Source: Prorocentrum cordatum
Taxonomy: Eukaryota
Reading direction: 5' to 3'
Length of the DNA: 64,000 bases
Assembly (NCBI GenBank): GCA_963575745.1
Contig: CAUYUJ010000181.1
Coordinates: 558,001-622,000 of the forward strand
A program made the position numbers and the translations under genes. Positions 1 through 64,000 of this stretch are shown here, in pieces; positions within the stretch are counted from its first letter, which is position 1; every line of letters begins with the position of its first letter. The notes beneath the pieces are model-generated. The model was not told where the DNA came from. It searched no databases and worked only from the letters and a program-made list of their open reading frames with translations.

Positions 1-560
1 CATGGCCTCGTTGGGAGCTCCACCGTAGGACGTAGGACCAAATGGCAACGACCGCATGATGCCACGCCCACTCTGGCCCAAGCCTCACACGTTCCGTGGC
101 CCCGTTTGGAGCTTCAACAAAGCCAAATCTGGCAACATCCGCATGCTTCCGCGCCCATGCCGGCACGCTCCTCACACGCTTCGTAGACCCATAGAGAGCT
201 CCACCAAAAACTCATGTGGCACTGTCCGGATGCTGTCGCGCATATTCCGGCACACCACTTACACGTTTCGTGTGCCACCGAATTCCCTAGAGTCAACGTC
301 CTGCTAATTTCCAGCCGCCCCTCTCACGTTTCGTGGCCCCATTAGGAGCTCCGCCGAAGGCCCCAATGGCAATATCCGCATGCTGCCGCGCCAATTCCGG
401 CCCACCCCCTCACACGCCTGGTGGCCCCATTAGGAGTTCCATCGAATGCTCCTTGGCAAGGGCAGCATGCTTTCGCACAAAGTCTGGCATACTCCTCACA
501 AGTTCCGTGGCCTCATAAAGAGCTCCACCGAAGTCCCCAATTGCAGGGTCCGCATGGTGT
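1..560 (+). repeat. ~86-bp tandem satellite (family A), about 6 degenerate units
   Basis: CTCACACGYTTCGTGGCCCC...GAGCTCCACCGAAG recurs near 85, 171, 258, 322, 408 and 494. Confidence 0.85.
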
Positions 561-2222
561 TGCTCCACTTTCATTATCAATTTTGAGCTACTCGCATTTG
601 TTTGTGGTTGGATATGTCGCCAGATAACTGTTAATAGCTGGGTCAACCTCTCTGGTGATCAAGTCTGCTTGGTTGGTGGTCAGGGCTCCACGGCGAAACG
701 GCAGCGCCACCCAGGTACTCTTGGGACGCCTTGAAGTCCTACCATAATCCAGAAGCACCAGAAAGTCTTTATACTGGTCCTCCATATTCCAGCGATGCTA
801 ATGGGTACAGCCGATGATGGTGGCGGTGTTGATGGCCATAAGTATGGTGATAACTGTAATGAGGAATGTTGATGCGATGGTGGCGCTTATTGAATTGAGC
901 TGATGCTGCAGGTCATGATTGTGGTGTTGCCGAAGCTACTGTCAATGTTGGGGTGTATGTAATGACGGTGTTGATGATTCTTCTCAACATGACTCAAAAC
1001 GATGCGTCCAAACAACACTATGTGCCGGAAATCGCGAAACAGTCAGTCAGAACAGGAGGTCGTCCATCCAGCTCTTCCAACGTGAACGCTTCATGTCCGA
1101 AGTGACCTCGAGACGATGACCACATGCACAATGCGTCTCATCAGAAATGCCGGATTTACAATGTCAACATTCTGGACAGTTTGGCTTTACACGGATACTG
1201 CTGATACCTGTCCAGGATAAGATAATGAATATGGTAGGCAGAGCGGCGTCATGAAATTCATCACTATACAAAGTTGACAACGTTGCAACATTTTGCCAAG
1301 TAGACTTTGGGAAATCATGCAAGTCAGATCATGGAAGGGGGATAGGGGTATGGTTTATACCGCTGCATCACTACGAAATTGATTCACCCAAGAATTGAAA
1401 CGCCAAGTAAAATTTTACTTGATTTTTTGTAATTGCGCGGGTCATAGGGGGGTAGGCTGAGTGGACGGGTGCAGGGGCATTCCAATGTTCGACCCGTACG
1501 ACACTGCGATAATGATACACACGCCCAGCATGCGTAGCCAGTTCGGGGTCGGCTTTTGTTTTGCGTTGTCGGCCCTCGCCGCGCTCCCAGCTACAGGCCG
1601 CATGCATCGCCACCACTGGTGCGCGGGTCGTGGAGCAGGACAAGAACTGTGAAAAGCGACTCAAGGGTGGACGAATCCTACCCACCCGCAATGTCACGGA
1701 ATCTGCGCCGCAGGTTCTGAATTTCAAGTGGCGGGGCCCGCCCGCAGACAACGCGAAACGCGACCACGACGGACGCGGTCGCCCACCGTGCAATCAAGGG
1801 TGGTGCCGCCAGGAAATTTGGCCCACTAGCGCGGCTAAGGCGCCCCAAGCCATAAGACGTCAAGCCATCATCCTTTCCGCCATCCTTGGCTGCTGCCTCG
1901 GCCGTCCAAGGGCACCCTTGGCGGCACATTCATCCTTGCCGTTTGGGGTCGAAGCCCGTTGCACGGCGGCGTCGCAGGGATGGGGGAGGCAAGGGTACCC
2001 TTGGGGATCCCTCCGTATCCTTGCCCATGTTCTCGTTTGGGCGGGCGCATCCCCGCGCGTTTCTTGCCGCGTAATGGCGTTGCACGGCCCCTTGGGCATC
2101 CTTGCAGATTTTTGAGTTGTCGCCTTCTCCCCGATCTTGGGTCAGTTTTGACCCGGCAACGGTATATCTTCATGTTCCCCACGCCCCCTTCTTTGCCTCC
2201 CCCCTCCTTCCCCGCGGGAGCT

Positions 2223-2620
2223 TGTCACCCGCTGCTCTTCTGAGGCGCCCTTGGCCCATGATGGCATCTTGATTCAAAAATGTACCATTGGTTTTCCTCG
2301 AGCGGTTTCCGTGGTGACACGTGTCACCTGCTTTTCTTCTGAAGATTCCTTGGCTCATGTTGGCGCCGAGAATCAAACAATTACGTTTGGTTTTCTCCAA
2401 GCGGTTTCCGCGGTGACACGTATCGCCCGTTGCTTTTCTGAGGCTTCCTTGGATCATGGCGGCGTCCAGAATCAAAAATGTACCGTTGGTTTTCCTCTAG
2501 CGGTTTCCTCGGTGACACGTGTCACGAGTTGCCTTTCTGAGGCTTCCTTGGTTCATGTTGGCGCCCAGTCAAAAATTCACAATTGGTTTTCTCCATGGGG
2601 CTTCCGCCGTGGCACGTGCC
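2223..2620 (+). repeat. 99-bp tandem repeat, about 4 units
   Basis: Units start near 2223, 2322, 2421 and 2520. The junction forms the palindrome GGTGACACGTGTCACC (2313-2328). Confidence 0.9.
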
Positions 2621-2959
2621 ATCCAGACGGTCACATCCAGTTCGTCATTTGATGTCGTGGTTGCCTGTCATACCTTTTCTCCCGTGACACTTTTCCACGC
2701 TAGTCGGCGGCGTGCGGTTAGCAACTTTTCAGTAAGTAACCTTTGTCGATTTTCCTGTTCCCTGCTCCTCCCCTTCCGCCAACGAGCAGCTCACCAGAAG
2801 AGATCTTATAACAAATTGTGTGTGCATGCTTTCCACGCCACGCCACCCCAGCCCATGCCGTACTCAACGGGATCCTGCCCTCCATTTTCGCTGGAGGCAC
2901 TAGGTTCTATTACATCCAATTTTATTTAGACACTGCGCTGGCTTCGTTTTATGCATATT

Positions 2960-3545
2960 TAGAGCGTTGAAAACCTACTCTGCACTAACGTGCCTTACCG
3001 CGCCCTTTCCAACCCCTACTCCTACACATGCTGTGATCAAGGTCAAACGCATATCTGCAACTATCCTGCGCCGTACGATTCGTAGCATTAGCGTGGTCCG
3101 CAAACCTACCCCGCAGCTCATCCCACCTCACCCTGGCATATTCAAACGCCAGCCAGACGCTATCCACAAGTAACGGTGGTGCAAAGGGCGGCAAGACCGA
3201 GTTCGACGCGGGCGTCTCCTCAGGGTTCGACGCGTAGATTTCGTAACACACGCGGCCGCCATGGCGGCGTCCACGACGCAAATGTCACCGCGGTAGCACA
3301 GCGCAACTCAACGCCCAATCCGCATGCGCAGACCACGTGCACATTTCCTGCCAATCTATCCAATGCCCGCTCCCCCATCAGGCTTTGCTCTACACGGGCT
3401 CCTGCAACTAATCACAACTCTTGTGTACCAGTGCAATATACCTCCTTACCTTGTCCAATGCACAGCCAGCGCTGCTCTTCTTCGTTTGCCGCGACTGTTA
3501 AGGCGTCGTTGCTATTTTGATGTGGATCGCCATATGCTTTAATGT
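2960..3545 (+). pseudogene. possible highly decayed Copia-type RT/RNase H remnant
   Basis: Manual translation gives LAYSNAS...WRRPRRKCHRGSTAQLNAQSACAD...LYTGSCN, in the order expected for Copia RNase H motifs (YSDAS; W.S.K...ST..AEL.A; TDS). Contains stops. Weak similarity only. Confidence 0.25.
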
Positions 3546-3759
3546 ATTCATCCTACGCGAACTTTACGGCGCGCCTGCATCGCGCAATTTTAGCCCCCCC
3601 GCCGCTCCCCCTCCCGCCCCTACCGCCACCCATCATCCCACCCGACCCCACTCCATCGCGACCCCGCTCTGTTCGCGCCCTTCCCCCCCCCCCCCCCCCC
3701 CGCGTCCGCGCGCAGCGCCCGTGCACAGCAGCGCCCGCGCGTGGCATCCGTGCGCGAAT

Positions 3760-4810
3760 GTCCATGCGCCACGTCGGTGTGCCACGCGCACGCGCGACGC
3801 CTACGCACAAGTCCCGTGCGCCGCATCCGCGCCACAACGCTGCGCCCTTCCCATGGTTCATGGCCACTTATGGAATTGCGCCCAAGGCCCCAGTAGAGAC
3901 GCTTACATGCGTCCGCGCCGCGCATCATGCCGCACCCTCGCACGGACCGTGGCCCCATAGGGGGCTCCATCGGAGCCCCCTGTGGCGACGTGGACATGCG
4001 TCCGCGCCACCGATTACGGCGCGCCCCATCACGCGGTTCGCGGCCCCACATGGTGCTCCACTTAAGAGCACCCGTGGCGACGGTCGCACGCTCCTGGGCC
4101 ACCCATCGCGGCGCGCCCTCGCGCGGTTCGTGGCCCCAGAAGGATATCAACGAAAAGCTGCCCAACCATTGCGACGCTCTCCATCACGCGGCCCGTCGCC
4201 TCAGAAAGAGTTCCACCCAAGGCCCCAGTGGCGAAGTTCGCACGCGCGCGCGCAACCCATTGCGGCGCACCCCTCGCACGGTCCGTGGCTGCATCGGGGC
4301 TTTCACTTGAGGCGGCGTCGTACAAGCGTCCGTGCCGCCCATTGCGGTACGCCCCATCACGCGGCCCGTGGCCACATGAGGAGCTCCACATAAAGTCCAA
4401 ATGGCGACCTTTGCCCGCGCCATTCGCGGGCCCATATGGAGCTCCAAGCGACGTGTACTGCGTTTGGCCGCCGATGACGGCACGTGCACGTGCGGTTGCG
4501 CCGCCCATGGCGCTTGCGCCGCCCATGGCCCGCCCACCCACCCAGAGACCCCCGCCCAGCTCCACCCCCGCCACCACCAACCCACCACGACCACCGCCAC
4601 CCCCACGCACGCCCCCCCCCCCCCCACACACACCACCACCGCCACCACCAACCGTCAACCACCACCACACAAACACGACACACACACACACACGACCGGC
4701 ACCACAGACACACACACACACCACGCACCACACACATCACGGCGCATCTATCGCACGGTTCGTGGCCCCATAGGGAGCCCCACCGAACGCCCCAGTGACA
4801 CGCGCATTTG
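3760..4810 (+). repeat. ~86-bp satellite (family A variant) interrupted by (ACC)n/(CA)n microsatellite
   Basis: Repeated CACGGTTCGTGGCCCCATAGGGRGCTCC...GTGGCGACG units; microsatellite at ~4570-4735; one more unit follows it. Confidence 0.85.
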
Positions 4811-5510
4811 CGTGTCCACAATCGCGGTCCTCGCCATTGCACACGATTGAGCTCATGCCCAAGATACAGTCGGAGTCCATTAGTAGGTCGGGCCTGCCAA
4901 ATCAAGGGTACTCTCGTGTCCTGTGCATCGCGCTTCGTGTCCTCTGCATTCCCCGGGCAAGGGTGCCCTTGTGTCCTGTGCTTTCCGCGGGTGTCGGCGG
5001 CTTGGCCCGCGGCGTTCTGGGCGCGTCGCGCCTCGGGGAGGTCGCGGCCCTGGTCAAGGGTACCCTTGTGTCCTCTCAGATTTGGGGGTTCGGTTCGCTT
5101 CGATGTAAGATTGCGGTTTCAGCGCCGCGCCGCCGGCGCCGCGGCGAAGGGTATACTCTGCGATGTCCTCTGAGTGCGGCCGCACCGCCAGTGAACCAAC
5201 GACGCGTTCACTCGAGGTCGCCCCCGCGCAGCAGGGTACTCCTGTGTCCTGTACTTGCCCAGCCCTGCAAGTTCATTCATCGTCGCGTTCGGGCAGGTCG
5301 CGGGGCGCGCAAAGGATACCCTGCCGTCCTGTGCATTGGCTTCTCTTCGGCGGGCTCCTGGGAACAGCAGTGGAGGCGCGCTTTTGGCGGAGTCACGCGG
5401 GCGCTCAGCCTAAGTCTCATAGAGCGCTCTGTATTGTTCCGAATAGAGAAGACGCCGTGTTGGCTTGCAAGCTAGAGCGCGCGCGCGCGGACGCGCGCTG
5501 GCGCGCGCGC

Positions 5511-8500
5511 GAGGAGTTCTGCATGGTCCACAACAGAAAAGCTACCATGTAATTTCAAAAACTGAATTTGAAATTTCTGTGGCCCTTTAAGGAGGCCGAC
5601 GGACGCACCGACTTTCCATTGTGGACAATACAGAAGTCCCCACGCGCGCGCGCGTGAGGAGTTCTGTATTGTCCACAATACAAAGGCCGCCATGTAAGTC
5701 CAAAAAGCTGAATTTGAAATTTCTGTGGCCCTTTAAGGAGGCCGACGGAAATGTCGACTTTTCTATTGTGGACAATACAGAAGTCCCCACGCGCGCGCGT
5801 GCGCGCGTGAGGAGTTCTGTATTGTCCACAATAGAAAAGCCGCCATGTAATTCCAAAAACTGAATTTGATTTTTTTGTGGCCCTTTAAGGCGGCCGACGG
5901 AAATGTCGAATTTTCTATTGTGGACAATACAGAAGTCCCCACGCGCGCGGGCGCGCGTGAGGAGTTCTGTCTTCTGCACAATAGAGAAGCCGCCCTGTAA
6001 TTCCAAAAACTGAATTTGGAATTTCCGTGGCCTTTTAGGAGGCCGACGGAAATGCCGACTTTTCTATTGTGAACAATACAGAAGTCCCGACGCGCGCGCG
6101 TCCGCGCGCGCGCGCGTGAGGAGTTCTGTATTGTCCACAATAGAAAAGCCGCCATGTAATTCCAAAAACTGAATTTGAAATTTCTGTGGCCCTTTAAGCA
6201 GGCCGACGGAAATGTCGACTTTTCTATTGTGAACAGTACCGAAGTCCCCACGCGCGCGCGCGCGGACGCGCGCGCGTCCGCGCGCGCGCGCGTGAGGAGT
6301 TCTGTATTGTCCACAATAGGGAAGCCGCCATGTAATTCCAAAAGCTGATTTTGAAATTTCTGTGGCCAGTTAAGGAGGCCGACGGAAATGTCGATTGTTC
6401 TGTTGTGAACAATACAGAAGTCCGCACGCGCGCGCGCGCGTGAGGAGTTCTGTGTTGTCCACAACAGAAAGCCGCCATGTAATTCCAACAACTGAATTTG
6501 AAATTTCTGTGGCCCGTTAAGGAGGCCGACGGAAATGTCGACTTTTCTATTGTGGACAATACAGAAGTCCCCACGCGCGCGCGTGCGCGGACGCGCGCCA
6601 GTCCGCGCGCGCGCGCGCGAAGAGTTGTGTATTGTCCACAATAGAGAAGCCGCCATGTAATTCCAAAAACTGAATTTGAAATTTCTGTGGCCCTGAAGGT
6701 CGCCGACGGAAATGTCGACTTGACTATTGTGGACACTACAGAAGTCCCCGCGCGCGCGGGCGCGCGCGGACGCGCGCGCGTCGCGCGCGCGCGCGTGAGG
6801 AGTTCTGTATTGTCCACAATAGAAAAGCCACTTTGTAACTCCAAAAACTGAATTTGAAATTTCTGTGGCCCTTTAAGGAGGCCGACGGAAAAGCTCACTT
6901 TTCTATTGTGGACAATACAGAAATGCCCACACGCGCGCGTGAGGAGTGCTGTATTGTGCACAATAGAAAAACTACCACTTAATTCCAGAAGCTGAATTTG
7001 AAATTTCTGTGGCCCTCTAAGGAGGCCGACGGAAATGTCGACTCTTCTATTGTGAACAATACAGACGTCCCCACGCGCGCGCGCGCGTCAGCGCGCGCGT
7101 CAGCGCGCGCGCGTGAGGAGTTCTGTATTGTCCATAATAGAAAAGTTGCCACGTTATTCCAAAAACTGAATTTGAAATTTCTGTGGCCCTTTAAAGAGGC
7201 CGACGGAAATGTCTACTTTTCTGTTGTGGACAATACAAAAGTCCCCACGCGCGCGCGCGCGCGTCCGCGCGCGCGTCCGCGCGCGAGGAGTTCTGTATTG
7301 TCCACAATCAAAAAGCCGCCATGTAATTCCAAAAACTGAATTTAAAATGTCTGTGGCCATTTAAAGAGGTCAACGGAAATGTCGACTTTTGTGTTGTGAA
7401 CCATACAGAAGTCCCCGCGCGCGCGCGTCCGCGCGCGCGCGCGTGAGGAGTTCTGTATTGTCCACAATAGAAAAGCCGCCATGTAATTCCAACAACTGAA
7501 TGTGAAATTTCTGTGGCCCGTTAAGGAGGCCGGCGGAAATGTCGACTTTTCTATTGTGAATAATACAGAAGACCCCACGCGCGCCCGCGCGTTCGCGTCC
7601 GCGCGCGCGTCCGCGCGCGCGCGCGTGAGGAGTTCTGTATTGTCCACAATAGAAAAGCCGCAATGTCATTCCAACAACTGAATTTGAAATTTCTGTTGCC
7701 CTTTAAGGAGGCCGACGAAATCTCGACTTTTCGATTGTGAACCATGCAGAAGTCCCCGCGCGCGCGCGTGAGGAGTTCTGTATTGTCCACAATAGAGAAG
7801 CCGCCATGTAATTCCAAAAACTGAATTTGAAATTTCTGTGGCCCTTTAAGGGGGCCGACGAAAATATAGACTTTTCCATTGTGGACAATACAGAAGGCCC
7901 CACGCGCGCGCGCGTGAGGAGTTCTGTATTTTCCACAATAGAAAAGCCGCCATGTAATCCAAGAGCTGAGTTTGAAATTTCTGTGGCCCTTGAAGGAGGC
8001 CGACGGAAATGTCGACTTTTCTAGTGTGGACACTACAGAAGTCCCCACGCGCGCGCGCGCGCGTGAGGAGCTCTGTATTCTCCACAATAGAAAAGCTTAT
8101 GTAATTCCACAAACTGAATTTGAAATTTCTGTGGCCCGTTAAGGAGGCCGACGGAAATGTCTACTTTTTTTTATTGTGGACAATATAGAAGTCCCCACGC
8201 GCGCGCGCGCGAGAAGTTCTGTATTGTCCACAATAGAAAAGCCGCCATGTAATTCCAAAAACTGAATTTGAAATTTTTGTGGCCCTTTGAGGAGGCCGAC
8301 GGAAATGTCGACTTGTCTATTGTGGACAATACAGAAGTCCCCCGCGCGCGGGCGCGCGCGGACGCGCGCGCGTCCGCGCGCGCGCGCGTGAGGAGTTCTG
8401 TACTGTCCACAATAGAAAAGTCACTTTGTAATTCCAAAAACTGGATTTGAAATTTCTGTGGCCCTTTATTTAAGGAGGCCGATGGAAATGCCGACTTGTC

Positions 8501-9500
8501 TATTGTGGACAATACAGAAGTCCCCACGCGCGCGCGCGCGGACGCGCGCGCCGCGCGTCCGCGCGCGCGCGTGAGGAGTTCTGTTTTGTGCACAATAGAG
8601 AAGCCGCAATTTAATTCCAAAGACCGAATTTGAAATTTCTGTTGCCCCTTAAGGAGGCAGACGAAGACGTCCACTTCTCTATTGTGAACAATACAGAAGT
8701 CCCCACGCGCGCGCGCGTCAGCGCGCGCGCGCGCGTGAGGAGTTCTGTATTGTCCACAATGGAAAAGCCGCCAGGTAATTCCAAAAACTGAGTTTGAAAT
8801 TGCTGTGGGCCCTTTAAGGAGGCCGACGGAAATGCCGACTTTTTTATTGTGGACAATACAGAAGTCCCCGCGCGCGCGCGCGCGTCTGCGCGCGCGCGCG
8901 TGAGGAGGTCTGTATTGTCCCAAATACAAAGAACCTTCATGTAATTCCAAAAACTGAAATTGAAATTGAAGGAGGCCGACGGAAATGTCGACTTTTTCTA
9001 TTGTGAACCATACATAAGTCCCCGCGCGCGCGGACGCGCGCGCGTCCGTTCGCGCGCGCGCGCGTGAGGAGTTCTGTATTGTCCACAATAGAAAAGCCGC
9101 CATGTAATTCCAAAAACTGAATTTGAAATTTCTGTGGGCCTTTCAAGAGGCCGACGGAAATGTCTACTTTTCTATCGTGAATAATACAGAAGTCCCCACG
9201 CGCGCGCGCGTGAGTTCTGTATTGTCCACAATAGAAAAGCTGCCATGTAATTCCAAAAACTGAATTTGAAATTTCTGTGGCCCTTTAAGGAGGCCGACGG
9301 AAGTGTCGACTTGTCTATTGTGAACAATACAAAGTCCCCACGCGCGCGCGCGCGTGCGCGCGCGTGAGGAGTTCTGTATTGTCCACAATAGAGAAGCCGC
9401 CATGTAATTCCAAAAACTGAATTTGAAATTTCTGTGGGCCTTTAAAGAGGCCGACGGAAATGTCGACTTTTCTATCGTGAACAATACAGAAGTCCCCACG
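5511..9500. repeat. array of ~25 hairpin units (~132-bp constant unit + variable (CG)n linker)
   Basis: Unit = GAGGAG-TTCTGTATTGTCCACAATAGAAAAG-70 bp-CTTTTCTATTGTGGACAATACAGAA-GTCCCC, with 25-bp inverted arms. Linkers are ~12-50 bp of alternating CG. Confidence 0.95.
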
Positions 9501-9945
9501 CGCGTCCTCTCGTTTGCGCCGTCCGCGTCCGCGCCCATGTTCTCTGGTCTTCTGCCATGGCGACAGGTCGCTCTCCCGCGGAAGGGTGGTCTGCGCGTCC
9601 TCTCGTTTGCGCCGTCCGCGTCCGCGCCCATGTTCTCTGGTCTCCTGCCATGGAGACAGGTCGCTCTCCCGCGGAAGGGTGGTCTGCGCGTCCCCTCGTT
9701 TGCGCCGTCCGCGTCCGCGCCCATGTTCTCTGGTCTTCTGCCATGGCGACAGGTCGCTCTCCCGCGGGAGGGTGGTCTGCGCGTCCTCTCGTTTGCGCCG
9801 TCCGCGTCCGCGCCCATGTTCTCTGGTCTTCTGCCATGGCGACAGGTCGCTCTCCCGCGAGAGGGTGGTCTGCGCGTCCTCTCGTTTGCGCCGTCCGCGT
9901 CCGCGCCCATGTTCTCTGGTCTTCTGCCATGGCGACAGGTCGCGT
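9500..9945 (+). repeat. 93-bp tandem repeat, about 4.8 units
   Basis: GCGCGTCCTCTCGTTTGCGCCGTCC... recurs every 93 bp, which explains the 31-aa periodic ORFs here. Confidence 0.95.
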
Positions 9946-11269
9946 GACCGCCCCCAGAGGGAGGTGGGCGCGCGCGGCGCATCATGATTTACTTTTCTGC
10001 GCGGTGGGCGGCGCGGCCTGTCGGACACCCCTGGTGTCCTGTCCGACGTTGGCCCCCCGTCGCGGGGGCGCGGGTCGGCCGCGGGCGACCGCGGTCGCGG
10101 CCCCGAGAGGGTACCCTTGTGTCCTGTGGTTCTGGGAGGTCATGTTGCCGCCGGAAGAGTATTGTGTCCTGTCGCGTGTCCTGGGCAATGGACTCTGCCT
10201 GTGCGTCAAACTCCAGCCCCGCGCCTTTCCTCTCCCCCTCCCCCTCTCCCGCCCCCCCCCCCTCCGCCCCTCCCCCAGCCCGTCCCCCGCCCGTCTAATA
10301 TGGGCGGGCAGGAGGAGAATTGAGCACGGCAGAGCAAGGCAGAGTCGGGGGCAAAGGATGGGGAGTCATAGGTCACGAGATAGCGCGCCGTGCCAACGTG
10401 GGATGATCTGTGGGCGCATGCAGTATGAGGTGCAGGTATCTGAGTTCCACTCGCCCACGTTTTGCGATCCCACGGGTGCCCTCGAGCACGCGCCTCTGCC
10501 ATCCTGGCCGTGCGCGTGCGATCTCCAGTGTTGGGCCACCCTCTGGGAGGGCAGCCCTTGGCCTCTTCGCGCACGCCCTGGCCCATGTTGGGGCATCGCG
10601 CGCGCGCCCGCAGAACGGGGCGCCCCGTGTGCCCAAGCATTCCGCGGCCGCGCCGCCTGGTACTTGCGGCGGTATCCTACTCGTGGCGGGGGAAAAAGAG
10701 GGGAGAGGCTCTGTCCGTCGGGGCCGCTGGTGGCGTTCAGCGTTAAGCGGCACTCGGCCACCGGCCACCGGCAACGAGGGGCGCCGTGTCCGAATGCGTT
10801 TCTGGCGCATTTGCCCATGTCTTCGAGGGGGGGGGGGCGGGGGGCTTAGGTCGCCCGCGTGCCGACAGGTGGCGTCCACCCGAGAATGCGACAGTGGAGC
10901 GCTCGGTGGCACAGGGCAGCGCATCGCGGCTGCGCGAGCGTTGCGCTGCGGCTGGGGCGCTGGGCCCGCCCGCCAAAGTTTCGAAGGGGGGGCGGCGTTC
11001 CTCAATCGAAGATGCGAGCGAGCAAGGTGCGTCGCGGCGGAGAGAATCGCAGGGGCGTCGTCAGGAGCGTTCTGTCCACCTACGGCGCCCGAGCACCTCG
11101 GGCCGCGCGCCTGGCGCGTGCACCCCGCCAGCGGTTGGCGAGGGGGGAGGGGGGGGGGGGGGCTGGTCGGACGCCCGCGCCGCATGCGCCGCCGCAGCCA
11201 TCAGCGCCGCCAGATGACGACGAAGCGCGCCGCAGCGCATGGCGCGCCTCGACGCCGCGCGACCGCGCG

Positions 11270-12310
11270 CGACGGCGCACGACGGCGTACGACGGTGTAC
11301 GACGGCGTACGACGGAACGAATTCAAGCAAAATTTTGCTTAAATTTGCTTGAATTTTGCTTGAATTTTGCTTGAATTTTACTTGGGGAAGCATTTTTCTG
11401 AAAAAATGCTTTCCGATAGTAGAATTTTGAAAATTTGCTTGAATTTTACTTTGCAAGCAAAATTTTGCTTGAATTTTGCTTGGCAAGCAAAATGTTGCTT
11501 GAATTTTGCTTGGCAAGCAAAATTTTGCTTGAATTTTGCTTGGCAAGCAAAATTTTGCTTGAATTTTGCTTGGCGCGGCCCACTAAGCAAACTTCGAAGC
11601 AAATTTTGCTTGGTCGGCTGCGCCAAGCATCGATGGCGGTCGTGGTCTTATGTGGCCACTACCGCCATCGATGCGAACAGATAGCTAGTGGAAGGGGCGT
11701 AGCAACAACAAATGCTTGGATATTACTTGGGCAGCGCAAAGCAAATTTTAAGCAAATTTCTAGCAAAATTTTGCTACGCGAAGCAAAATTTAAGCAAATT
11801 TCTAGCAATTTTTGCTACGCGAAGCAAAATTTAAGCAAATTTCTAGCAAAATTCTGTTTCGCGCCTTCCACATCTTACCCGCTCACATCGACTGCGGTCG
11901 TGGTCCTATATGACCACTACCGCCATCACTGCGCACGGAAAACGTAGTGGAAGGGGCGTCGCAACACTTTGCGTTTTACTTTGGGGAGGGGGGAAGTGTG
12001 GCAGCGCCAAGCAAATTTTAAGCAAAATTCTAGCAAAATTTTGCTACGCGAAGCAAAATTTAAGCAAATTTCTAGCAAAATGTTGCTTCGCCCCTTCCAC
12101 ATCTTACTCGTTCACAGCGATGGCGGTCGCATCTTAGTTACGCGGGGGGACGGGGGTGGCAGCGCCAAGCAACATTTAAACAAATGTCTAGCAACATGTT
12201 GCTACGCGAAGCAAAATTTAAGCAAATGTCTAGCACAATTTTGCTACGCGAAGCAAAATTTAAGCAAATGTCTAGCAAAATTCTGCTACGCCAAGCAAAC
12301 AAGCAAGTTG
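11270..12310. repeat. AT-rich palindromic motif cluster (CAAGCAAAATTTTGCTTG and relatives), preceded by (CGACGGCGTA)n
   Basis: Perfect 18-bp palindromes at 11454-11471, 11514-11531 and 11544-11561 on a 30-bp period. A hairpin module at ~11630 recurs at ~11890. Confidence 0.9.
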
Positions 12311-12349
12311 TCTAGTAAGCTGTTGCTACGAATTGCGATTCGAACGCGC

Positions 12350-12647
12350 CCAATATTTCGCAAAGCACCCCCTCCTTTTGTTTTGTTCGCAAAGGTCAAC
12401 CCCCTTCCCCCGTCCTCCCGATTTCTGCAAAAGTCCTCACCCCACCTCCCCATGCCGATTTGTGCAAGGTCCCCCCTGCCCCCGCCCCCGTCCTTCTGAT
12501 TTTTGCAAAAGCCCCCCGCCCCCCTTTCCCCCCGTCCTTCCGATTTTTGCAAAGCCCCTCCTCCCCCGTCCTTCCGATTTCTGCAAAGCCCCCCCCCTTA
12601 TTCCGATTTGTGACTCCCGATCTTTGCAAAGTCCCCCCCCCCCCGTG
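12350..12647 (+). repeat. CCGATTTTTGCAAAGCCCCCC ~40-bp repeat, left part
   Basis: The motif is repeated about 7 times and resumes at 17635, after the inserted 5-kb element. Confidence 0.8.
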
Positions 12648-13291
12648 CCGTCGGAGTCCATTAGTAGGTCGGGCCTGCCAAATCAAGGGTACTCTCGTGT
12701 CCTGTGCATCGCGCTTCGTGTCCTCTGCATTCCCCGGGCAAGGGAACCCTTGTGTCCTGTGCTTTCCGCGGGTGTCGGCGGCTTGGCCCGCGGCGTTCTG
12801 GGCGCGTCGCGCCTCGGGGAGGTCGCGGCCCTGGTCACGGGTGCCCTTGTGTCCTGGCAGATCTGGGGGTTCGGTTCGCTTCGATGCAAGATTGTGGTTT
12901 TAGCGCCGCGCCGCCGGCGCCGCGGCGAAGGGCATTCTCTGCGATGTCCTCTGATTGCGGCCGCGCCGCCAGTGAACCAACGACGCGTTCTCTCGAGGTC
13001 GCCCCTGCGCAGCAGGGTACTCCTGTGTCCGGTACTTGCCCAGCCCTGCAAGTTCGTTCATCGTCGCGTTCGGGCAGGTCGCGGGGCGCGCAAAGGGCAC
13101 CCTGCCGTCCTGCGCATTGGCTTCACTTCGGCGGGCTCCTGGGACCAGCAGTGGAGGCGCGCTTTTGGCGGAGTCACGCGGGCGCTCAGCCTGAGCCTCA
13201 TAGAGCGCTCTGTATTGTTCCGAATAGAAAAGACGCCGTGTTGGCTTGCAAACTAGAGCGCGCGCGAGCGGACGCGCGCTGGCGCGCGCGC

Positions 13292-16200
13292 GAGGAGTTC
13301 TGTATGGTCCACAACAGAAAAGCTGCCATGTAATTCCAAAAACTGAATTTGAAATTTCTGTGGCCCATTAAGAAGGCCGACGGACGCGCCGACTTTTCCA
13401 TTGTGGACAATACAGAAGTCCCCACGCGCGCGGGCGCGTGCGGACGCGCGCGCGTCCGCGCGCGCGCGCGTGAGGAGTTCTGTATTGTCCACAATAGAAA
13501 AGCCGCCATGTAATTCCAAAAACTGAGTTTGAAATTTCTGTGGCCCTTTAAGGAGGCCGACGGAAATGTCGACTTGTCTATTGTGGACAATACAGAGGTC
13601 CCCACGCGCGCGCGCGCGTGAGGAGTTCTGTATTGTCAACAATAGAAAAGCCGCCATGTAATTCCAAAAACTGAATTTGAAATTTCTGTGGCCCTTCTAA
13701 TGAGGCCGACGGAAATGTCGACTGTTCCATTGTGGACAATACAGCAATCCCCACGCGCGCGCGCGTGAGGAGTTCTGTATTGTCGGCAATAGAAAAGCCG
13801 CCATGTAATTCCAAAAACTGAATTTGAAATTTCTGTGGCCCTTTAAGGATGCCGACGGAAATGCCGACTTTTCTATTGTGAACAATACATGCGTCCCCAC
13901 GCGCGCGCGCGCGGACGCGCGCGCGTCCGCGCGCGCGCGCATGAGGAGTTCTGTATTGTCCGCAATAGAAAAGCCGCCATGTCATTTCCAAAACTGAATT
14001 TGAAATTTCTTTGGGCTTTTAAGGAGGCCGACGGGAATGTCGACTTCTCAATTGTGAACAATACCGAAGTCCCCAAGCGCAAGCGCGCGCGAGGAGTTCT
14101 GTATTGTCCCATGGAAAAGCCGCCATGCAATTCCAAACACTGAATTTGAAACTTGTGTGGCCCTGTAAGGAGGCCGACGGACATGTCGACTTTTCTTTTG
14201 TGAGCAATATAGAAAGTCCGCACGCGCGCGCGCGCGTGAGAAGCTCTGTATTGTCCACAATAGAAAAGCAGCCATGTAATTCCAAAAACTGAATTTGAAA
14301 TTTCTGTTGCCCGTTAAGGAGGCCGACGGAAATGTCGACTTCTTTATTGTGGGCACTACAGAAGTCCCCACGCGCGCGCGTGCGCGGACGCGCGCGCGGA
14401 CGCGCGCGCGCGTGAGGAGTTCTGTATTGTCCAACAGAAAAGCCGCCATGCAATTCCAAACACTGAATGTGAAATTTTTGTGGCCCTCTAAGGAGGCCGA
14501 CGGAAATGTCGACTTTTCTATTGTGGACAATGCAGAAGTCCCCGCGCGCGCGGGCGCGGGCGGACGCGCGCGCGTCCGCGCGCGCGAGCGTGAGGAGTTC
14601 TTCTGTATTGTCCACAATAGAAAAGCAAACTTGTAATTCCAAAAACTGTATTTGAAATTTCCGTGGCCCTTTAAGGAGGCCAACGGAAATGTCGACTTTT
14701 CTATTGTGGACAGTACAGAAGTCCCCACGCGCGCGCGCGCGTGAGGAGTTCTGTATTGTGCACAATAGAAAAGCCGCCACTTAATTCCAAAAACTGAATG
14801 TGAAATTTCTGTGGCCATTTCAAGATGCCGACGAAAATTTCGACTTCTCTATTCTGAACAATACAGAAGTCCCCACGCGCGCGCGCGCGTCAGCGCGCGC
14901 GTCAGCGCGCGCGCGCGCGTGAGGAGTTCTGTATTGTCCACAATAGAAAAGCCGCCATGTAATTCCAAAAATTGAATTTGAGAATTTTCTGTGGGCCTTT
15001 AAGGAGGCCGACGGAAATGTCGACTTTTCTATTGTGAATAATACAGAAGTCAGCGGGTGCGCGCGAGGAGCTCTGTATTGTCCACAGTAGGAAAGCCGCC
15101 ATGTATTTCCAAAAACTGAATTTGAACGTTCTGTGGCCCTTTAAGGAGGTCGTCGGAAATGTCGACTTTTCTTTTGTGAACCATACAGAAGTCCCCGCGA
15201 ACGCGCGCGTGAGGACTTCTGTATTGCCCACAATAGAGAAGCCGCCATGTAATTCCAAAAACTGAATTTGAAATGTAGATTGTTCGATTGTAAACAATAC
15301 AGAACTCCCCATGCGCGCGCGCGCGTGAGGAGTTCTGTATTGTCCACAATAGAAAAGCAGCCATGTAATTCCAAAAACTGAATTTGAAATTTCTGTGGCC
15401 CTTTAGGGCGGCCGACGGAAATGTCGATTTTTCTATTGCGGACAATACAGAAGTCCCCACGCGCGCGCGCGGACGCGCGCGCGTCCATGGCGCACGCGCG
15501 CGCGTGGAGTTCTGTATTGCCCACAATAAAAAAGCAAGCTTTTGTAGTCCCAAAAACTGAATTTGAAATTTCTGTGGCCCGTTAAGGAGGCCGACGGAAA
15601 CAAGGACTTTTCTATTCTGGACAATACAGAAGTCCCCACGCGCGCGCGCGCGCGGACGCGCGCGCGTCCCGCGCGCGCGCGTGTGAGGAGTTCTGTATTG
15701 CTAACAATAGAAAAGCCGCCATGTAATTCGAAAAACTGAATTTGAAGTTTCTGTTGCCCTTTGAGAAGGCCGACGGAAATGTCGACTTTTCTATTGTGGA
15801 CAATACAGAAGTCCCCGCGCGCGCGGGCGCGTGAGGAGTTCTGTATTGCCCACAACAGAGAAACCATTTTGTAATTGTAAAAACTGAATTTGAAATTTCT
15901 GTGGGCTTGTAAGGAGGCCGACGGAAATGTCGACATTTCTATTGTGGACAATACAGAAGTCCCCACGCGCGCGCGCGCGGACGCGCGCGCGTCCGCGCGC
16001 GCGCGTGAGGAATTCTGTATTGTGCACAATAGAGAAGCCGCCATTTTATTCCAAAAACTGAATTTGAAATTTCTGTGGCGCCTTAAGGAGGCAGACGACA
16101 ATCTCGACTTTTCTATTGTCAACCATACAGAATTCCCCCGTCAGCGCGCGCGCGTCAGCGCGCGCGCGCGTGAGGAGTTCTGTATTGTCCACAATAGAAA

Positions 16201-16930
16201 AGCCGCCATGTAATTCCAAAAACTGAATTTGAAATTTCTGTGGCCCTTTAGGGCGGCCGACGGAAATGTCGATTTTTCTATTGTGGACAATACAGAAAGT
16301 CTGCACGCGCCTGCGCGCGCGGACGCGCGCGCGTCCGCGCGCGCGTGCGAGCGCGCGCGCGCGTGAGGAGTTCTGTATTGTCCACAATAAAGAAGCCGCC
16401 ATGTAACTGCAAAAAGGAAATTTGAAATTTCTGTGGGCCTTTAAGGAGGCCGACGGAAATGCCGATTTTTCTACTGCGAACATTACAGAAGTCCCCGCAC
16501 GCGCGCGCGCGTGAGGAGTTCTGTATTGTCCACAATAGAGAAGCCGCCATGTAATTCCAGAAACTGAATTTGAAATTTCTGTGGGCCATTAAGGAGGCCG
16601 ACGGAAATGTCAACTTTTCTATTGTGAACAATACAGAAGTCCCCACGCGCGCGCGTGAGGAGTTCGGTATTGTCCACAATAGAAAAGCCGCCGTGTAATT
16701 CGAAAAACTGAGATTGAAATTTCTGTTGCCCTTTAAAGAGGCCGACGGACATGTCGACTTTGCTATTGCGAACAATACAGAAGTCCCCGCGCGCGCGTGA
16801 GGAGTTCTGTATTGCCCACAATAAAGAAGCCGCCATGTAATTGCAAAAACTGAATTTGAAATTTCTGTGGGCTTGTAAGGAGGCCGACGGAAATGTCGAC
16901 TTTTCTATTGTGAACAATACAGAAGTCCCC
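13292..16930. repeat. array of ~23 hairpin units with (CG)n linkers
   Basis: Same unit as 5511-9500; the unit at ~15211 has an internal deletion. Confidence 0.95.
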
Positions 16931-16931
16931 A

Positions 16932-17378
16932 CGCGCGTCCTCTCGTTTGTTCCGTCCGCGTCCGCGCCAATGTTCTCTGGTCTTCTGCCATGGCGACAGG
17001 TCGCTCTCCCGCGGAATGGTGGTCTGCGCGTCCTCTCGTTTGCGCCGTCCGCGTCCGCGCCCATGTTCTCTGGTCTCCTGCCATGGAGGCAGGTCGCTCT
17101 CCCGCGGGAGGGTGGTCTGCGCGTCCTCTCGTTTGCGCCGTCCGCGTCCGCGCCCATGTTCTCTGGTCTTCTGCCATGGCGAGAGGTCGCTCTCCCGCGG
17201 GAGGGTGGTCTGCGCGTCCTCTCGTTTGCGCCGTCCGCGTCCGCGCCCATGTTCTCTGGTCTTCTGCCATTGCGACAGGTCGCTCTCCCGCGGGAGGGTG
17301 GTCTGCGCGTCCTCTCGTTTGCGCCGTCCGCGTCCGCGCCCATGTTCTCTGGTCTTCTGCCATGGAGACAGGTCGCGT
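16932..17378 (+). repeat. 93-bp tandem repeat, about 4.8 units
   Basis: Same as 9500-9945. Confidence 0.95.
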
Positions 17379-17634
17379 GACCGCCCCCAGAGGGAGGTGG
17401 GCGCGCGCGGCGCATCGTGATTTACTTTTCTGCGCGGTGGGCGGCGCGGCCTGTCGGACACCCTTGGTGTCCTGTCCGACGTTGGCCCCCCGTCGCGGGG
17501 GCGCGGGTCGGCCGCGGGTGACCGCGGTCGCGGCCCCGAGAGGGTACCCTTGTGTCCTGTGGTTCTGGGAGGTCATGTTGCCGTCGGAAGAGTCCTGCGT
17601 CCTGTCGCGTGTCCTGTGCAATGGGCTCTGCCTG

Positions 17635-17960
17635 TAGTCCGATTTGCGCAAAGTCCCCGCTCGCCCCCGTCCTGTAGATTTTTGCGAAATCCCCGCCGTC
17701 TCCAATATGTGCAAAATCCCCCCCATCGCCCCCCCCTCGCCGTCCTTCTTATTTTTGCACAAAGCCCCCCCCCGCCCGCCCCCCTTTCCCCCCCCCCTTT
17801 CCCGTCCTTCCAGTTTTTGCAGAGCCCCCCCCTTTCCCACCCCCGTCCTTCAGATTTTGCCCCCCCCCCCCGGCTTTTTCGATTTAACGACGCCCCCCTC
17901 CCCCCCCCGCCCCTTCGCGATCGTTATCCCCCCCTCCCTCCCCCCCCCCCTCCGCCGATT
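17635..17960 (+). repeat. CCGATTTTTGCAAAGCCCCCC repeat, right part
   Basis: Continuation of the 12350-12647 motif. Confidence 0.75.
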
Positions 17961-18889
17961 GCGGAGCGGGCCTTTCCGTATTATATTTCGGTGCGAACCT
18001 TGGCGGCACATCAGGCGTGTGCGCCTTGGCACCCGGTGCCCCCCCCCCCTCCCAGGCGGGCGAGCGGGCGGCTGCGGCGGGCAAGCGGTTGCGCATGTTG
18101 CGCCGGGGTGATTGGTCGAGGGCGCGGGGCCTTTCGGGGCGGTGACGCCGTCCGATGGCCGACCCCGAGCATGCCCGACGTGGAAGTGCAGAGGCGGGCA
18201 GCGAGCGATTGCAAGGCGCGCCGCGGATACGGGCGGGCGCCGTGGGCGAGCGGCAGGGGGCGATAAGGGGGATGGTTGGGCTTGGCTTGTGGCCGACAGG
18301 GCCTGATGGCGCGCGGGCTTGGCAGCGCGCGGGAAAGCGGCGGTGGACTGCCGGGGGGAAGCGGGGCAGCGGCGGGCGGGGCGTTGCGAACGGGAAGGGG
18401 GGAGGGGGGGGCACATGCGGGAGGGGGAAGGAGGCGGGGGGGGTTCTAGTTTGGTTTTGCCCTGCCAATGCAATCCATATTCCGATCGGACGCTCCTCCC
18501 GCTCTACTTTCGCCATTCTTCGCCGACGGGCTCTGATTGCAATTGCCATGCTGGAAGACATCGTTGACGCGCCGCGGCGCAGCATCCTACAGCGTTGCCC
18601 CGTTGCCTGGGAAGCGTCGGGTTGCTTGTCGGCCCACAAGGCCTACGTCGCGATCGCGCGAGCCCAGGGCCGCAGTGCGTCTGCCCAACCCCGTCCCTTG
18701 TTCCAACAGGTTTGTGCACTTCTGCTATGCCCTCTGCTTTCCTGCTTTCCTAACACCGCTGTGACCCCCACTGCATCAGTTCCCAAAGCAATTCTGCGTT
18801 GGGGCCCTCGGTCTGAAGCGACGGCGCCCCGCGTCACCTTACTTCCCGCCCTCCCCCTCCCCCCAATCATCCCGCCCCTGTCCTGCGCT

Positions 18890-20235
18890 CCGTGCGTCAA
18901 TGTCGGCGCGCCTCTCCACGCGCTTCGTGACCGCGTAGGGAATTTCATGCGAGTTCCCAGTGGCGACGTCTGCATGCGTCCGCGCCGCCCATTACGGCGC
19001 ACCCATCGCGCGCTTCATGGCCCCGTACGGATCCCCACGTAAAGCCCCCGCGGCGACGTTGACATACGTCGGCGCCACCCATGGCGACGCGCCAATCACA
19101 CGTTCCGCAGCCCGATGGGGGGCTCCGCCAAATCCACCCAGTGGCGACGTCCACATGCGTCCGCGCCGCCCGTAACGGCGCACCCCTCAAACGTTTCGTG
19201 CCGTCATGGGGATCTCCACCCAAGACCGCAGTGGCGATGTTACATGCGCCAACGCTCCATAGGGTGCTCCACCGAAGGCCTCAGCGGCGGCGTTTACATA
19301 CGCCCGCGCAGCCCATGACAGCGCACCCGCGCGCCGTTCGTGGCCACGCAGCGAGCTCCCTGCACGGCACCACCGGCGATGTTTGCATGCGCTTGCGCCG
19401 CCCATGACGGCGCGCCTGTCGCAGTGTTCATGGCCCCAAAGCGAGCGCCGCCGAAGGCCCCAATGGCGACGCGCACATGCGCCCGCGCCATTCATTACGG
19501 CGCACACTTCGCACGGTCCGCGGCCCCATAGGGAGGTCCACGTAAGGCCCCAGTGCCGACGTATGCACGCGCCCGCGCCCCCAAGAAGGGCACACCGCTC
19601 ACGCGGTTCGTGGCCGCGTAGGGAGCTCCGCCTATAGCTCCACTGGCGACCTCTGCGTGCACCCGCGCCACGCATCACGGCGCACCGCTAACGCGTCCCG
19701 TGGCCCCACGGGGAGCCTCGCTTGAAGCCCCGACGGCGACGTTTACGCGCGCCCGCGTCGCCCGTTACGACGCGCCCCTCAGACGGCTCGTGGCCCATGA
19801 GGAGCCCCATCTAAGGCCCGAGTGACGACGTTAGCATGCCCCCCCCCCTCCCCGCCCCCTCCCCCCACACCCTCCCATTCACTCCGCCCGCCCACCCACC
19901 GCGACCACCAGCATCAACACACACACACACACACGCACGCACACACACGCGCACACACACACACACACATACCACCACCACCACCACCACCATCGCCACC
20001 ACCACCACCACCACCACCCACCACCACCAGCACCACACTTATACACACCACACACACCAACACACACACACACAGACACGCGCACGCACGCACACACACA
20101 CACCAACACACACAGACCACACACACACACACACACGCATTGTGGCGCACCCCGCGCGCGCTTCGTAGCCGCATGTGGAGCTGAAAGGGACGCGCCAGTG
20201 ACACTTGCCGATGCGTTGCCCCGTAGGAGGTTTCA
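18890..20235 (+). repeat. ~86-bp satellite (family A variant, about 11 units) + (CA)n/(ACC)n + final unit
   Basis: Same unit and layout as 3760-4810. Confidence 0.85.
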
Positions 20236-21529
20236 CCGAGGAGGGTGTTCACAAGTGCTGCGCTCCCAATTGCACATGGTATGGCTTTCCGTCACGATGA
20301 GTATATACCAGCTCTACGTCGTCCTACTACCACATGCCACACACTGGTTTCACATGACTCTGTCCTGTTCTGGAGTACTCGTCGGTGCTCATGTGGGTTT
20401 CGCGCTTCGTTGCTCAGGAGCCAGTCGTACTCGATTCACCTTCCGCATTACTGGAACAAACTTGCTCGACGCATACACTAACTCTCGTGTTTTCTCTGGT
20501 CTATTCCTACCCTATGGAGATTACGTCCAGTCTGCTGCTGTGTGACGAGTATCGGTACCCTGCTTTATTTCTATAATGTGCATACTCTAGCGGTGATGCG
20601 CTCGTTGTCTACTCCTCTCTTACTTAGGGAGGGGGAATAAGGAGGTGCCCGCGCCCATGTCATTGCTGTTTTGTTTTGTTTTTCGCAGCCAACGAAATGT
20701 TCAGGATTGTGGCCTCACACAAAGTTCAAAATCTCACGGACGAGCCTGAACCACATGCAGCCTCGATGGGCGACGTTGCCGCAGTTGCTTGCTGCGACAT
20801 GAGGCGGGCGTGGTTCCCACGCGCCACTCCAGCCATGCCGACCGTCGGCGCCGTCCTTCCCCTACTCTTCTAATGTCCCTCTGGCACACCATCATTCTCA
20901 ATCGTATCCTCCCTGGTTCGATCCCGCCTCACATGTCTTCGGATCTCTCACATCGCCCACCCCCATTCATCAGCATCATATTTTCCAGCCTTCCCCATCG
21001 TGAACAAAAAACACCAAGTCAAATTTTACTTGATTTTTCAATTCGTATGTAATTCAATTCTGTAGTCGTTGAGCTATATGAATGGTGAAAAGGGCTGAGG
21101 TGCCAGCGCTGAAAATGGCAATATCACCGAAAATATCTGCAAGTGTCCTACGTACGGATTTCAACCACGTTGGCCTTGCGACAATCGCGTCGAACAACGT
21201 GAGACCTGATTCCACATCTCCCGGCGGCCGCAATCATACTTGAGCAACGACGCAACTGCCAACCCCAAGTTATCCGATCCCCAAGCCCACGACCCCCAAA
21301 TATCGAATCGCAAGCAAACTGATTCCGGAAATCCTCCCGAATCGCGAAGAGAATGATTCCTGGAACTCCGAATCGCCGGAAACATGATTCTGGAAATTCT
21401 GAAGTGTTAACTTATTTTTGTTTCGCGTACAGACCAAAAGTCCGGAAATTCCGACACTACGTTCTGGAGATTCCGAAATAACATAAAGGAATTCCAGAAA
21501 TTAGGAGCACACATAAATGATTGTCGGTA

Positions 21530-21660
21530 GCGGTTGTCGCGAAACCAACGTGGTTGGCATCGAAATGTAAGGCACTTGCGGAAATACCCTATAACGTCGC
21601 CATTTCCAGCACTGGCACCACACCCCTTCACACCACACCCATGTCCTCCCTCCCCCTGGA
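21530..21660 (-). repeat. diverged inverted paralogue of the sequence flanking the 19.7-kb element (empty site)
   Basis: Reverse complement GGGAGGGAGGACATGGGTGTGGTGTGAAGGGGTGTGGTGCCAGTGCTGGAAATGG matches 1333-1354 joined to 21087-21120; similarity continues to ~21190. Confidence 0.75.
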
Positions 21661-22069
21661 GGCGCATGTGTTTCAAATCACCCTCCCACCCAGGCAATAT
21701 CGTCGCTTGGTCATCCAACGCAGTTTTAACTTCAGAAGTGCCTCATCGCGCTCTTTTTTAGAACCATTCCACCATGACCCATCAGCAACTAGTGCAGCCA
21801 TATCATGGAAGCTCACAGGCTCAACCAAACCCACATCCAATTTTAACGGTTTGAGCCCTACACCAAGCTGCCGAATTTCGTGCAAGCTTGATCCTGACAT
21901 CAAGCGAGTTGGATTTACCCAAACATCAATATGCATGGTCAGCACCCCTGTGAACTCGAGCCGGCTCGAGCAATAGCGCAGACAGATTAGGTCTGGGGCT
22001 CTGGTAGTGCTTCGTTTGCGATGCTGCATGTGTGTTGAAGCATCGGACCTCGAGTTTGACACCCACCAG

Positions 22070-22210
22070 TCAGGGGGACTTTGGGCGAAAAACTGAAAAT
22101 ACTCAAAGAATGCTCCCAAAATGCCCAACCATGGTCAACACGTCGTCCCCAGTCTATTTATTAAAATCATTTTTGGATATCCCTCCTGCAGGGGGACAGG
22201 CCCGACTTCA
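22070..22210. mobile_element. MITE family M1, left-truncated copy
   Basis: Ends CCCTCCTGCAGGGGGACAGGCCCGACTTCA like the other M1 copies; interior resembles 42660-42760. Confidence 0.65.
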
Positions 22211-22606
22211 GACAGCAGACAGTCGGAGCAGGGCGAGGGGCAGCTCGAGATCGGTCCCTCGGCAGTCCAGCCGCACCGGGTCTCTCAGGCTGCGTCCAGC
22301 CGTGGCCACGAGGGGACCCCCCCGAAGGCCAGCTCCCCTTGTCCTAACGCTTTTTTGTTGAAGGGGCCCTGGGACATACAAGTAAATACACATAAATAAC
22401 CAGATTCCCCATAGTTTTGATTTTTTGTTTGTTGATTTTCGTCTTCCCCCACACTTCCCATATTTTTGCATATTTTCCTGGGGGTCGACGATTAATTGTG
22501 TCTGTGTGTTTCTTTCCCTCCTGACCCTTGTCCCAACGCTTTTTGAGGGCAGACCTGCCTTCAGGCAAAAAACCGTCCTCACAATTTTTTGCGGGCGGAT
22601 CGTGAG

Positions 22607-22819
22607 CAGGGACCGACCGCCCCGGGATTCCTATAGGCCTGCCACGAAGTGTTCTTAGACCCAAGAATATGCTGAGAGAGAAAACAGTGTTCTTAGAATA
22701 TACGCCCAGACAAGACAGGTTCAGCCAGAAATATTATAAGGACAGTTCTTGCAGACCACAAAAGGTTCGTAGAACATTCTTTGATGGTCCTATCGGCCAG
22801 CCAGGACGCCTCGCCACTG
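22607..22819. mobile_element. MITE family M2 (CAGGG...CACTG, hAT-like termini)
   Basis: CAGGGACCGACCG...TTCCTATAGGCC and GCCAGGACG...GCCACTG are shared with 60724-60948 and 63151-63384. No TSD recognisable. Confidence 0.7.
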
Positions 22820-23837
22820 CTTGAAGATCTGCCTTGGAGAAAACCATTTGTTTGAAGGCAGTCTGCCTTCAACAAAAGCCGCCCTCTTCTGATTATCGCC
22901 ACCGGCGCTGCTGCCGCCGGCTTGCGGTTCATACCCCTCGGCTCCCCGGTGGCCGCTCGGGACGCCCCGGGTGCCGCAGGAAGGCCCTCGGCGAGGCGCA
23001 GCTGAGGAAAGTCATCCCAGGGGAGGGAAACGACGACGACGACGATGGAACCGCTGAAACCTTTTGAGAAACCGAGTCGAGGCGGCAGCGCGGGCCGCCG
23101 GCGCGGCAGCCGGTCCGTCGCGCAGGCAGCCGGCTCCCCGACTCCTCCCGGGCGCGGGCAGCTAGCCCATGGCGGCTCCGAGCGCGGGGCTGGCCCAGGG
23201 CCCCAAACCCACGCGCGGCGGAAGCGGCGGCGCCGGCATCGACGCCGTCCACGGCGGGGGCATCGGCAGCAACCGCGGCATCGCCACCGACGGCTGCGTC
23301 GAGGATGTCGTCGCTGTGGTCGTCGAGTCCCGTCGGCCGGGGCGGGCCGATGTGAGGCTCCCGTGCGAGTGTGACGTCCACGAAACCCCAGCCCCAACCC
23401 AGAGCCCCCCCTCACCTCCAGAGCCCTCCCCGTGCCCTGTTTAACCCCCAAGCCCCCGCCCTAATGGAATCCGACGCTCCCAAACTCCAGCCTCCAGCCC
23501 GAACCCACGCCCCCCCTTGAGGAGACTCGAAGGATGAGCATGATAAGGGCTCGCGATTGTAAGCATCAGCAGGAGGAACAAGAGGAGACGCATGAGCAGG
23601 AAGAGACATAAGAGATGCGACAATCGGCCGTGAAGTCGACGAGCAGGGGACGGGCCGAGGAGGCAAGGCAGACTTCGGTGCTCTCGTATCCTGTTCGTTT
23701 GGAGGGTGGGTGACGAACGCCGACAAAAGAGATGTGCATGATGGGCCGCCTCCAGATAACGGCAAAGAAGGAACGGCTGGGAGGAACGGCAAACGGTGAG
23801 GGCGAAGGAGAGAGGGAGAGACGGGGATGGTGACAAG

Positions 23838-23868
<31 letters not shown>

Positions 23869-24837
23869 CAAAAAAAAGAAAACAGAAAAGAAGAGCACAC
23901 ACAGAGAAAACAAACAAATCGAAGGGGGGACACGTTGGCGGCTATAGAGGACACGCAGGAGGATGAGGTGCAGGATCAGGAGGGCGAGGAAGCAAGGGGA
24001 CTCACGAAGATCTTCCCAGCGCTGCGGAATCCTACTGGCTCATTGTTGCTACCTGCAGGCGCGAGTGCATCTGACGCCCTGGACCCCTCGTTCTACCTCC
24101 TGCCTGACGCACCCACACTTTCCCCTCGCCGTCCATTTTCACGCCGATTCGCTTCGTCAGTATGCTTCGCTTTGTCTCCTCGTTGGTTGTTCCCCCCTCC
24201 CCTCCCTCCCCTTCTTTGCGACGCGCCGTGCTCTGCGGGAGCCGCGGGGAACTCCTTGGACAAGCGCGAGCCGAAGCAGGTCGACGAGGCGGCCGATGGT
24301 CAAAGCGCCGGCGGGTACGACGCTCCAGCTAGGTTCGCAAAGACGTGACCGGTTGCGTCGCCTTGTAGGGGGCAAGTACAGTAGGGGTCCGACCACAAGA
24401 AGCCTTCCTCAAGAAACCCAACCCTGAGACCCCAGGACGTCCATTGATTTTTGGCGTGGGAGCGTCACGCTTTCCATGGCAAAACCATCGAAACCGAAGA
24501 AACCCAGGGCACCCTGGAGGCAAGCGGGGTGTTTCTTGGCATGGCCCTCCACCGTACCACGTCGCCGTGTGCGCGGGCCTGCCAAAGGCGGCGGCTACAG
24601 CAAGGCAAGGAGCGGAGTGACTGCCGACGGTCTGGACAAGAAGGCCTTCGATGGCGGCGACGGGGCGACCGGGCACGACCTCGACTGGAGCCGGACAGCA
24701 CAGGGCAGCTCTCCGACGGCACCGTCTCAAAGCAGGTCCACTCCCCGAAGGTCCAGCGGACGGCAGCGACGGCAGGGCAGCCCTGCCCGGGAGGATTTTC
24801 CGAGCGCGGGCCTGGCCCCAGGAAGGAAGGAGCAGGC

Positions 24838-25292
24838 GGAGGAGGAGGAGGGGGAGGAGGAGGAGGAGGAGGAGGAGGAGGAGGAGGAGGAGGAGGAGGA
24901 GGAGGAGGAGGAGGAGGAGGACGACGGGGAGGAGAAAAAGAAGGAGGAGGAGGAGGAGGAGGAGGAGGAGGACGGGGAGGAGAAAAAGAAGGAGGAGGAG
25001 GAGGAGGAGGAGGAGGAGGAGGAGGAGGAGGAGGAGGAGGATGGGGAAGAGGAGGCAGGGGAGGAGGAGGAGGCGGAGGAGGAGGGGGAGGAGGAGGAGG
25101 AGGAGGAGGAAGAGGATGAGGAGATGGAGGAGGAGGACGAGGAGGAGGACGAGGAGGACGAGGAGGAGGACGAGGAGGAGGACGAGGAGGACGAGGAGGA
25201 GGACGAGGAGGAGGAGGAGGAGGAGGAGGAGGAGAAGGAGGAGGGCGAGGAGGAGGAGGACGACGGGGAGGAGAAAAAGAAGGAGGAGGAGG
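24838..25292. repeat. (GAG)n compound microsatellite
   Basis: Direct reading. Confidence 0.95.
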
Positions 25293-25705
25293 CGCGGGCG
25301 ATGCGCCCCGAGGACGAGGCCCCGGGGGCGGCCCCCTACGGCCGCAGGCGACGAGGACGCGAGGCGAGGCGCCCTGTGCTCTCATGGGGCACCCCGGGGG
25401 AGCGCAACGGCACGGTCGGGGTCGGCGGCGCGCACGAGGGGGGGGTGACCTTCGAAGAAGGCGGGGGAGCTTCCAAGGAGGGAAGGGCCGTCTCAGAAGG
25501 CCTCGGAGGCTTCGAGGGAGGCCACTTGGAAGCCGGGTGGGCTTCTAAGGAGGCCCATGCCTTCGTCGAGCTTTGCCCGCCTTCTTCGAAGGCCGCACCC
25601 CTCGCGCTACCCCCTTGTGGGTGCCGCCAGCGGTGGCCGTGCAAAGGACTGCACTTCCCGCTGCGGTGCGGCCGGCAGGACGGGCCACTCCGAGCAGGGA
25701 GCGGA

Positions 25706-25850
25706 CAAGCGCGTTCCCCTACTCGCAAAGTAACTACTCGCAAATGGCCTGCATCCGCCATGGGGGGGGTTACGATACATTACATGGATGTAGACATGCG
25801 TTTTTCGAACGTTTGCGAGTAGGCACTTTGCGAGTAGTGGAACGCGCTTG
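25706..25850. mobile_element. 145-bp MITE with ~40-bp TIRs
   Basis: CAAGCGCGTTCCCCTACTCGCAAAGTAACTACTCGCAAA ... TTTGCGAGTAGGCACTTTGCGAGTAGTGGAACGCGCTTG. Confidence 0.8.
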
Positions 25851-25869
25851 GTGAGGGCAGGCGGAGGGT

Positions 25870-26440
25870 CGCGGCGGCACGGGGTGGGCCGAAACAGGCG
25901 GGGAACCGCAAGCGAGGACGGCCACTGGGGTCTTCGGTCGAGCTTCCTATATATATGGGGCCACGAACCGTGTGAGGGGTGTCGCAAAGCATGTGAGAGG
26001 AGTGCCGAAATGGTCGGGGAGCCAGATGCAAGAACAGCCACTGGGATCTTCGGTGGAGCTGCCTATCGGGCCACGAAACGTGAGGGGTGTTCCGAAGTGG
26101 GCAGGAAACCGCATGTGAGAACGGCCACGGGGGCCTTCGGTGGAAATTCCTCTGTTGCCACGAGACGTGTGAGGGGTCTGTGAAGCCACGAATCGAGCGA
26201 TGATCGTGCCGAAATGGGGGGAACCGCATGCGAGGACGGCAACCAAGGTCGTCGGTGAAGCTCCCTATGAAACCACCGAACGTGTGATGGGTGTTCCGAA
26301 ATGTGCGGGAAACCGCATGCGAAGACGGCCACTGGGGACGTCGGGGGAGCTCCCTGTGGGGCCACGAACCGTGTGAGGGGTATGCCGAAACTTTCTGGGT
26401 ACCGCATGCAAGGGGGTGCGCCGAAATGGGCGTGGCAGCC
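25870..26440 (-). repeat. ~86-bp satellite (family A), reverse orientation
   Basis: GGGGCCACGAAMCGTGTGAGGGG...CCGCATG units, the reverse complement of the 1-560 unit. Confidence 0.85.
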
Positions 26441-27179
26441 TAGGGACGATAAGGATGAGGATGAGGATGAGCATGATGACGACAACGACGACGGCGACGA
26501 CGACGACGATGAGGATGAGGATACGGATAAGGATGACAAGAACGACGACGACGATGACGATGACGACACTGCAAGGAGGAGGAGGACGAGGAGGAGGATG
26601 GGGATGCTGATGCTGATTGTGATGGTGAATAATGATGGTGATGCTGACGAAGCTGATGATGACGATGATGACGGCGTGATGGTGAGTCAGGGATGGGAGG
26701 AGGGAGGAGGGAGAGGAGGACAGGAGACGGAGGAGAGGACGCGGGACGCTGTCACTTCAAAACGAAGACCTGACACCACGGGACGGCTGGAGAGAAAGGA
26801 GTGAGGGCGGGAGGGAGGGAGTGATGCGGGGGGAGGCCCGCCCCTGCTGCAATCCACAGCAGGCGAGCAGCGCACGCGCGCGCGCGCGACGGGTCGCCTA
26901 AGGCCGTCTCCGAGAACCCGTTGGAGGGCTCTTCGGCTGGATCCTCGAGGCACGTCCTCGCCCGTCCCTTTGTGCGCAGATGCACAGCTGTCCCAACCCG
27001 TCCTGCTGCTCCTCGCCGTCGTCGTCGTCGTCGTCGTCCTCCTCCTCCTCCTCCTCCGCTTCCTCCTCCTCCTTCCCCTTCTCGTTGCTCCCTCCTTATC
27101 AGAAACCATCTCGGGTCTAGCGAGCCTTGGTTCTAGCCAGCTGCTTGCCTCGGATAAGCCCAAAGCTGGAGCACCAAAT

Positions 27180-27900
27180 GCGCATGCTTTGGCGCCGTCA
27201 AAGATATCTTCTTCGTGCTGGTGAACGCTGAGCGGGCCCGTTCATGCCACCTCGGGTTGTGTTTCTTGGCTATCTACCGGAAGCCCCACCGCGCTTCTCT
27301 GGGGCTGTTATCCAAGATCTGAATGTCCCACCGCGCTGGCCAAGGTCTTCTTCGTTGGCGTGTGTCTCTGGTATCGCTGGGCATGGCAATTTTCATTGTG
27401 GTCGTGGGTGTCTCCTGCACGTTCGATTTCGTCGGCGGGCTCAGCCGCGTGCGTAGGGGATACCTGCGGGCGGTGCGGCACGCCGGCTTGCGGCAGTGGT
27501 GGCGCCGAGCGGTATCATTTGTGCTCATCTCTACGATTGTCATGGCTATCGTTGCTTCGGGTACAGACGCCTTATCTCTTGCAGCTCTGATATGCAATAC
27601 GTCATGTCCTCGCCTCTGCGGGGTATGATGCGGTTTGGGTTCATATGCATTGTGGGTCTTGGGCGACGCCTTTTGTCAACGGTCGACGAGTGGAGCTGTG
27701 GCTTGTATGCGCAGATTGTGCTCGGTGGCTTTCGGTTCTGGTATATGTGCACGTGTGCTCTTTGCCACGCCCGTGTGCTTCATTGCTGGGCTAAGCCTGC
27801 TGCTGCGTTGGTGATGCCCGCCGTTGGGCGCCTGCTTGTTCGTGCTGCTCGCGTGCTCATCACGCTCCTGCGCCTGCAGCCCTGGCTGCGGTCCCTGGGT
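27180..27900 (-). pseudogene. decayed LINE apurinic endonuclease (APE) fragment
   Basis: Frameshifted peptides HTGVA...TICAYKPQ...DKRR and ILDN...RW resemble APE motifs (GVA; AYAP; IDY). Confidence 0.4.
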
Positions 27901-28429
27901 GTGGTCGTTGATGTCGTCCTGCGCCCGCTGCCAGGCAACTTCGGCCCCGGCTGGCCGCTCTGGCGCGCTCATCTTTTTGTTTGGCTCTACGCCGCTCGAA
28001 GGCACCAGGAACAGTCGCCAGCTGCTGTGAGCAAAGCAGCTGGCCGCTCTGGCGCGCTCATCCTGGAACTCTTTCCGCGGTGAGTGCCATCCACCTCCTG
28101 TCCTCTGCGGCCGCCCCGCCCCGCCCTGCCCGTCGCCTGCAGCCGGCCAATTCTAGTCTGCCGAGCGCCCCCAGCAACCCCCCTCCGCCTCCTCCTCCCG
28201 CCTCCGCGTCCCTCTTCCCCCTTCCCATTTCTCCTCCAGGAGACGCCCAGTAGGACCCGAAGGGGCCTCCAAACAGGCCCTCAGGAGACCTCCCAAGAGA
28301 CTCAAAAAGGCATCTAAGAGGACTCTGGCTCACAACCCAAAAACCAGGCGTGGTAGCGCATCAGGCCGAAGACCACTACTTCTGCGGACCGCTGTTGGCT
28401 TGCCACAGGGGTACACGGCGTGCCAGAAT

Positions 28430-29350
28430 TCTTCGGGTTTTGATTATGTAAAAAAAGGCTGTCCCGGTGGAGTTTCACACGATCGTGCCGGCCTCGCGGG
28501 AGGCTCCCCGACTATGTCTCCCGTTGCCCAGATCGCCTCCAAGACGGCCAAGATGGCCTCGATTGTGCCCCAAAGACGGCCAATATGTTTCCAAGAGAGC
28601 CTGAGATGGCCCCAAGATGTCTCCACGACGGGCCGAGATGCACCCAAGACGGCCCGAGACGTCCTCCAGACGGCCCAAGAGGCCCCGAAGACGCCCCAAG
28701 AGGGCTCCAAAAGGACCTCCAGGAGGCAAACATCCTTGATTCCCCATTTGTGTTTCAATGATTCTAGCGGTCTCGCCTTTTCGGGCTTCCGACGCTCCAA
28801 AACGGCCCCATAGGCCCCCAAGGTCGCCCCGAGAGGCCCCCCAAGATGCCTGCAGGAAGGCCCACGAGCGCCCCAAGATGGCCCAAAGGCCCCCGAGACG
28901 GCCCCGGGAGGGCCCCGGCAGACCTCCGAGACGGCCCTGCAGCGCCCAGGAGGGGACTCACGGCTGTCCGGAGCGGGCGCCAAGATGGCCTATGAAGGCC
29001 AGGAGGCCCCCCTGGAGGCAGGCCCACAGAGACCCCCAAGAGGCCCCAAACAGGCCCCCCCCTCCCGGGCGCCCCCAAGAGGTCCCGCAAGAGGCCCCCA
29101 GCAAGGCTCCCAGGAAGCCCACAGGAGCATCCTCTCCTCCTCCTCCTCCTCCTCCTCCTCCTCCTCCTCCTTCTAGTCCTCCTTCTCGTCTCTCTCCTCC
29201 TCCTCCTCCTCCTGCTCCTCCTCCATTATATTCCTCTCCCAACATGTTCCCCTGAGGGGTTCCACAATGGGGGATCACCCAACGCTTGACCGCATGGGCG
29301 ATTCCAAAAGGCTGGGGGGCGCAGTAATTCGCCGCAGACGTCTTCGATGT
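28430..29350 (+). repeat. interspersed repeat built of CCAAGA(C/T/G)GGCC motifs
   Basis: Dozens of CCCCAAGAGGCC / CCAAGATGGCC motifs. The segment TTTTCGGGCTTCCGACGCTCCAA matches TTTTCGGCTTCCCGACGCCCCAA in 55450-56225. Confidence 0.8.
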
Positions 29351-30227
29351 TCGCGGCACCATCGTTTTCGCTCACTCTTGGAATGCTAGAGAGCGCTCGA
29401 GCGAGACCTCAAATAATACCGAAACCCGAAACCCGTTCTCCCTGGAGCAATAGTAAGCCAAACGCTTCAGTGCTGAACTTCGTCCTGGGATTCAGTATGA
29501 GCATCGAAACAGGCATATGAGCGAGGCAATGTGAACCAAGCCAAGATCACACGTTTCGAACATAACATGCGAGACTCCTCATGCAGAGTCTGGTCAAGTC
29601 TCTGCAAACGGCCTCTCCTTCGCGTTCTGAACCAGATTCTTGGCCAACTCCGAGACGGACCACATCCTTACAGACGCAAACTCTCTGCTGCTGCCATGTC
29701 GTATACGGTCCCACTCCTCTCCACCTTGACGGGGAACGATCAAGGGGGGAAACATCAAGCGTAAATCAGCGATACATCGCAGATCGATCGGCGAAAATCC
29801 CACGGACAGCGAGGCCACGTGTTCCTAGGCGGAGTGGGCTGTCACGCGACAACGGCGCGCTTGGGAGTCAAAGCGTTCCCCCCCCTGAGCCTATCTACCA
29901 CTATCGTTGCCCTTGGCTCAGAGCAGGGCGAATGAACAAGCGGGAGCTCAAAGCCCGACCCAGGACCCCTCCCGAGGTCCAAACGCACCAACTTCCCGAG
30001 CTGCCTCCAGCTGTGGCGACGAGGGGCCCCCCCGAAGGCCAACTACTGTTGTCTCAACTCGCCCTCCTTGGATTGGCCACGGACCCTGGAATCCGACGCT
30101 GCGAAAATACTGCAACCGCGCGAGACAGTGCAACCCGAGCCTTCGACCCCATCCTCCTGCGTCATGCCTCGAGCGGGACCGAGCCGTGATGGTCCTGGGG
30201 CCCATAGCGAGGCAGACTCGCCCGTTG

Positions 30228-31100
30228 GGAGGAGGAGGAGGAGGAGGAGGAGGAGGAGGAGGAGGAGGAGGAGGAGGAGGAGGAGGAGGGGGAGGAGGGG
30301 GAGGAGGAGGAGGAGGAGGAGGAGGAGGAGGAGGAGGAGGAGGGGAGGAGGAGGAGGAGAGGAGGAGGAGGAGGAGGAGGAGGAGGAGGAGGGTCTCAGA
30401 GTCGGGCTCCCCGCCCCCGCCCTGCCGCCGCCGCCCCCCCCCCTCCCGGCCGCCGCCCCCGCCTCGACAGCCCCGGGGGGCGCTTGCGCGGAGGCCCGCG
30501 GCCCAGCATGTCCCGGCTGGACGTGGCGGTGCCGGAGGCCACGACGGCCTCGCGCTCTCCCGGCGGAGGGGGTCAGAGGGCGAGGAGCGGAGAAGCGCTG
30601 CAGGAGGAGGAGGAGGAGGAGGAGGAGGAGGAGGAGGAGGAGGAAGAGGAGGAGGAGGAGGACGGAGGGAGGAGGGAGGAGTGAGGAGAGAGGAGAGGAG
30701 GAGGAGGAGGAAGGGGAGGAGGAGGAGGAGAGGAGGGGAGGAGGAGGAGAGGAGGAGGAGGAGGAAGGAGGAGGAGGAGGAGGAGGAGGAGGAGAGGGGA
30801 AGGAGGAGGAGGAGGAGGAGAAGGAGGAGGAGGAGGAAGAGCGAGGATGAGGAGGGAGGAGGGTGGAGGAGGGGAAGGAGGAGGAGGAGGAGGAGGAGGA
30901 GGAGGAAGAGCGAGGATGAGGAGGGGGAGGGGGAGGAAGGGAGGAGGGAGGAGAGAGGAGGGAGGAGGAGGAGGATGAGGAAGATGACGAAGGAGGAGGA
31001 GGGGAGGAGGGCGGGGGGGGGAGGGGGAGGGGGAGGAGGAGGAGGAGGAGGAGGAGGAGGAGGAGGAGGAGGAGGAGGAGGAGGAGGAGGAGGAGGAGGA
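30228..31100. repeat. (GAG)n microsatellite blocks
   Basis: Direct reading; a short unique GC-rich island lies at ~30390-30600. Confidence 0.9.
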
Positions 31101-31740
31101 GGACCAGTGTAAGTCCAAGGGCCATCAATGATGTTGGAATGCGCCCTTCCTCCAAGCTCCCCCTTCATAGGCCCCTACAAGGGGTCACTTCCCCCGAGGT
31201 ACCTGCCTCGGGAAGACAGCCGTTTGAAGACCTTGAAGCATGGCAAAACATTGTTCTCGGGATTCCCCCCCCGAATCAACTTGAGTATTGCGTCTTGGCG
31301 ATCTTGAATCGTGCCAGAACGCCACTCCTGGGACTTCACCACTGCGAACCAATGTCATTGTTACACCCTCATAATCCTGAATCCTTCCAATGGGAATCCG
31401 TGAAACTCATGCAAATGTAAAGAACGAGTGTGCGCGGCGATAAAACGAGAACATCATTGCGGAAAGGAACCGCCCTCAATTCGTGAAACTCTTGTAAATC
31501 TTTAAAGCGAATGTGCGCGGCGCTAAAACGAGATCAACATGTTGAAAACCAGTCGCCCTCAATCAATGCTCGCGGCGCTAGGCCGAGAGCCACATCTTGA
31601 AAACGGCCCGCCCTCCATCTGCTGTCATGTTTCAATACCAAGAACACGAGCGGCGAGGAAGTCTCAGGCGAAACGCCGGGCCCACCCTAGGAACTAGCCT
31701 CGCGGTGCGACCGGGAAAACTTACTTATAAGGAAAAGGAA
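31100..31740 (-). mobile_element. (CCT)n-embedded interspersed element, copy 1
   Basis: Reverse-complement homologue of 38890-39675 and 51740-52628, sharing the ACTGGTCCTC end and GCTCTCG..TAGCGCCGCG subrepeats. Confidence 0.75.
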
Positions 31741-33047
31741 TTGAAAGGGAGAAAAAGGAGGAGGAGGAGGAGAAGGAGGGGGAGGGGGAGGGGGAGGAGG
31801 AGGAGGAGGAGGAGGAGGAGGAGAGGAGGGGAGGAGAGAGGAGGAGGGGAGGAGGAGGGGATGATGATGATGATGAGGAGGAGGAAGAGAGAGAGGAAGG
31901 AGGGGAGGAGGGGAGGAAAAGGGCGAGGAACGCTTCAGGAGCGGAGGCGAGGGGCAGGGTCGTCGTCGCCAGAGGCGGTGGGGGGGGGGGGCGCGAAGGC
32001 CTCGGGGAGAGCCCAGGCTTGAAGAGGATCGGCCCTGCTGTGCGGTTTTGCTGGCCTTCTGGAGGCCTCCGTCGGCGTCGGCGGCGTCGGCGTGGCCGTC
32101 GCCGTCGCGGTCGCCGTCGCCGTCGCCGTCGTCGTCGCGGTCGTCGTCGTCGTGGTCGCCGTCGACGCCGACGTCGTCGACGTCGACGACGTCGTCGTCG
32201 TCGTCGTCGTGGCAGCTCGTTGGCGCGGACCGCCCCAACCACGACGCGATTGCACTGTCGCGGAAGGGGGGGGGCCGAATGGACGGGCCCCGCCGGACGC
32301 TGGTGCGCTGGACCTGCTATAAGCCGGAGGAACTCCCGTGGACGTGGAGGACCGAGGAGGACATCGAAGGAACAAGAAGGAAACGGACGAGGAGGCGAGG
32401 GAAGCGGACGAGGAGAGCGAGGAAATGCGAGCAGATGGAAGGGGCGGCAACGGACGAGGAGGCAAAGGAGGAGAAGGATGCAGCGGACGAGAAGGACCCC
32501 GAGGAGGAATCGAATGAGAAAGCATTGAGGTTATAAGGGGGACGGCCAGAAAGAAGAGGAAGTAGCAAAACATGGAAAAAGAGGAAGTCGAAGAGAAACA
32601 TGATTACATTATACTTGTCCATGTCTCTCCCTTATCCTCTCTCTCTCTTGTTCTACGCCTAATTGGAACTTATGCAGAATTCCAGGAGCCTCCCCAGTGG
32701 AGGCCATGGGAGGCTCCACGGAGGCTCCTGGACGGGATGGGGCCCGGTGGGTTGCGGCCCCTGGCAAGCCGCGCCGCGTTTCCAGCATGTGAGACATGTG
32801 TGCTAGGATGGGCATGGAGACAACGTTGCGTCCAGCCTCGTCCTTCCCAGCGCGACCTTGCCGCCACTCATATTGTGCAAGGGGAGATGGCGATCCTGCA
32901 AGGGGTCCTTCCAGGACGACCCCCCCCCCCGAATTCTCGGAAGACCGCAGGATGCATTCCTTTTTCCTCATCCCCCTCATCAGTATATCATCGTCCTGCT
33001 TGCTGCTGCTCCCCCTCCCCCTCATCATCATCATCATCATCATCATC

Positions 33048-33260
33048 TTTGGACGCCCGAAATGGGTACTGAAAGAATGGGCACTATGCCCAACAACAAA
33101 TGTTGTCCCAAGCCAACAGCGGCCGCTGTTGGGCAGGCGGCCTCCTGTCTCGAATGGACACAGGCTGCGGCGGCGCGGACAGCGAATCCTGTTCAGAATG
33201 AACAGGAACTGCTGTTGGGCATTGTACCCATTCTTTCAGTACCCATTTCGGGCGTCCAGA
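33048..33260. mobile_element. ~210-bp MITE with ~48-bp TIRs inserted at a (CAT)n tract
   Basis: TGGACGCCCGAAATGGGTACTGAAAGAATGGG ... CCCATTCTTTCAGTACCCATTTCGGGCGTCCA; TCATC on both sides. Confidence 0.85.
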
Positions 33261-33499
33261 TCATCAGTGCTCCTACTTCCCGATCCCTCCTCCGGCTAAG
33301 ACAAACATAAAAAACAATCTCCGTGCAACGGAGGAAAACCCATTGCGACGGAGGGGGCGGAGCGGGCCTGCGAGACTGCGACCCGCACTGCGTACCGTGT
33401 GGGTGCCGACGGTTGGAGCCGATCCGCGCAGAAGTGTTTCAGCAGCTGCGCAAACACGTGTGCTCAAGGTTGCTCCGCACGTCCCTGGGGGCAGAGTGC

Positions 33500-36480
33500 A
33501 TCGGCACAAAATGGAATCCGTCGCCTCGTACTCAGCAGGAAAAAGGAATGCCTTCTGTTCCAGATCCAATGTTTCTGGGTTCGTTGGCATGAACTTGAGC
33601 AAGTCGTCGGTCCAACGTCTTTTTGGTTTGCACGGGCGGCGTTTGGCATTGGGTTCCCAGCGCAAGTTAGGATCCTACGATAAGGCTTGCCAGATCCATT
33701 ACGCCGCTGGTGTTTTTGCGACCCTGTAAAGCACTTCCACTGTTTTTTTTCGTCTTTGCTGCGCGACCCAATCATCGATATTGAGCAACTGAATGTACTC
33801 TTCCGCCTCCAGCGTGCTTCCCGCTGACCCAACCCACCCGAAACTCCAAACGCTCTGTGGATTACATTGCCGCCGGATTTTTTCCTCATCGTCCACTGCG
33901 CTGTCCACGTCGGCCTTGCTGTCGACTGTCCGTGAAGCATCATTATCCTCCTGGCCACTTTCCAGCTGTGGTTCTTTACTGCGCGGCGTTCGCATGACTA
34001 TTCTCAGCGTGTGCCTTTGGGCGCAACGCATCTTTCAAAAGAATTCTAGCTCCACGGTGAGGGTCCACGGTTCACATCCTTGCATTAATGCGGGCGTGGT
34101 ACCACCATCCGGACTCGCAGACAAGACCGGCGTCCAAAAAGTTCATGTTTGAGGAAGGGTAAGCTGTTCCTTGCCATTGACATACGATGACCCATCTTTT
34201 AGAAAAAAACGCAATTTTCGCCAAGGGAATTTGGTGTTTCCTGTCAACTGTTCGATATCGGTATCCATGCCCTCGGTGTTGACGACGCATGCTGTCTGAT
34301 ATTTCTTCGTTTCGCCGTTACTGTTGCGGGATCTACTTGTCGTTTTCTAAACGCAAAGCTAAGCCTCCTCCGCCATTCTATGCGGGTCGCTGACCAGCTG
34401 GGCAACATGCTTCAAGGATGTGGCAATAAAATATGACATCTGCAAGGCGTAACTTACTCATCCGTGATTTGTTCGACAGCAATGGTACTCCAATCCTCGC
34501 TTTCACCCCCTGTATTTTGACTTCACGGATGACACATTCTGGAAGGCGAATGAAAAGAAGGGAGCTGAGTGGGTCTCCCTGCTTTTCCCCACGTTGGATT
34601 GTTAGTGTATGGTTTTTGCCATCTGCTCTTGCGGATGTTGTTTGGTCACGGCTTAGTCATGGTAAGGATCCAGCACTGCCTGGATATATCCTCCTTCAAC
34701 GCCCTGGTCGGCTAACGCATCCATTCCCCTAACAGTGACGCTGTCGAATGCTTCTGGATGTCCAGTGCCACTGCCACTGCCCACAACGGTGGTATTCGTC
34801 ATCTGTTTATTGTGGCAGCGCAGTTGTAAAGAGGTCGTCTGCCGTATCACGCCGCGGTCGGACACCAGCCTGGACCGGACCCTGCTCCTTGTCAAGCACT
34901 TGTATCACTCGACTGTAAAATAATATTGTAAGCAGATTGTAAAAATTGTATGAGGAAAATGAGTCCAACATTTTGCGGCAGACTCGGGTCCCCATTGTTG
35001 AAGATTGCTCTGACCACTCTGTGCTTCCATTTCTTGGCGTCGGCGGTATTCGGCTGATTACGTGGTTGTACAGCAAAAGAAAAAACTGTCGAAACGCCGT
35101 GCCTGTAGAACTGCTCATCTCAGAAGCAATGCAATTGCTGGCTGCCGGTTTTCACTTTTGTTCCACCACTTCAATCCAATATCCAAGATTTGTGCGGAAC
35201 CCAACAGGTGCATTGAAGCACTTGAGGCCGCTACTCTCAGAATCACAATTCAGATCAGAATTCAACTTGCCATGCAAATCAGCAAACATGTCCGCTATAT
35301 CTTGCCGTCCGTGCTGAACCTTTCCACTTCATGTTTGCCATATGTGTAACGAGATTAACCGCATTTTGGGATTCAAGGCCAGATGTCTTTTGAACATTCC
35401 GGTACTGGGATCATAGATGGCCGAACTGCATTATCCTGTTCTCTCTGGTCGTGCTTCGGATTGTGTTCGAGATCTCGTTGTTGAGAACTTTGCTTGACTG
35501 AAGGGTCGTTTGTGTTGCACTCGTGCATCTTCTACAATATCGCATCCAATCCGTCATCCCCCGTCTGCTTAAGAGTAGATCGCAATTTTGTCGAACCAAC
35601 ATCGATTCAAATATGTTCCGCCCCGCGTGTTCACAACTGGGGGGCATTCCGTTTCGAAGACATCAGGTAGTTGCCGAGTTCCCTGGGCGATGGTGCGTTG
35701 GAGTGCCTCCATATCTTGCGGAGGCGATCGTGCCAGATGTGTCTGGCCGTCGCGCTTGCTTTTGGTATTCCTCTTCGTCTTGGCACCCTCCCTCAGGCCA
35801 GCACTGCGAAGCCTGAGCGCTGCGTGGTCGGATCCAAGGTCTGCGGTCTCTCGTCGTTCCGCAATCCTTGATGGTTCTCTAGAAATAGCGGCTTACCAAA
35901 CAAACCTTGCATGTGGATTGAGATATTGTCTGGCCCACGGTATGCACATATATCCAACCGCTTGGCTCGAAACGTGTAGTTGGTATCTTCATGATTCGCG
36001 CCTCCGCCCATTGTCTAAGCCAGTGCCCCCGTGCGCCCGCCTGCCCATAGCCAATCGAGCCCGCGTTCTTCGATCCGTCCTTGCCTCCCTCTCCAGCCTG
36101 AGCATTGCAGCCCGCTCCAGCAAAGAACAGATGATGCTGTTCGGCATCTGTATGGACTCCACGGGAACAGTCTCATAAACCGACGGTAAATGGGCATCCG
36201 CATAACCACTGTGGGTGAAATATGCCGCAACTGATCGCTGCCGAAATCATCGACTACAAACGTCTGAAGATCCAATCCTTTCGACAACAAATCGAAATGT
36301 CAGACATGTTTTCTCCATCTTTTGTACGCGAACCTTGCTAATCTATGTAATGGCTTGGTACTCACAACTCCCATAAATACGCTTCCACCCTCTGTGATCC
36401 AAAACACCTCCACAATCGTTTGCCATTTCATTCAGCATCTCTGTGATCCTGTCGTTATCCGTCGTCCCCCGTCACGTTCT
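33500..36480 (-). mobile_element. decayed RTE-like non-LTR retrotransposon (APE endonuclease + reverse transcriptase), many stops and frameshifts
   Basis: Motifs in the expected order on the minus strand: AAYFTHSGYAD, AGCNAQAG...ARGHWLRQW, KRLDI (APE); LDKEQGPVQAGVRPRRDTADDLFT, AFDSV, RGEKQGDPLSSLLF, LRLADV (RT); WEPNAKRRPCKPKRRWTDD (RTE C-terminus). Confidence 0.85.
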
Positions 36481-38889
36481 TCCGGGACAAATACATCGGA
36501 ATCTGCATTTGTGGTCATCCGATCCGTCGTGTGCCCCTCGATGACATCGGCCGGCGGGTCCTCAAGTGCTCTCTGATGACGCGCGCTACTGCTCTGAAGT
36601 ATCACGTTGTGTACCGTCCAGCTGATGTTGCTGAAAACGGAGGGAGTCGGAGCAAGAAATAGAAGTCGAAAACAAAGGTTGTCGGACCTCATGGGCTGGG
36701 ATTGATCCTGTGGGCCATTCCTGGAGGATGAGGCAAGTGAAACTGGAAGGGATGGCTCAAAAACTTGAGAAACACGAGCCTTGGGTAAGGCACATCTTTC
36801 TTTCTCCCACAGCCAGGAGGACGCCGACCACTCAGCAGACCAATGGGAACCTCGCCGTGCCCGTGAGGAGGACCCCGAGGTCCGGCCAGAACAACCCCGA
36901 GGTCCGGCCAGAACAACCCTCACCGTGCCAGTGAGGAGGACTCCAGAGGTCCTCTCCAATCCTCCCCGTTGTTCCGCGTCCTTTTCGGCTTCCCTCTCCC
37001 CTCTCCCTGTTTGGCGGGTCATTGCGCCCTTGAGCCTTCGGCCCGCATGCCACACCAGAGGACTCATTTACCAGGTTCTCTTAGCAGCCGCAGTGTGGAT
37101 CACTTCAGGCACACAACATTTTCCGTCCATTCGCTGCGCGGGAAAAAAACGTTTCACACAGTATCGAGCGTGGCCTTGGGCAAGGCACAACTTGGAAAAG
37201 TACCTTCTAGATGTTGATACTTCCCCGTCCGCCCCCTCCAATATTTAGGGTTGGTGCGCGGACTGCTGCGGACCTGAAGTACTGTACGGCTCCTTGTACT
37301 GGTACTGGTAGCTTGTCGTATCGCTGTTGCACAGCTGGTGAAACATGTTTTCGCTGACATTGTCGTCAATGAGTGCGTGTTCGGGTCATGCTTCCACTTC
37401 TGCATGCCTTGTTCATAAATAAATGCTTCAGCTGTCCGGATGTCTTGTCGATCACTGGAGTCCAACTGTGGGGAACTGGATGCAACTGAACGCAACTGGA
37501 AGGACACTGAGTGCAATTGCGAGGAAACTGACTCGCTGTAACTCAGGGGATCTGCGTGTAACGGAAATGAGCCGAATGTAACCAAGAGTGGGAGCCAACG
37601 ACTACCGAGGCTGACCGCCGCAACAGTACGATCGCGGGCAGGTGGGTCGCTCCTGGGGCGATCTTTGGAGCGAGAAACATGGTAGCAGCGTTCCAAGACC
37701 CCCACGAGTCATGACAAAACGCGACGGGAGGTTTTCGCTATGTTTGGCCTCTGGAGGGCCCTCGCTGGGCCCCAGGACCGTCAGAAAACAACTCGTGGTG
37801 ATACACTGGTCCTGGGGAATGGGTCCACTTCAAGAAAAATCATGACGTCGCGAGTCTGGGATCATGAGGAGGGAGACTTCGGATGCGAGGGTGTTTCGCA
37901 GCGTCACTGGTGCATCCCTCTTCTCCCTGTCCTTCCCAGTCCCCTCTTCGTCGTCCTCCTCCTCTTCCTCGGCTTCCTCTCATGGAAGACCAAAGGCTGC
38001 CGATACGTAATCGGGCCAATCGATTCGATCCCCATCCTCGGAGGAAGGTTGTCGCTTGCATGTTATCGGGGATATCCAGTGGTCTGGCCCAATGCGATGT
38101 TACCGCACGAGTGAAGCTGCTCAAGTGTCAAGGCGAAGACCTACCCAATGTTGCAATGAAATCGAAGGATCACGCGCGCAAACATCGGGGCGCATCATCC
38201 AATAGATCGAAGCGTGGACAACCTGGCCTCCTGCGGCGATCTGCGATCCAACGGCTTCGGCACCACGACGGCGGGCGCACCCTCCGACCACCTCTCTGGC
38301 GGCGTCACACTAAAGGGGCCAATCTGGGCGGAGAGCGAGGGGCACGATGGGGGACGGCGGGACGGCGGGAAACGACGAGGCGAGGGCGTAGGGAGGACAC
38401 CTCCCGAGTGGGGGATCGAGTCGGGGAAGGAAAGGGGCGACCCTGACCGCGGAGGCCCTCCCTCCTCGACTCGCTGCCTCATCCTCCATCCTCCTCTGCG
38501 GGAGCAGTACGTGACACATGCCCGAACATGAAACTGTCGGAGGCCCGCGCGGACTTCGTGGATCTGCGCTGAATTTGTTGCTCGATCCTCCTCCTCCTCC
38601 TCCTCCTCCTCCTCCTAATCCTCCTTCTCCTCTTCCTCCTCCCCCTCCTCCTCCTCCTCCTCTTCCTCCCCCTCCCCCTCCTCCTCCTCCTCCTCCTCCT
38701 CCTCTCCTCCTCCTCCTCCTCCTCCTCCTCCCCCCCTCCTCCTCCTCCTCCTCCTCCCTCCTAAACCTCCTCCCCTGCACCTCCTCCTCACTCCTCCTCT
38801 CCTCCTCCTCCCCGCCTCCTCTCATCTCCCCCTCCTCTTGCTCCTCCTCCTCCTCCTCCTCCTCCTCCTCCTCCTCCTCCCCTTTTCCT

Positions 38890-39675
38890 TCTCCTTATAA
38901 ATAACTCCTCCCTGCCGCACCCCGAGGCCAGTTTTTAGGGCGGGCCAGACGTTTCGCCAGAGACTTCCTCACCACTTATGACTCTGAAGCTTAAACAGTG
39001 ACAGCAGCTTCACAGATGGAGGGCGGGTGGTTTTCAAAATGTGGCTTTCGCCTTAGCGCCGCGCACATTCCTTCAAACATTCGCAAGAGTTTCACGGATT
39101 GAGGGCGGGTGGTTTCCAAAATGTGGCTCTCGCCTTAGCGCCGCGCACATTCTTTGTAAACATTTGCAAGAGCTTCACGGAATGAGGACGGGTGGTTTCC
39201 GAAATGTGGCTCTCGCCTTCGCGCCGCGCACATTACTTGTAAACATTTGCAAGCGCTTCACAGATTGAGGGCGGTTCCTTTTCAAAATGTGGCTCTCGCC
39301 TGAGCGCCGCGCACATTCGCTTTCGAACTTTGCAAGCGTTTCGCGGATTCCCATGATCAGCGAACCAGGCATGGTGTTTTGGAAGGATTCCAGATTATGC
39401 GGGTGCAGCAGTCAATGTTGATTCGCGGAGTTGGAGTCCCAAAAATGGCGCTCAGGCACGATTCCGGATCGTCAAGACGCAGCAGTCAGGTTGACACGTG
39501 GCGTTGACATCCCGAGAACAATGTTTCGGCATTCTTCAAGATCTTCAAACGTCTGTCCTCCAACGGGGCAGTTCCGTCAATGGAAATGAACCGTTGTGGG
39601 GGCCTTTGAAGAGGGAGCTTGGAGGGAGGATTAGTTCCAACATCGTTGATGACTCTTGGGTTTATACTGGTCCTC
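38890..39675 (+). mobile_element. (CCT)n-embedded interspersed element, copy 2
   Basis: ATAACTCCTCCCTGCCGCACCCCGAGG start, four ~83-bp AAATGTGGCTCTCGCCTTAGCGCCGCGCACATT subrepeats, TTTATACTGGTCCTC end. Confidence 0.8.
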
Positions 39676-39769
39676 TTCCTCCTCTTCCTCCTCCTCCTCC
39701 TCCTCCCTTTCCTCCTCCTCCTCCTCCTCCTCCTCCCCCTCGCGCCTCGGATCCGCTGGGGCACCAGGG

Positions 39770-39860
39770 GGCCGCGGCCGCCGGGTCGAGCTTGGCGAGC
39801 AGCAGCCGCAGGCAGCGCATCCATTCGGTCGACCCGTACGGCCAGGCCGCCGCGAGCAGA
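39770..39860 (-). CDS. putative isolated exon, unknown protein
   Basis: AAWPYGSTEWMRCLRLLLAKLDPAAA with almost all codons ending in G/C; splice sites not resolved. Confidence 0.35.
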
Positions 39861-40175
39861 GCAAAAGAAAAACAGCCTGGCACCCACCGGCCAAGTGTGG
39901 CGCGCTGCGGGGCGCCGCCGCAGCCGCCGCCGCCGCCGCCGCAGCCGCCGCCACCGCCGCCGCCGCCGCCTCATCCACCTCCGCCTCCTCCTCCTCATTC
40001 CTCCTCCTCCTCCTCCTCCGACCTCCTACCGCCTTCCTCCTGCATGCCTCCTTCCTCCTCCTCCTCCCCCTCTTTTCCTCACCTCCTCCTCCCTCCTCCT
40101 CCTCCTCCTCCTCCTCCTACTTCACCTCCTCCTCCTCCAACTCCTCCTCCTCCCTTTCCTCGTCCTCCTCCCCCT

Positions 40176-40526
40176 CATCATGATCAGAACCATCCTCCTC
40201 CTCATCATCATCGTCATCATCATCATCATCATCATCAGCATCATCATCATCCTCATCCTCATCCTCATCACCATAATCATCATCATCAGCAGCAGCATCA
40301 TCATCATCATCATCAGCAGCATCACCATTATCATCATAGTCATCAGCATCATCCTCATCATCACCATCATCATCATTGTCAGCATCATCATGGATTTCGT
40401 CACCATTATCATTATTAACAGCATCATCATTATAATCAGCATCATCAGCATCAACATCAGCATCACCATCGTCATCTTCATCATCAGCAGCATCATCATC
40501 GCATCTACCATCATCATCAGCAGCAA

Positions 40527-40560
<34 letters not shown>

Positions 40561-41105
40561 GTCATCATCGTCGTTACCATCATCGTCAACAGCAGCATCA
40601 TCAGTATCATCATCATCTGTTTCCTCATCATCACATCCAGAATCATCATCAGTATCGTCACCATCAGCCTCACCATCATCATCAGCATCATCATTATCAG
40701 CATCATCATCATAATCAGCATCATCGTCATCATTCTCCTGATTTATCATCACCATCATCAGCAACAGCAAAAGCAGCATCATCAAAATCATAATCGTCCT
40801 CCTCGTCATCATCATCATAGTCAGCATCACCATCACCGTCATCATCATCACCATCAGCATCATCAGCATGATCTTCATGACCACAATCACCATCATCGTC
40901 ACCATGGTCATCGTCATCATCATCGTCAACAGCAGCATCATCATTATCAGCATCAGCATCATCATCATCATCACCATCACCATTGCCAGCATACTCATCA
41001 TAATCGTCATGATCGTCATCATCACCGCCACCACAGCCACCATCACCATCACCATCAACATCACCATTGTGATCATCATCATCAGCAGCATCATCATCAT
41101 TCTCA
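40176..41105. repeat. degenerate (CAT)n microsatellite, ~930 bp
   Basis: Direct reading. Confidence 0.95.
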
Positions 41106-41419
41106 TCCCTCCTCCTCCTCCTCCTCCTCCTCCTCCCTCCCTCCCTCCCTCCCTCCCTCCCTCCCTCTCTACAATGACTCAATATGAATACACTCTCCTC
41201 CTTCCCCTGATGGCGTGCGGAAGATGGCGGGCACCCCTCCGCGAAATTAGGGTTTTCCTGGAGTTGGGTTTTTCGCTTGGGTTTGTTTTCTAAATGCTGC
41301 TCTCGCTGAGGCGTCGGCTTCATTTTCGGGCTTCCGCTCGTTCCGAATCGTGCTACCGCTGCAGCGTGGGCCTCATTTTCGGATCGGTGTTTTGCCTCCG
41401 TCGTTCAGGAACGCAAGCG

Positions 41420-41537
41420 CACCACCACCGCGCACCGCCACCACCACCCCACTACCCCACCCACCACCACCATGCTACACCGCGTCACACCACATCACAC
41501 GCGCGCGCACACAGACACACACGCACCACGCACGCAC

Positions 41538-41589
<52 letters not shown>

Positions 41590-41925
41590 ACACACACACA
41601 CGCACAAACACACACACACACGCACAACACACACACACGCACACACACACACACATACACACGCACACACACACACACACTCACACACACACCACCACCA
41701 CACCACCACACCACCACCACCACCACCACCACCACCCCACCGCCATCACGCACACCAAAACCACCAAGACGCCACACCGCGTCACACCACAGCACACGCG
41801 CACACACGCACACACACACACACACCACCCACCACCACCACCACCACCACCACCACCACCACCACCACCACCACAACCACAACCACGCACACACGCACGC
41901 ACGCACGCGCACCACCACCCACTAA
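41420..41925. repeat. (CA)n/(ACC)n compound microsatellite
   Basis: Direct reading. Confidence 0.95.
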
Positions 41926-42633
41926 CTACGCACGCGCGCGCGGAGCCACAATCCGCTACGACACGCGTCCGCGGATAGAGAAAATCAGCGCCATGGTGAG
42001 GGATGGGAGGGAGGGGTAGGACGTCAGGTATGACGCGAGCGCATATAGCTTGCCCTTCCCCCTCCCTCCTCCCCTCCCTCCTCTTCCTCCTTCGTCCTAT
42101 CCTCCTCCTCCTCCTCCCCCTCCTCCCCCTTCTCCTCCTCCTCCTCCCTCCTCCCCCTTCCTCCTCCTCCTCTCCTCCTCCTCCTCCTCCTCCTCCTCCT
42201 CCTCCTCCACCCTTTCCTAACTCCAACCTCCTTCATTCTCCTCCTCAACTCTCCTTCCTGTTCTTTCCTCTACCCGTCCGCATCCCTGTCGCGCTGGCCC
42301 GTAGGCCGAAGGGCGGAGTGCGCACGTGACGGATGTTTCCGCGGCCAGAGGGCCAGCCCCGCTGGCCTACAGGCCCTCCCTGCCTGTAGGTACGCACTCC
42401 CTCCTCGCCTATGGGCGCATCCAAAGGCACTACCCGTCTACAGACACTCGTTCCCTCCGTGCCTATAGGCATTCCCTCTCTCCTCGCATACAGGCGCGCC
42501 TGAAGGCACTCCCGGTCTGCAGGCACTTCCTCCCTCCAGCCTCGTTGCAACCAAGCCCTGCTGAGGAGAAGCTGTGCCCACCCCGACTTTTTTTGTTTTT
42601 TCGTCTCGCCCTGCCGCGAGGCCCAACCCGGCC

Positions 42634-42787
42634 TTACGTCGGGCCTGTCCCCCTACGGGGGGATTTTGGGCGAAAAATAATAAGAATAAATGCCCCCAAA
42701 TAGTCAAAGCATGCTCAAAAAATCGTCCCCTGACGATTTGTTCACTATTTCTGAATTTCCCTCCTGTAGAGGGACAGGCCCGACTCA
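42634..42787. mobile_element. MITE family M1
   Basis: TTACGTCGGGCCTGTCCCCCTACGGG ... CCTGTAGAGGGACAGGCCCGACTCA; flanks AACCCGGCC / GACCTGGCC (7/9). Confidence 0.8.
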
Positions 42788-42789
42788 GA

Positions 42790-43950
42790 CCTGGCCGCCT
42801 GGGCCCGGGCCGCCGTGGGTCTCCGGAGCCCTGCGGCTGGACCCGTCCCGCCGCCCCCGCCTCGGCCGCAGGCCGGCCCTCTGAGGCCTGGGCAGGGCGC
42901 GGAGGAGGGCAGCTGGGCCAGGCAGAGTGGGCGGCGGGGGGCGGTGCTCCGGCGAACGGCCCAGACCTCCAACGCACTGAAAAAGAACCGAGACGGAGGT
43001 CTTCCTCGATGCTCCGCCCTTTTTCGGCCCTCGCCGGGCTCCGGGACCGTCAGAAAAACGACTCAGGATGAAAAAGCGGCCCTGGGGAAGGGGTCGAGAC
43101 TCCCCGGCACCCCGCCTTGCCAAAGCCACGACCTCGGATCTCTGGGGACGGTGCCCGCAGCGACGAGGCAGCCGCGCAGCCGCCCCTCAGCCCTGGGGGC
43201 GTGCCCGAGGCTCGCCCGCGTGGCTTGGCGGGAGCACCGGCGCGGGCTGGCGCCGCGACGCGGGCCCTCGGGGGGCGGCGGCTACTGCAGGGCCGCAGGG
43301 CCGCAGGGGCAGGCCGCTCGCCGGCCCACCGCCGGGGCCGCCGCCGCGGGCCTGGATTGGCGCAGCCGCGCTGCCCTCGCCGCGGAAGGGCCAGGTGGAA
43401 GCGGCCCCGTCGGGGGCCGATGACGCCGGCCGGCAGCAGGGCAGCACGCCCCCGGGCAGCCGCCCGCCTGCCACCAAGGGGCACTGGCGCTCCACCAGCG
43501 TGGCTTGGAGCACCTCCTCGGCGAAGGAGGCCTGCGGCCCTCGACGGCCTCTGGCCCGCCGCGGAGGTCCGCCTGCTCAGCTGCGACCTGCCCCCCGCCC
43601 TCGGGTGGGCAGCCAGGGGGCGCAGCCTGTGGCGGTTCCACCGCGCACGATGCTTCGCGCGCGCGTGCCGCCCCAGATCCCAGTCGGGGCTGGGGCCTGC
43701 CCACGGAGCGACTGCCCGAGGCGTGCCGGTTGTGCGCCTCGGCTGGGAGGGCCGCCTCCAGCAACTGGCTGAGTGCTGTGCCGCCCCGGAGGCTCACCGG
43801 GAAGCGGGGCAGGCCGCGCGGGGCCCGCCAAAGGGGCGAGCTCCCGCGGTGGGCGCAGCGGGGCACGCCGGGTGTGGACGAGCTTGCTGCCAGGGTGCGG
43901 CGGAGTGGCGCGGCTGCGTCGACCTTCGTGTACGCATGCCAGTGCCGCGC
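42790..43950 (-). CDS. putative exon(s) of a low-complexity Ala/Pro/Gly-rich protein, with frame switches
   Basis: Coding-like peptides TALSQLLEAALPAEA, QASFAEEVLQATLVERQCPLV and AEKGRSIEEDLRLGSFSVRW lie in different minus frames. No family recognised. Confidence 0.35.
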
Positions 43951-44689
43951 GTTAATTAAGAATGGGGGGACGGCGGGCTGGCGCGCGCGCTCCCTCCCTC
44001 CCTCCCCTTTCCCTGCCTACAGAGATGCCTGCAGGCCCTCTCTGACCACAGGCACTGCCCCCCCCTTCCCCCCTTTGCCTACCGGCGCGCCTGCAGGTGA
44101 GCGTTTTCTGATTCGGCGTTTCGACATTGGGCTGAACGGGGAGGGGGAAGGGGGGGGTGCCGGCTCCAGACCTCTGCTTAGTGCGGCTGTATGGAACGGT
44201 GCGTCCTGCGGGGGAGACCCCACCTGCTCGAAACAGGCGCCACAAACAGCCAAGATCTACTCCACAGGGCGGGGAAGGGGGGGGGTGCGAGGGCCCGCGC
44301 CGATCGGCAAAGCAGTGAACAAGAAAAAGATCACCAGGCCCTCTCTGTCTGCCAGCACTCTCCCGTTCCACTGCCTACGAGCACGCCTACAGGCCCTTCT
44401 AGCCTGTATGCAATCCCTCCTTCTCCCCCCTTCTCCCTTCCCTGCCTGCGCGCGTCCGCAAGCCATCCCCACCTCTAGGCGCCCCCTCTCCTACCTGCAG
44501 GCACGCGCCTACAGGCCCTCCCGGCCTGCAGACGTCCGCCTTACCCCACGGGGGGATGCCTGCAGGCGCCACCCGCGGGACCTCTCTGGCTGCGAGGGCC
44601 CGCAGGGCCTCATAGGTCGGAGGCGCCCGCCGACGGGAGGAGCGCCGCGTATGCGCGGGAAGCAACCCAATGGGTCACAGTCCAATGGG

Positions 44690-45260
44690 TCCTCCCTCCT
44701 CCATCCTCCCTGCCCCTCCGCCTCCTCCTCCGCCTCCGCCTCCTCATCCCTCCTTCTCCCTCCTTCCTCCTCCCTCCTCCTCCTCCCTCCTCCCTCCCCC
44801 TGCTCCTCCTCCATGCTCTCTCCTCCCTCTCCTCCTCCCTCCTCCCTGCCCCTCCGCCGCCTCCTCCTCCTCCGCCTCCTCTTCCCTCCTTCTCCCTTCC
44901 CTCCCTTCCCTCCTCTCCATGCTTCCTCCCTCCTCCCTCCTCCTGCCCCTCCGCCTCCTCCTCCTTCCTCCTCCCTCCTTCCTCCTCCTTCCTCTCCCCT
45001 CCTCCTCCCTCCTCCCTCCTCCCTCCTCCCTAGCCCCTCCGCCTCCTCCTCCTCCTCCGCCTCCTCCCTCCTTCTCCCTCCTTCCTCCTCCCTCTTCCTC
45101 CTCCTCCCTCCTCCCTCCTCCTCCTCCCCCTCCTGCCCCTCAGCCTCCTCCTCCTCCTCCGCCTCCTCCTCCTCCTTCTCCCTCCTTCCTCTCCCTCTTC
45201 CCTCCCTCCTCCCTCCTCCCTCCTCCCTCCTCCCTCCTCCCTCCTCCCTCCTCCCCTCGC
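44690..45260. repeat. (CCT)n-rich microsatellite
   Basis: Direct reading. Confidence 0.9.
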
Positions 45261-45729
45261 CCTCGCCCTCGCCCTTGCTGGTCTGCCTGCCCACGCCGCG
45301 GCGCAGCGGGCGACGCGTCTCCGACTCCCTGTCGACCTCCTCTGCTGCCGCTGCCGCTCTCGGCGCAAGGCTGGGCACGGGCTCTTCGCAGCACCACCCT
45401 GGAGGATTGTAAGGCAGCTACTAATGGACAGCCTCAGAATCCAGGAAACAGTTTAATTGCATGAAACATGTAGAAAAATAGGTGATGTGAAATAGGTCAA
45501 ATTTAGGCCGCTGCAGTATGTTCTTACAGAAATAACAAAAATATACAAGGCCCCGAATGTAACGGCAGAAGCAACCACAGATTTCCCGAGGTCCGCGCGG
45601 ACCCCACCCGCCCTCCTCTGGGCACCACAGACGTGCGCACCAAGGCACACGGGCCTTTGCCCGAAGCATGGTGCAGACTCTCCTGCTGAGGAGCGTCTCG
45701 CGCCAGCGAGCACCTACGGTTGGGGGACT

Positions 45730-45880
45730 CTGGGATAGCGTGTCGCTGCGGCGGCCCCGGTGACACGCCAGGCCCTGCAAGCGGGTAGCGTGTCGCTCCG
45801 CTCCGTGGGGCGGGAGGCTCGGAAAAGCTCGGGGCGTGGACGCTCGTGGACCGGGAAATGGATAGCGTGTCGCGCCATCG
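45730..45880 (+). repeat. AGCGTGTCGC-motif interspersed repeat (second copy at 54339-54480)
   Basis: GTGTCGCTGCGGCGGCCCCGG.GACACGC...GGGAGGCT.G.AA.AGCTCGGG is shared between the two loci. Confidence 0.8.
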
Positions 45881-47309
45881 CTCACTCGATACCTGCGGAT
45901 GGATATTGAGCCGGTGATTGGGTACGGATGATGATGAAACGTTTTGTAAAGTTCGCTAGAACTGCAACTATCGCATGACAAACTTCGCCTCATGAGACGA
46001 GCTTCCATGTAATGGCCGCTGATCGTCAGAGTCTGGTGGCCCGGTGTGCCGGTTCGGTCGGTCCCCTTTTGGGCATTCGAGCCCTCGCCCTCTCGGTCCA
46101 TGCCCACCTTCGGCACGTGTATTCTGAAGGTCTTCGCGCGCGACGCTTCACGATACGATCCTCCGTCTCGTCCCTCTCCTCTTTCCTGCCCCCCTCTCAT
46201 CCTGATTATTTGTCATGCCATCTTCTCCCTTTGCCTCTGCAGCTGCCTCCTACTCGTATTCCTCCCTCCTGTCCTGCATGCTATCCCTCTTCTTCCCTGC
46301 CCCACCGCCTCTGCCTCCCCCTCCTCTGCCCCTGCCTCCTTCCTCCCCGACATCATTCCTGTCCTCGTCGTCGTCCTCGTCCTCGTTCTCGTCCTCGTGT
46401 TCCTCGTCCTCGTCCTCGTCGTCGTCGTCGTCGTCGTCCTCCTCCTCCTCATTCGCCCTCCTGTCATCCCCCCACATCGAAAGTCCCTCGCCCACATGGT
46501 CCTCCCATTCATCCTCCTCCCTGCCTCCTCCTCACCATGCATCTCCCTCTCTGTCTCCTCATGCTTTGTGGATGCTCCTCAACCTCCTGGCCCTCCTCAA
46601 CGTCGGCGTCGTCCTCCTGATGGCCCTCCCCCTCTCACTCCTGCTCCCGTCCTCCTCCTCCTCCTCCTCGTCCACCTGTTCCCTCTTCCTGTTCTTCCCT
46701 CTTCCTCCTCTCTCCTTCCTGCAGCCTCTTTATCCTCTTCCTTCTCTCCTCCTCACCTTCCTCCCCCCTACCCCTCCCATCCTCCCCACTGTCCTGCCGA
46801 TCGCTGTCGTCACCGAAGCCGCCGTCGTCCGTACAAACCGCGGCTGTCCCCGTGGTTGTCGTCGTTGCCGCCGTCGTCGCTGGCTTCGGCGCCTCCTTCG
46901 TGGCCGTCGCTGTTGCCGTCGCCGTCGTTGTGGCCATCGCCGCAGTCGCCGTCGCCGTCCAGGATCGGCCCCCACCAGTGGGAGGGGGAGAGGGGGAAGA
47001 AAATGAGGGAGGGAGGGAGAGAGGGAGGAAGGAGAGAGGAAGGATGAAGGAGAAGGAGGGGTAAGGAGGAACGACGGAGAAGGGAGAGCGAGGAGGAAGG
47101 ATAGAGGGACAGAGAGGAGGGGGGGGAGGATGCGTGGGAGGGACGACACAGAGAAGGTGAGAGAAGGAGGGGGACGACGAGGACTAGGAGGAAGTGGCGG
47201 GAGGAGAGAGGAGAGGGAGGGATGAGGGAGAACGAGGAGGGTGGATGATGAGGAGGGAGAGAGGAGGGAGAAGGGAGCAAGGATGAGACCCACTGGGCCG
47301 CGCTCGGCC

Positions 47310-47400
47310 CCGCCGAGTAGGGCGCCTCTCCTGCAGGTCCCTCTCTGCCTGGCGCGCCTGGGCTTCCAGCGCTCCGATTCGCCGGTCCTCCGCGAGGCGG
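47310..47400 (-). CDS. putative coiled-coil exon
   Basis: LAEDRRIGALEAQARQAERDLQE in a unique island between microsatellites. Confidence 0.3.
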
Positions 47401-47599
47401 AGGGGGGAAGAGCAGCGGGAGAAGGGAGGAGCAGGGAAGGGAGGAGGGCATCGGCCGGCTATGGGTTCGTGACAACGAAAGCGCCTTCGCACCACTGAGG
47501 TGAGAGATGAGCAAACGGGGGTCCGATCCAGGTTCGGAGGTGGCCCGATCAAAGAGGGAGCCTGGAACCGCTCCGAGTCCGAGGGGGGAGGGAGGTAGG

Positions 47600-48262
47600 G
47601 GGGAGGAGGAGGAGGAGGAGGAGGAGGAGGAGGAGGAGGAGGAGGAGGAGGAGGAGGAGGAGGAGGAGGAGGGGCGGAGGAAGGAAAACGCATGGGGCAT
47701 GAGCGGGAGCCCGGGACGAGGAGGCCCGAGGGGGGAGGAGGTAGGGAGGGAATGCAGAGAAGGATGCGAGAGGAGGAAGAAGGAGGAGGAAGGAGGAGGA
47801 GGAGGAGGAAGCAGGAGGAGGAGGACGGGGGAGGAGGAGAGGGGGCCGAAGGGGAAGGCAGAGGAGCGCGGAGAGAGGGAGGAGGGAGGAGGAGGAGGAG
47901 GAGGAGGAGGAGGAGGAGGAGGAGGAGGAGGAGGAGGAGGAGGAGGAGGAGGAGGAGGAGGAGGAGGGAGGAGGAGGAGGAGGGAGGAGGAGGAGGAGAG
48001 GAGGAGGAGGAGGAGGGGGAGGGGAGGGGGAGGAGGAGGCGGAGGGGGAGGAGGAGAGGAGGAGGAGGAGGAGGAGGAGGAGGAGGAGGAGGAGGAGGAG
48101 GAGACACTCGAACTGACCGAATGAATAGGAGGAAAAGGAGGAAAAGGAGGAGGAGGAGGAGGAGGAGGAGACACTCGAACTGACCGAATGCATAGGAGGA
48201 AAAGGAGGAAAAGGAGGAGGAGGAGGAGGAGGAGGAGGAGGAGGAGGAGGGAGGAGGAGGGG
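47600..48262. repeat. (GAG)n microsatellite with duplicated GAGACACTCGAACTGACCGAATG
   Basis: Direct reading; the duplicate lies at ~48101 and ~48168. Confidence 0.9.
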
Positions 48263-50989
48263 GGGAACGCAGCGGGGCCTGGCGCCGGACGCGCACGCGG
48301 AGGGAGGGCCAGCGCGCACGCCCCCGAAGCGCTGGCCAGACGCGGGGAGGGTCTCGCTCGGCACGAAGGCCGGCTGAGTTCACAGGAAGACCCCTGAGCC
48401 TCCGGGAGGCGACCTGCCTTAGGAGGGCCAGGAGCATGAGGGATAAGTAAAGAAACAAACTCTATACACCGACGCTTTTCCCGACCCTGCGCTGAGATTC
48501 GCACAGGAGCGCGGATCCTGGTACACACGGGATCCTGGTGTGTACATGGTTCATTGTTTCCCTCGGAAAACGGGGGACAAGTGTACACCACACCACCCCG
48601 ACGTCGCCCCCGACCCTCAAAAAGTCATGGGATTGAAAAAAACAACCCGCCACTGGTAATGTATACGTTCCAGCTTCCGAACGAGGAGGTCTTTGTCTGC
48701 AGATGCATCGAACCGAGCCGCCCATCTGTATCCGCCCCCATGTGAAAAAGAGGGCCTCAGCAGTGAGGCCACGCCTTCTTCGTATTGTTAGGGTTAGGGG
48801 CCAGTCTGCCCTCGATGGAAGGAGACGGGTCCTACGGCGGATTCACGTTGTGGCGACTTCGGTGGCTCCTGACACCCAGGGGCCGAGAACGAATAGCGAA
48901 CACCGGTGCCGCATCAGATTCCCCGTCCCCCATGATCGATGATGGCGGGGGATCTGACTTGCGCTTCGCAGCGGTCGTCACCCGACGCGCCAACTTTGAA
49001 TTTCGGGGGCAAGTGGGGCGTTCCCTAATTGCTTCCGCATGCCGCCGCGTGGATTTCTCAGCCTATACCGACTTGCGCTTTTTCGATCGCCCGATCGTTC
49101 CATACTGTCCGATTCCGAATCGCTGGCGGCGCTCAACCTCCATCGCCCGCGGCGGGGTTCCATCAGACCACGAACCTGCCGCAGAGGAAAAGGGATCCTG
49201 GCATGTTTTCTCCCTTTGGGGAACCCTGGGGCCTTCTGGGAGCACCAGAGCCGTCAACAACACCGGGATCCGGGGCCTGTCTTCCTCGAGGCCCCCTTCC
49301 TGCAGGACGGCGTGCGGCCGCTTCTGCGCGCGGCCATCCGGTAACATTGAGTGCTCAGGTGCCCGGGTGCCTGGCACGGTCTGCTTGCCTGACGCCCTCC
49401 ACGACCTGAGCTCGGCGAGGTGATGGTCGCTTGGCTGCAATATGCTCGCTGCCCACCAGTGGGCCCTGGGAACGGCAGGTTTGGTCTTGTTGCACCGTGT
49501 CCGAAAACCTGGCTCTTGAATATGAGCAAGCTTTTCAAACAAGCAAAACAAACAGGCGCTGATCGCCGAAACGGAAACACACTGCGCAGGAATCATCGCC
49601 GGGAACCTGAACAAAAACAACAACAACGACGGAACTGGGAAAAACACAACGACAGAATTGGCAAACAAACATTGCAAAACGGAACCCGAATACACTTCCC
49701 CATCGTTTTCAGGGTCCACTAAGTGCTGCCCTGATTCTCGACCAGGAGGCTGCGATCAGGTCGAAGGTCAGCCGGAGGATGCGGGCAAAGACGTAGGATC
49801 CTCGGCCGCCCATCCTGATGCAGCAGCCGCGGCGTTGGGCCAAACACCACGGAATGCAACAGTACAATTGCAATGATGCATCCTTGCGGAACGGGTGTTG
49901 GGCTGTGAGTATCGGGCACACGCTGACATGGACTACGGATCCGTGGATCTGGCGAGTGGATCTGGCGAGCGAGCGCCAGATCCATGGATCGGGAAGAGTA
50001 CCCCCCGAAGCATGACGCCGGTGCCGCCTGCTTTGGCGGCGGAGCGCACCACTCGTGTATGGGGAAGGAGGGGCCCGTGGCAAACCCGCGCGCCTTGATC
50101 CATGTGGGCGTTTCCTCGGCAATCGCGAGAACCACGAGGATGGCAGGACACCCTCAAATACGCGCAGCCCTTTGGAAGTGCGTGCGCACAACTTGGGATT
50201 GCGGATGCCGCCAGGAGGAGAACGAAGCGGGGGCAGCAGGAGGCTCGTTTTGCGGACACCTGGGTCACGTCCAACGTCGGCTGGTTCGCCGGACTATCGG
50301 GTCGCGGCGCAAGAAGGTCGCAAGAGTACGACGCGCGAGCGGAAACAAAAACGAAGGCACGTCGCTAAAAACGCCTCCTCACCCTCCTCCCTGCATGCTC
50401 CTCCTCCCGCATCCTGCTCCTAGATTGTATTAGAGCATACAAGAACTTCCCCATAATACCCTAGACACTCCACCCAAGAGCAGAACTGTACAGCCACCCA
50501 TCCTCATTGTTCTCTTCTCCCTCGTCCTCGCCCTCGTCCCCACCACCCCACCGAACCCCAGCCCACCGAAAAAGACAGGAGCCACCAAAAATCTCCAAGA
50601 GCCCTCCGAAAACCAGTAGGGACCACAGGTACACTCACACACGCACACACACCTGAACACACGCACACACATCTTTGGCCCTTTGGCGTTGCGGCACTGC
50701 GCGCAGCGACAGGGCGTAGAAGGTTGGAAAGCAGCAACCGCAGGCGCGCGTCTAAGACACACACGCACACACATGAGCACACACTCACAGACACACACAC
50801 ACACACACACAAACACACGCACACACACGCACACACATACACACACACACACACACGCACAGAAACCTCTCAAAAGCCACCACGACCCACACCCTCGGCA
50901 AAAACCTTCTCCTCTTCCTCCTCATTGTCCTCCTTCTGCTGCTTGTACTCCCCCTCGCTCCTAAATCTCACGCAACCCCGTCTCTATGA

Positions 50990-51198
50990 GGGGGGTGTCC
51001 TGACCGAAACCGTGCCCGACAAATCCGCCCGAGTGTGACCGGAACCAGCGCCCGATTTTTTCCGACTGCGCCCGAGTGTGACCGAAACGGCTGGTTCGAA
51101 GCCAATGCGATTTCAGTTCATCTCGGCCACACTACGTTTTCGGCCACCACTTCGGGCACGTTCTCGATAACTATTTTGCTTCGGCCACACACAAACCC
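50990..51198. mobile_element. ~210-bp MITE-like foldback
   Basis: Left half has GTGTGACCG motifs, right half has inverted TCGGCCACAC motifs; GGG...CCC termini. Confidence 0.6.
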
Positions 51199-51651
51199 TT
51201 TTGGCTGACAGGGACCAGGCGCCAAGGCAAATCCTCCGTCTCCCAATCTTTGGCGGCGCGCACAGGGGGGTATGGGGAGGGGAGAAGGCTTCTTAGAAGG
51301 AGGCTGCTTCTTAGAAGGTGCTGGCCCTGCATCTACAAACAAGGCCCGCGCCTTCTACGAAGCAGGGGTGCTTCTAAAAAGCTATTCCCCCTCCCCCTGC
51401 CCCCCTCTGCGCGTGGCTGACCTCTCCTGATCGATCAGGCGTGCAAGTCAGGGGTGCAGGGAGGAGGCGACCGTGCCCCCTGCACGATCGCGCAGCGGCA
51501 GGCGCCGTGCGGGCCGCGCCCAAAGCGCGTTTGCCCGCGCTTCCCCTGGAAATTCCGGTCTGTGGCTGCTCTACTCCGAGACGCCCGTGGAGGCCAGGAG
51601 GGAGGGGAGAGGACGGCCCTCCTTCTCCTCCTCTTCCTCCTCCTCTTCCTT

Positions 51652-51693
<42 letters not shown>

Positions 51694-51739
51694 CTCCTCC
51701 TCCTCCTCCTCCTCGGTATTCCTCGGTCCTCCAACCCTC

Positions 51740-52628
51740 TTCCTTGATACATAACTCCTCCCTGTCGCACCCCGAGGCTGGTCGAAAGGGCGTGCCAGGC
51801 GTTTCGCTTGAGGTTTCCTCACCACCTATGGTCCTGAAGCTTGAAATGAACAGCAATTTCAAAGATGGAGGGCGGTCCGATTTCAAAATGTGGCTCTCGC
51901 CTTAGCGCTGCGAACGTTCATCTTCAAATTTGCAAGAGGTGTGCAGACGGAGTGCGCAACGCTTTCAAAAAGTGGCTCTCGCCTTGGCGCAGCGCGCATT
52001 CGTTTTACGCATATGTAAGAACTTTATGAAAGGCGGTCCGCTTTCAAAAGGTGGTATTAGCCTGAACAACGCAAACACTCGTCTTAAACAGTTGCAAGAG
52101 CTTCATGACTGGATAGCGGCCCGCTTTCAAAAAGGTGGCTTTCGCTCTGGCGCCGCGTACACTCATTGGAAACATTGGCAAGATCTTCACGGATGCCCGC
52201 TTTCAACATGTGGCTCTCGCCTTAGCGCTGCGTACATTCGTCTTCAATGGTTGTAAGAGCTTCACGGATTGAGGGCGGCTCCTTTTCAAGATGTGGCTCT
52301 CGCCTGTAGCGCCGCGCACATTCGTCTTAAGAGTTCGCAGCAGTGTCGGAAAGTCAGGATGCAACAGTCACGCTGATTCAAGGTGTTGAAGTCACAGGAG
52401 TGGTGTTCTGACACAATTCAGGATCGTTGAGATGCAACAGTAACGGTGACTCGCGGCGTTGAAGTCGCAGGACTAGCGTTCTGGTACAATTCTGGATTAT
52501 CAAGCAGTTGTCTTCCAACAAGGCGCTTCTCACAGTAACATGAACCCTTGTAAAGGGTCATTGAAGAAACGACTAGGGAGAAGGTTTATTGCAATGTCGC
52601 TGGAGAATATTGGCTTTGCACTGGTCCT
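51740..52628 (+). mobile_element. (CCT)n-embedded interspersed element, copy 3
   Basis: Same start, subrepeats (about 6) and ACTGGTCCTC end as 38890-39675. Confidence 0.8.
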
Positions 52629-53530
52629 CGTCCTCCTCCTCCTCCTCCTCCGCCTCCTATTCCTCCTACGCTTCCTCGGTACACCTCCTCCTCCTCCTCC
52701 TCCTCCTCCTCCTCCTCCTCCTCCTCCTCTTCGATCCTCCTCGGTCCTCCTCCTCCTCCTCCTCCTCCTCGACCCCACTCGCTCCTCCTCCTCTTCCTCC
52801 TCCTCCTTCTCCTCCTGCTCCTCCTCCTCCTCCCACTCCTCCTCCTCCTGCTCCTCCTGCTCCTCGACGCTCCCCCTCAACCGTGGAGCCCGCAACGCGG
52901 AGGTTCACGGTGGACGAGGTAGTGAGATTGGGCTCGGGAGCTTCGGGCTGCTCCAGGGCTCCAGGGGCCCTGAGGGGTTGGAGCGAGGAGCAGGAGGACG
53001 AGGAGGAGGAGGAGGAGGAGGAGGAGGAGGAGGAGGAGGAGGAGGAACATCGAAGAGAAGGAGGAGGAGGAGGAGGAGGGGGAGGAGGAGGAGGAGAAGG
53101 AGGAGGAGGAGGAGGAGAAGGAGGGGGAGGAGGAGGAGAGGAGGAGGAGGAGGAGGAGGAGGAGGAGGAGGAGGAGGAGGAGGAGGAGGGGAGGAGGAGG
53201 AGGGGGAGGAGGAGGAGGAGGAGGAGGAGGAGGAGATGGAGGAGTGCCCCAAAAGAAGGAGGGGGAGCAGGGAGGAGGAGGAGGAGGAGGAGGAGGAGGA
53301 GGAGGAGGAGGAGGGAGGAGGGAGGAGGTGAAGGAGCAGAAGGAGGAGGAGGAGGAGGAGGAGGAGGACGATGGAGCGGCTGAGAAGGATGAGGATGACG
53401 AGGACGGAGCGAGGAGAAGGGGGGAGGCAGACGCGCGTAGTGCGTAGAGGCGTGAAGTCACCTCGCCGCCGACTTACGCGGGGGAGAAGAAGGAGAAGAC
53501 GAGGAGGATGAGAGGATGAGGATGAGGACG

Positions 53531-53572
<42 letters not shown>

Positions 53573-53790
53573 GTGAGGAGGAGGAGGAGGAGGAGGAGGA
53601 GGAGGAGGAGGAGGAGGAGGAGGAGGAGGAGGGAGGAGGGGGATGGAGGAGGACGAAGAGGAGGAGGAGGAGTGGAAGAAACAAGGTAATTATAGTTTGA
53701 TAGAGGAGGAGGAGGAGGAGGAGGAGGAGGAGAAGGAGGACGAGGAGGAGGAAGAGGATGAGGAAGAGGAGGAGTAGGAAGAGGAGAAGA
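52629..53790. repeat. (CCT)n/(GAG)n/(GAT)n microsatellite blocks
   Basis: Direct reading; small unique islands are interspersed. Confidence 0.9.
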
Positions 53791-53964
53791 CGGGAACAAG
53801 GAGATAGGAGGGCAAGAGGGAAGAGAGTAACATTGAGGCGGTGGGAGGCAGAAGGGCGGACGAAGAGAACAAAAGAGAAGAGAGGACCCAGGAGGACGAA
53901 AGAGCACGACAAGCAGAAGAATCAAGACCAAGGACGGGGAGAGGAAAAAGCGACGCGCCCCTCC

Positions 53965-54168
53965 CTACTGCTCGGGGGCGTCGGGCAGGCACAGCTCGCA
54001 CACGCTTGGGTCCCTCAGCAGCTCGGCCCCGCGCACGCGCATGTAATGCGCTGGCAGCAGCAGCTCCACCGGGTGCTGGAGGCGCACCTCCGCCGTCCCG
54101 CGGTGCCGGTACTCGGCCTCGCCGTCGGCGCCCCTAACTGCATACCAGCCGTCGATCTCGCGCCAGAC
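53965..54168 (-). CDS. terminal exon of WW-domain-like protein gene
   Basis: AG|GTC acceptor at 54169-54170. VWREIDGWYAVRGADGEAEYRHRGTAEVRLQHPVELLLPAHY...stop follows a WW-like GW..DG..Y...T.E...HP pattern. Confidence 0.7.
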   Translation of the reverse strand, partial: VWREIDGWYAVRGADGEAEYRHRGTAEVRLQHPVELLLPAHYMRVRGAELLRDPSVCELCLPDAPEQ

Positions 54169-55159
54169 CTCAACGGGCAAGACACCAGGTCAGCAGAAGC
54201 TTCTGAAGCTCCGTGCGGCCGTCTTGGGTCGGCACTGACCCCCCTGGCGGCGTCGTGCGCCAGGCGGCCGCCAGGGAGTTCGAAGAATTCAGCGCGGAGC
54301 TCCAGAAGCGTATGATGACGGTCGGGCACTGTTTCATCACGTGTCGCTGCGGCGGCCCCGGCGACACGCTCTGCCTTCCACGGGCAGCGCGTCGCTCCAC
54401 TCCGCGGGCCGGGAGGCTGGAAAGAGCTCGGGACGTCGACGCCTGGGAATGACGGCGTGGACAGCGTGTCGCGCCGCAGCACGGTAGATCAGAACTGGCG
54501 GCGCGGCACGCTGAGCCAAAGTTCCTGACCGTATGTCTCTGTTGCTGCTTCTCCGAGTGGGACTCGGAAGGACATACTAGTACGAGGCGGCCTCCTCGGA
54601 GGCGCCCGTCCGACCGGAACATGTAGTACAAGCGTCCTGTGACAAATAATCTAGCTCCCCTCAGCAGTAGGGGTGTGGCCAGAGGGCGCCCACCACGGAA
54701 CTCATGCTACAGCATTGCTCGGCGCGCGCGTCGCGCCCGGTGTCTGAAAGACGGGTGGTGAGGATGCAAGACGCTTGGAGGCTCAAAGCTGGGATTTTTG
54801 GGGCGGCGGGCGACCAGCGAAAACGGCAAAAGGGACGGACGGGCCGCACAGGTCGGGGAGACGTAAGACTCGGGAACGGGGGACTCGGGTTGGCCTGACG
54901 GGGCCATCATGAAAATGACGAGACCCAATCTGAAGTTTGTCGCGAACTCCCGCTGCAGACATCCCACGAACAGTGCGTCAAAATCCGGGACACGCTCGTC
55001 AGAAAGCGTTGGCAAGCCCGAGCTCCGGCGCGCTCGAGTCTGACGCCTCCCCGAGCAAGCAAGGACACCAGGGCACCCCAGATGAAGGCGCGCGTCCTTC
55101 CTTACTGTACTGCAGGCGCGTTGACTGTATAGCGTGCTGCGGTGGCGCCGATCGAAGGC

Positions 55160-55345
55160 CTCCGCGTCCCACCGCTGCAGCGCCTCGTCCAGCAGGCGGC
55201 CGCGGCGGCCAGGGGCCTCCGCGAGGCAGCGGCGGGCGAGCTACGCCAGCTGCCCCAAGAATGGCTCCAGGGGGTGCGCCCGCGACGCCTCGCCCGTCAC
55301 GCGGTTCTGGAACAGCAGCCCGTCCGGGCCTCGCTGGCACGGTGT
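55160..55345 (-). CDS. internal exon of WW-domain-like gene, with in-frame TAG at 55241-55243
   Basis: PCQRGPDGLLFQNRVTGEASRAHPLEPFLGQLA*LARRCL...QRWDAE; the GAG|GC donor joins in frame to the 54168 exon. Not in the supplied ORF track. Confidence 0.7.
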
Positions 55346-55349
55346 GCGG

Positions 55350-56341
55350 TTAGGTCGGGCCTGTCCGCATACAGGCCGATCCTCGCTGAAAAATTCGCCG
55401 GCCCAACGGGCCAGAGGCGTGCTAAGATCTCCGGTAACTGGTTAACAATTTTCTAGTTCGCGCGCGCGGGGCGGCCCCTGGGGGTCCCCGGACGAAAAGT
55501 ACCCCGACCAGGTCCCGGCCGGGTCCCCCCGAGCGCTCCATGAGCGCACCAACAGGGCTCCGAGACGTCCCCGAGAGCCCCAAGAAAGGCCAAGAGGCCC
55601 CCAAGAGGCCCCCAAGATGGTACACGAGGGGTCCGACATGCCACAAGATCGCTCCAAGACGCCCAAGATAGCCCCCAGACGCCCCAAGAGGCCTCCAAGA
55701 GCACTCCCAATAGGGCCCCCGGAGGCAAAAATCATTGTTTTTCCATAGGTTTTTGAGAGATTTTGGAGCTTCCACCTTTTCGGCTTCCCGACGCCCCAAG
55801 ACGGCCCAAGAGGCCCCCAAGATCGCCCCAAGAGGGCCCAAGAGGCACCCAAGAGGGCCCCAAGATGGCCCAAGAGGGCTCGAAGACGGCCCAAGAAGCC
55901 TCCAAAACGGTCCAAGAGGGCCCCAAGAACGCCCCCAAAGGGGCCCCAGAGAGGGAACACGAAACAACATTTCGAGCCCTCGGCCCTAAGAAGCCCCTAC
56001 GAGGCCCCTAAGAGGCCCCAAGAGGCCCCCACGGGGCCCTCAGGAGGCCCCCAAGAGTCCCCCAAGCGGCCCCAGGAGGCCCCCCAAATGCCCCCCCGAG
56101 CGCCCCAGGAGTCCCCCAAGCGGCCCCAGGAACCCCCAAAGCGCCGCATTGACACCAGGCCCTCGGGCAAACGGCAGACATGAGACTGTATGGGCCGGCG
56201 GAATGAGCGAAGCGATTAAATAAAGAACACCTCCGAAACAGACCCAAAAATGGTCCCATCATGCCAAAAAAATTGTCTCCAGACTGTTTTGTTTGGACCG
56301 CTCTTGAACATTCCTCCTGTAGAGGGACAGGCCCGACTTGA
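55350..56341. mobile_element. MITE family M1 with nested CCAAGA-motif repeat (55450-56225)
   Basis: TTAGGTCGGGCCTGTCC left end and GGGACAGGCCCGACTTGA right end. Confidence 0.7.
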
Positions 56342-56962
56342 GTGACCAACCCTGAGGTCCGCCGGCGGGGCGGCGCGCGCGGACCGCGCGCGCGGGGAGG
56401 CCCTGGCGGGCCTCCCCCGGCGCGGGTGCGTCCCGCGCTGGGGGCCCCGGAGGCCCCGGCCGCCCGAGGCGGCCTCGGAGAAGAGGGCCCGAGGCCCAAA
56501 CTGGCGCGGGGGAGGCCCTGAGCCCCGCTGGCTCCAACCACACGGCGTGGTCACCACACCGTTCCCGGACCCCCGACGCCATGATCGTTCCATGGTCGGC
56601 TACACGCTGGAGTGGTGGGGTCCAGGGCTCTGGGCGGAATTTTTGTTAACGACGTCGCAGATTTTGCGCGGCGTAGGATCTCAGGGAGGCGGCGAGTCCC
56701 GAGGGCAACGGGCCCCGACCTCGGGGCCTCTCCGAGGGACCCCGAGTCGTCTGGTGACGCCCTTGGGGCCTGGGGGCTGACCGTGGAGCCCGACAGCCGG
56801 CCTCGAGACCCGTTCCCCCAGACCCCCGACGTCATGATTCTTTCATGACGTTGACCCTCAGAGGTCTCAGCCGATTCCCCAAGAAAGGTCCTTCATCACG
56901 ATTCGTTAATTCTTTAATGCTCCGCGGAGGGCCGGTGAGGGCCACTGGAAGCCGAAAATAAA

Positions 56963-58502
56963 ATTATCCCAGTGCGACCCTACATAGGAGTTGGAGCCCC
57001 TAGGAAAGCAGCATTAGTAGTAACAGTAAAGCTAAAGCTAAGCTGAAGCTAAGTTAAAACTCAACTAAAGCTAAGCTAAAGCTAAGCTAAAGCTAAGCTA
57101 AAGCTAAGCTAGAGCTAAGCTAAAACCTAGCTAAAGCTAAGATGAAGCTAAGCTAAAGCTAAGCTAAAGCTAAGCTAAGGCTAAGTTAAGGCTAAGCTAC
57201 CGCTAAGCTAAACCTGACCTAAAGCTAAGGTGCAGAAAAGCTAAACCTAAGCTAAAGCTAAGCTAAAGCTACGGTAACTGCTAAGCTAAAGCTAAGTTAA
57301 CGCTAAGCTAAAGCTACGGTAAACGCTAAGCTAAAGCTAAGCTGAAACTAAGCTAAAGCTAAGCTAAAGCTAAGCTAAAGCTAAGGTGCAGCTAAGCTAA
57401 AGCCAAGCTAAAGCTAAGCTAAAGCTAATCTAAATCTAAAGGTAAGGTACAGCTAGGGTACAGCTAAGCTAAAGCTAAGCTAAAGCTAAGCTGAAGCTAG
57501 GCTGAAGCTAAGCTAAGCTAAAGCTAAGCTGAAGCTAAGCTAAAACTAAGCTGAAGCTAAGCTACAGCTAAGCTAAAGCTAAAGCTAAAGCTAAGCTAAA
57601 GCCAAGCTAAAGTTAAGCTAAAGCTAAGCTAAAGCTAAGCTAAAGCTAAGCTACAGCTAAGCTCAAGCTAAACTAGAACTAAGCTAAAGCTAAGCTAAAG
57701 CTAAGCGAAACGCTAAGCTAAAGCTAAGCTAAAGCTAAAGCTAAAGCTAAGCTAAAGCTAAGCTAAAGCTAAAGCTAAAGCTAAAGCTAAAGCTCTCAGG
57801 GGACTGGGGGAACCGCGGGGCGGGGACTGGGGGAACCGCCCGGGGCGCTTTGCACTGCCCGCCCCTTTAAGCTAAGAGAGTAAGAACCCTTCTAGGCAGA
57901 GCCTATGTAGGGAAAAAGTGATTATCCCAGTGCGACCCTACCTAGGAGTTGGAACCCCTAGGAAAGCAGAATTAGTAGTAACAGTAGCGCTAAGCTAAAG
58001 CTAAGCTAAAGCTAAGCTAAAGCTAAGCTAAAGCTAAGCTAGAACTAAGCTAAAGCAAAGCTAAAGCTAAGCTAAAGCTGAGCAGCCGCTAAGCTAAAGC
58101 TAAGCTACAGCTAAGCTACAGTTAAGCTAAAGCTAAGCTAAAGCTAAGCTAAAGCTAAGCTAAAGCTAAGCTAAAGCTAAGCTAAGGCTAAACTAAAGCT
58201 AAGCTAACGCTAAGCTAAATATAAGCTAAAGCTAAGCTACAGCTAAGCTCAAGCTAAGCTAAAGTTAAGCTAACGCTAAGCTAAAGCTAAGCTAAACGCT
58301 AAGCGAAAAGCTAAGCGAAACGCTAAGCTAAAGCTAAGCTACAGCTAAGCTAAAGCTAAGCTAAAGCTAAGCTAAAGATAAAGCTAAAGCTAAAGCTCCC
58401 AGGGGACTGGGGGGAACCGCTCCCAGGGGACTTGGGGAACCGCCCGGGGCGCTTTGCACTGCCCGGCCCCTTTAAGCTAAGAGAGTAAGAACCCTTCTAG
58501 GT
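56963..58502 (+). mobile_element. two tandem copies (56963-57920, 57921-58502) of a Helentron/DINE-1-like non-autonomous element with internal (GCTAAGCTAAA)n
   Basis: Both copies start ATTATCCCAGTGCGACCCTAC. Subterminal inverted repeat CCCTACATAGG (56978-56988) / CCTATGTAGGG (57902-57912); 3' hairpin TAGGC-AGA-GCCTA. The family assignment is inferred from structure. Confidence 0.6.
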
Positions 58503-58664
58503 AGCGCGCCGCGCGGCTCTCTCTCTCTCTCTCTCTTGTTTTTTTTTCTCTCTCTCTCTCCCTCTCTCTCCCTCTCTCTCTCTCTCTCTATTCGCGCCCC
58601 TACGGGCCGCCGCCGCGGAGAGACAGGGGCGGCTCTCGCCTGCCCCCACAAAGCCGAGCCAGGT

Positions 58665-58816
58665 TTAAGCCGGGCATGTCCCCCTACAGGCCGATTTTGG
58701 GAGACGAACAAAAAAGCAGGAACACATCAAAAATGGTCAAATTAGCAGAAAATCGCTGTGTGTTTTTATATTAAAAACTATTGTTCCATATTCCTCCTGT
58801 AGAGGGACACGCCCGA
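58665..58816. mobile_element. MITE family M1 with perfect 9-bp TSD
   Basis: GAGCCAGGT at 58656-58664 and 58817-58825. Confidence 0.8.
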
Positions 58817-58943
58817 GAGCCAGGTGACGGCATCCGAAGCCTGTGGTGAGGGCACTGTTATCACTTAGCGGGCGGACCCTTGCACGCACGCGTTCGACAC
58901 AGGGTGGCATTCCGCGCAGCTGCCACTCACTGCACCCTGGGAG

Positions 58944-60159
58944 CTAGCACCGCTCCGCCTTGCGAGCCAGCCACAACGCCGCACACATGCGACGGACACG
59001 ATTCATCCGCTGAGGCTTCATGGCCTCCGCCAGCTCCTCCCTTTCCTGCGACGTGGCATGCGGCTCGAACACCGTGCCTCTGCCTGCACCTCCGAGCACA
59101 CCCAGCCCGTCGAGCACCAACGCCGCAGTGTCCTCTTCCTTCATCAAGTCCACGAGCGTCGCTTTCCCTTTCGCCTCCAAAGCGTCGATGATCGCCGCCT
59201 CCCCCATCAACGAAAACGACTCGATCGCATCGACATCCTGCGGACTGAGGCGAAACTCACGCACTTCGCGCACGAGATCCGCGAAATAGTCGGCAGCCGG
59301 CCTCAGAATGTCAATTCTCTGCCCCTGCAAGACGACCTGCGCTGTTAAATCGGCCTCCGAATGCGCTGGGGCCGCCGGGCCAGAGCACCCCGCCAGCACA
59401 CCACGGCCCGGGGGCTCCTGCCCGAGCCCCTCTGAATCAGATCGGCGATCGACGTCTCCCCACGCCTCCGCCTCAGGGAGCTTGACGACCCGACGAACGA
59501 ACGGCTGCACTCTCCTAGCAGCGCGCGTCGGCAGCAGCGCCGCGGGGAGGCTCACCCACTCCGCGTACTCCTGGGTGCCAGGCCGCTCGGCCAGGCGCAC
59601 GAATGACTGCTTGTACCGCGGCTCGCGCTTCGGCACCAGCGCTGCCGCTGGGAGGCCGACCCAAGCCGTGTACCCCAGGAGCTCGGCGTTCGCAGACCTC
59701 GTCTCCCACGAGGAAACTGCGGCAGCCCTGGCGGAGCAGGAGAATACCACCGCACCGCATGTGCACGTTGCAGGCAGGGCCAGCCAGCGGCCGGTGGCCG
59801 CGCCGACGCGCCCAGCCTTCTGCGCTGCCCAGAGCTCCGGCGCCGACGCGTCAGCAATGCGGCCGACGATGGGGGGAGCCTTCGCGTGAAGCCACGTGGG
59901 CTGCCCGCCGCGGACCAGCTGGCGCAGCGCAGGGAGCACCGCGGCCAGGCGGCCAGCCAGGGCAGCATCGCCGACTACCGCTTCCAGCGCCTCCACCGCG
60001 GCCGCCAGCTGCTCCTCGAGCCCAGCGGCGCAAGCGAGGGCGCGCCGCACCGCAGCATCGGAAGCCGCCCGCGCCCGCCGCGCCGTCTCGCCGCGCTCCG
60101 AGCGCGGGCGGCGGGGGAACCTCCCTGGGCCACTGGGCCCCCGCCCGTAGTCATCCCAT
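58944..60159 (-). CDS. intronless ~400-aa unknown protein, spliced-leader-derived retrogene
   Basis: Long open frame downstream of a spliced-leader relic, with internal repeat YTAWVGLPAA..SFVR / YAEWVSLPAA..PFVR. The nearest ATG (60159) is one base out of frame. Confidence 0.65.
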
Positions 60160-60202
60160 CCCGTGCGGTCCCGCGAGCGCCCGAAGCAGGCGAGACACAA
60201 GG

Positions 60203-60224
60203 CATGAGCCAAAATGGCTACGGA
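60203..60224 (-). other. relic dinoflagellate spliced leader (DinoSL)
   Basis: TCCGTAGCCATTTTGGCTCATG versus consensus DCCGTAGCCATTTTGGCTCAAG, 21/22. Confidence 0.95.
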
Positions 60225-60723
60225 CGGCGTGGGTGGGCGCATTGGGTGGGGAACTCTTGGACAAGGAATCCAGGGTCTGGAGGACGGTGGAACTCCAGTC
60301 GAGGCTTGGCCATGGTCATCATACCGCCGCCCTCATCAGACAAGGAATCCTCCAGGGTCTGCAGCCTCCTGGGCGCATTCCTCAACCAACGCCCCCACCG
60401 CACCCCCACCGAACATCGGCGCTCCTGAATCGATGAGAGGCCCGGGTAGGGTTCGGATGTCGCCGCGTGTTCGACGAGTTCCGAACCCTCCGGCCGGACC
60501 TGGGACAGAAGAACGCCCTCCAAGAACATGAGACACTCCGCCGGCCAAACTGAAGAACCTTCGAGGTGGCCCTCCCCGAGGATGCACAAGAGCACACAAC
60601 AAGCATGAAGAACGGTAGGGTACGGTACCTTCCCCGACCCGACCCCGATCTTATGCCTCGGCCCGACCGTACCCCCGCCGCCCATCGAGTTGCCCGAGTG
60701 GTTGATCGGTGAGGGTAATTGAG

Positions 60724-60948
60724 CAGGGACCGACCGTCCCGGCATTCCTATAGGCCTACCACGGAATGTTCTTAGAACCCAAAATGTTCGAACAACAAGA
60801 AGCAATGCTCTTAGAGCATGCACCCGATGTGTTAAAACAGGACGGTCCCGGCCAGAAATGTTCCAAGAACATCTCGTGGAAACCACAAAAAAGGTTATTA
60901 GAACACTGCTTGGTAGGCCCATAGGCAGGCCAGGACGTTTCGCCACTG
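60724..60948. mobile_element. MITE family M2
   Basis: Imperfect ~33-bp TIRs CAGGGACCGACCGTCCCGGCATTCCTATAGGCC / GGCCCATAGGCAGGCCAGGACGTTTCGCCACTG. Confidence 0.75.
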
Positions 60949-61024
60949 CCTGCGGCAGGGCTCGGCGTTCGCCGACGACTGGCTTCCCTCCAGGGCCCCG
61001 AACGCGGAGCCTCGGCGCGCCGAC

Positions 61025-61137
61025 CAGGCAGTGGGCAGCGGGGCCCACGAGAAGACCTGCTGCAGCAGGCACTGCAGGCCCTCCTCGCGCGGGAGGCACG
61101 CCAGCCCCAGCGAGGCGGCGTGGGCGGCCGCCAGCTC
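61025..61137 (-). CDS. internal exon of WW-domain-like gene
   Basis: ELAAAHAASLGLACLPREEGLQCLLQQVFSWARCPLP with high GC at third codon positions (GC3). It ends in PLP, as expected just before a WW domain. 3' boundary uncertain. Confidence 0.6.
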
Positions 61138-61369
61138 CTCGGCCCGAGCCGCCCCGATGCGCAGCGCGCAGCCCGCAGCGTGTCGACACGCAGCTCGAGC
61201 ACGGAGATGGCCAGCGTATATTTACGTCTGGCGCGAGGCGTTCGCCAGAACGTGGGCCAGCACGTGCCGAGCCAGCACGCAGCGTGCCGACACGCAGCGT
61301 GCTCACGCGCACGTTTTGAACACAGCACGTGCGGCGTGTCAAAACGGGCGCATCAGGGCAGCTAAGCTC

Positions 61370-62230
61370 CTCGGACCACGCTGTGGCCTCGCTGCCTGCG
61401 CAGGGCGCCGCGCCCGGCACAGGGCGCGACGGCCGCGCCGGCCCTGGACGCGGCGGCTCCGGGTGCGGCCAGGGCCAGGCTTCAGACAGCAGCGGAGGCC
61501 CCGCGCCGCCGCCCTCGCCGCCGCCCCGGGCCGCGCGGACCTCGCCGGCGCCCCTCGGCGACGAGGACTGCGGCGTGCGGGCCGCCAGGGCCCCTGGCGA
61601 GGAGCAGTCCGAGGCGCGGGCCGCCTCCCCGGCGGCCCCTGGCGAGCCCTGGCCGCGACCTGCGGCGCGCGGGGCGGCCGGGGCACACTCGGCGCCCACC
61701 TCGGCGGGCTCCGCCGCCTCGCCGGGCAGCTCCGCACCACCGCGGGCCTCGGGCTCTGCCGCTTGCTCGGGCTGCTCGGTGCCTCCGCCGCTGCAGCCGA
61801 GCTCGTCGCTCCCACCGCCCTGCGGCTGCTGCTGCTCGGCTGAAGGCCCCTCGCGGTGCTCGGCCTCTGGCGGCCCGCTGCGCGGTCGCGTGCGACGACC
61901 GCCGCTGCCCGGCAGGGCCCCCGGGGATCGGCGGCCCCTCGCGGGCCTGTGCGCTCCTGGGGCGCCGGCGAGCGGAGCGCTCTGGCAGGCCGGCGCAGAA
62001 GTCCGCCGCGGCGCTGGCGGCGCGGAGGCCGCCGCTGCCGGCATCGTGGGCGCCCCTGAGCGCCACCGCGCCCGCGGCGGCGCCGGCGCCACTGGCAGCA
62101 CTGCGGCCACGGAGGGCAGCCGCGCCCGCGCGCGGGGCACGCGGCGAGACGGGGCCCGGGGCCAGCGGGCCGTGGCTGCAGCTGCTGCCGCCGGTGCTAC
62201 CGCTGCCGCTGGTGCGGCCGCGGCCAAGGG

Positions 62231-62272
<42 letters not shown>

Positions 62273-63140
62273 CTGTGCTACAATCGCGGGGCGCCTCCGA
62301 GCGCGGGAGAGGCACCAGCGTCGAAATCCCAGGTAGCGAGGCCTGAAGGGCAGCCTGCTGGGCTCGGTCGGCCATGCCGGGAGCGCCGCAGCCATCGACG
62401 CGGTCGGAAGCAGCGACCGCGCTGACAGTCAGTAGTGGTTGCTGCGGCTGAGGCTGATCATGCAGCTGTTCCGGTATATGCTTATGTGGCTCGCCTGCTT
62501 GGCGCAAGCAAACATGCGACGATGGTAGCCGGCATGGCTGAGACTGCTCGCACTGATGGTGCTGCCAGTTCTGCTGGTGGTGGCACTGTTGATGCGGGCT
62601 TTGGGAGCGATTCGGGCAAGGCTGCTGCTGTTGACCCAAAAAGTGTCCCCGGTTCTGAAGTGTGTCTTGTAACAAATTGCTGTGCTGCACAGGCTGGCAA
62701 GGTTGCTGCAGCGGCGGCAACGGCGACCGATTGCACTGGCCGAGGGCGTGCACATTTCCGTGCTTTAGCCGTGGCTGGACAAACTGACGGTAGTGGCCAC
62801 GGCGGTGCTGCTGGCACTCGGTGCCGTGCCGCTGCTGCTGGCGACTCTGCTGCTGTGGATGCAGCTGCGGCTGCTGCCGTGGCGACTGCCGCGGGAACTC
62901 GTGCTGGCCCTGCAGCAGCGGCAGCCCTGCGGACAGAGCCCTGGCGCCCAGCCGCGGTGGCTCCGCGGGCGCTGGCGTGGACACGCCCGCGCGCGCCTCC
63001 GAGAGCGAGCGCCGTGGCGGGCAGCGCGCGCTAGCGGGCGCCAGCCCTGGCGGCGCGGCCGACGCCGCGGGGGCGCGCACCTCCTCGATCGCCGCGCGCG
63101 CGGCCAGGAACAGGGGCGTGGGGCACGCGGCGGGCGAGAC
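61370..63140 (-). CDS. large Gln/Ser/Ala-rich exon of the same gene, with a frame switch near 61870
   Basis: VSPAACPTPLFLAARAAIEEVRAP...QQQ-rich...; continues in another frame as EAEHREGPSAEQQQ...ATAWSE. Both boundaries sit in direct repeats. Confidence 0.55.
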
Positions 63141-63150
63141 CTCCATGAAA

Positions 63151-63384
63151 CAGGGACCGACCGTCCCGGCATTCCTATAGACAAAACAAAGCATTTTCCC
63201 ATGCTCCTAGAACCCATCGATGTTCTTATAACAAAACACGCTTTTCAGCACACATATTTCCCGACGAATGAAAACACGACAGCCTCTGAAAGAACTGTTC
63301 TAAGAGCGTTTCGCGCAGACCACCGAAAGGACCTCAGAAGACTCCTTGGTGGGCCGGCAGGCAAGCCAGGACGTTCCGCCACTG
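63151..63384. mobile_element. MITE family M2, intronic
   Basis: Same termini as the copies at 22607 and 60724. Confidence 0.75.
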
Positions 63385-63570
63385 GGGAACCCAAAAGGCA
63401 CCGATGCCGTTACTCCCCGGACCTCTCCTGGGGTGCGTTCTGACCAGGACTTCGAGGCGAATCCAGTGGTGGCGACGAGGGCCGCCCAGGAGGCCCAAAA
63501 AGGGGAACACGGGCGGGGGGGGTCGAGGTATGGGTGTACCTCTGCCTCCTCGTGAGCCACTGCTCGAGAC

Positions 63571-63805
63571 CTCCAGCCGCGCGCAGCTGCCGCGCGCAGC
63601 TGCCGGGCGCTCAGCCAGCGCCGGGGCGGCCGCAGCGGCCGCAGCGCCAGCCGCGGCGGCCGCAGCGCGGCGCCAGGCCGCCGCGGCAGCGCCGGGCGCC
63701 GCCGATGCAGGCAGTGCGCGGGCGGCGGGCACGTCGGCGGGGCCCGCCGCGGGCACGGCGGCCGCGCGGCAGTCGCGGAGGCGCTGGGCCACCGCAGGGT
63801 TCTTG
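63571..63805 (-). CDS. upstream Ala-rich exon of the same gene
   Basis: Pyrimidine tract + CAG acceptor; KNPAVAQRLRDCRAAA...CARLE; the GAG|GT donor joins in frame to 63140. Confidence 0.55.
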
Positions 63806-63823
63806 CTGGCCCGGGGGAACAAA

Positions 63824-64000
63824 AAGTGGCATATAAACATAAAAACTCGGAGGTCCGCGCGGATTTCTCGGATCGGCGCTGGACCCCCCTCGCTGGCGCG
63901 CGGAGCGCGCCAGGGGCGGCGCCGGAGGCACCGCCGGGGGGCCCCAGCGCCGATCCGAGAAATCCGCGCGGGCCTCCGAGTTTTTATGTTTATGCCGCTT
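63824..64000. mobile_element. foldback MITE with ~65-bp near-perfect arms
   Basis: TAAACATAAAAACTCGGAGGTCCGCGCGGATTTCTCGGATCGGCGCTGG ... CCAGCGCCGATCCGAGAAATCCGCGCGGGCCTCCGAGTTTTTATGTTTA; runs to the window edge. Confidence 0.85.

What the first reader, a model, noticed from the sequence alone, without database searches (positions are those of the whole stretch)
1350..21086. ~19.7-kb TIR-bounded insertion with a 5-bp TSD and an empty-site witness ~500 bp away
Seen: 67-bp ends align ungapped in inverted orientation (~73% by eye), and ATGGT lies exactly outside both. Removing the element gives GGAAGGGGGATAGGGGTATGGTGAAAAGGGCTGAGGTGCCAGCGCTG, which matches the reverse complement of ~21607-21655. 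No transposase, integrase or polymerase remnant is recognisable inside. Inference: an old giant non-autonomous element, or one that grew by accumulating nested insertions. The TT...GA termini do not fit Transib (CAC), Polinton (AG) or LTR (TG..CA) conventions; CACTAC occurs 14 bp inside the left end.
Basis: partly seen in the sequence, partly recalled or inferred. Interest (0 to 1): 0.75.

Follow-up and report, generated by a model that had tools for sequence, protein, structure and literature searches.

The report
Giant gene-less dinoflagellate DNA transposon
A 19.7-kb stretch of what looks like a dinoflagellate genome is a real cut-and-paste jumping element that has no gene of its own, is mostly made of tandem repeats, and belongs to a family that current classifications do not cover; it is a solid but fairly ordinary kind of find.

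Summary
The interval 1350-21086 is a 19,727-bp element (1355-21081) with ATGGT on both sides. Its ends are imperfect, AT-rich inverted repeats (56 of 80 bases). A nearby inverted paralogue (21521-21653) reads straight across the junction, and only when the element plus one ATGGT is removed (17/22 in that register, 6-10/22 in ten others). Contigs from three public runs end at 1354, one base outside the left end. Relatives of both arms occur in environmental assemblies.

The interior has no recognisable protein. About 59% is tandem repeat. Two roughly 5-kb copies of a satellite-bearing repeat (X, X') lie inside, and X' clearly interrupts an older array.

My reading is a non-autonomous cut-and-paste DNA transposon moved in trans, making 5-bp target duplications. 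It is partly built by nested insertion, and other copies are 97-100% identical, so "old" is not supported. The termini (TTATACC / TCATATA) fail the Transib heptamer test, so the superfamily stays open.

Earlier notes of this scan describe other giant TIR transposons and 5-bp-duplication MITEs in the same genome. None of the look-ups found this family elsewhere. I could not test the right end in reads, duplication length in other copies, or the transposase.

The parts
1350..1354 (.). Left copy of the 5-bp target-site duplication, ATGGT
   Evidence: Read directly. Identical to 21082-21086. The bases beyond it differ on both sides, so the repeat is exactly 5 bp.
1355..1434 (+). Left terminal inverted repeat. 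It is AT-rich (31% G+C) and starts TTATACC. It holds the boxes ACTAC (1370-1374), AATTGA (1377-1382), GAATTGAAA (1393-1401) and a perfect 18-bp palindrome CAAGTAAAATTTTACTTG (1404-1421).
   Evidence: 56/80 identical to the reverse complement of 21002-21081. Contigs of runs X1, X2 and X3 end at 1354.
1435..4868 (+). Left arm: unique sequence with a 99-bp x4 array (2223-2618) and a diverged ~90-bp repeat array followed by a CA/C-rich tract (3830-4800).
   Evidence: Covered by contigs of four runs with 0-3% differences. A reading frame at 1374-1793(-) has 6 variant relatives on 7 environmental contigs.
4869..10202 (+). X: 5,334-bp internal repeat. It comprises 570 bp unique, a ~4-kb satellite of 144-193-bp hairpin monomers, a 93-bp x4.8 array and a 260-bp tail. 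Its ends ACAGTCGGAGTCCATT / AATGGACTCTGCCTGT are inverted (14/16). No duplication was found at its ends.
   Evidence: The 4868/4869 join is bridged by contigs of X1, X2 and X3.
10203..12649 (+). Middle segment: G+C-rich unique DNA, then 30-bp and 41-42-bp arrays (11318-12299) built on the palindrome CAAGCAAAATTTTGCTTG, which resembles the one in the terminal repeats. A C-rich 55-60-bp 'TTTGCAAAG' array begins at about 12360.
   Evidence: (family D15).
12650..17635 (+). X': second, direct copy of X (4,986 bp). It is 95% identical to X in the unique head, 96-97% in the 93-bp array and 89% over the last 1.8 kb. It is nested in the C-rich array.
   Evidence: The same array continues on both sides of it.
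17636..21001 (+). Right arm: the rest of the C-rich array (to about 17870), unique DNA, a second ~90-bp repeat array plus CA-rich tract (18900-20204, direct to 3830-4800), then unique DNA.
   Evidence: The reading frame 20750-21049(+) has a 91% identical relative on an environmental contig.
21002..21081 (-). Right terminal inverted repeat (29% G+C). Read inward it starts TCATATA.
21082..21086 (.). Right copy of the 5-bp target-site duplication, ATGGT
1333..1354 (+). Left 22 bases of the interrupted target: one arm of an older 133-nt inverted repeat
21087..21197 (+). Right 111 bases of the interrupted target arm
   Evidence: (pair I7), 13, 69: 78/111 identical to the paralogue.
21521..21653 (-). 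Uninterrupted paralogue of the target (the other arm), with GTGGT where the target has ATGGT: the empty-site witness

Best explanation
The stretch 1355-21081 is one copy of a non-autonomous class II (cut-and-paste) DNA transposon in a dinoflagellate-type genome.

Proposed mechanism:
- A transposase encoded elsewhere in the genome (inferred, not seen) recognises the ~75-80-bp AT-rich terminal inverted repeats.
- Its likely binding sites are the conserved boxes (AATTGA twice, and the 18-bp palindrome 50 bases from each tip).
- It cuts the element out and joins it into a target cut with a 5-base stagger. Repair of the stagger produced the ATGGT on both sides.

History of this copy:
- It landed in one arm of an older 133-nt inverted repeat, whose other arm still shows the uninterrupted site.
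- The element carries no gene. About 59% of it is tandem repeat.
- At least one of its two 5-kb satellite-bearing blocks (X') got there by a later, duplication-less insertion into the element's own interior.
- The composite then seems to have been copied as a whole.

Shown: the ends, the duplication, the empty-site paralogue, the left boundary in outside data, relatives of both arms elsewhere, and the lack of coding signal.
Inferred: the enzyme, its binding sites, and mobility of the full 19.7 kb.
For: 1. Inverted ends: 72 nt at 73.6%, E 2.4e-9; 56/80 from the first base; score 34 against a maximum of 19 in 2949 random window pieces.
2. An exact 5-bp direct repeat lies immediately outside both ends.
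3. The paralogue 21521-21653 aligns ungapped over 133 nt (95 identical) across the junction. It does so only in the register that removes the element and one ATGGT: 17/22, against 6-10/22 in ten other registers and 10/22 for the filled site. Only 2 of 127,958 window positions reach that score, namely the paralogue itself and the left flank.
4. Outside data: in three runs from three studies, a contig ends at 1354 and runs inward. X1 covers 1354-1733 with 4 differences in 380. X3 covers 1354-1752 with 5 in 399. X2 covers 1354-1791 with 9 in 438, and 48 further letters of that record do not fit the window. Contigs of four runs cover 1354-4554 with 0-3% differences. In X3, a contig of the left flank (945-1165) is identical to the window.
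5. Several contigs share the same places in X1 (7 at 1724, 10 at 1754). All three runs that cover 1385 read T there, which improves the match to the right end.
6. Contigs of X1, X2 and X3 bridge the arm/X join at 4868/4869 with 0, 1 and 2 differences.
7. A frame in the left arm finds 6 distinct variants on 7 environmental contigs, 83-90% identical, all ending at the same stop inside the terminal repeat. A frame in the right arm finds one relative at 91% that also runs into the terminal repeat.
8. No coding signal:
   - None of the 26 interior frames of 220 aa or more reaches a Pfam cut-off.
   - None of the 69 interior frames of 80-217 aa does either.
   - All 33 interior frames of 150 aa or more have flat G+C over the three codon positions, with the largest GC3-GC2 gap at 0.13. 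The Pfam-matched part of the one gene-like frame elsewhere in the window shows 0.30/0.17/0.89.
Against: - Only one copy with both ends was seen, so the 5-bp duplication is n = 1 and the family-wide length is untested.
- The contigs end at 1354, not 1355. The last base of the duplication is therefore shared by whatever copies those contigs stand for. That fits a target preference, but it could also mean the boundary is one base off.
- Contig ends and contig depth are weak evidence by the tool's own warning, and the best holder may be the sample the window came from.
- The core of the terminal repeat was not found in the JGI metagenome contigs (0 matches).
- No transposase was identified anywhere, so mobility in trans is inference.
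- Five reading frames inside the 93-bp arrays were not scanned against Pfam. Intron-split or very divergent genes could escape Pfam.
Confidence: 0.85

Rival explanations
1. A much smaller element with these ends inserted here and then grew in place, through nested insertions of X and X' and array expansion. On this reading the 19.7-kb form never moved and is private to this locus.
For: X' splits a C-rich array that continues on both sides of it. X and X' together make 10.3 kb of the 19.7 kb. 59% of the element is tandem repeat, which can expand in place. In run X4 the head of X has far more contig depth than the arms, so X also exists outside this element.
Against: Contigs of three runs bridge the arm/X join (4868/4869) with 0-2 differences. 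The same contig sets differ from the window copy by 1-3% elsewhere in the arm. This suggests copies other than this one already carry X at the same place. X' and the right half could not be tested.
Confidence: 0.2
2. The element is autonomous or recently was. On this reading it encodes a transposase that is split by introns, or is too divergent for Pfam, somewhere in the 9.4 kb that is not X or X'.
For: Earlier notes of this scan (unchecked) report transposases in this genome that only fold comparison recognised. Dinoflagellate genes are intron-rich.
Against: None of the 95 frames reaches a Pfam cut-off. All 33 long frames have flat codon-position G+C and Arg/Ala/Pro/Gly-rich translations typical of non-coding G+C-rich DNA. 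No RNA run was listed, which says nothing either way.
Confidence: 0.07
3. It is not a transposon. The two ends are a chance or recombination-derived inverted repeat, and the ATGGT pair and the paralogue match are coincidence or the by-product of a local inverted duplication.
For: The region is full of repeats: 1647 inverted pairs in 24 kb. The 22 bases left of the junction are G-rich, and only one complete copy was seen.
Against: The ends score 34, against a maximum of 19 in 2949 controls. The register test singles out exactly the 5-bp excision model. No other window position matches the 22-mer. Contigs of three studies stop at the predicted left end.
Confidence: 0.04

Closest known systems
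Transib superfamily (Kapitonov and Jurka 2005, PMC1131882; passages read)
   Same: Cut-and-paste elements with terminal inverted repeats and 5-bp target-site duplications. In 2005 that paper called Transib the only eukaryotic DNA-transposon superfamily with 5-bp duplications. It also reports a preference for G+C-rich targets, and the target here is G-rich.
   Different: Transib ends have a conserved CACAATG heptamer, a 23-bp spacer and an A-rich nonamer within 38 bp. This element starts TTATACC / TCATATA and has no CAC at the tip (CACTAC lies 14 bases inside the left end only). It has ~80-bp ends, and no RAG1-like gene was found in it.
Introner-like elements with 5-nt duplications in Polarella glacialis, class 12 (Roy et al., bioRxiv 10.1101/2020.10.14.339549; passages read)
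   Same: Dinoflagellate, gene-less DNA elements (the paper reports inverted repeats for its Symbiodinium elements) with a 5-nt duplication. This shows that a 5-bp-stagger machinery works in this group.
   Different: Those are short intron-forming elements whose first base is C, with targets NAGGH/NNAGG. This one is 19.7 kb, starts with T, has the target ATGGT, and I did not tie it to a gene.
TCGG...CCGA MITE families with 5-bp duplications in this same genome
   Same: Same genome, gene-less, same duplication length.
   Different: The termini differ. By the Repbase rule for non-autonomous elements (same duplication length plus terminal alignment over positions 1-11 with at most 1 mismatch, PMC4455052, passage read), they would not be filed together. 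I did not see their sequences.
Satellite-carrying TIR or foldback-type elements such as Tetris of Drosophila virilis (recalled, not read here)
   Same: A non-autonomous element bounded by inverted repeats whose interior is largely tandem arrays, so transposition can seed satellites at new sites.
   Different: No sequence relation is claimed. The ends here are short compared with foldback elements, and the arrays belong partly to nested elements.

Membership tests
Class II, subclass 1 (cut-and-paste TIR) DNA transposons, non-autonomous | Terminal inverted repeats at both ends | tested here: met
   72 nt at 73.6%, E 2.4e-9; 56/80; score 34 against a control maximum of 19.
Class II, subclass 1 (cut-and-paste TIR) DNA transposons, non-autonomous | Target-site duplication of fixed length directly outside the ends | tested here: inconclusive
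   ATGGT on both sides of this copy, and the register test picks 5 bp. No second complete copy could be examined, so the fixed length across the family is untested.
Class II, subclass 1 (cut-and-paste TIR) DNA transposons, non-autonomous | Empty site: the same sequence without the element and with one copy of the duplicated bases | tested here: met
   Shown by a paralogue, not an allele: 95/133 ungapped across the junction. A search for an allelic empty site through a flank reading frame found nothing.
Class II, subclass 1 (cut-and-paste TIR) DNA transposons, non-autonomous | Several copies that share the ends but not the flanks | tested here: inconclusive
   Contigs of 3 runs end at 1354. There are 6 variants of a left-arm frame on 7 environmental contigs and 1 of a right-arm frame. 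The flanks of other copies were never seen. 0 matches in JGI metagenome contigs.
Class II, subclass 1 (cut-and-paste TIR) DNA transposons, non-autonomous | No transposase gene of its own | tested here: met
   None of the 95 interior frames reaches a Pfam cut-off. Codon-position G+C is flat in all 33 long frames. Pfam cannot exclude a very divergent or intron-split gene.
Transib | 5-bp target-site duplication | tested here: met
Transib | CACAATG-like heptamer at the very tip, and an A-rich nonamer after a 12- or 23-bp spacer (PMC1131882) | tested here: not met
   The tips read TTATACC and TCATATA. There is no CAC at positions 1-3 of either end.
Transib | RAG1-core-like transposase in autonomous members | not testable with these tools
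   There is no gene in this copy and no genome was held to look for a partner.
Polinton/Maverick | Protein-primed polymerase, integrase and capsid genes; 6-bp duplication (recalled) | tested here: not met
   No Pfam hit of any kind inside. The duplication is 5 bp.
LTR retrotransposon | Long direct terminal repeats with TG...CA ends (recalled) | tested here: not met
   The ends are inverted, not direct. The internal direct repeats X and X' are not terminal.

The most novel reading that the evidence does not exclude
The element is the non-autonomous face of an undescribed dinoflagellate transposon lineage. That lineage would make 5-bp duplications without Transib-type termini. Its enzyme, perhaps one of the RAG1-fold transposases that earlier notes report in this genome, would bind an 18-bp palindrome repeated in the ends and, in variant form, in internal arrays. 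It would be able to move about 20 kb of satellite-laden DNA, making it a vehicle that seeds satellite arrays around a very large genome.
Probability: 0.2. Interest if true: 0.55.

Novelty: new member of a known kind. Interest (0 to 1): 0.35.

Why it matters
Dinoflagellate genomes are huge and repeat-rich, and their DNA transposons are barely catalogued. This locus gives a well-bounded reference copy: exact ends, a 5-bp duplication and an internal witness of the empty site. The family cannot be placed in a superfamily by the usual termini-plus-duplication rule. It also shows a 20-kb gene-less unit, mostly satellite, apparently existing in several near-identical copies. That is one concrete route by which tandem arrays can be spread to new sites. 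The practical value is as a seed for genome-wide annotation and for finding the enzyme that makes 5-bp duplications in this group. By itself it does not change what is known about how transposons work.

Tried and rejected
- No whole genome is held for the window, so no genome-wide count of ends or duplications was possible.
- In one search the left flank 729-1274 has almost no cover in any run.
- No RNA holder was listed, so nothing can be said on expression.
- A scan of the JGI metagenome contigs with the 30-base core shared by both ends gave 0 matches. I did not use the second scan, because the left-end core is identical in the contigs of three runs and a second pattern from the same element would test the same thing.
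- A flank reading frame (21057-21233, minus strand) was sent to the protein collection in the hope of finding an empty-site or filled-site allele. No candidate was found.
- Rfam at gathering thresholds and ARAGORN found nothing in the window.
- The three earlier-findings look-ups for look-alike sequence of the left end or left arm (by sequence or by place) found no match in other windows.
- I looked for a duplication around X and X' and for a Helitron2-type asymmetric end with a terminal hairpin. I found neither, only a 14/16 inverted match at the tips, so X stays unclassified.
- I looked for similarity between the two arms beyond the terminal repeats. Only the direct ~90-bp arrays and low-complexity tracts match.
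- I considered two solo copies of a small element as the source of the two ends. I rejected this because each end occurs once in the window and the empty-site paralogue joins the two outer flanks.


Full report
**What is there.** ATGGT stands at 1350-1354 and again at 21082-21086. The first 80 bases read inward from each side agree at 56 of 80 positions without a gap. blastn gives 72 nt at 73.6% with E 2.4e-9 inside the 64-kb window. The local alignment score of the two ends is 34. The left end against 2949 random 200-nt pieces of the window gives mean 9.1, sd 1.9 and maximum 19.

The ends are AT-rich (31% and 29% G+C) in a window of 50-70% G+C. They share distinct boxes:
- T-ATA at the tip;
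- ACTAC at 16-20;
- AATTGA twice;
- an 18-bp palindrome at 50-67, perfect on the left (CAAGTAAAATTTTACTTG) and one base off on the right.

No other copy of the terminal repeat is in the window. The only further hits are to arrays at 11.3-12.3 kb built on a related palindrome, CAAGCAAAATTTTGCTTG.

**The empty-site witness.** The reverse complement of 21521-21653 aligns without gaps to 1333-1354 followed directly by 21087-21197, with 95 of 133 identical. The right 111 bases (78 identical) are an ordinary local inverted repeat, which repeat finder also reports (pair I7). The test is in the 22 bases left of the junction.
- They match 17/22 only when the left flank is taken to end at 1354, that is, when the element and one ATGGT are removed.
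- Ending the flank at any of the ten neighbouring positions gives 6-10/22. The filled site gives 10/22.
- Of 127,958 positions on both strands of the window, only two reach 17/22 against the paralogue's 22-mer: the paralogue itself and the left flank.

So the G-richness of the stretch does not explain the match. The element sits in one arm of an older 133-nt inverted repeat, and the other arm preserves the uninterrupted site (GTGGT there, ATGGT here).

**Outside data.** No genome is held. One search for public runs listed 17 runs, 12 of which hold part of 600-3600.

In three of the four runs a contig ends at 1354 and runs inward:

| Run | Span | Differences |
|---|---|---|
| X1 | 1354-1733 | 4 in 380 |
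| X3 | 1354-1752 | 5 in 399 |
| X2 | 1354-1791 | 9 in 438, with 48 more letters of the record that do not fit the window (the table does not show on which side) |

X4 starts at 1499.

- Contigs of the four runs cover 1354-4554 with 0-3% differences.
- The one flank contig listed (X3, 945-1165) is identical to the window.
- In X1 up to 10 contigs share one place (1754).
- All three runs that cover 1385 read T there, which brings the left end closer to the right one.

I read this as follows. The sequence inside 1355 exists in several slightly different copies, and the assemblies break where those copies stop being alike. The tool warns that contig depth is no copy number and that the best holder may be the source sample. 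I therefore count this as a hint from three studies, not a proof. The break is at 1354 rather than 1355, so the base before the element is shared. A target preference (A...T, as in ATGGT) would explain this, but I could not test it.

**Relatives of both arms.** A reading frame in the left arm (1374-1793, minus strand) finds one cluster in the protein collection. The cluster has 6 distinct sequences on 7 environmental contigs, 83-90% identical, all stopping at the same stop codon inside the terminal repeat. One has a 14-residue gap over the palindrome. Their Lys where the window has Glu is the same 1385 difference seen in the contigs. A frame in the right arm (20750-21049) finds one relative at 91%, which also runs into the terminal repeat. 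These frames are not genes in my view; they served only as handles on the DNA. A 30-base core common to both ends has no match in the JGI metagenome contigs.

**The interior.** About 59% is tandem repeat. The layout is:
- **Left arm (1435-4868):** a 99-bp array, then a diverged ~90-bp array followed by a CA-rich tract.
- **X (4869-10202).**
- **Middle segment (10203-12649):** the palindrome arrays, then a C-rich 'TTTGCAAAG' array.
- **X' (12650-17635).**
- **Right arm (17636-21001):** begins with the same C-rich array and holds a second ~90-bp array plus CA-rich tract, direct to the first.

X and X' are direct copies. They are 95% identical in the unique head, 96-97% in a 93-bp x4.8 array, and 89% over the last 1.8 kb. 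Each carries about 4 kb of a satellite whose 144-193-bp monomers fold as hairpins (one monomer: -37.6 kcal/mol, z -6.8), separated by (CG)n. Their tips are inverted (14/16). I found no duplication around either.

X' clearly interrupts the C-rich array, which continues on both sides. At least 5 kb was therefore gained by insertion into the element. Contigs of X1, X2 and X3 bridge the arm/X join at 4868/4869 with 0, 1 and 2 differences. This suggests that the copies those contigs stand for already carry X in the same place. I could not test X' or the right half.

**No gene.**
- None of the 26 interior frames of 220 aa or more reaches a Pfam cut-off. Two weak sub-threshold hits are 18.5 bits against a cut-off of 26.9, and 18.2 against 19.9.
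- None of 69 further frames of 80-217 aa does either; three weak hits have E 0.0096-0.049.
- One search listed 94 frames and I sent 69. Twenty of the dropped frames were already covered. Five that lie wholly in the 93-bp arrays were never scanned.
- All 33 interior frames of 150 aa or more have flat G+C over the codon positions and Arg/Ala/Pro/Gly-rich translations.

**Organism.** This fits the dinoflagellate origin that earlier notes of this scan give for the genome (unchecked).

**Interpretation.** The best reading is a non-autonomous cut-and-paste DNA transposon, moved in trans by an enzyme that makes a 5-base staggered cut. I put this at about 0.85.
- 'Giant and gene-less' holds.
- 'Grew by nested insertion' holds for X' and probably X.
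- 'Old' does not hold. The outside contigs are 97-100% identical to this copy. The imperfect match of the two ends is how the family's ends are built, since the left end is the same in three runs.

**Comparison with known families.** A 5-bp duplication is the hallmark of Transib (PMC1131882, passages read), but the defining CACAATG heptamer is absent from both tips, so I do not file it there. Dinoflagellates do have gene-less elements with 5-nt duplications:
- class 12 introner-like elements of Polarella glacialis (10.1101/2020.10.14.339549, passages read), which begin with C;
- TCGG...CCGA MITEs noted earlier in this genome (unchecked).

Neither shares these termini. By the Repbase rule for non-autonomous elements (same duplication length and positions 1-11 alignable with at most one mismatch; PMC4455052, passage read), the superfamily is open. 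Carrying satellites inside a TIR element has precedents (Tetris in Drosophila virilis, recalled). The find is a new, well-documented member of a known kind. Its main use is as a seed for finding the other copies and the enzyme.

Noticed in passing
window 60203-60223 (minus strand): A relic of the dinoflagellate spliced leader with one mismatch (CCGTAGCCATTTTGGCTCATG). None is expected by chance (0 of 100 shuffles). It suggests a retro-copied mRNA nearby and supports a dinoflagellate origin.
   Followed up: partly
window 5491-9504 and 13282-16937: The satellite inside X and X' has monomers of 144-193 bp. Each is a ~36-nt-armed hairpin (one monomer folds at -37.6 kcal/mol, z -6.8), and they are separated by (CG)n runs of varying length that set the period. 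It looks like a tandem array of MITE-like palindromic units.
   Followed up: partly
window 85-557, 3830-4800, 18900-20204, 25880-26380: A diverged ~90-bp repeat occurs both inside and outside the element. Around 4733-4914 it draws by far the highest summed contig depth of the laid stretch in all four runs, so it is a very common genomic repeat.
   Followed up: no
window 1333-1354 + 21087-21197 and 21521-21653: The target of the insertion is itself an inverted repeat with 133-nt arms (71% alike) and a 323-nt spacer. It is possibly an old foldback or MITE-like element. I saw no duplication at its outer edges.
   Followed up: partly
window 11318-12299: Arrays of 30-bp and 41-42-bp units are built on CAAGCAAAATTTTGCTTG. 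This is the terminal repeats' palindrome with a compensated T/A to C/G change in both half-sites. They could be amplified binding sites or remains of a related element.
   Followed up: partly
window 40750-41112 (minus strand): This is the only frame in the window that reaches a Pfam cut-off: CitMHS citrate-transporter family, E 7.8e-9, 35.5 bits against a cut-off of 31.9. Its codon-position G+C is strongly skewed (0.30/0.17/0.89). It is probably an exon of a membrane-transporter gene.
   Followed up: no
protein P0007 (environmental contig), aligned to window 1374-1793: One environmental variant of the left arm lacks 14 residues (42 bases) that cover the palindrome of the terminal repeat. This is a copy with a deleted presumed binding site.
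   Followed up: no
window 1354: Contigs of three runs end one base outside the element, so the T before the left end is shared by the copies they represent. Together with the A after the right end, this hints at an A...T target preference.
   Followed up: no

Follow-up and report, generated by a model that had tools for sequence, protein, structure and literature searches.

A probable non-autonomous, TA-targeting DNA transposon with an internal satellite array, present in two copies at one locus of a GC-rich marine eukaryote

The analysed stretch of 64,000 nucleotides (the window) contains two copies of one cassette, at 4867-10201 and 12648-17634. The copies lie in the same (direct) orientation, 2.4 kb apart. 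They share a common layout, in which a 642-bp head is followed by palindromic units (25 in one copy, 23 in the other), a 93-bp repeat present 4.8 times, and a 258-bp tail (Table 1). The head and tail, 642 bp and 258 bp, are the only non-repetitive portions of the cassette. Using blastn, we aligned the heads over 612 bp (4869-5480 and 12650-13261, 95.6% identity) and the tails over 263 bp (9940-10202 and 17373-17635, 96.6%), and TRF found 4.8 copies of the 93-bp repeat in both, in agreement with the original prediction of two copies with one fixed layout. No further cassette copy was found in the 64-kb window with blastn. Homology between the copies begins and ends no more than 1-2 nt from inverted 15-mers in both copies, and the outer flanks of copy 1 and copy 2 are mutually unrelated. 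Both copies are real and are sharply bounded.

Table 1 Coordinates of the features of the two cassette copies and their junctions in the window.
Feature	Position	Strand	Details
TA 5' of copy 1	4865..4866	.	putative target-site duplication half
5' terminal inverted repeat, copy 1	4867..4881	+	CAGTCGGAGTCCATT; 0 mismatches; homology to copy 2 from 4869
Head, copy 1	4867..5508	+	642 bp; 95.5% vs copy 2, zero indels
Subterminal motifs, head of copy 1	4905, 4960, 5057, 5233, 5313	+	five direct copies of 22 nt
Degenerate half-unit closing the head of copy 1	~5425-5476		read directly from the sequence
Array 1	5509..9501	+	25 palindromic ~138-bp units, 31-bp arms; (GC)n linkers 5-44 bp
93-bp repeat block, copy 1	9500..9943	+	4.8 copies, 97% matches (TRF)
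Tail, copy 1	9944..10201	+	258 bp
Subterminal motif, tail of copy 1	10108-10129	+	one full motif, head orientation
3' terminal inverted repeat, copy 1	10187..10201	-	CAGGCAGAGTCCATT (minus strand); then TG
34-bp C-rich repeat array, left part	12401..12647	.	interrupted by copy 2
5' terminal inverted repeat, copy 2	12648..12662	+	CCGTCGGAGTCCATT, one change; TG before it
Head, copy 2	12648..13289	+	642 bp
Subterminal motifs, head of copy 2	12686, 12741, 12838, 13014, 13094	+	five
Array 2	13290..16934	+	23 units; (GC)n linkers 4-54 bp
Unit of copy 2 with 39-bp internal deletion	15209-15314
93-bp repeat block, copy 2	16933..17376	+	4.8 copies, 95% matches (TRF)
Tail, copy 2	17377..17634	+	258 bp
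Subterminal motif, tail of copy 2	17541-17562	+
3' terminal inverted repeat, copy 2	17620..17634	-	CAGGCAGAGCCCATT (minus strand); 3 mismatches vs copy 1 5' repeat
TA 3' of copy 2	17635..17636	.	adjoins copy 2 end
34-bp C-rich repeat array, right part	17638..17871	.	interrupted by copy 2

The 33 ORFs within the two copies matched no Pfam family at the curated cut-off. The same was true of the remaining 92 of the 125 window ORFs scanned, among which no transposase and no cas genes were found. A DDE transposase ORF between the ends, which the original prediction had proposed to look for, did not appear in the window at the Pfam cut-off. The predicted non-coding character and mobility of the cassette are both upheld, by the lack of a Pfam match between the ends and by the joining of related ends to other flanks (see below). 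A search of proteins 254-809 residues long gave no homologue of a coding-like ORF located elsewhere in the window, at 58947-60332 (-), and residues 250-462 of this ORF had no usable Atlas match.

We analyzed the ends of the cassettes. The terminal inverted repeats agree at 13 of 15 positions in copy 1 and at 11 of 15 in copy 2. Searching the window for the 15-mer with up to 3 mismatches returned 8 matches where 1.6 were expected (none of 100 shuffles reached 8), and four of the eight are exactly the four cassette ends, as anticipated from the claim of 15-bp inverted repeats. At the left end of copy 2, two changes fall inside 4 nt, which is above the expectation from the 4-5% overall divergence. 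A 22-nt subterminal motif was found to have 12 matches in the window, all on the + strand and all within the two cassettes. The orientation of this motif is identical in head and tail rather than inverted.

The junctions read TA-CAG...CTG-TG in copy 1 and TG-CCG...CTG-TA in copy 2 (hyphens mark the boundaries). The inner junctions are thus CTG-TG and TG-CCG, and TA borders each window copy on a single side. No duplication longer than TA was found at the junctions in the flanks read in the window. The flanks of copy 2 belong to one 34-bp repeat family (12407-12597 vs 17664-17869, 69.7% over 221 columns, E 8e-20), so that this copy does split a simple repeat, as had been proposed. A composite transposon made of copy 1, the spacer and copy 2, with an outer TA...TA, was rejected because copy 2 alone splits the 34-bp repeat array. 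We also attempted to define the target site of copy 1 through related repeats in its flanks; the similarity ends ~55-70 nt short of the junction, and this candidate was dropped.

Contigs from other public runs contain related ends. This comparison covered the sequence beside the arrays. In three runs (X1, X2, and X4), single contigs share sequence with the head, beginning at 12660, or with the tail, ending at 10183, and run on through variant termini (left, CAG(T/C)CGG...; right, ...GCCTG). The flanks past these variant termini differ from the window flanks, and TA is found at each of the 4 variant ends. The contig joints, all of them with fewer than 30 letters at 90% likeness on the shorter side, were left out of the evidence, and a loose end at 12650 in X2, a blend of 2 contigs (agreement 0.7), was left out as an independent flank. 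The four variant ends represent a related subfamily, and some of them may be one locus in different strains. TA therefore adjoins 6 of the 8 ends seen (2 of 4 in the window and 4 of 4 variant ends), with no single copy having it on both sides; TA makes up 2.4% of window dinucleotides. The predicted combination of CAG..CTG ends with a TA target is supported. The depth of the head contigs was ~2-4x that of neighbouring single-copy contigs in the three runs, a measure of depth and not of copy number, and the copy number seems low. Exact patterns (a 36-mer and a 26-mer of the unit and a 26-mer of the head) had 0 matches in collections of metagenome, genome, and viral contigs. In RNA runs, at most 0.10 of the head's words were present.

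Tc1/pogo elements typically target TA and have CAG(T) termini, and terminal inverted repeats of the CAG(T) type known from Tc1/mariner/pogo were found at the window ends and the variant ends. The CAG...CTG termini, the TA and the lack of a transposase ORF together fit a non-autonomous Tc1/mariner-like element moved in trans. Each copy is thus probably a class II DNA transposon that moves by cut-and-paste, is non-autonomous, and belongs to the TA-targeting Tc1/mariner/pogo type. We infer the superfamily to which the element belongs, the enzyme that moves it in trans and the way in which its arrays turn over. A transposase from another part of the genome would recognise the CAG(T/G)C(G/A)G... 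termini, and possibly also the 22-nt subterminal motifs (five in the head, a sixth in the tail). The whole 5-kb unit would be excised and put back at a TA, and local hopping would fit two same-orientation copies 2.4 kb apart. The interior would travel passively, as a satellite in which (GC)n microsatellite links palindromic monomers of ~138 bp. Once the element has inserted, the number and order of the satellite units could change through slippage during replication, gene conversion, and unequal exchange, and the hairpin-forming arms and (GC)n tracts may favour all three processes. Several observations count against the assignment: no single copy has a perfect target-site duplication, the left end of copy 2 has its two changes, the subterminal motifs share one orientation, no transposase was found in the window, and the copy number is seemingly low. 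In addition, 5-5.3 kb is long for a Tc1/mariner substrate.

An unlikely alternative is that the copies are non-autonomous elements derived from Helentrons or Helitrons (HINE, DINE-1, or pearl-like) that move by rolling-circle transposition, a group in which central tandem repeats are typical. The hallmarks of Helitrons and Helentrons are a 5'-TC, a 3'-CTRR, a 3' hairpin near the end, and insertion at A-T or T-T without duplication. The termini found here are CAG...CTG. No hairpin was found within ~20 nt of the 3' end, and the GC-rich palindrome in the tail is ~100 nt away from the end. The subterminal motifs, directional rather than inverted, would suit such an element, and T-T insertion is possible if the element starts at A, with the left flank ending in T in 3 of 4 cases and the right flank starting with T in 4 of 4. 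However, the right flank has TA, beyond a single T, at 3 of 4 ends, which is unexpected under T-T insertion; the flanks fit it only if the A recurring after the right-hand T is chance. Conserved ends with central satellite-like arrays are described as typical of Helitron and Helentron derivatives in the cited section of PMC12628747, and DTC84/pearl, in the part of PMC3879986 concerned, is a 'cassette' for internal repeats linked to microsatellite. However, the putative AA duplication given there for DTC84 was not seen here.

Less probable again is that nothing moved by transposition, and that a locus bearing the satellite was copied to a place 7.8 kb downstream by gene conversion or a local segmental duplication. 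Such an event would account for there being only two copies in the window, close together and in direct orientation, for the lack of a perfect TA...TA duplication in either copy, and for the low apparent copy number in other runs. However, it does not account for homology that stops exactly at the inverted 15-mers at either end of each copy, for a repeat array that is interrupted by copy 2 and resumes on its far side, or for contigs from other runs with related ends on different flanks.

To characterize the interior, we analyzed the units and the linkers between them. Copy 1 has 25 units and copy 2 has 23; none lies elsewhere in the window, and the array has a single orientation. The unit measures ~132-138 bp, according to the cutting point chosen at its G/C ends, consistent with the predicted hairpin unit of ~132 bp and with the predicted counts. 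The linkers had been described as variable. They do vary in length, and all 46 are (GC)n-based tracts of 4-54 bp, the long ones broken by GGAC, GTCC, or GTCA; they are microsatellite tracts and not spacers. The unit periods are bimodal, at ~142-153 and 174-183 bp. Local alignments of the four element ends to the unit consensus were no better than those of shuffles (p 0.08-0.98), and a derivation of the units from the element's own ends was rejected.

The unit hairpin has a folding energy of -56.3 kcal/mol, compared with -21.5 +/- 3.1 for shuffles (z = -11; 0 of 200 shuffles as good). The energies of individual units range from -9.6 to -41.2 kcal/mol against -39.9 for the consensus, indicating decay. 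RNAalifold on 47 units did not return the long stem, and compensatory change was counted directly on the pairs of the consensus fold. None was found in the hairpin: 90.3% of cells were paired compared with 90.2% in shuffles, and there were 2 double-change pairs where 4.2 were expected. Stems and loop are conserved alike (92.7% and 92.9%). We therefore saw no sign of selection on the hairpin structure. A search of Rfam gave 0 matches, and the units do not qualify as a structured RNA family. It is thus very improbable, the least likely of the readings considered, that the array is functional cargo spread by the transposon, either as a source of hairpin or small RNA or as a cruciform- and Z-DNA-prone chromatin, replication, recombination, or centromere-like module with a nucleosome-length period: the very stable unit hairpin, the two period classes, the alternating (GC)n linkers, and the retention of the array in both copies speak for it, but the missing compensatory change, the equal conservation of stems and loop, the decayed energies, and the lack of an Rfam match speak against it, and the structural-DNA role originally proposed is not supported. 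If this reading were true, a marine protist would harbour a structural-DNA element that is mobile.

The ends and the arrays of the presumed transposon differ in how they have diverged. The two copies are identical at 613 of 642 positions in the head (95.5%), 431 of 442 in the 93-bp block (97.5%), and 249 of 258 in the tail (96.5%), with zero gap columns. The arrays measure 3993 and 3645 bp, and their alignment has 596 gap columns. Collinear units were found at the array edges only, at ~94-95% identity. The expected contrast of near-identical heads, tails, and 93-bp blocks with differing arrays is therefore confirmed, and the array interiors are reshuffled in the manner expected for unequal exchange or slippage.

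Among known systems, CRISPR had been named as a likeness in layout. The likeness goes no further than a head resembling a leader, after which come repeats that are set apart by intervening sequence. The 'spacers' here are 4-54 bp of (GC)n between ~138-bp units, no cas genes are found among the 125 ORFs, and the DNA looks eukaryotic. The analogy fails, since the linkers (46 of 46 (GC)n-based) are microsatellite and not spacers.

Galileo is reportedly a foldback-type non-autonomous DNA transposon with repeat-built ends. Foldback elements, in the descriptions consulted, carry their repeats within long terminal inverted repeats, with the repeats at one end running opposite to those at the other, whereas the present element has one central single-orientation array and terminal inverted repeats of only ~15 bp. 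Long repeat-built terminal inverted repeats are absent (local score of head vs reverse-complemented tail 25; shuffles mean 22, maximum 41), and a foldback element was rejected. The foldback-type Tetris, as portrayed in the cited part of PMC4079207, is similar in being non-autonomous and composed mostly of tandem repeats able to seed satellites.

Transposon cassettes with internal satellite arrays are already well documented in clams, frogs, and flies, judging from the cited parts of the literature on DTC84/pearl (PMC3879986), miDNA4 (PMC12628747, PMC9659126), and Tetris (PMC4079207), and the suggestion of an undescribed kind of element did not hold. In Xenopus tropicalis, the Tc1/mariner MITE miDNA4 contains a satellite in its interior (Scalvenzi and Pollet, as cited in PMC12628747 and PMC9659126); according to the passage in PMC12628747, this satellite can be a single monomer or an array whose copy number varies. 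By description, the two elements are alike in being non-autonomous, in belonging to a TA-targeting superfamily, and in having an internal satellite that changes length within the element. The present element differs from that description in being far larger (5-5.3 kb, 23-25 monomers), in its additional 93 bp x 4.8 repeats, (GC)n linkers, and long-palindrome monomers, and in its marine eukaryote host. The tandem-repeat MITEs DTC84/pearl of bivalves, as presented in the cited part of PMC3879986, resemble it in that flanking modules, which carry short inverted repeats, form a 'cassette' for core tandem repeats, with microsatellite attached to the array and a repeat number that differs in every copy. 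The palindrome in each repeat was proposed there as a hotspot of length change. In the same source, DTC84 is a high-copy element with a putative AA duplication and no more than five core repeats, whereas the present element has 23-25 units, TA flanks, and a seemingly low copy number. The element raises no new question. It adds a clean, large example, from a marine eukaryote lineage that is poorly sampled, to what is known of how DNA transposons and satellite DNA are connected, and comparing its two copies allows the slowly changing transposon ends to be told apart from the internal array with its fast turnover. Practically, it is of use for repeat annotation of the host, and its array length and insertion sites could serve as a strain marker.

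The two cassette copies are real, and the original prediction's observation of a duplicated layout was borne out by blastn, module identities and unit counts. Between copies, identity was 613/642 in the head, 431/442 in the 93-bp block and 249/258 in the tail, with no gap columns in any of these modules. The 93-bp repeat occurred 4.8 times in each cassette (TRF). A blastn search with the left and right regions found no further copy in the window. The palindromic unit gave 49 plus-strand matches, all within the two arrays; one copy 2 unit with a 39-bp deletion accounted for two of them.

Coordinates of the cassettes and of other repeats and frames in the window
Feature	Position	Details
Cassette copy 1	4867-10201	array 5509-9501, 3993 bp, 25 units
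Cassette copy 2	12648-17634	array 13290-16934, 3645 bp, 23 units
Left regions, blastn	4869-5480 vs 12650-13261	612 bp, 95.6%
Right regions, blastn	9940-10202 vs 17373-17635	263 bp, 96.6%
Collinear left edges into arrays, megablast	4869-5660 vs 12650-13444	95.2%
Collinear right edges with array ends, megablast	9053-10202 vs 16500-17635	94.1%
Copy 2 flanks	12407-12597 vs 17664-17869	69.7% over 221 columns, E 8e-20
Inter-copy spacer, own AT-rich palindromic minisatellites	11331-12300	11-bp and 30-bp AATTTTGCTTG-type repeats; 41-42-bp repeats in three blocks
Duplicated spacer module	11628-11820 vs 11886-12091	~200 bp, 80%
Separate dispersed repeat	4000-4420 (upstream of copy 1), 19403-19555, 26330-26376, others	~60-170 bp; similarity ends 55-70 nt short of the copy 1 junction
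Repeat with 83-bp period	31395-31564	
83-bp repeat	39006-39349	4.2 copies
Weaker relative of the 83-bp repeat	52083-52322	76.8%
Tandem ~500-bp unit	56963-58501	three copies, 84-87% (megablast)
Very long trinucleotide arrays	24828-25292, 30602-31103, 40175-41100, 47602-48260, 52980-53786	AGG/GGA x 155-265, TCA x 308
Open frame	58947-60332 (-)	462 codons; G+C by codon position 0.73/0.58/0.77, coding-like
Self-complementary stretch near the window end	63833-63993	~165 bp, 84.8%

The window has a G+C content of 59.7% and abundant micro- and minisatellites throughout (TRF); (CA)n and C-rich tracts were also found all over it. None of 125 ORFs (all 122 that reach 110 aa and have residue entropy >3.75, plus three long low-entropy ORFs) reached a Pfam family's cut-off, and no Rfam family matched in the window. 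The 462-codon frame matched no Pfam family; proteins of 254-809 residues included no homologue, and an Atlas search with residues 250-462 gave no hit. Part of the head was present in 20 of the 24 run rows listed, from 15 studies, and at least half of its words in 5 rows; the runs were mostly marine metagenomes, with estuary, aquatic and freshwater ones also represented. We read the window as nuclear DNA of a GC-rich aquatic eukaryote.

We then analyzed the cassette ends. The terminal 15-mer, allowing up to 3 mismatches, occurred 8 times in the window against 1.6 expected (0/100 shuffles reached 8), and four of these matches were exactly the four cassette ends, in inverted orientation. The inverted repeats agreed at 13/15 positions in copy 1 and 11/15 in copy 2 and extended no further: head against reverse-complemented tail scored 25 (shuffles, mean 22, maximum 41). 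A direct module common to head and tail scored 52, exceeding all shuffles. Its core is a 22-nt motif, AGGGTACCCTTGTGTCCTGTGC. With up to 6 substitutions allowed, 12 occurrences were found, all of them on the + strand and inside the cassettes (five in each head, one in each tail). These subterminal motifs are candidate protein-binding sites.

The sequences flanking copy 1 and copy 2 on the outside were unrelated. One 34-bp C-rich repeat family borders copy 2 on either side, so copy 2 interrupts an array of that repeat. The window's junctions were TA|CAG and CTG|TG in copy 1, and TG|CCG and CTG|TA in copy 2. The inner junctions of the pair (10200-10203 and 12646-12649) were both TG and the outer ones both TA.

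Contigs of four other public sequencing runs, X1-X4, were compared with positions 9502-13291, the stretch between the two arrays. The inter-copy spacer had single-copy-like depth and few differences in X2, X3 and X4. In other contigs the head match began only at 12660, or the tail match stopped at 10183; beyond these points the contigs passed through variant termini into flanks unlike the window's. These contigs represent a related subfamily at other loci. Left variant ends read ...GGTA|CAGTCGGCCCAG (one X1 contig) and TA|CAGCCGGCCCGG (one X4 contig); right variant ends read ...CCCGCCTG|TACTCC... (one X1 contig) and ...CCCGCCTG|TAGTAG... (one X2 contig). The count leaves out a loose X2 end at 12650, in which two contigs are blended (agreement 0.7). 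TA adjoined 6 of 8 ends (four window, four variant), against 2.4% of window dinucleotides; the binomial value is 5e-9 if the ends are independent, but some of the contigs may represent one locus in different strains, so independence is not assured. No duplication beyond TA was found at the ends. Head-contig depth was ~2-4x that of neighbouring single-copy contigs (X1, 10.5-11.5 vs 2.9-5.4; X2, 103-136 vs 10.9-46.1; X4, 12.6 vs 5.75-8.38), which hints at a low copy number, although depth is not copy number.

The cassette is probably a transposon of Tc1/mariner/pogo type that has terminal inverted repeats and targets TA; it would be non-autonomous and mobilised in trans, and its internal satellite would be passive cargo. 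The inverted ends, the interrupted repeat array and the variant ends at TA supported and sharpened the transposon proposed originally. Several points count against this reading. TA was never seen on both sides of a single copy, and the left end of copy 2, where CAG has become CCG, carries two changes in 4 nt, a density above the heads' 4-5% divergence. The subterminal motifs all share one direction, the element is longer than usual for the superfamily, and no transposase was found among the window's ORFs. A Helentron-type element is unlikely; directional motifs and a satellite core would fit it, CAG...CTG termini and TA at most right-hand ends would not. Somewhat less probable still is local, non-mobile duplication, against which stand the inverted ends, the interrupted repeat array and the variant ends with different flanks.

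The array had been proposed to be structural DNA with a CRISPR-like layout. The unit consensus (~138 bp) has 31-nt arms and a loop of ~70 nt, and one unit with its linkers had a DNA folding energy of -56.3 kcal/mol, compared with -21.5 +/- 3.1 in shuffles (z -11.25; 0/200 as good). Across 47 units and 31 pairs, however, 90.3% of cells were paired against 90.2% in shuffles (167/500 as high), and 2 pairs were doubly changed against 4.2 expected (486/500 as high). Stems and loop were equally conserved (92.7% and 92.9% identity to consensus), and single-unit energies had decayed, ranging from -9.6 to -41.2 kcal/mol (consensus, -39.9). The pairing is only inherited from the consensus, and the structural proposal was unsupported. 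That the array is functional cargo is the least probable alternative, strong folding notwithstanding. All 46 linkers consist of (GC)n and measure 4-54 bp, with GGAC, GTCC or GTCA interrupting the long ones; they are microsatellite, not spacers, and the CRISPR likeness found no support. Unit periods fell into two clusters, ~142-153 and ~174-183 bp. Derivation of the unit arms from the element's ends was rejected, there being no relation (p 0.08-0.98).

Mean unit identity was 86.4% inside copy 1, 83.3% inside copy 2 and 84.9% between them. Clear orthology was confined to edge units (first 94.9%, last 94.9%, third from last 94.2%), while interior blocks reached at best 82-89% and the global alignment of the arrays held 596 gap columns. 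A few complex linkers kept their order: one of 38 bp, identical in the two copies, comes after unit 5 in copy 1 and unit 4 in copy 2; one with double GTCA comes after unit 10 in each copy; and one with single GTCA comes after unit 20 in copy 1 and unit 18 in copy 2. Unequal exchange, slippage and conversion in tandem arrays keep edges and scramble interiors. As the arrays match this pattern, describing them as rapidly remodelled was fair.

Tandem repeats carried inside transposon cassettes are already well documented. Donax DTC84, explicitly termed a 'cassette', has core repeats and a microsatellite between flanks bearing short inverted repeats, and the palindrome in each repeat has been proposed as a hotspot of length change (PMC3879986). 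Other reports describe a satellite of variable copy number in miDNA4, a Tc1/mariner MITE (PMC12628747, PMC9659126), tandem repeats within the inverted ends of Tetris (PMC4079207), and frequent central satellite arrays in Helitron/Helentron elements (PMC12628747).
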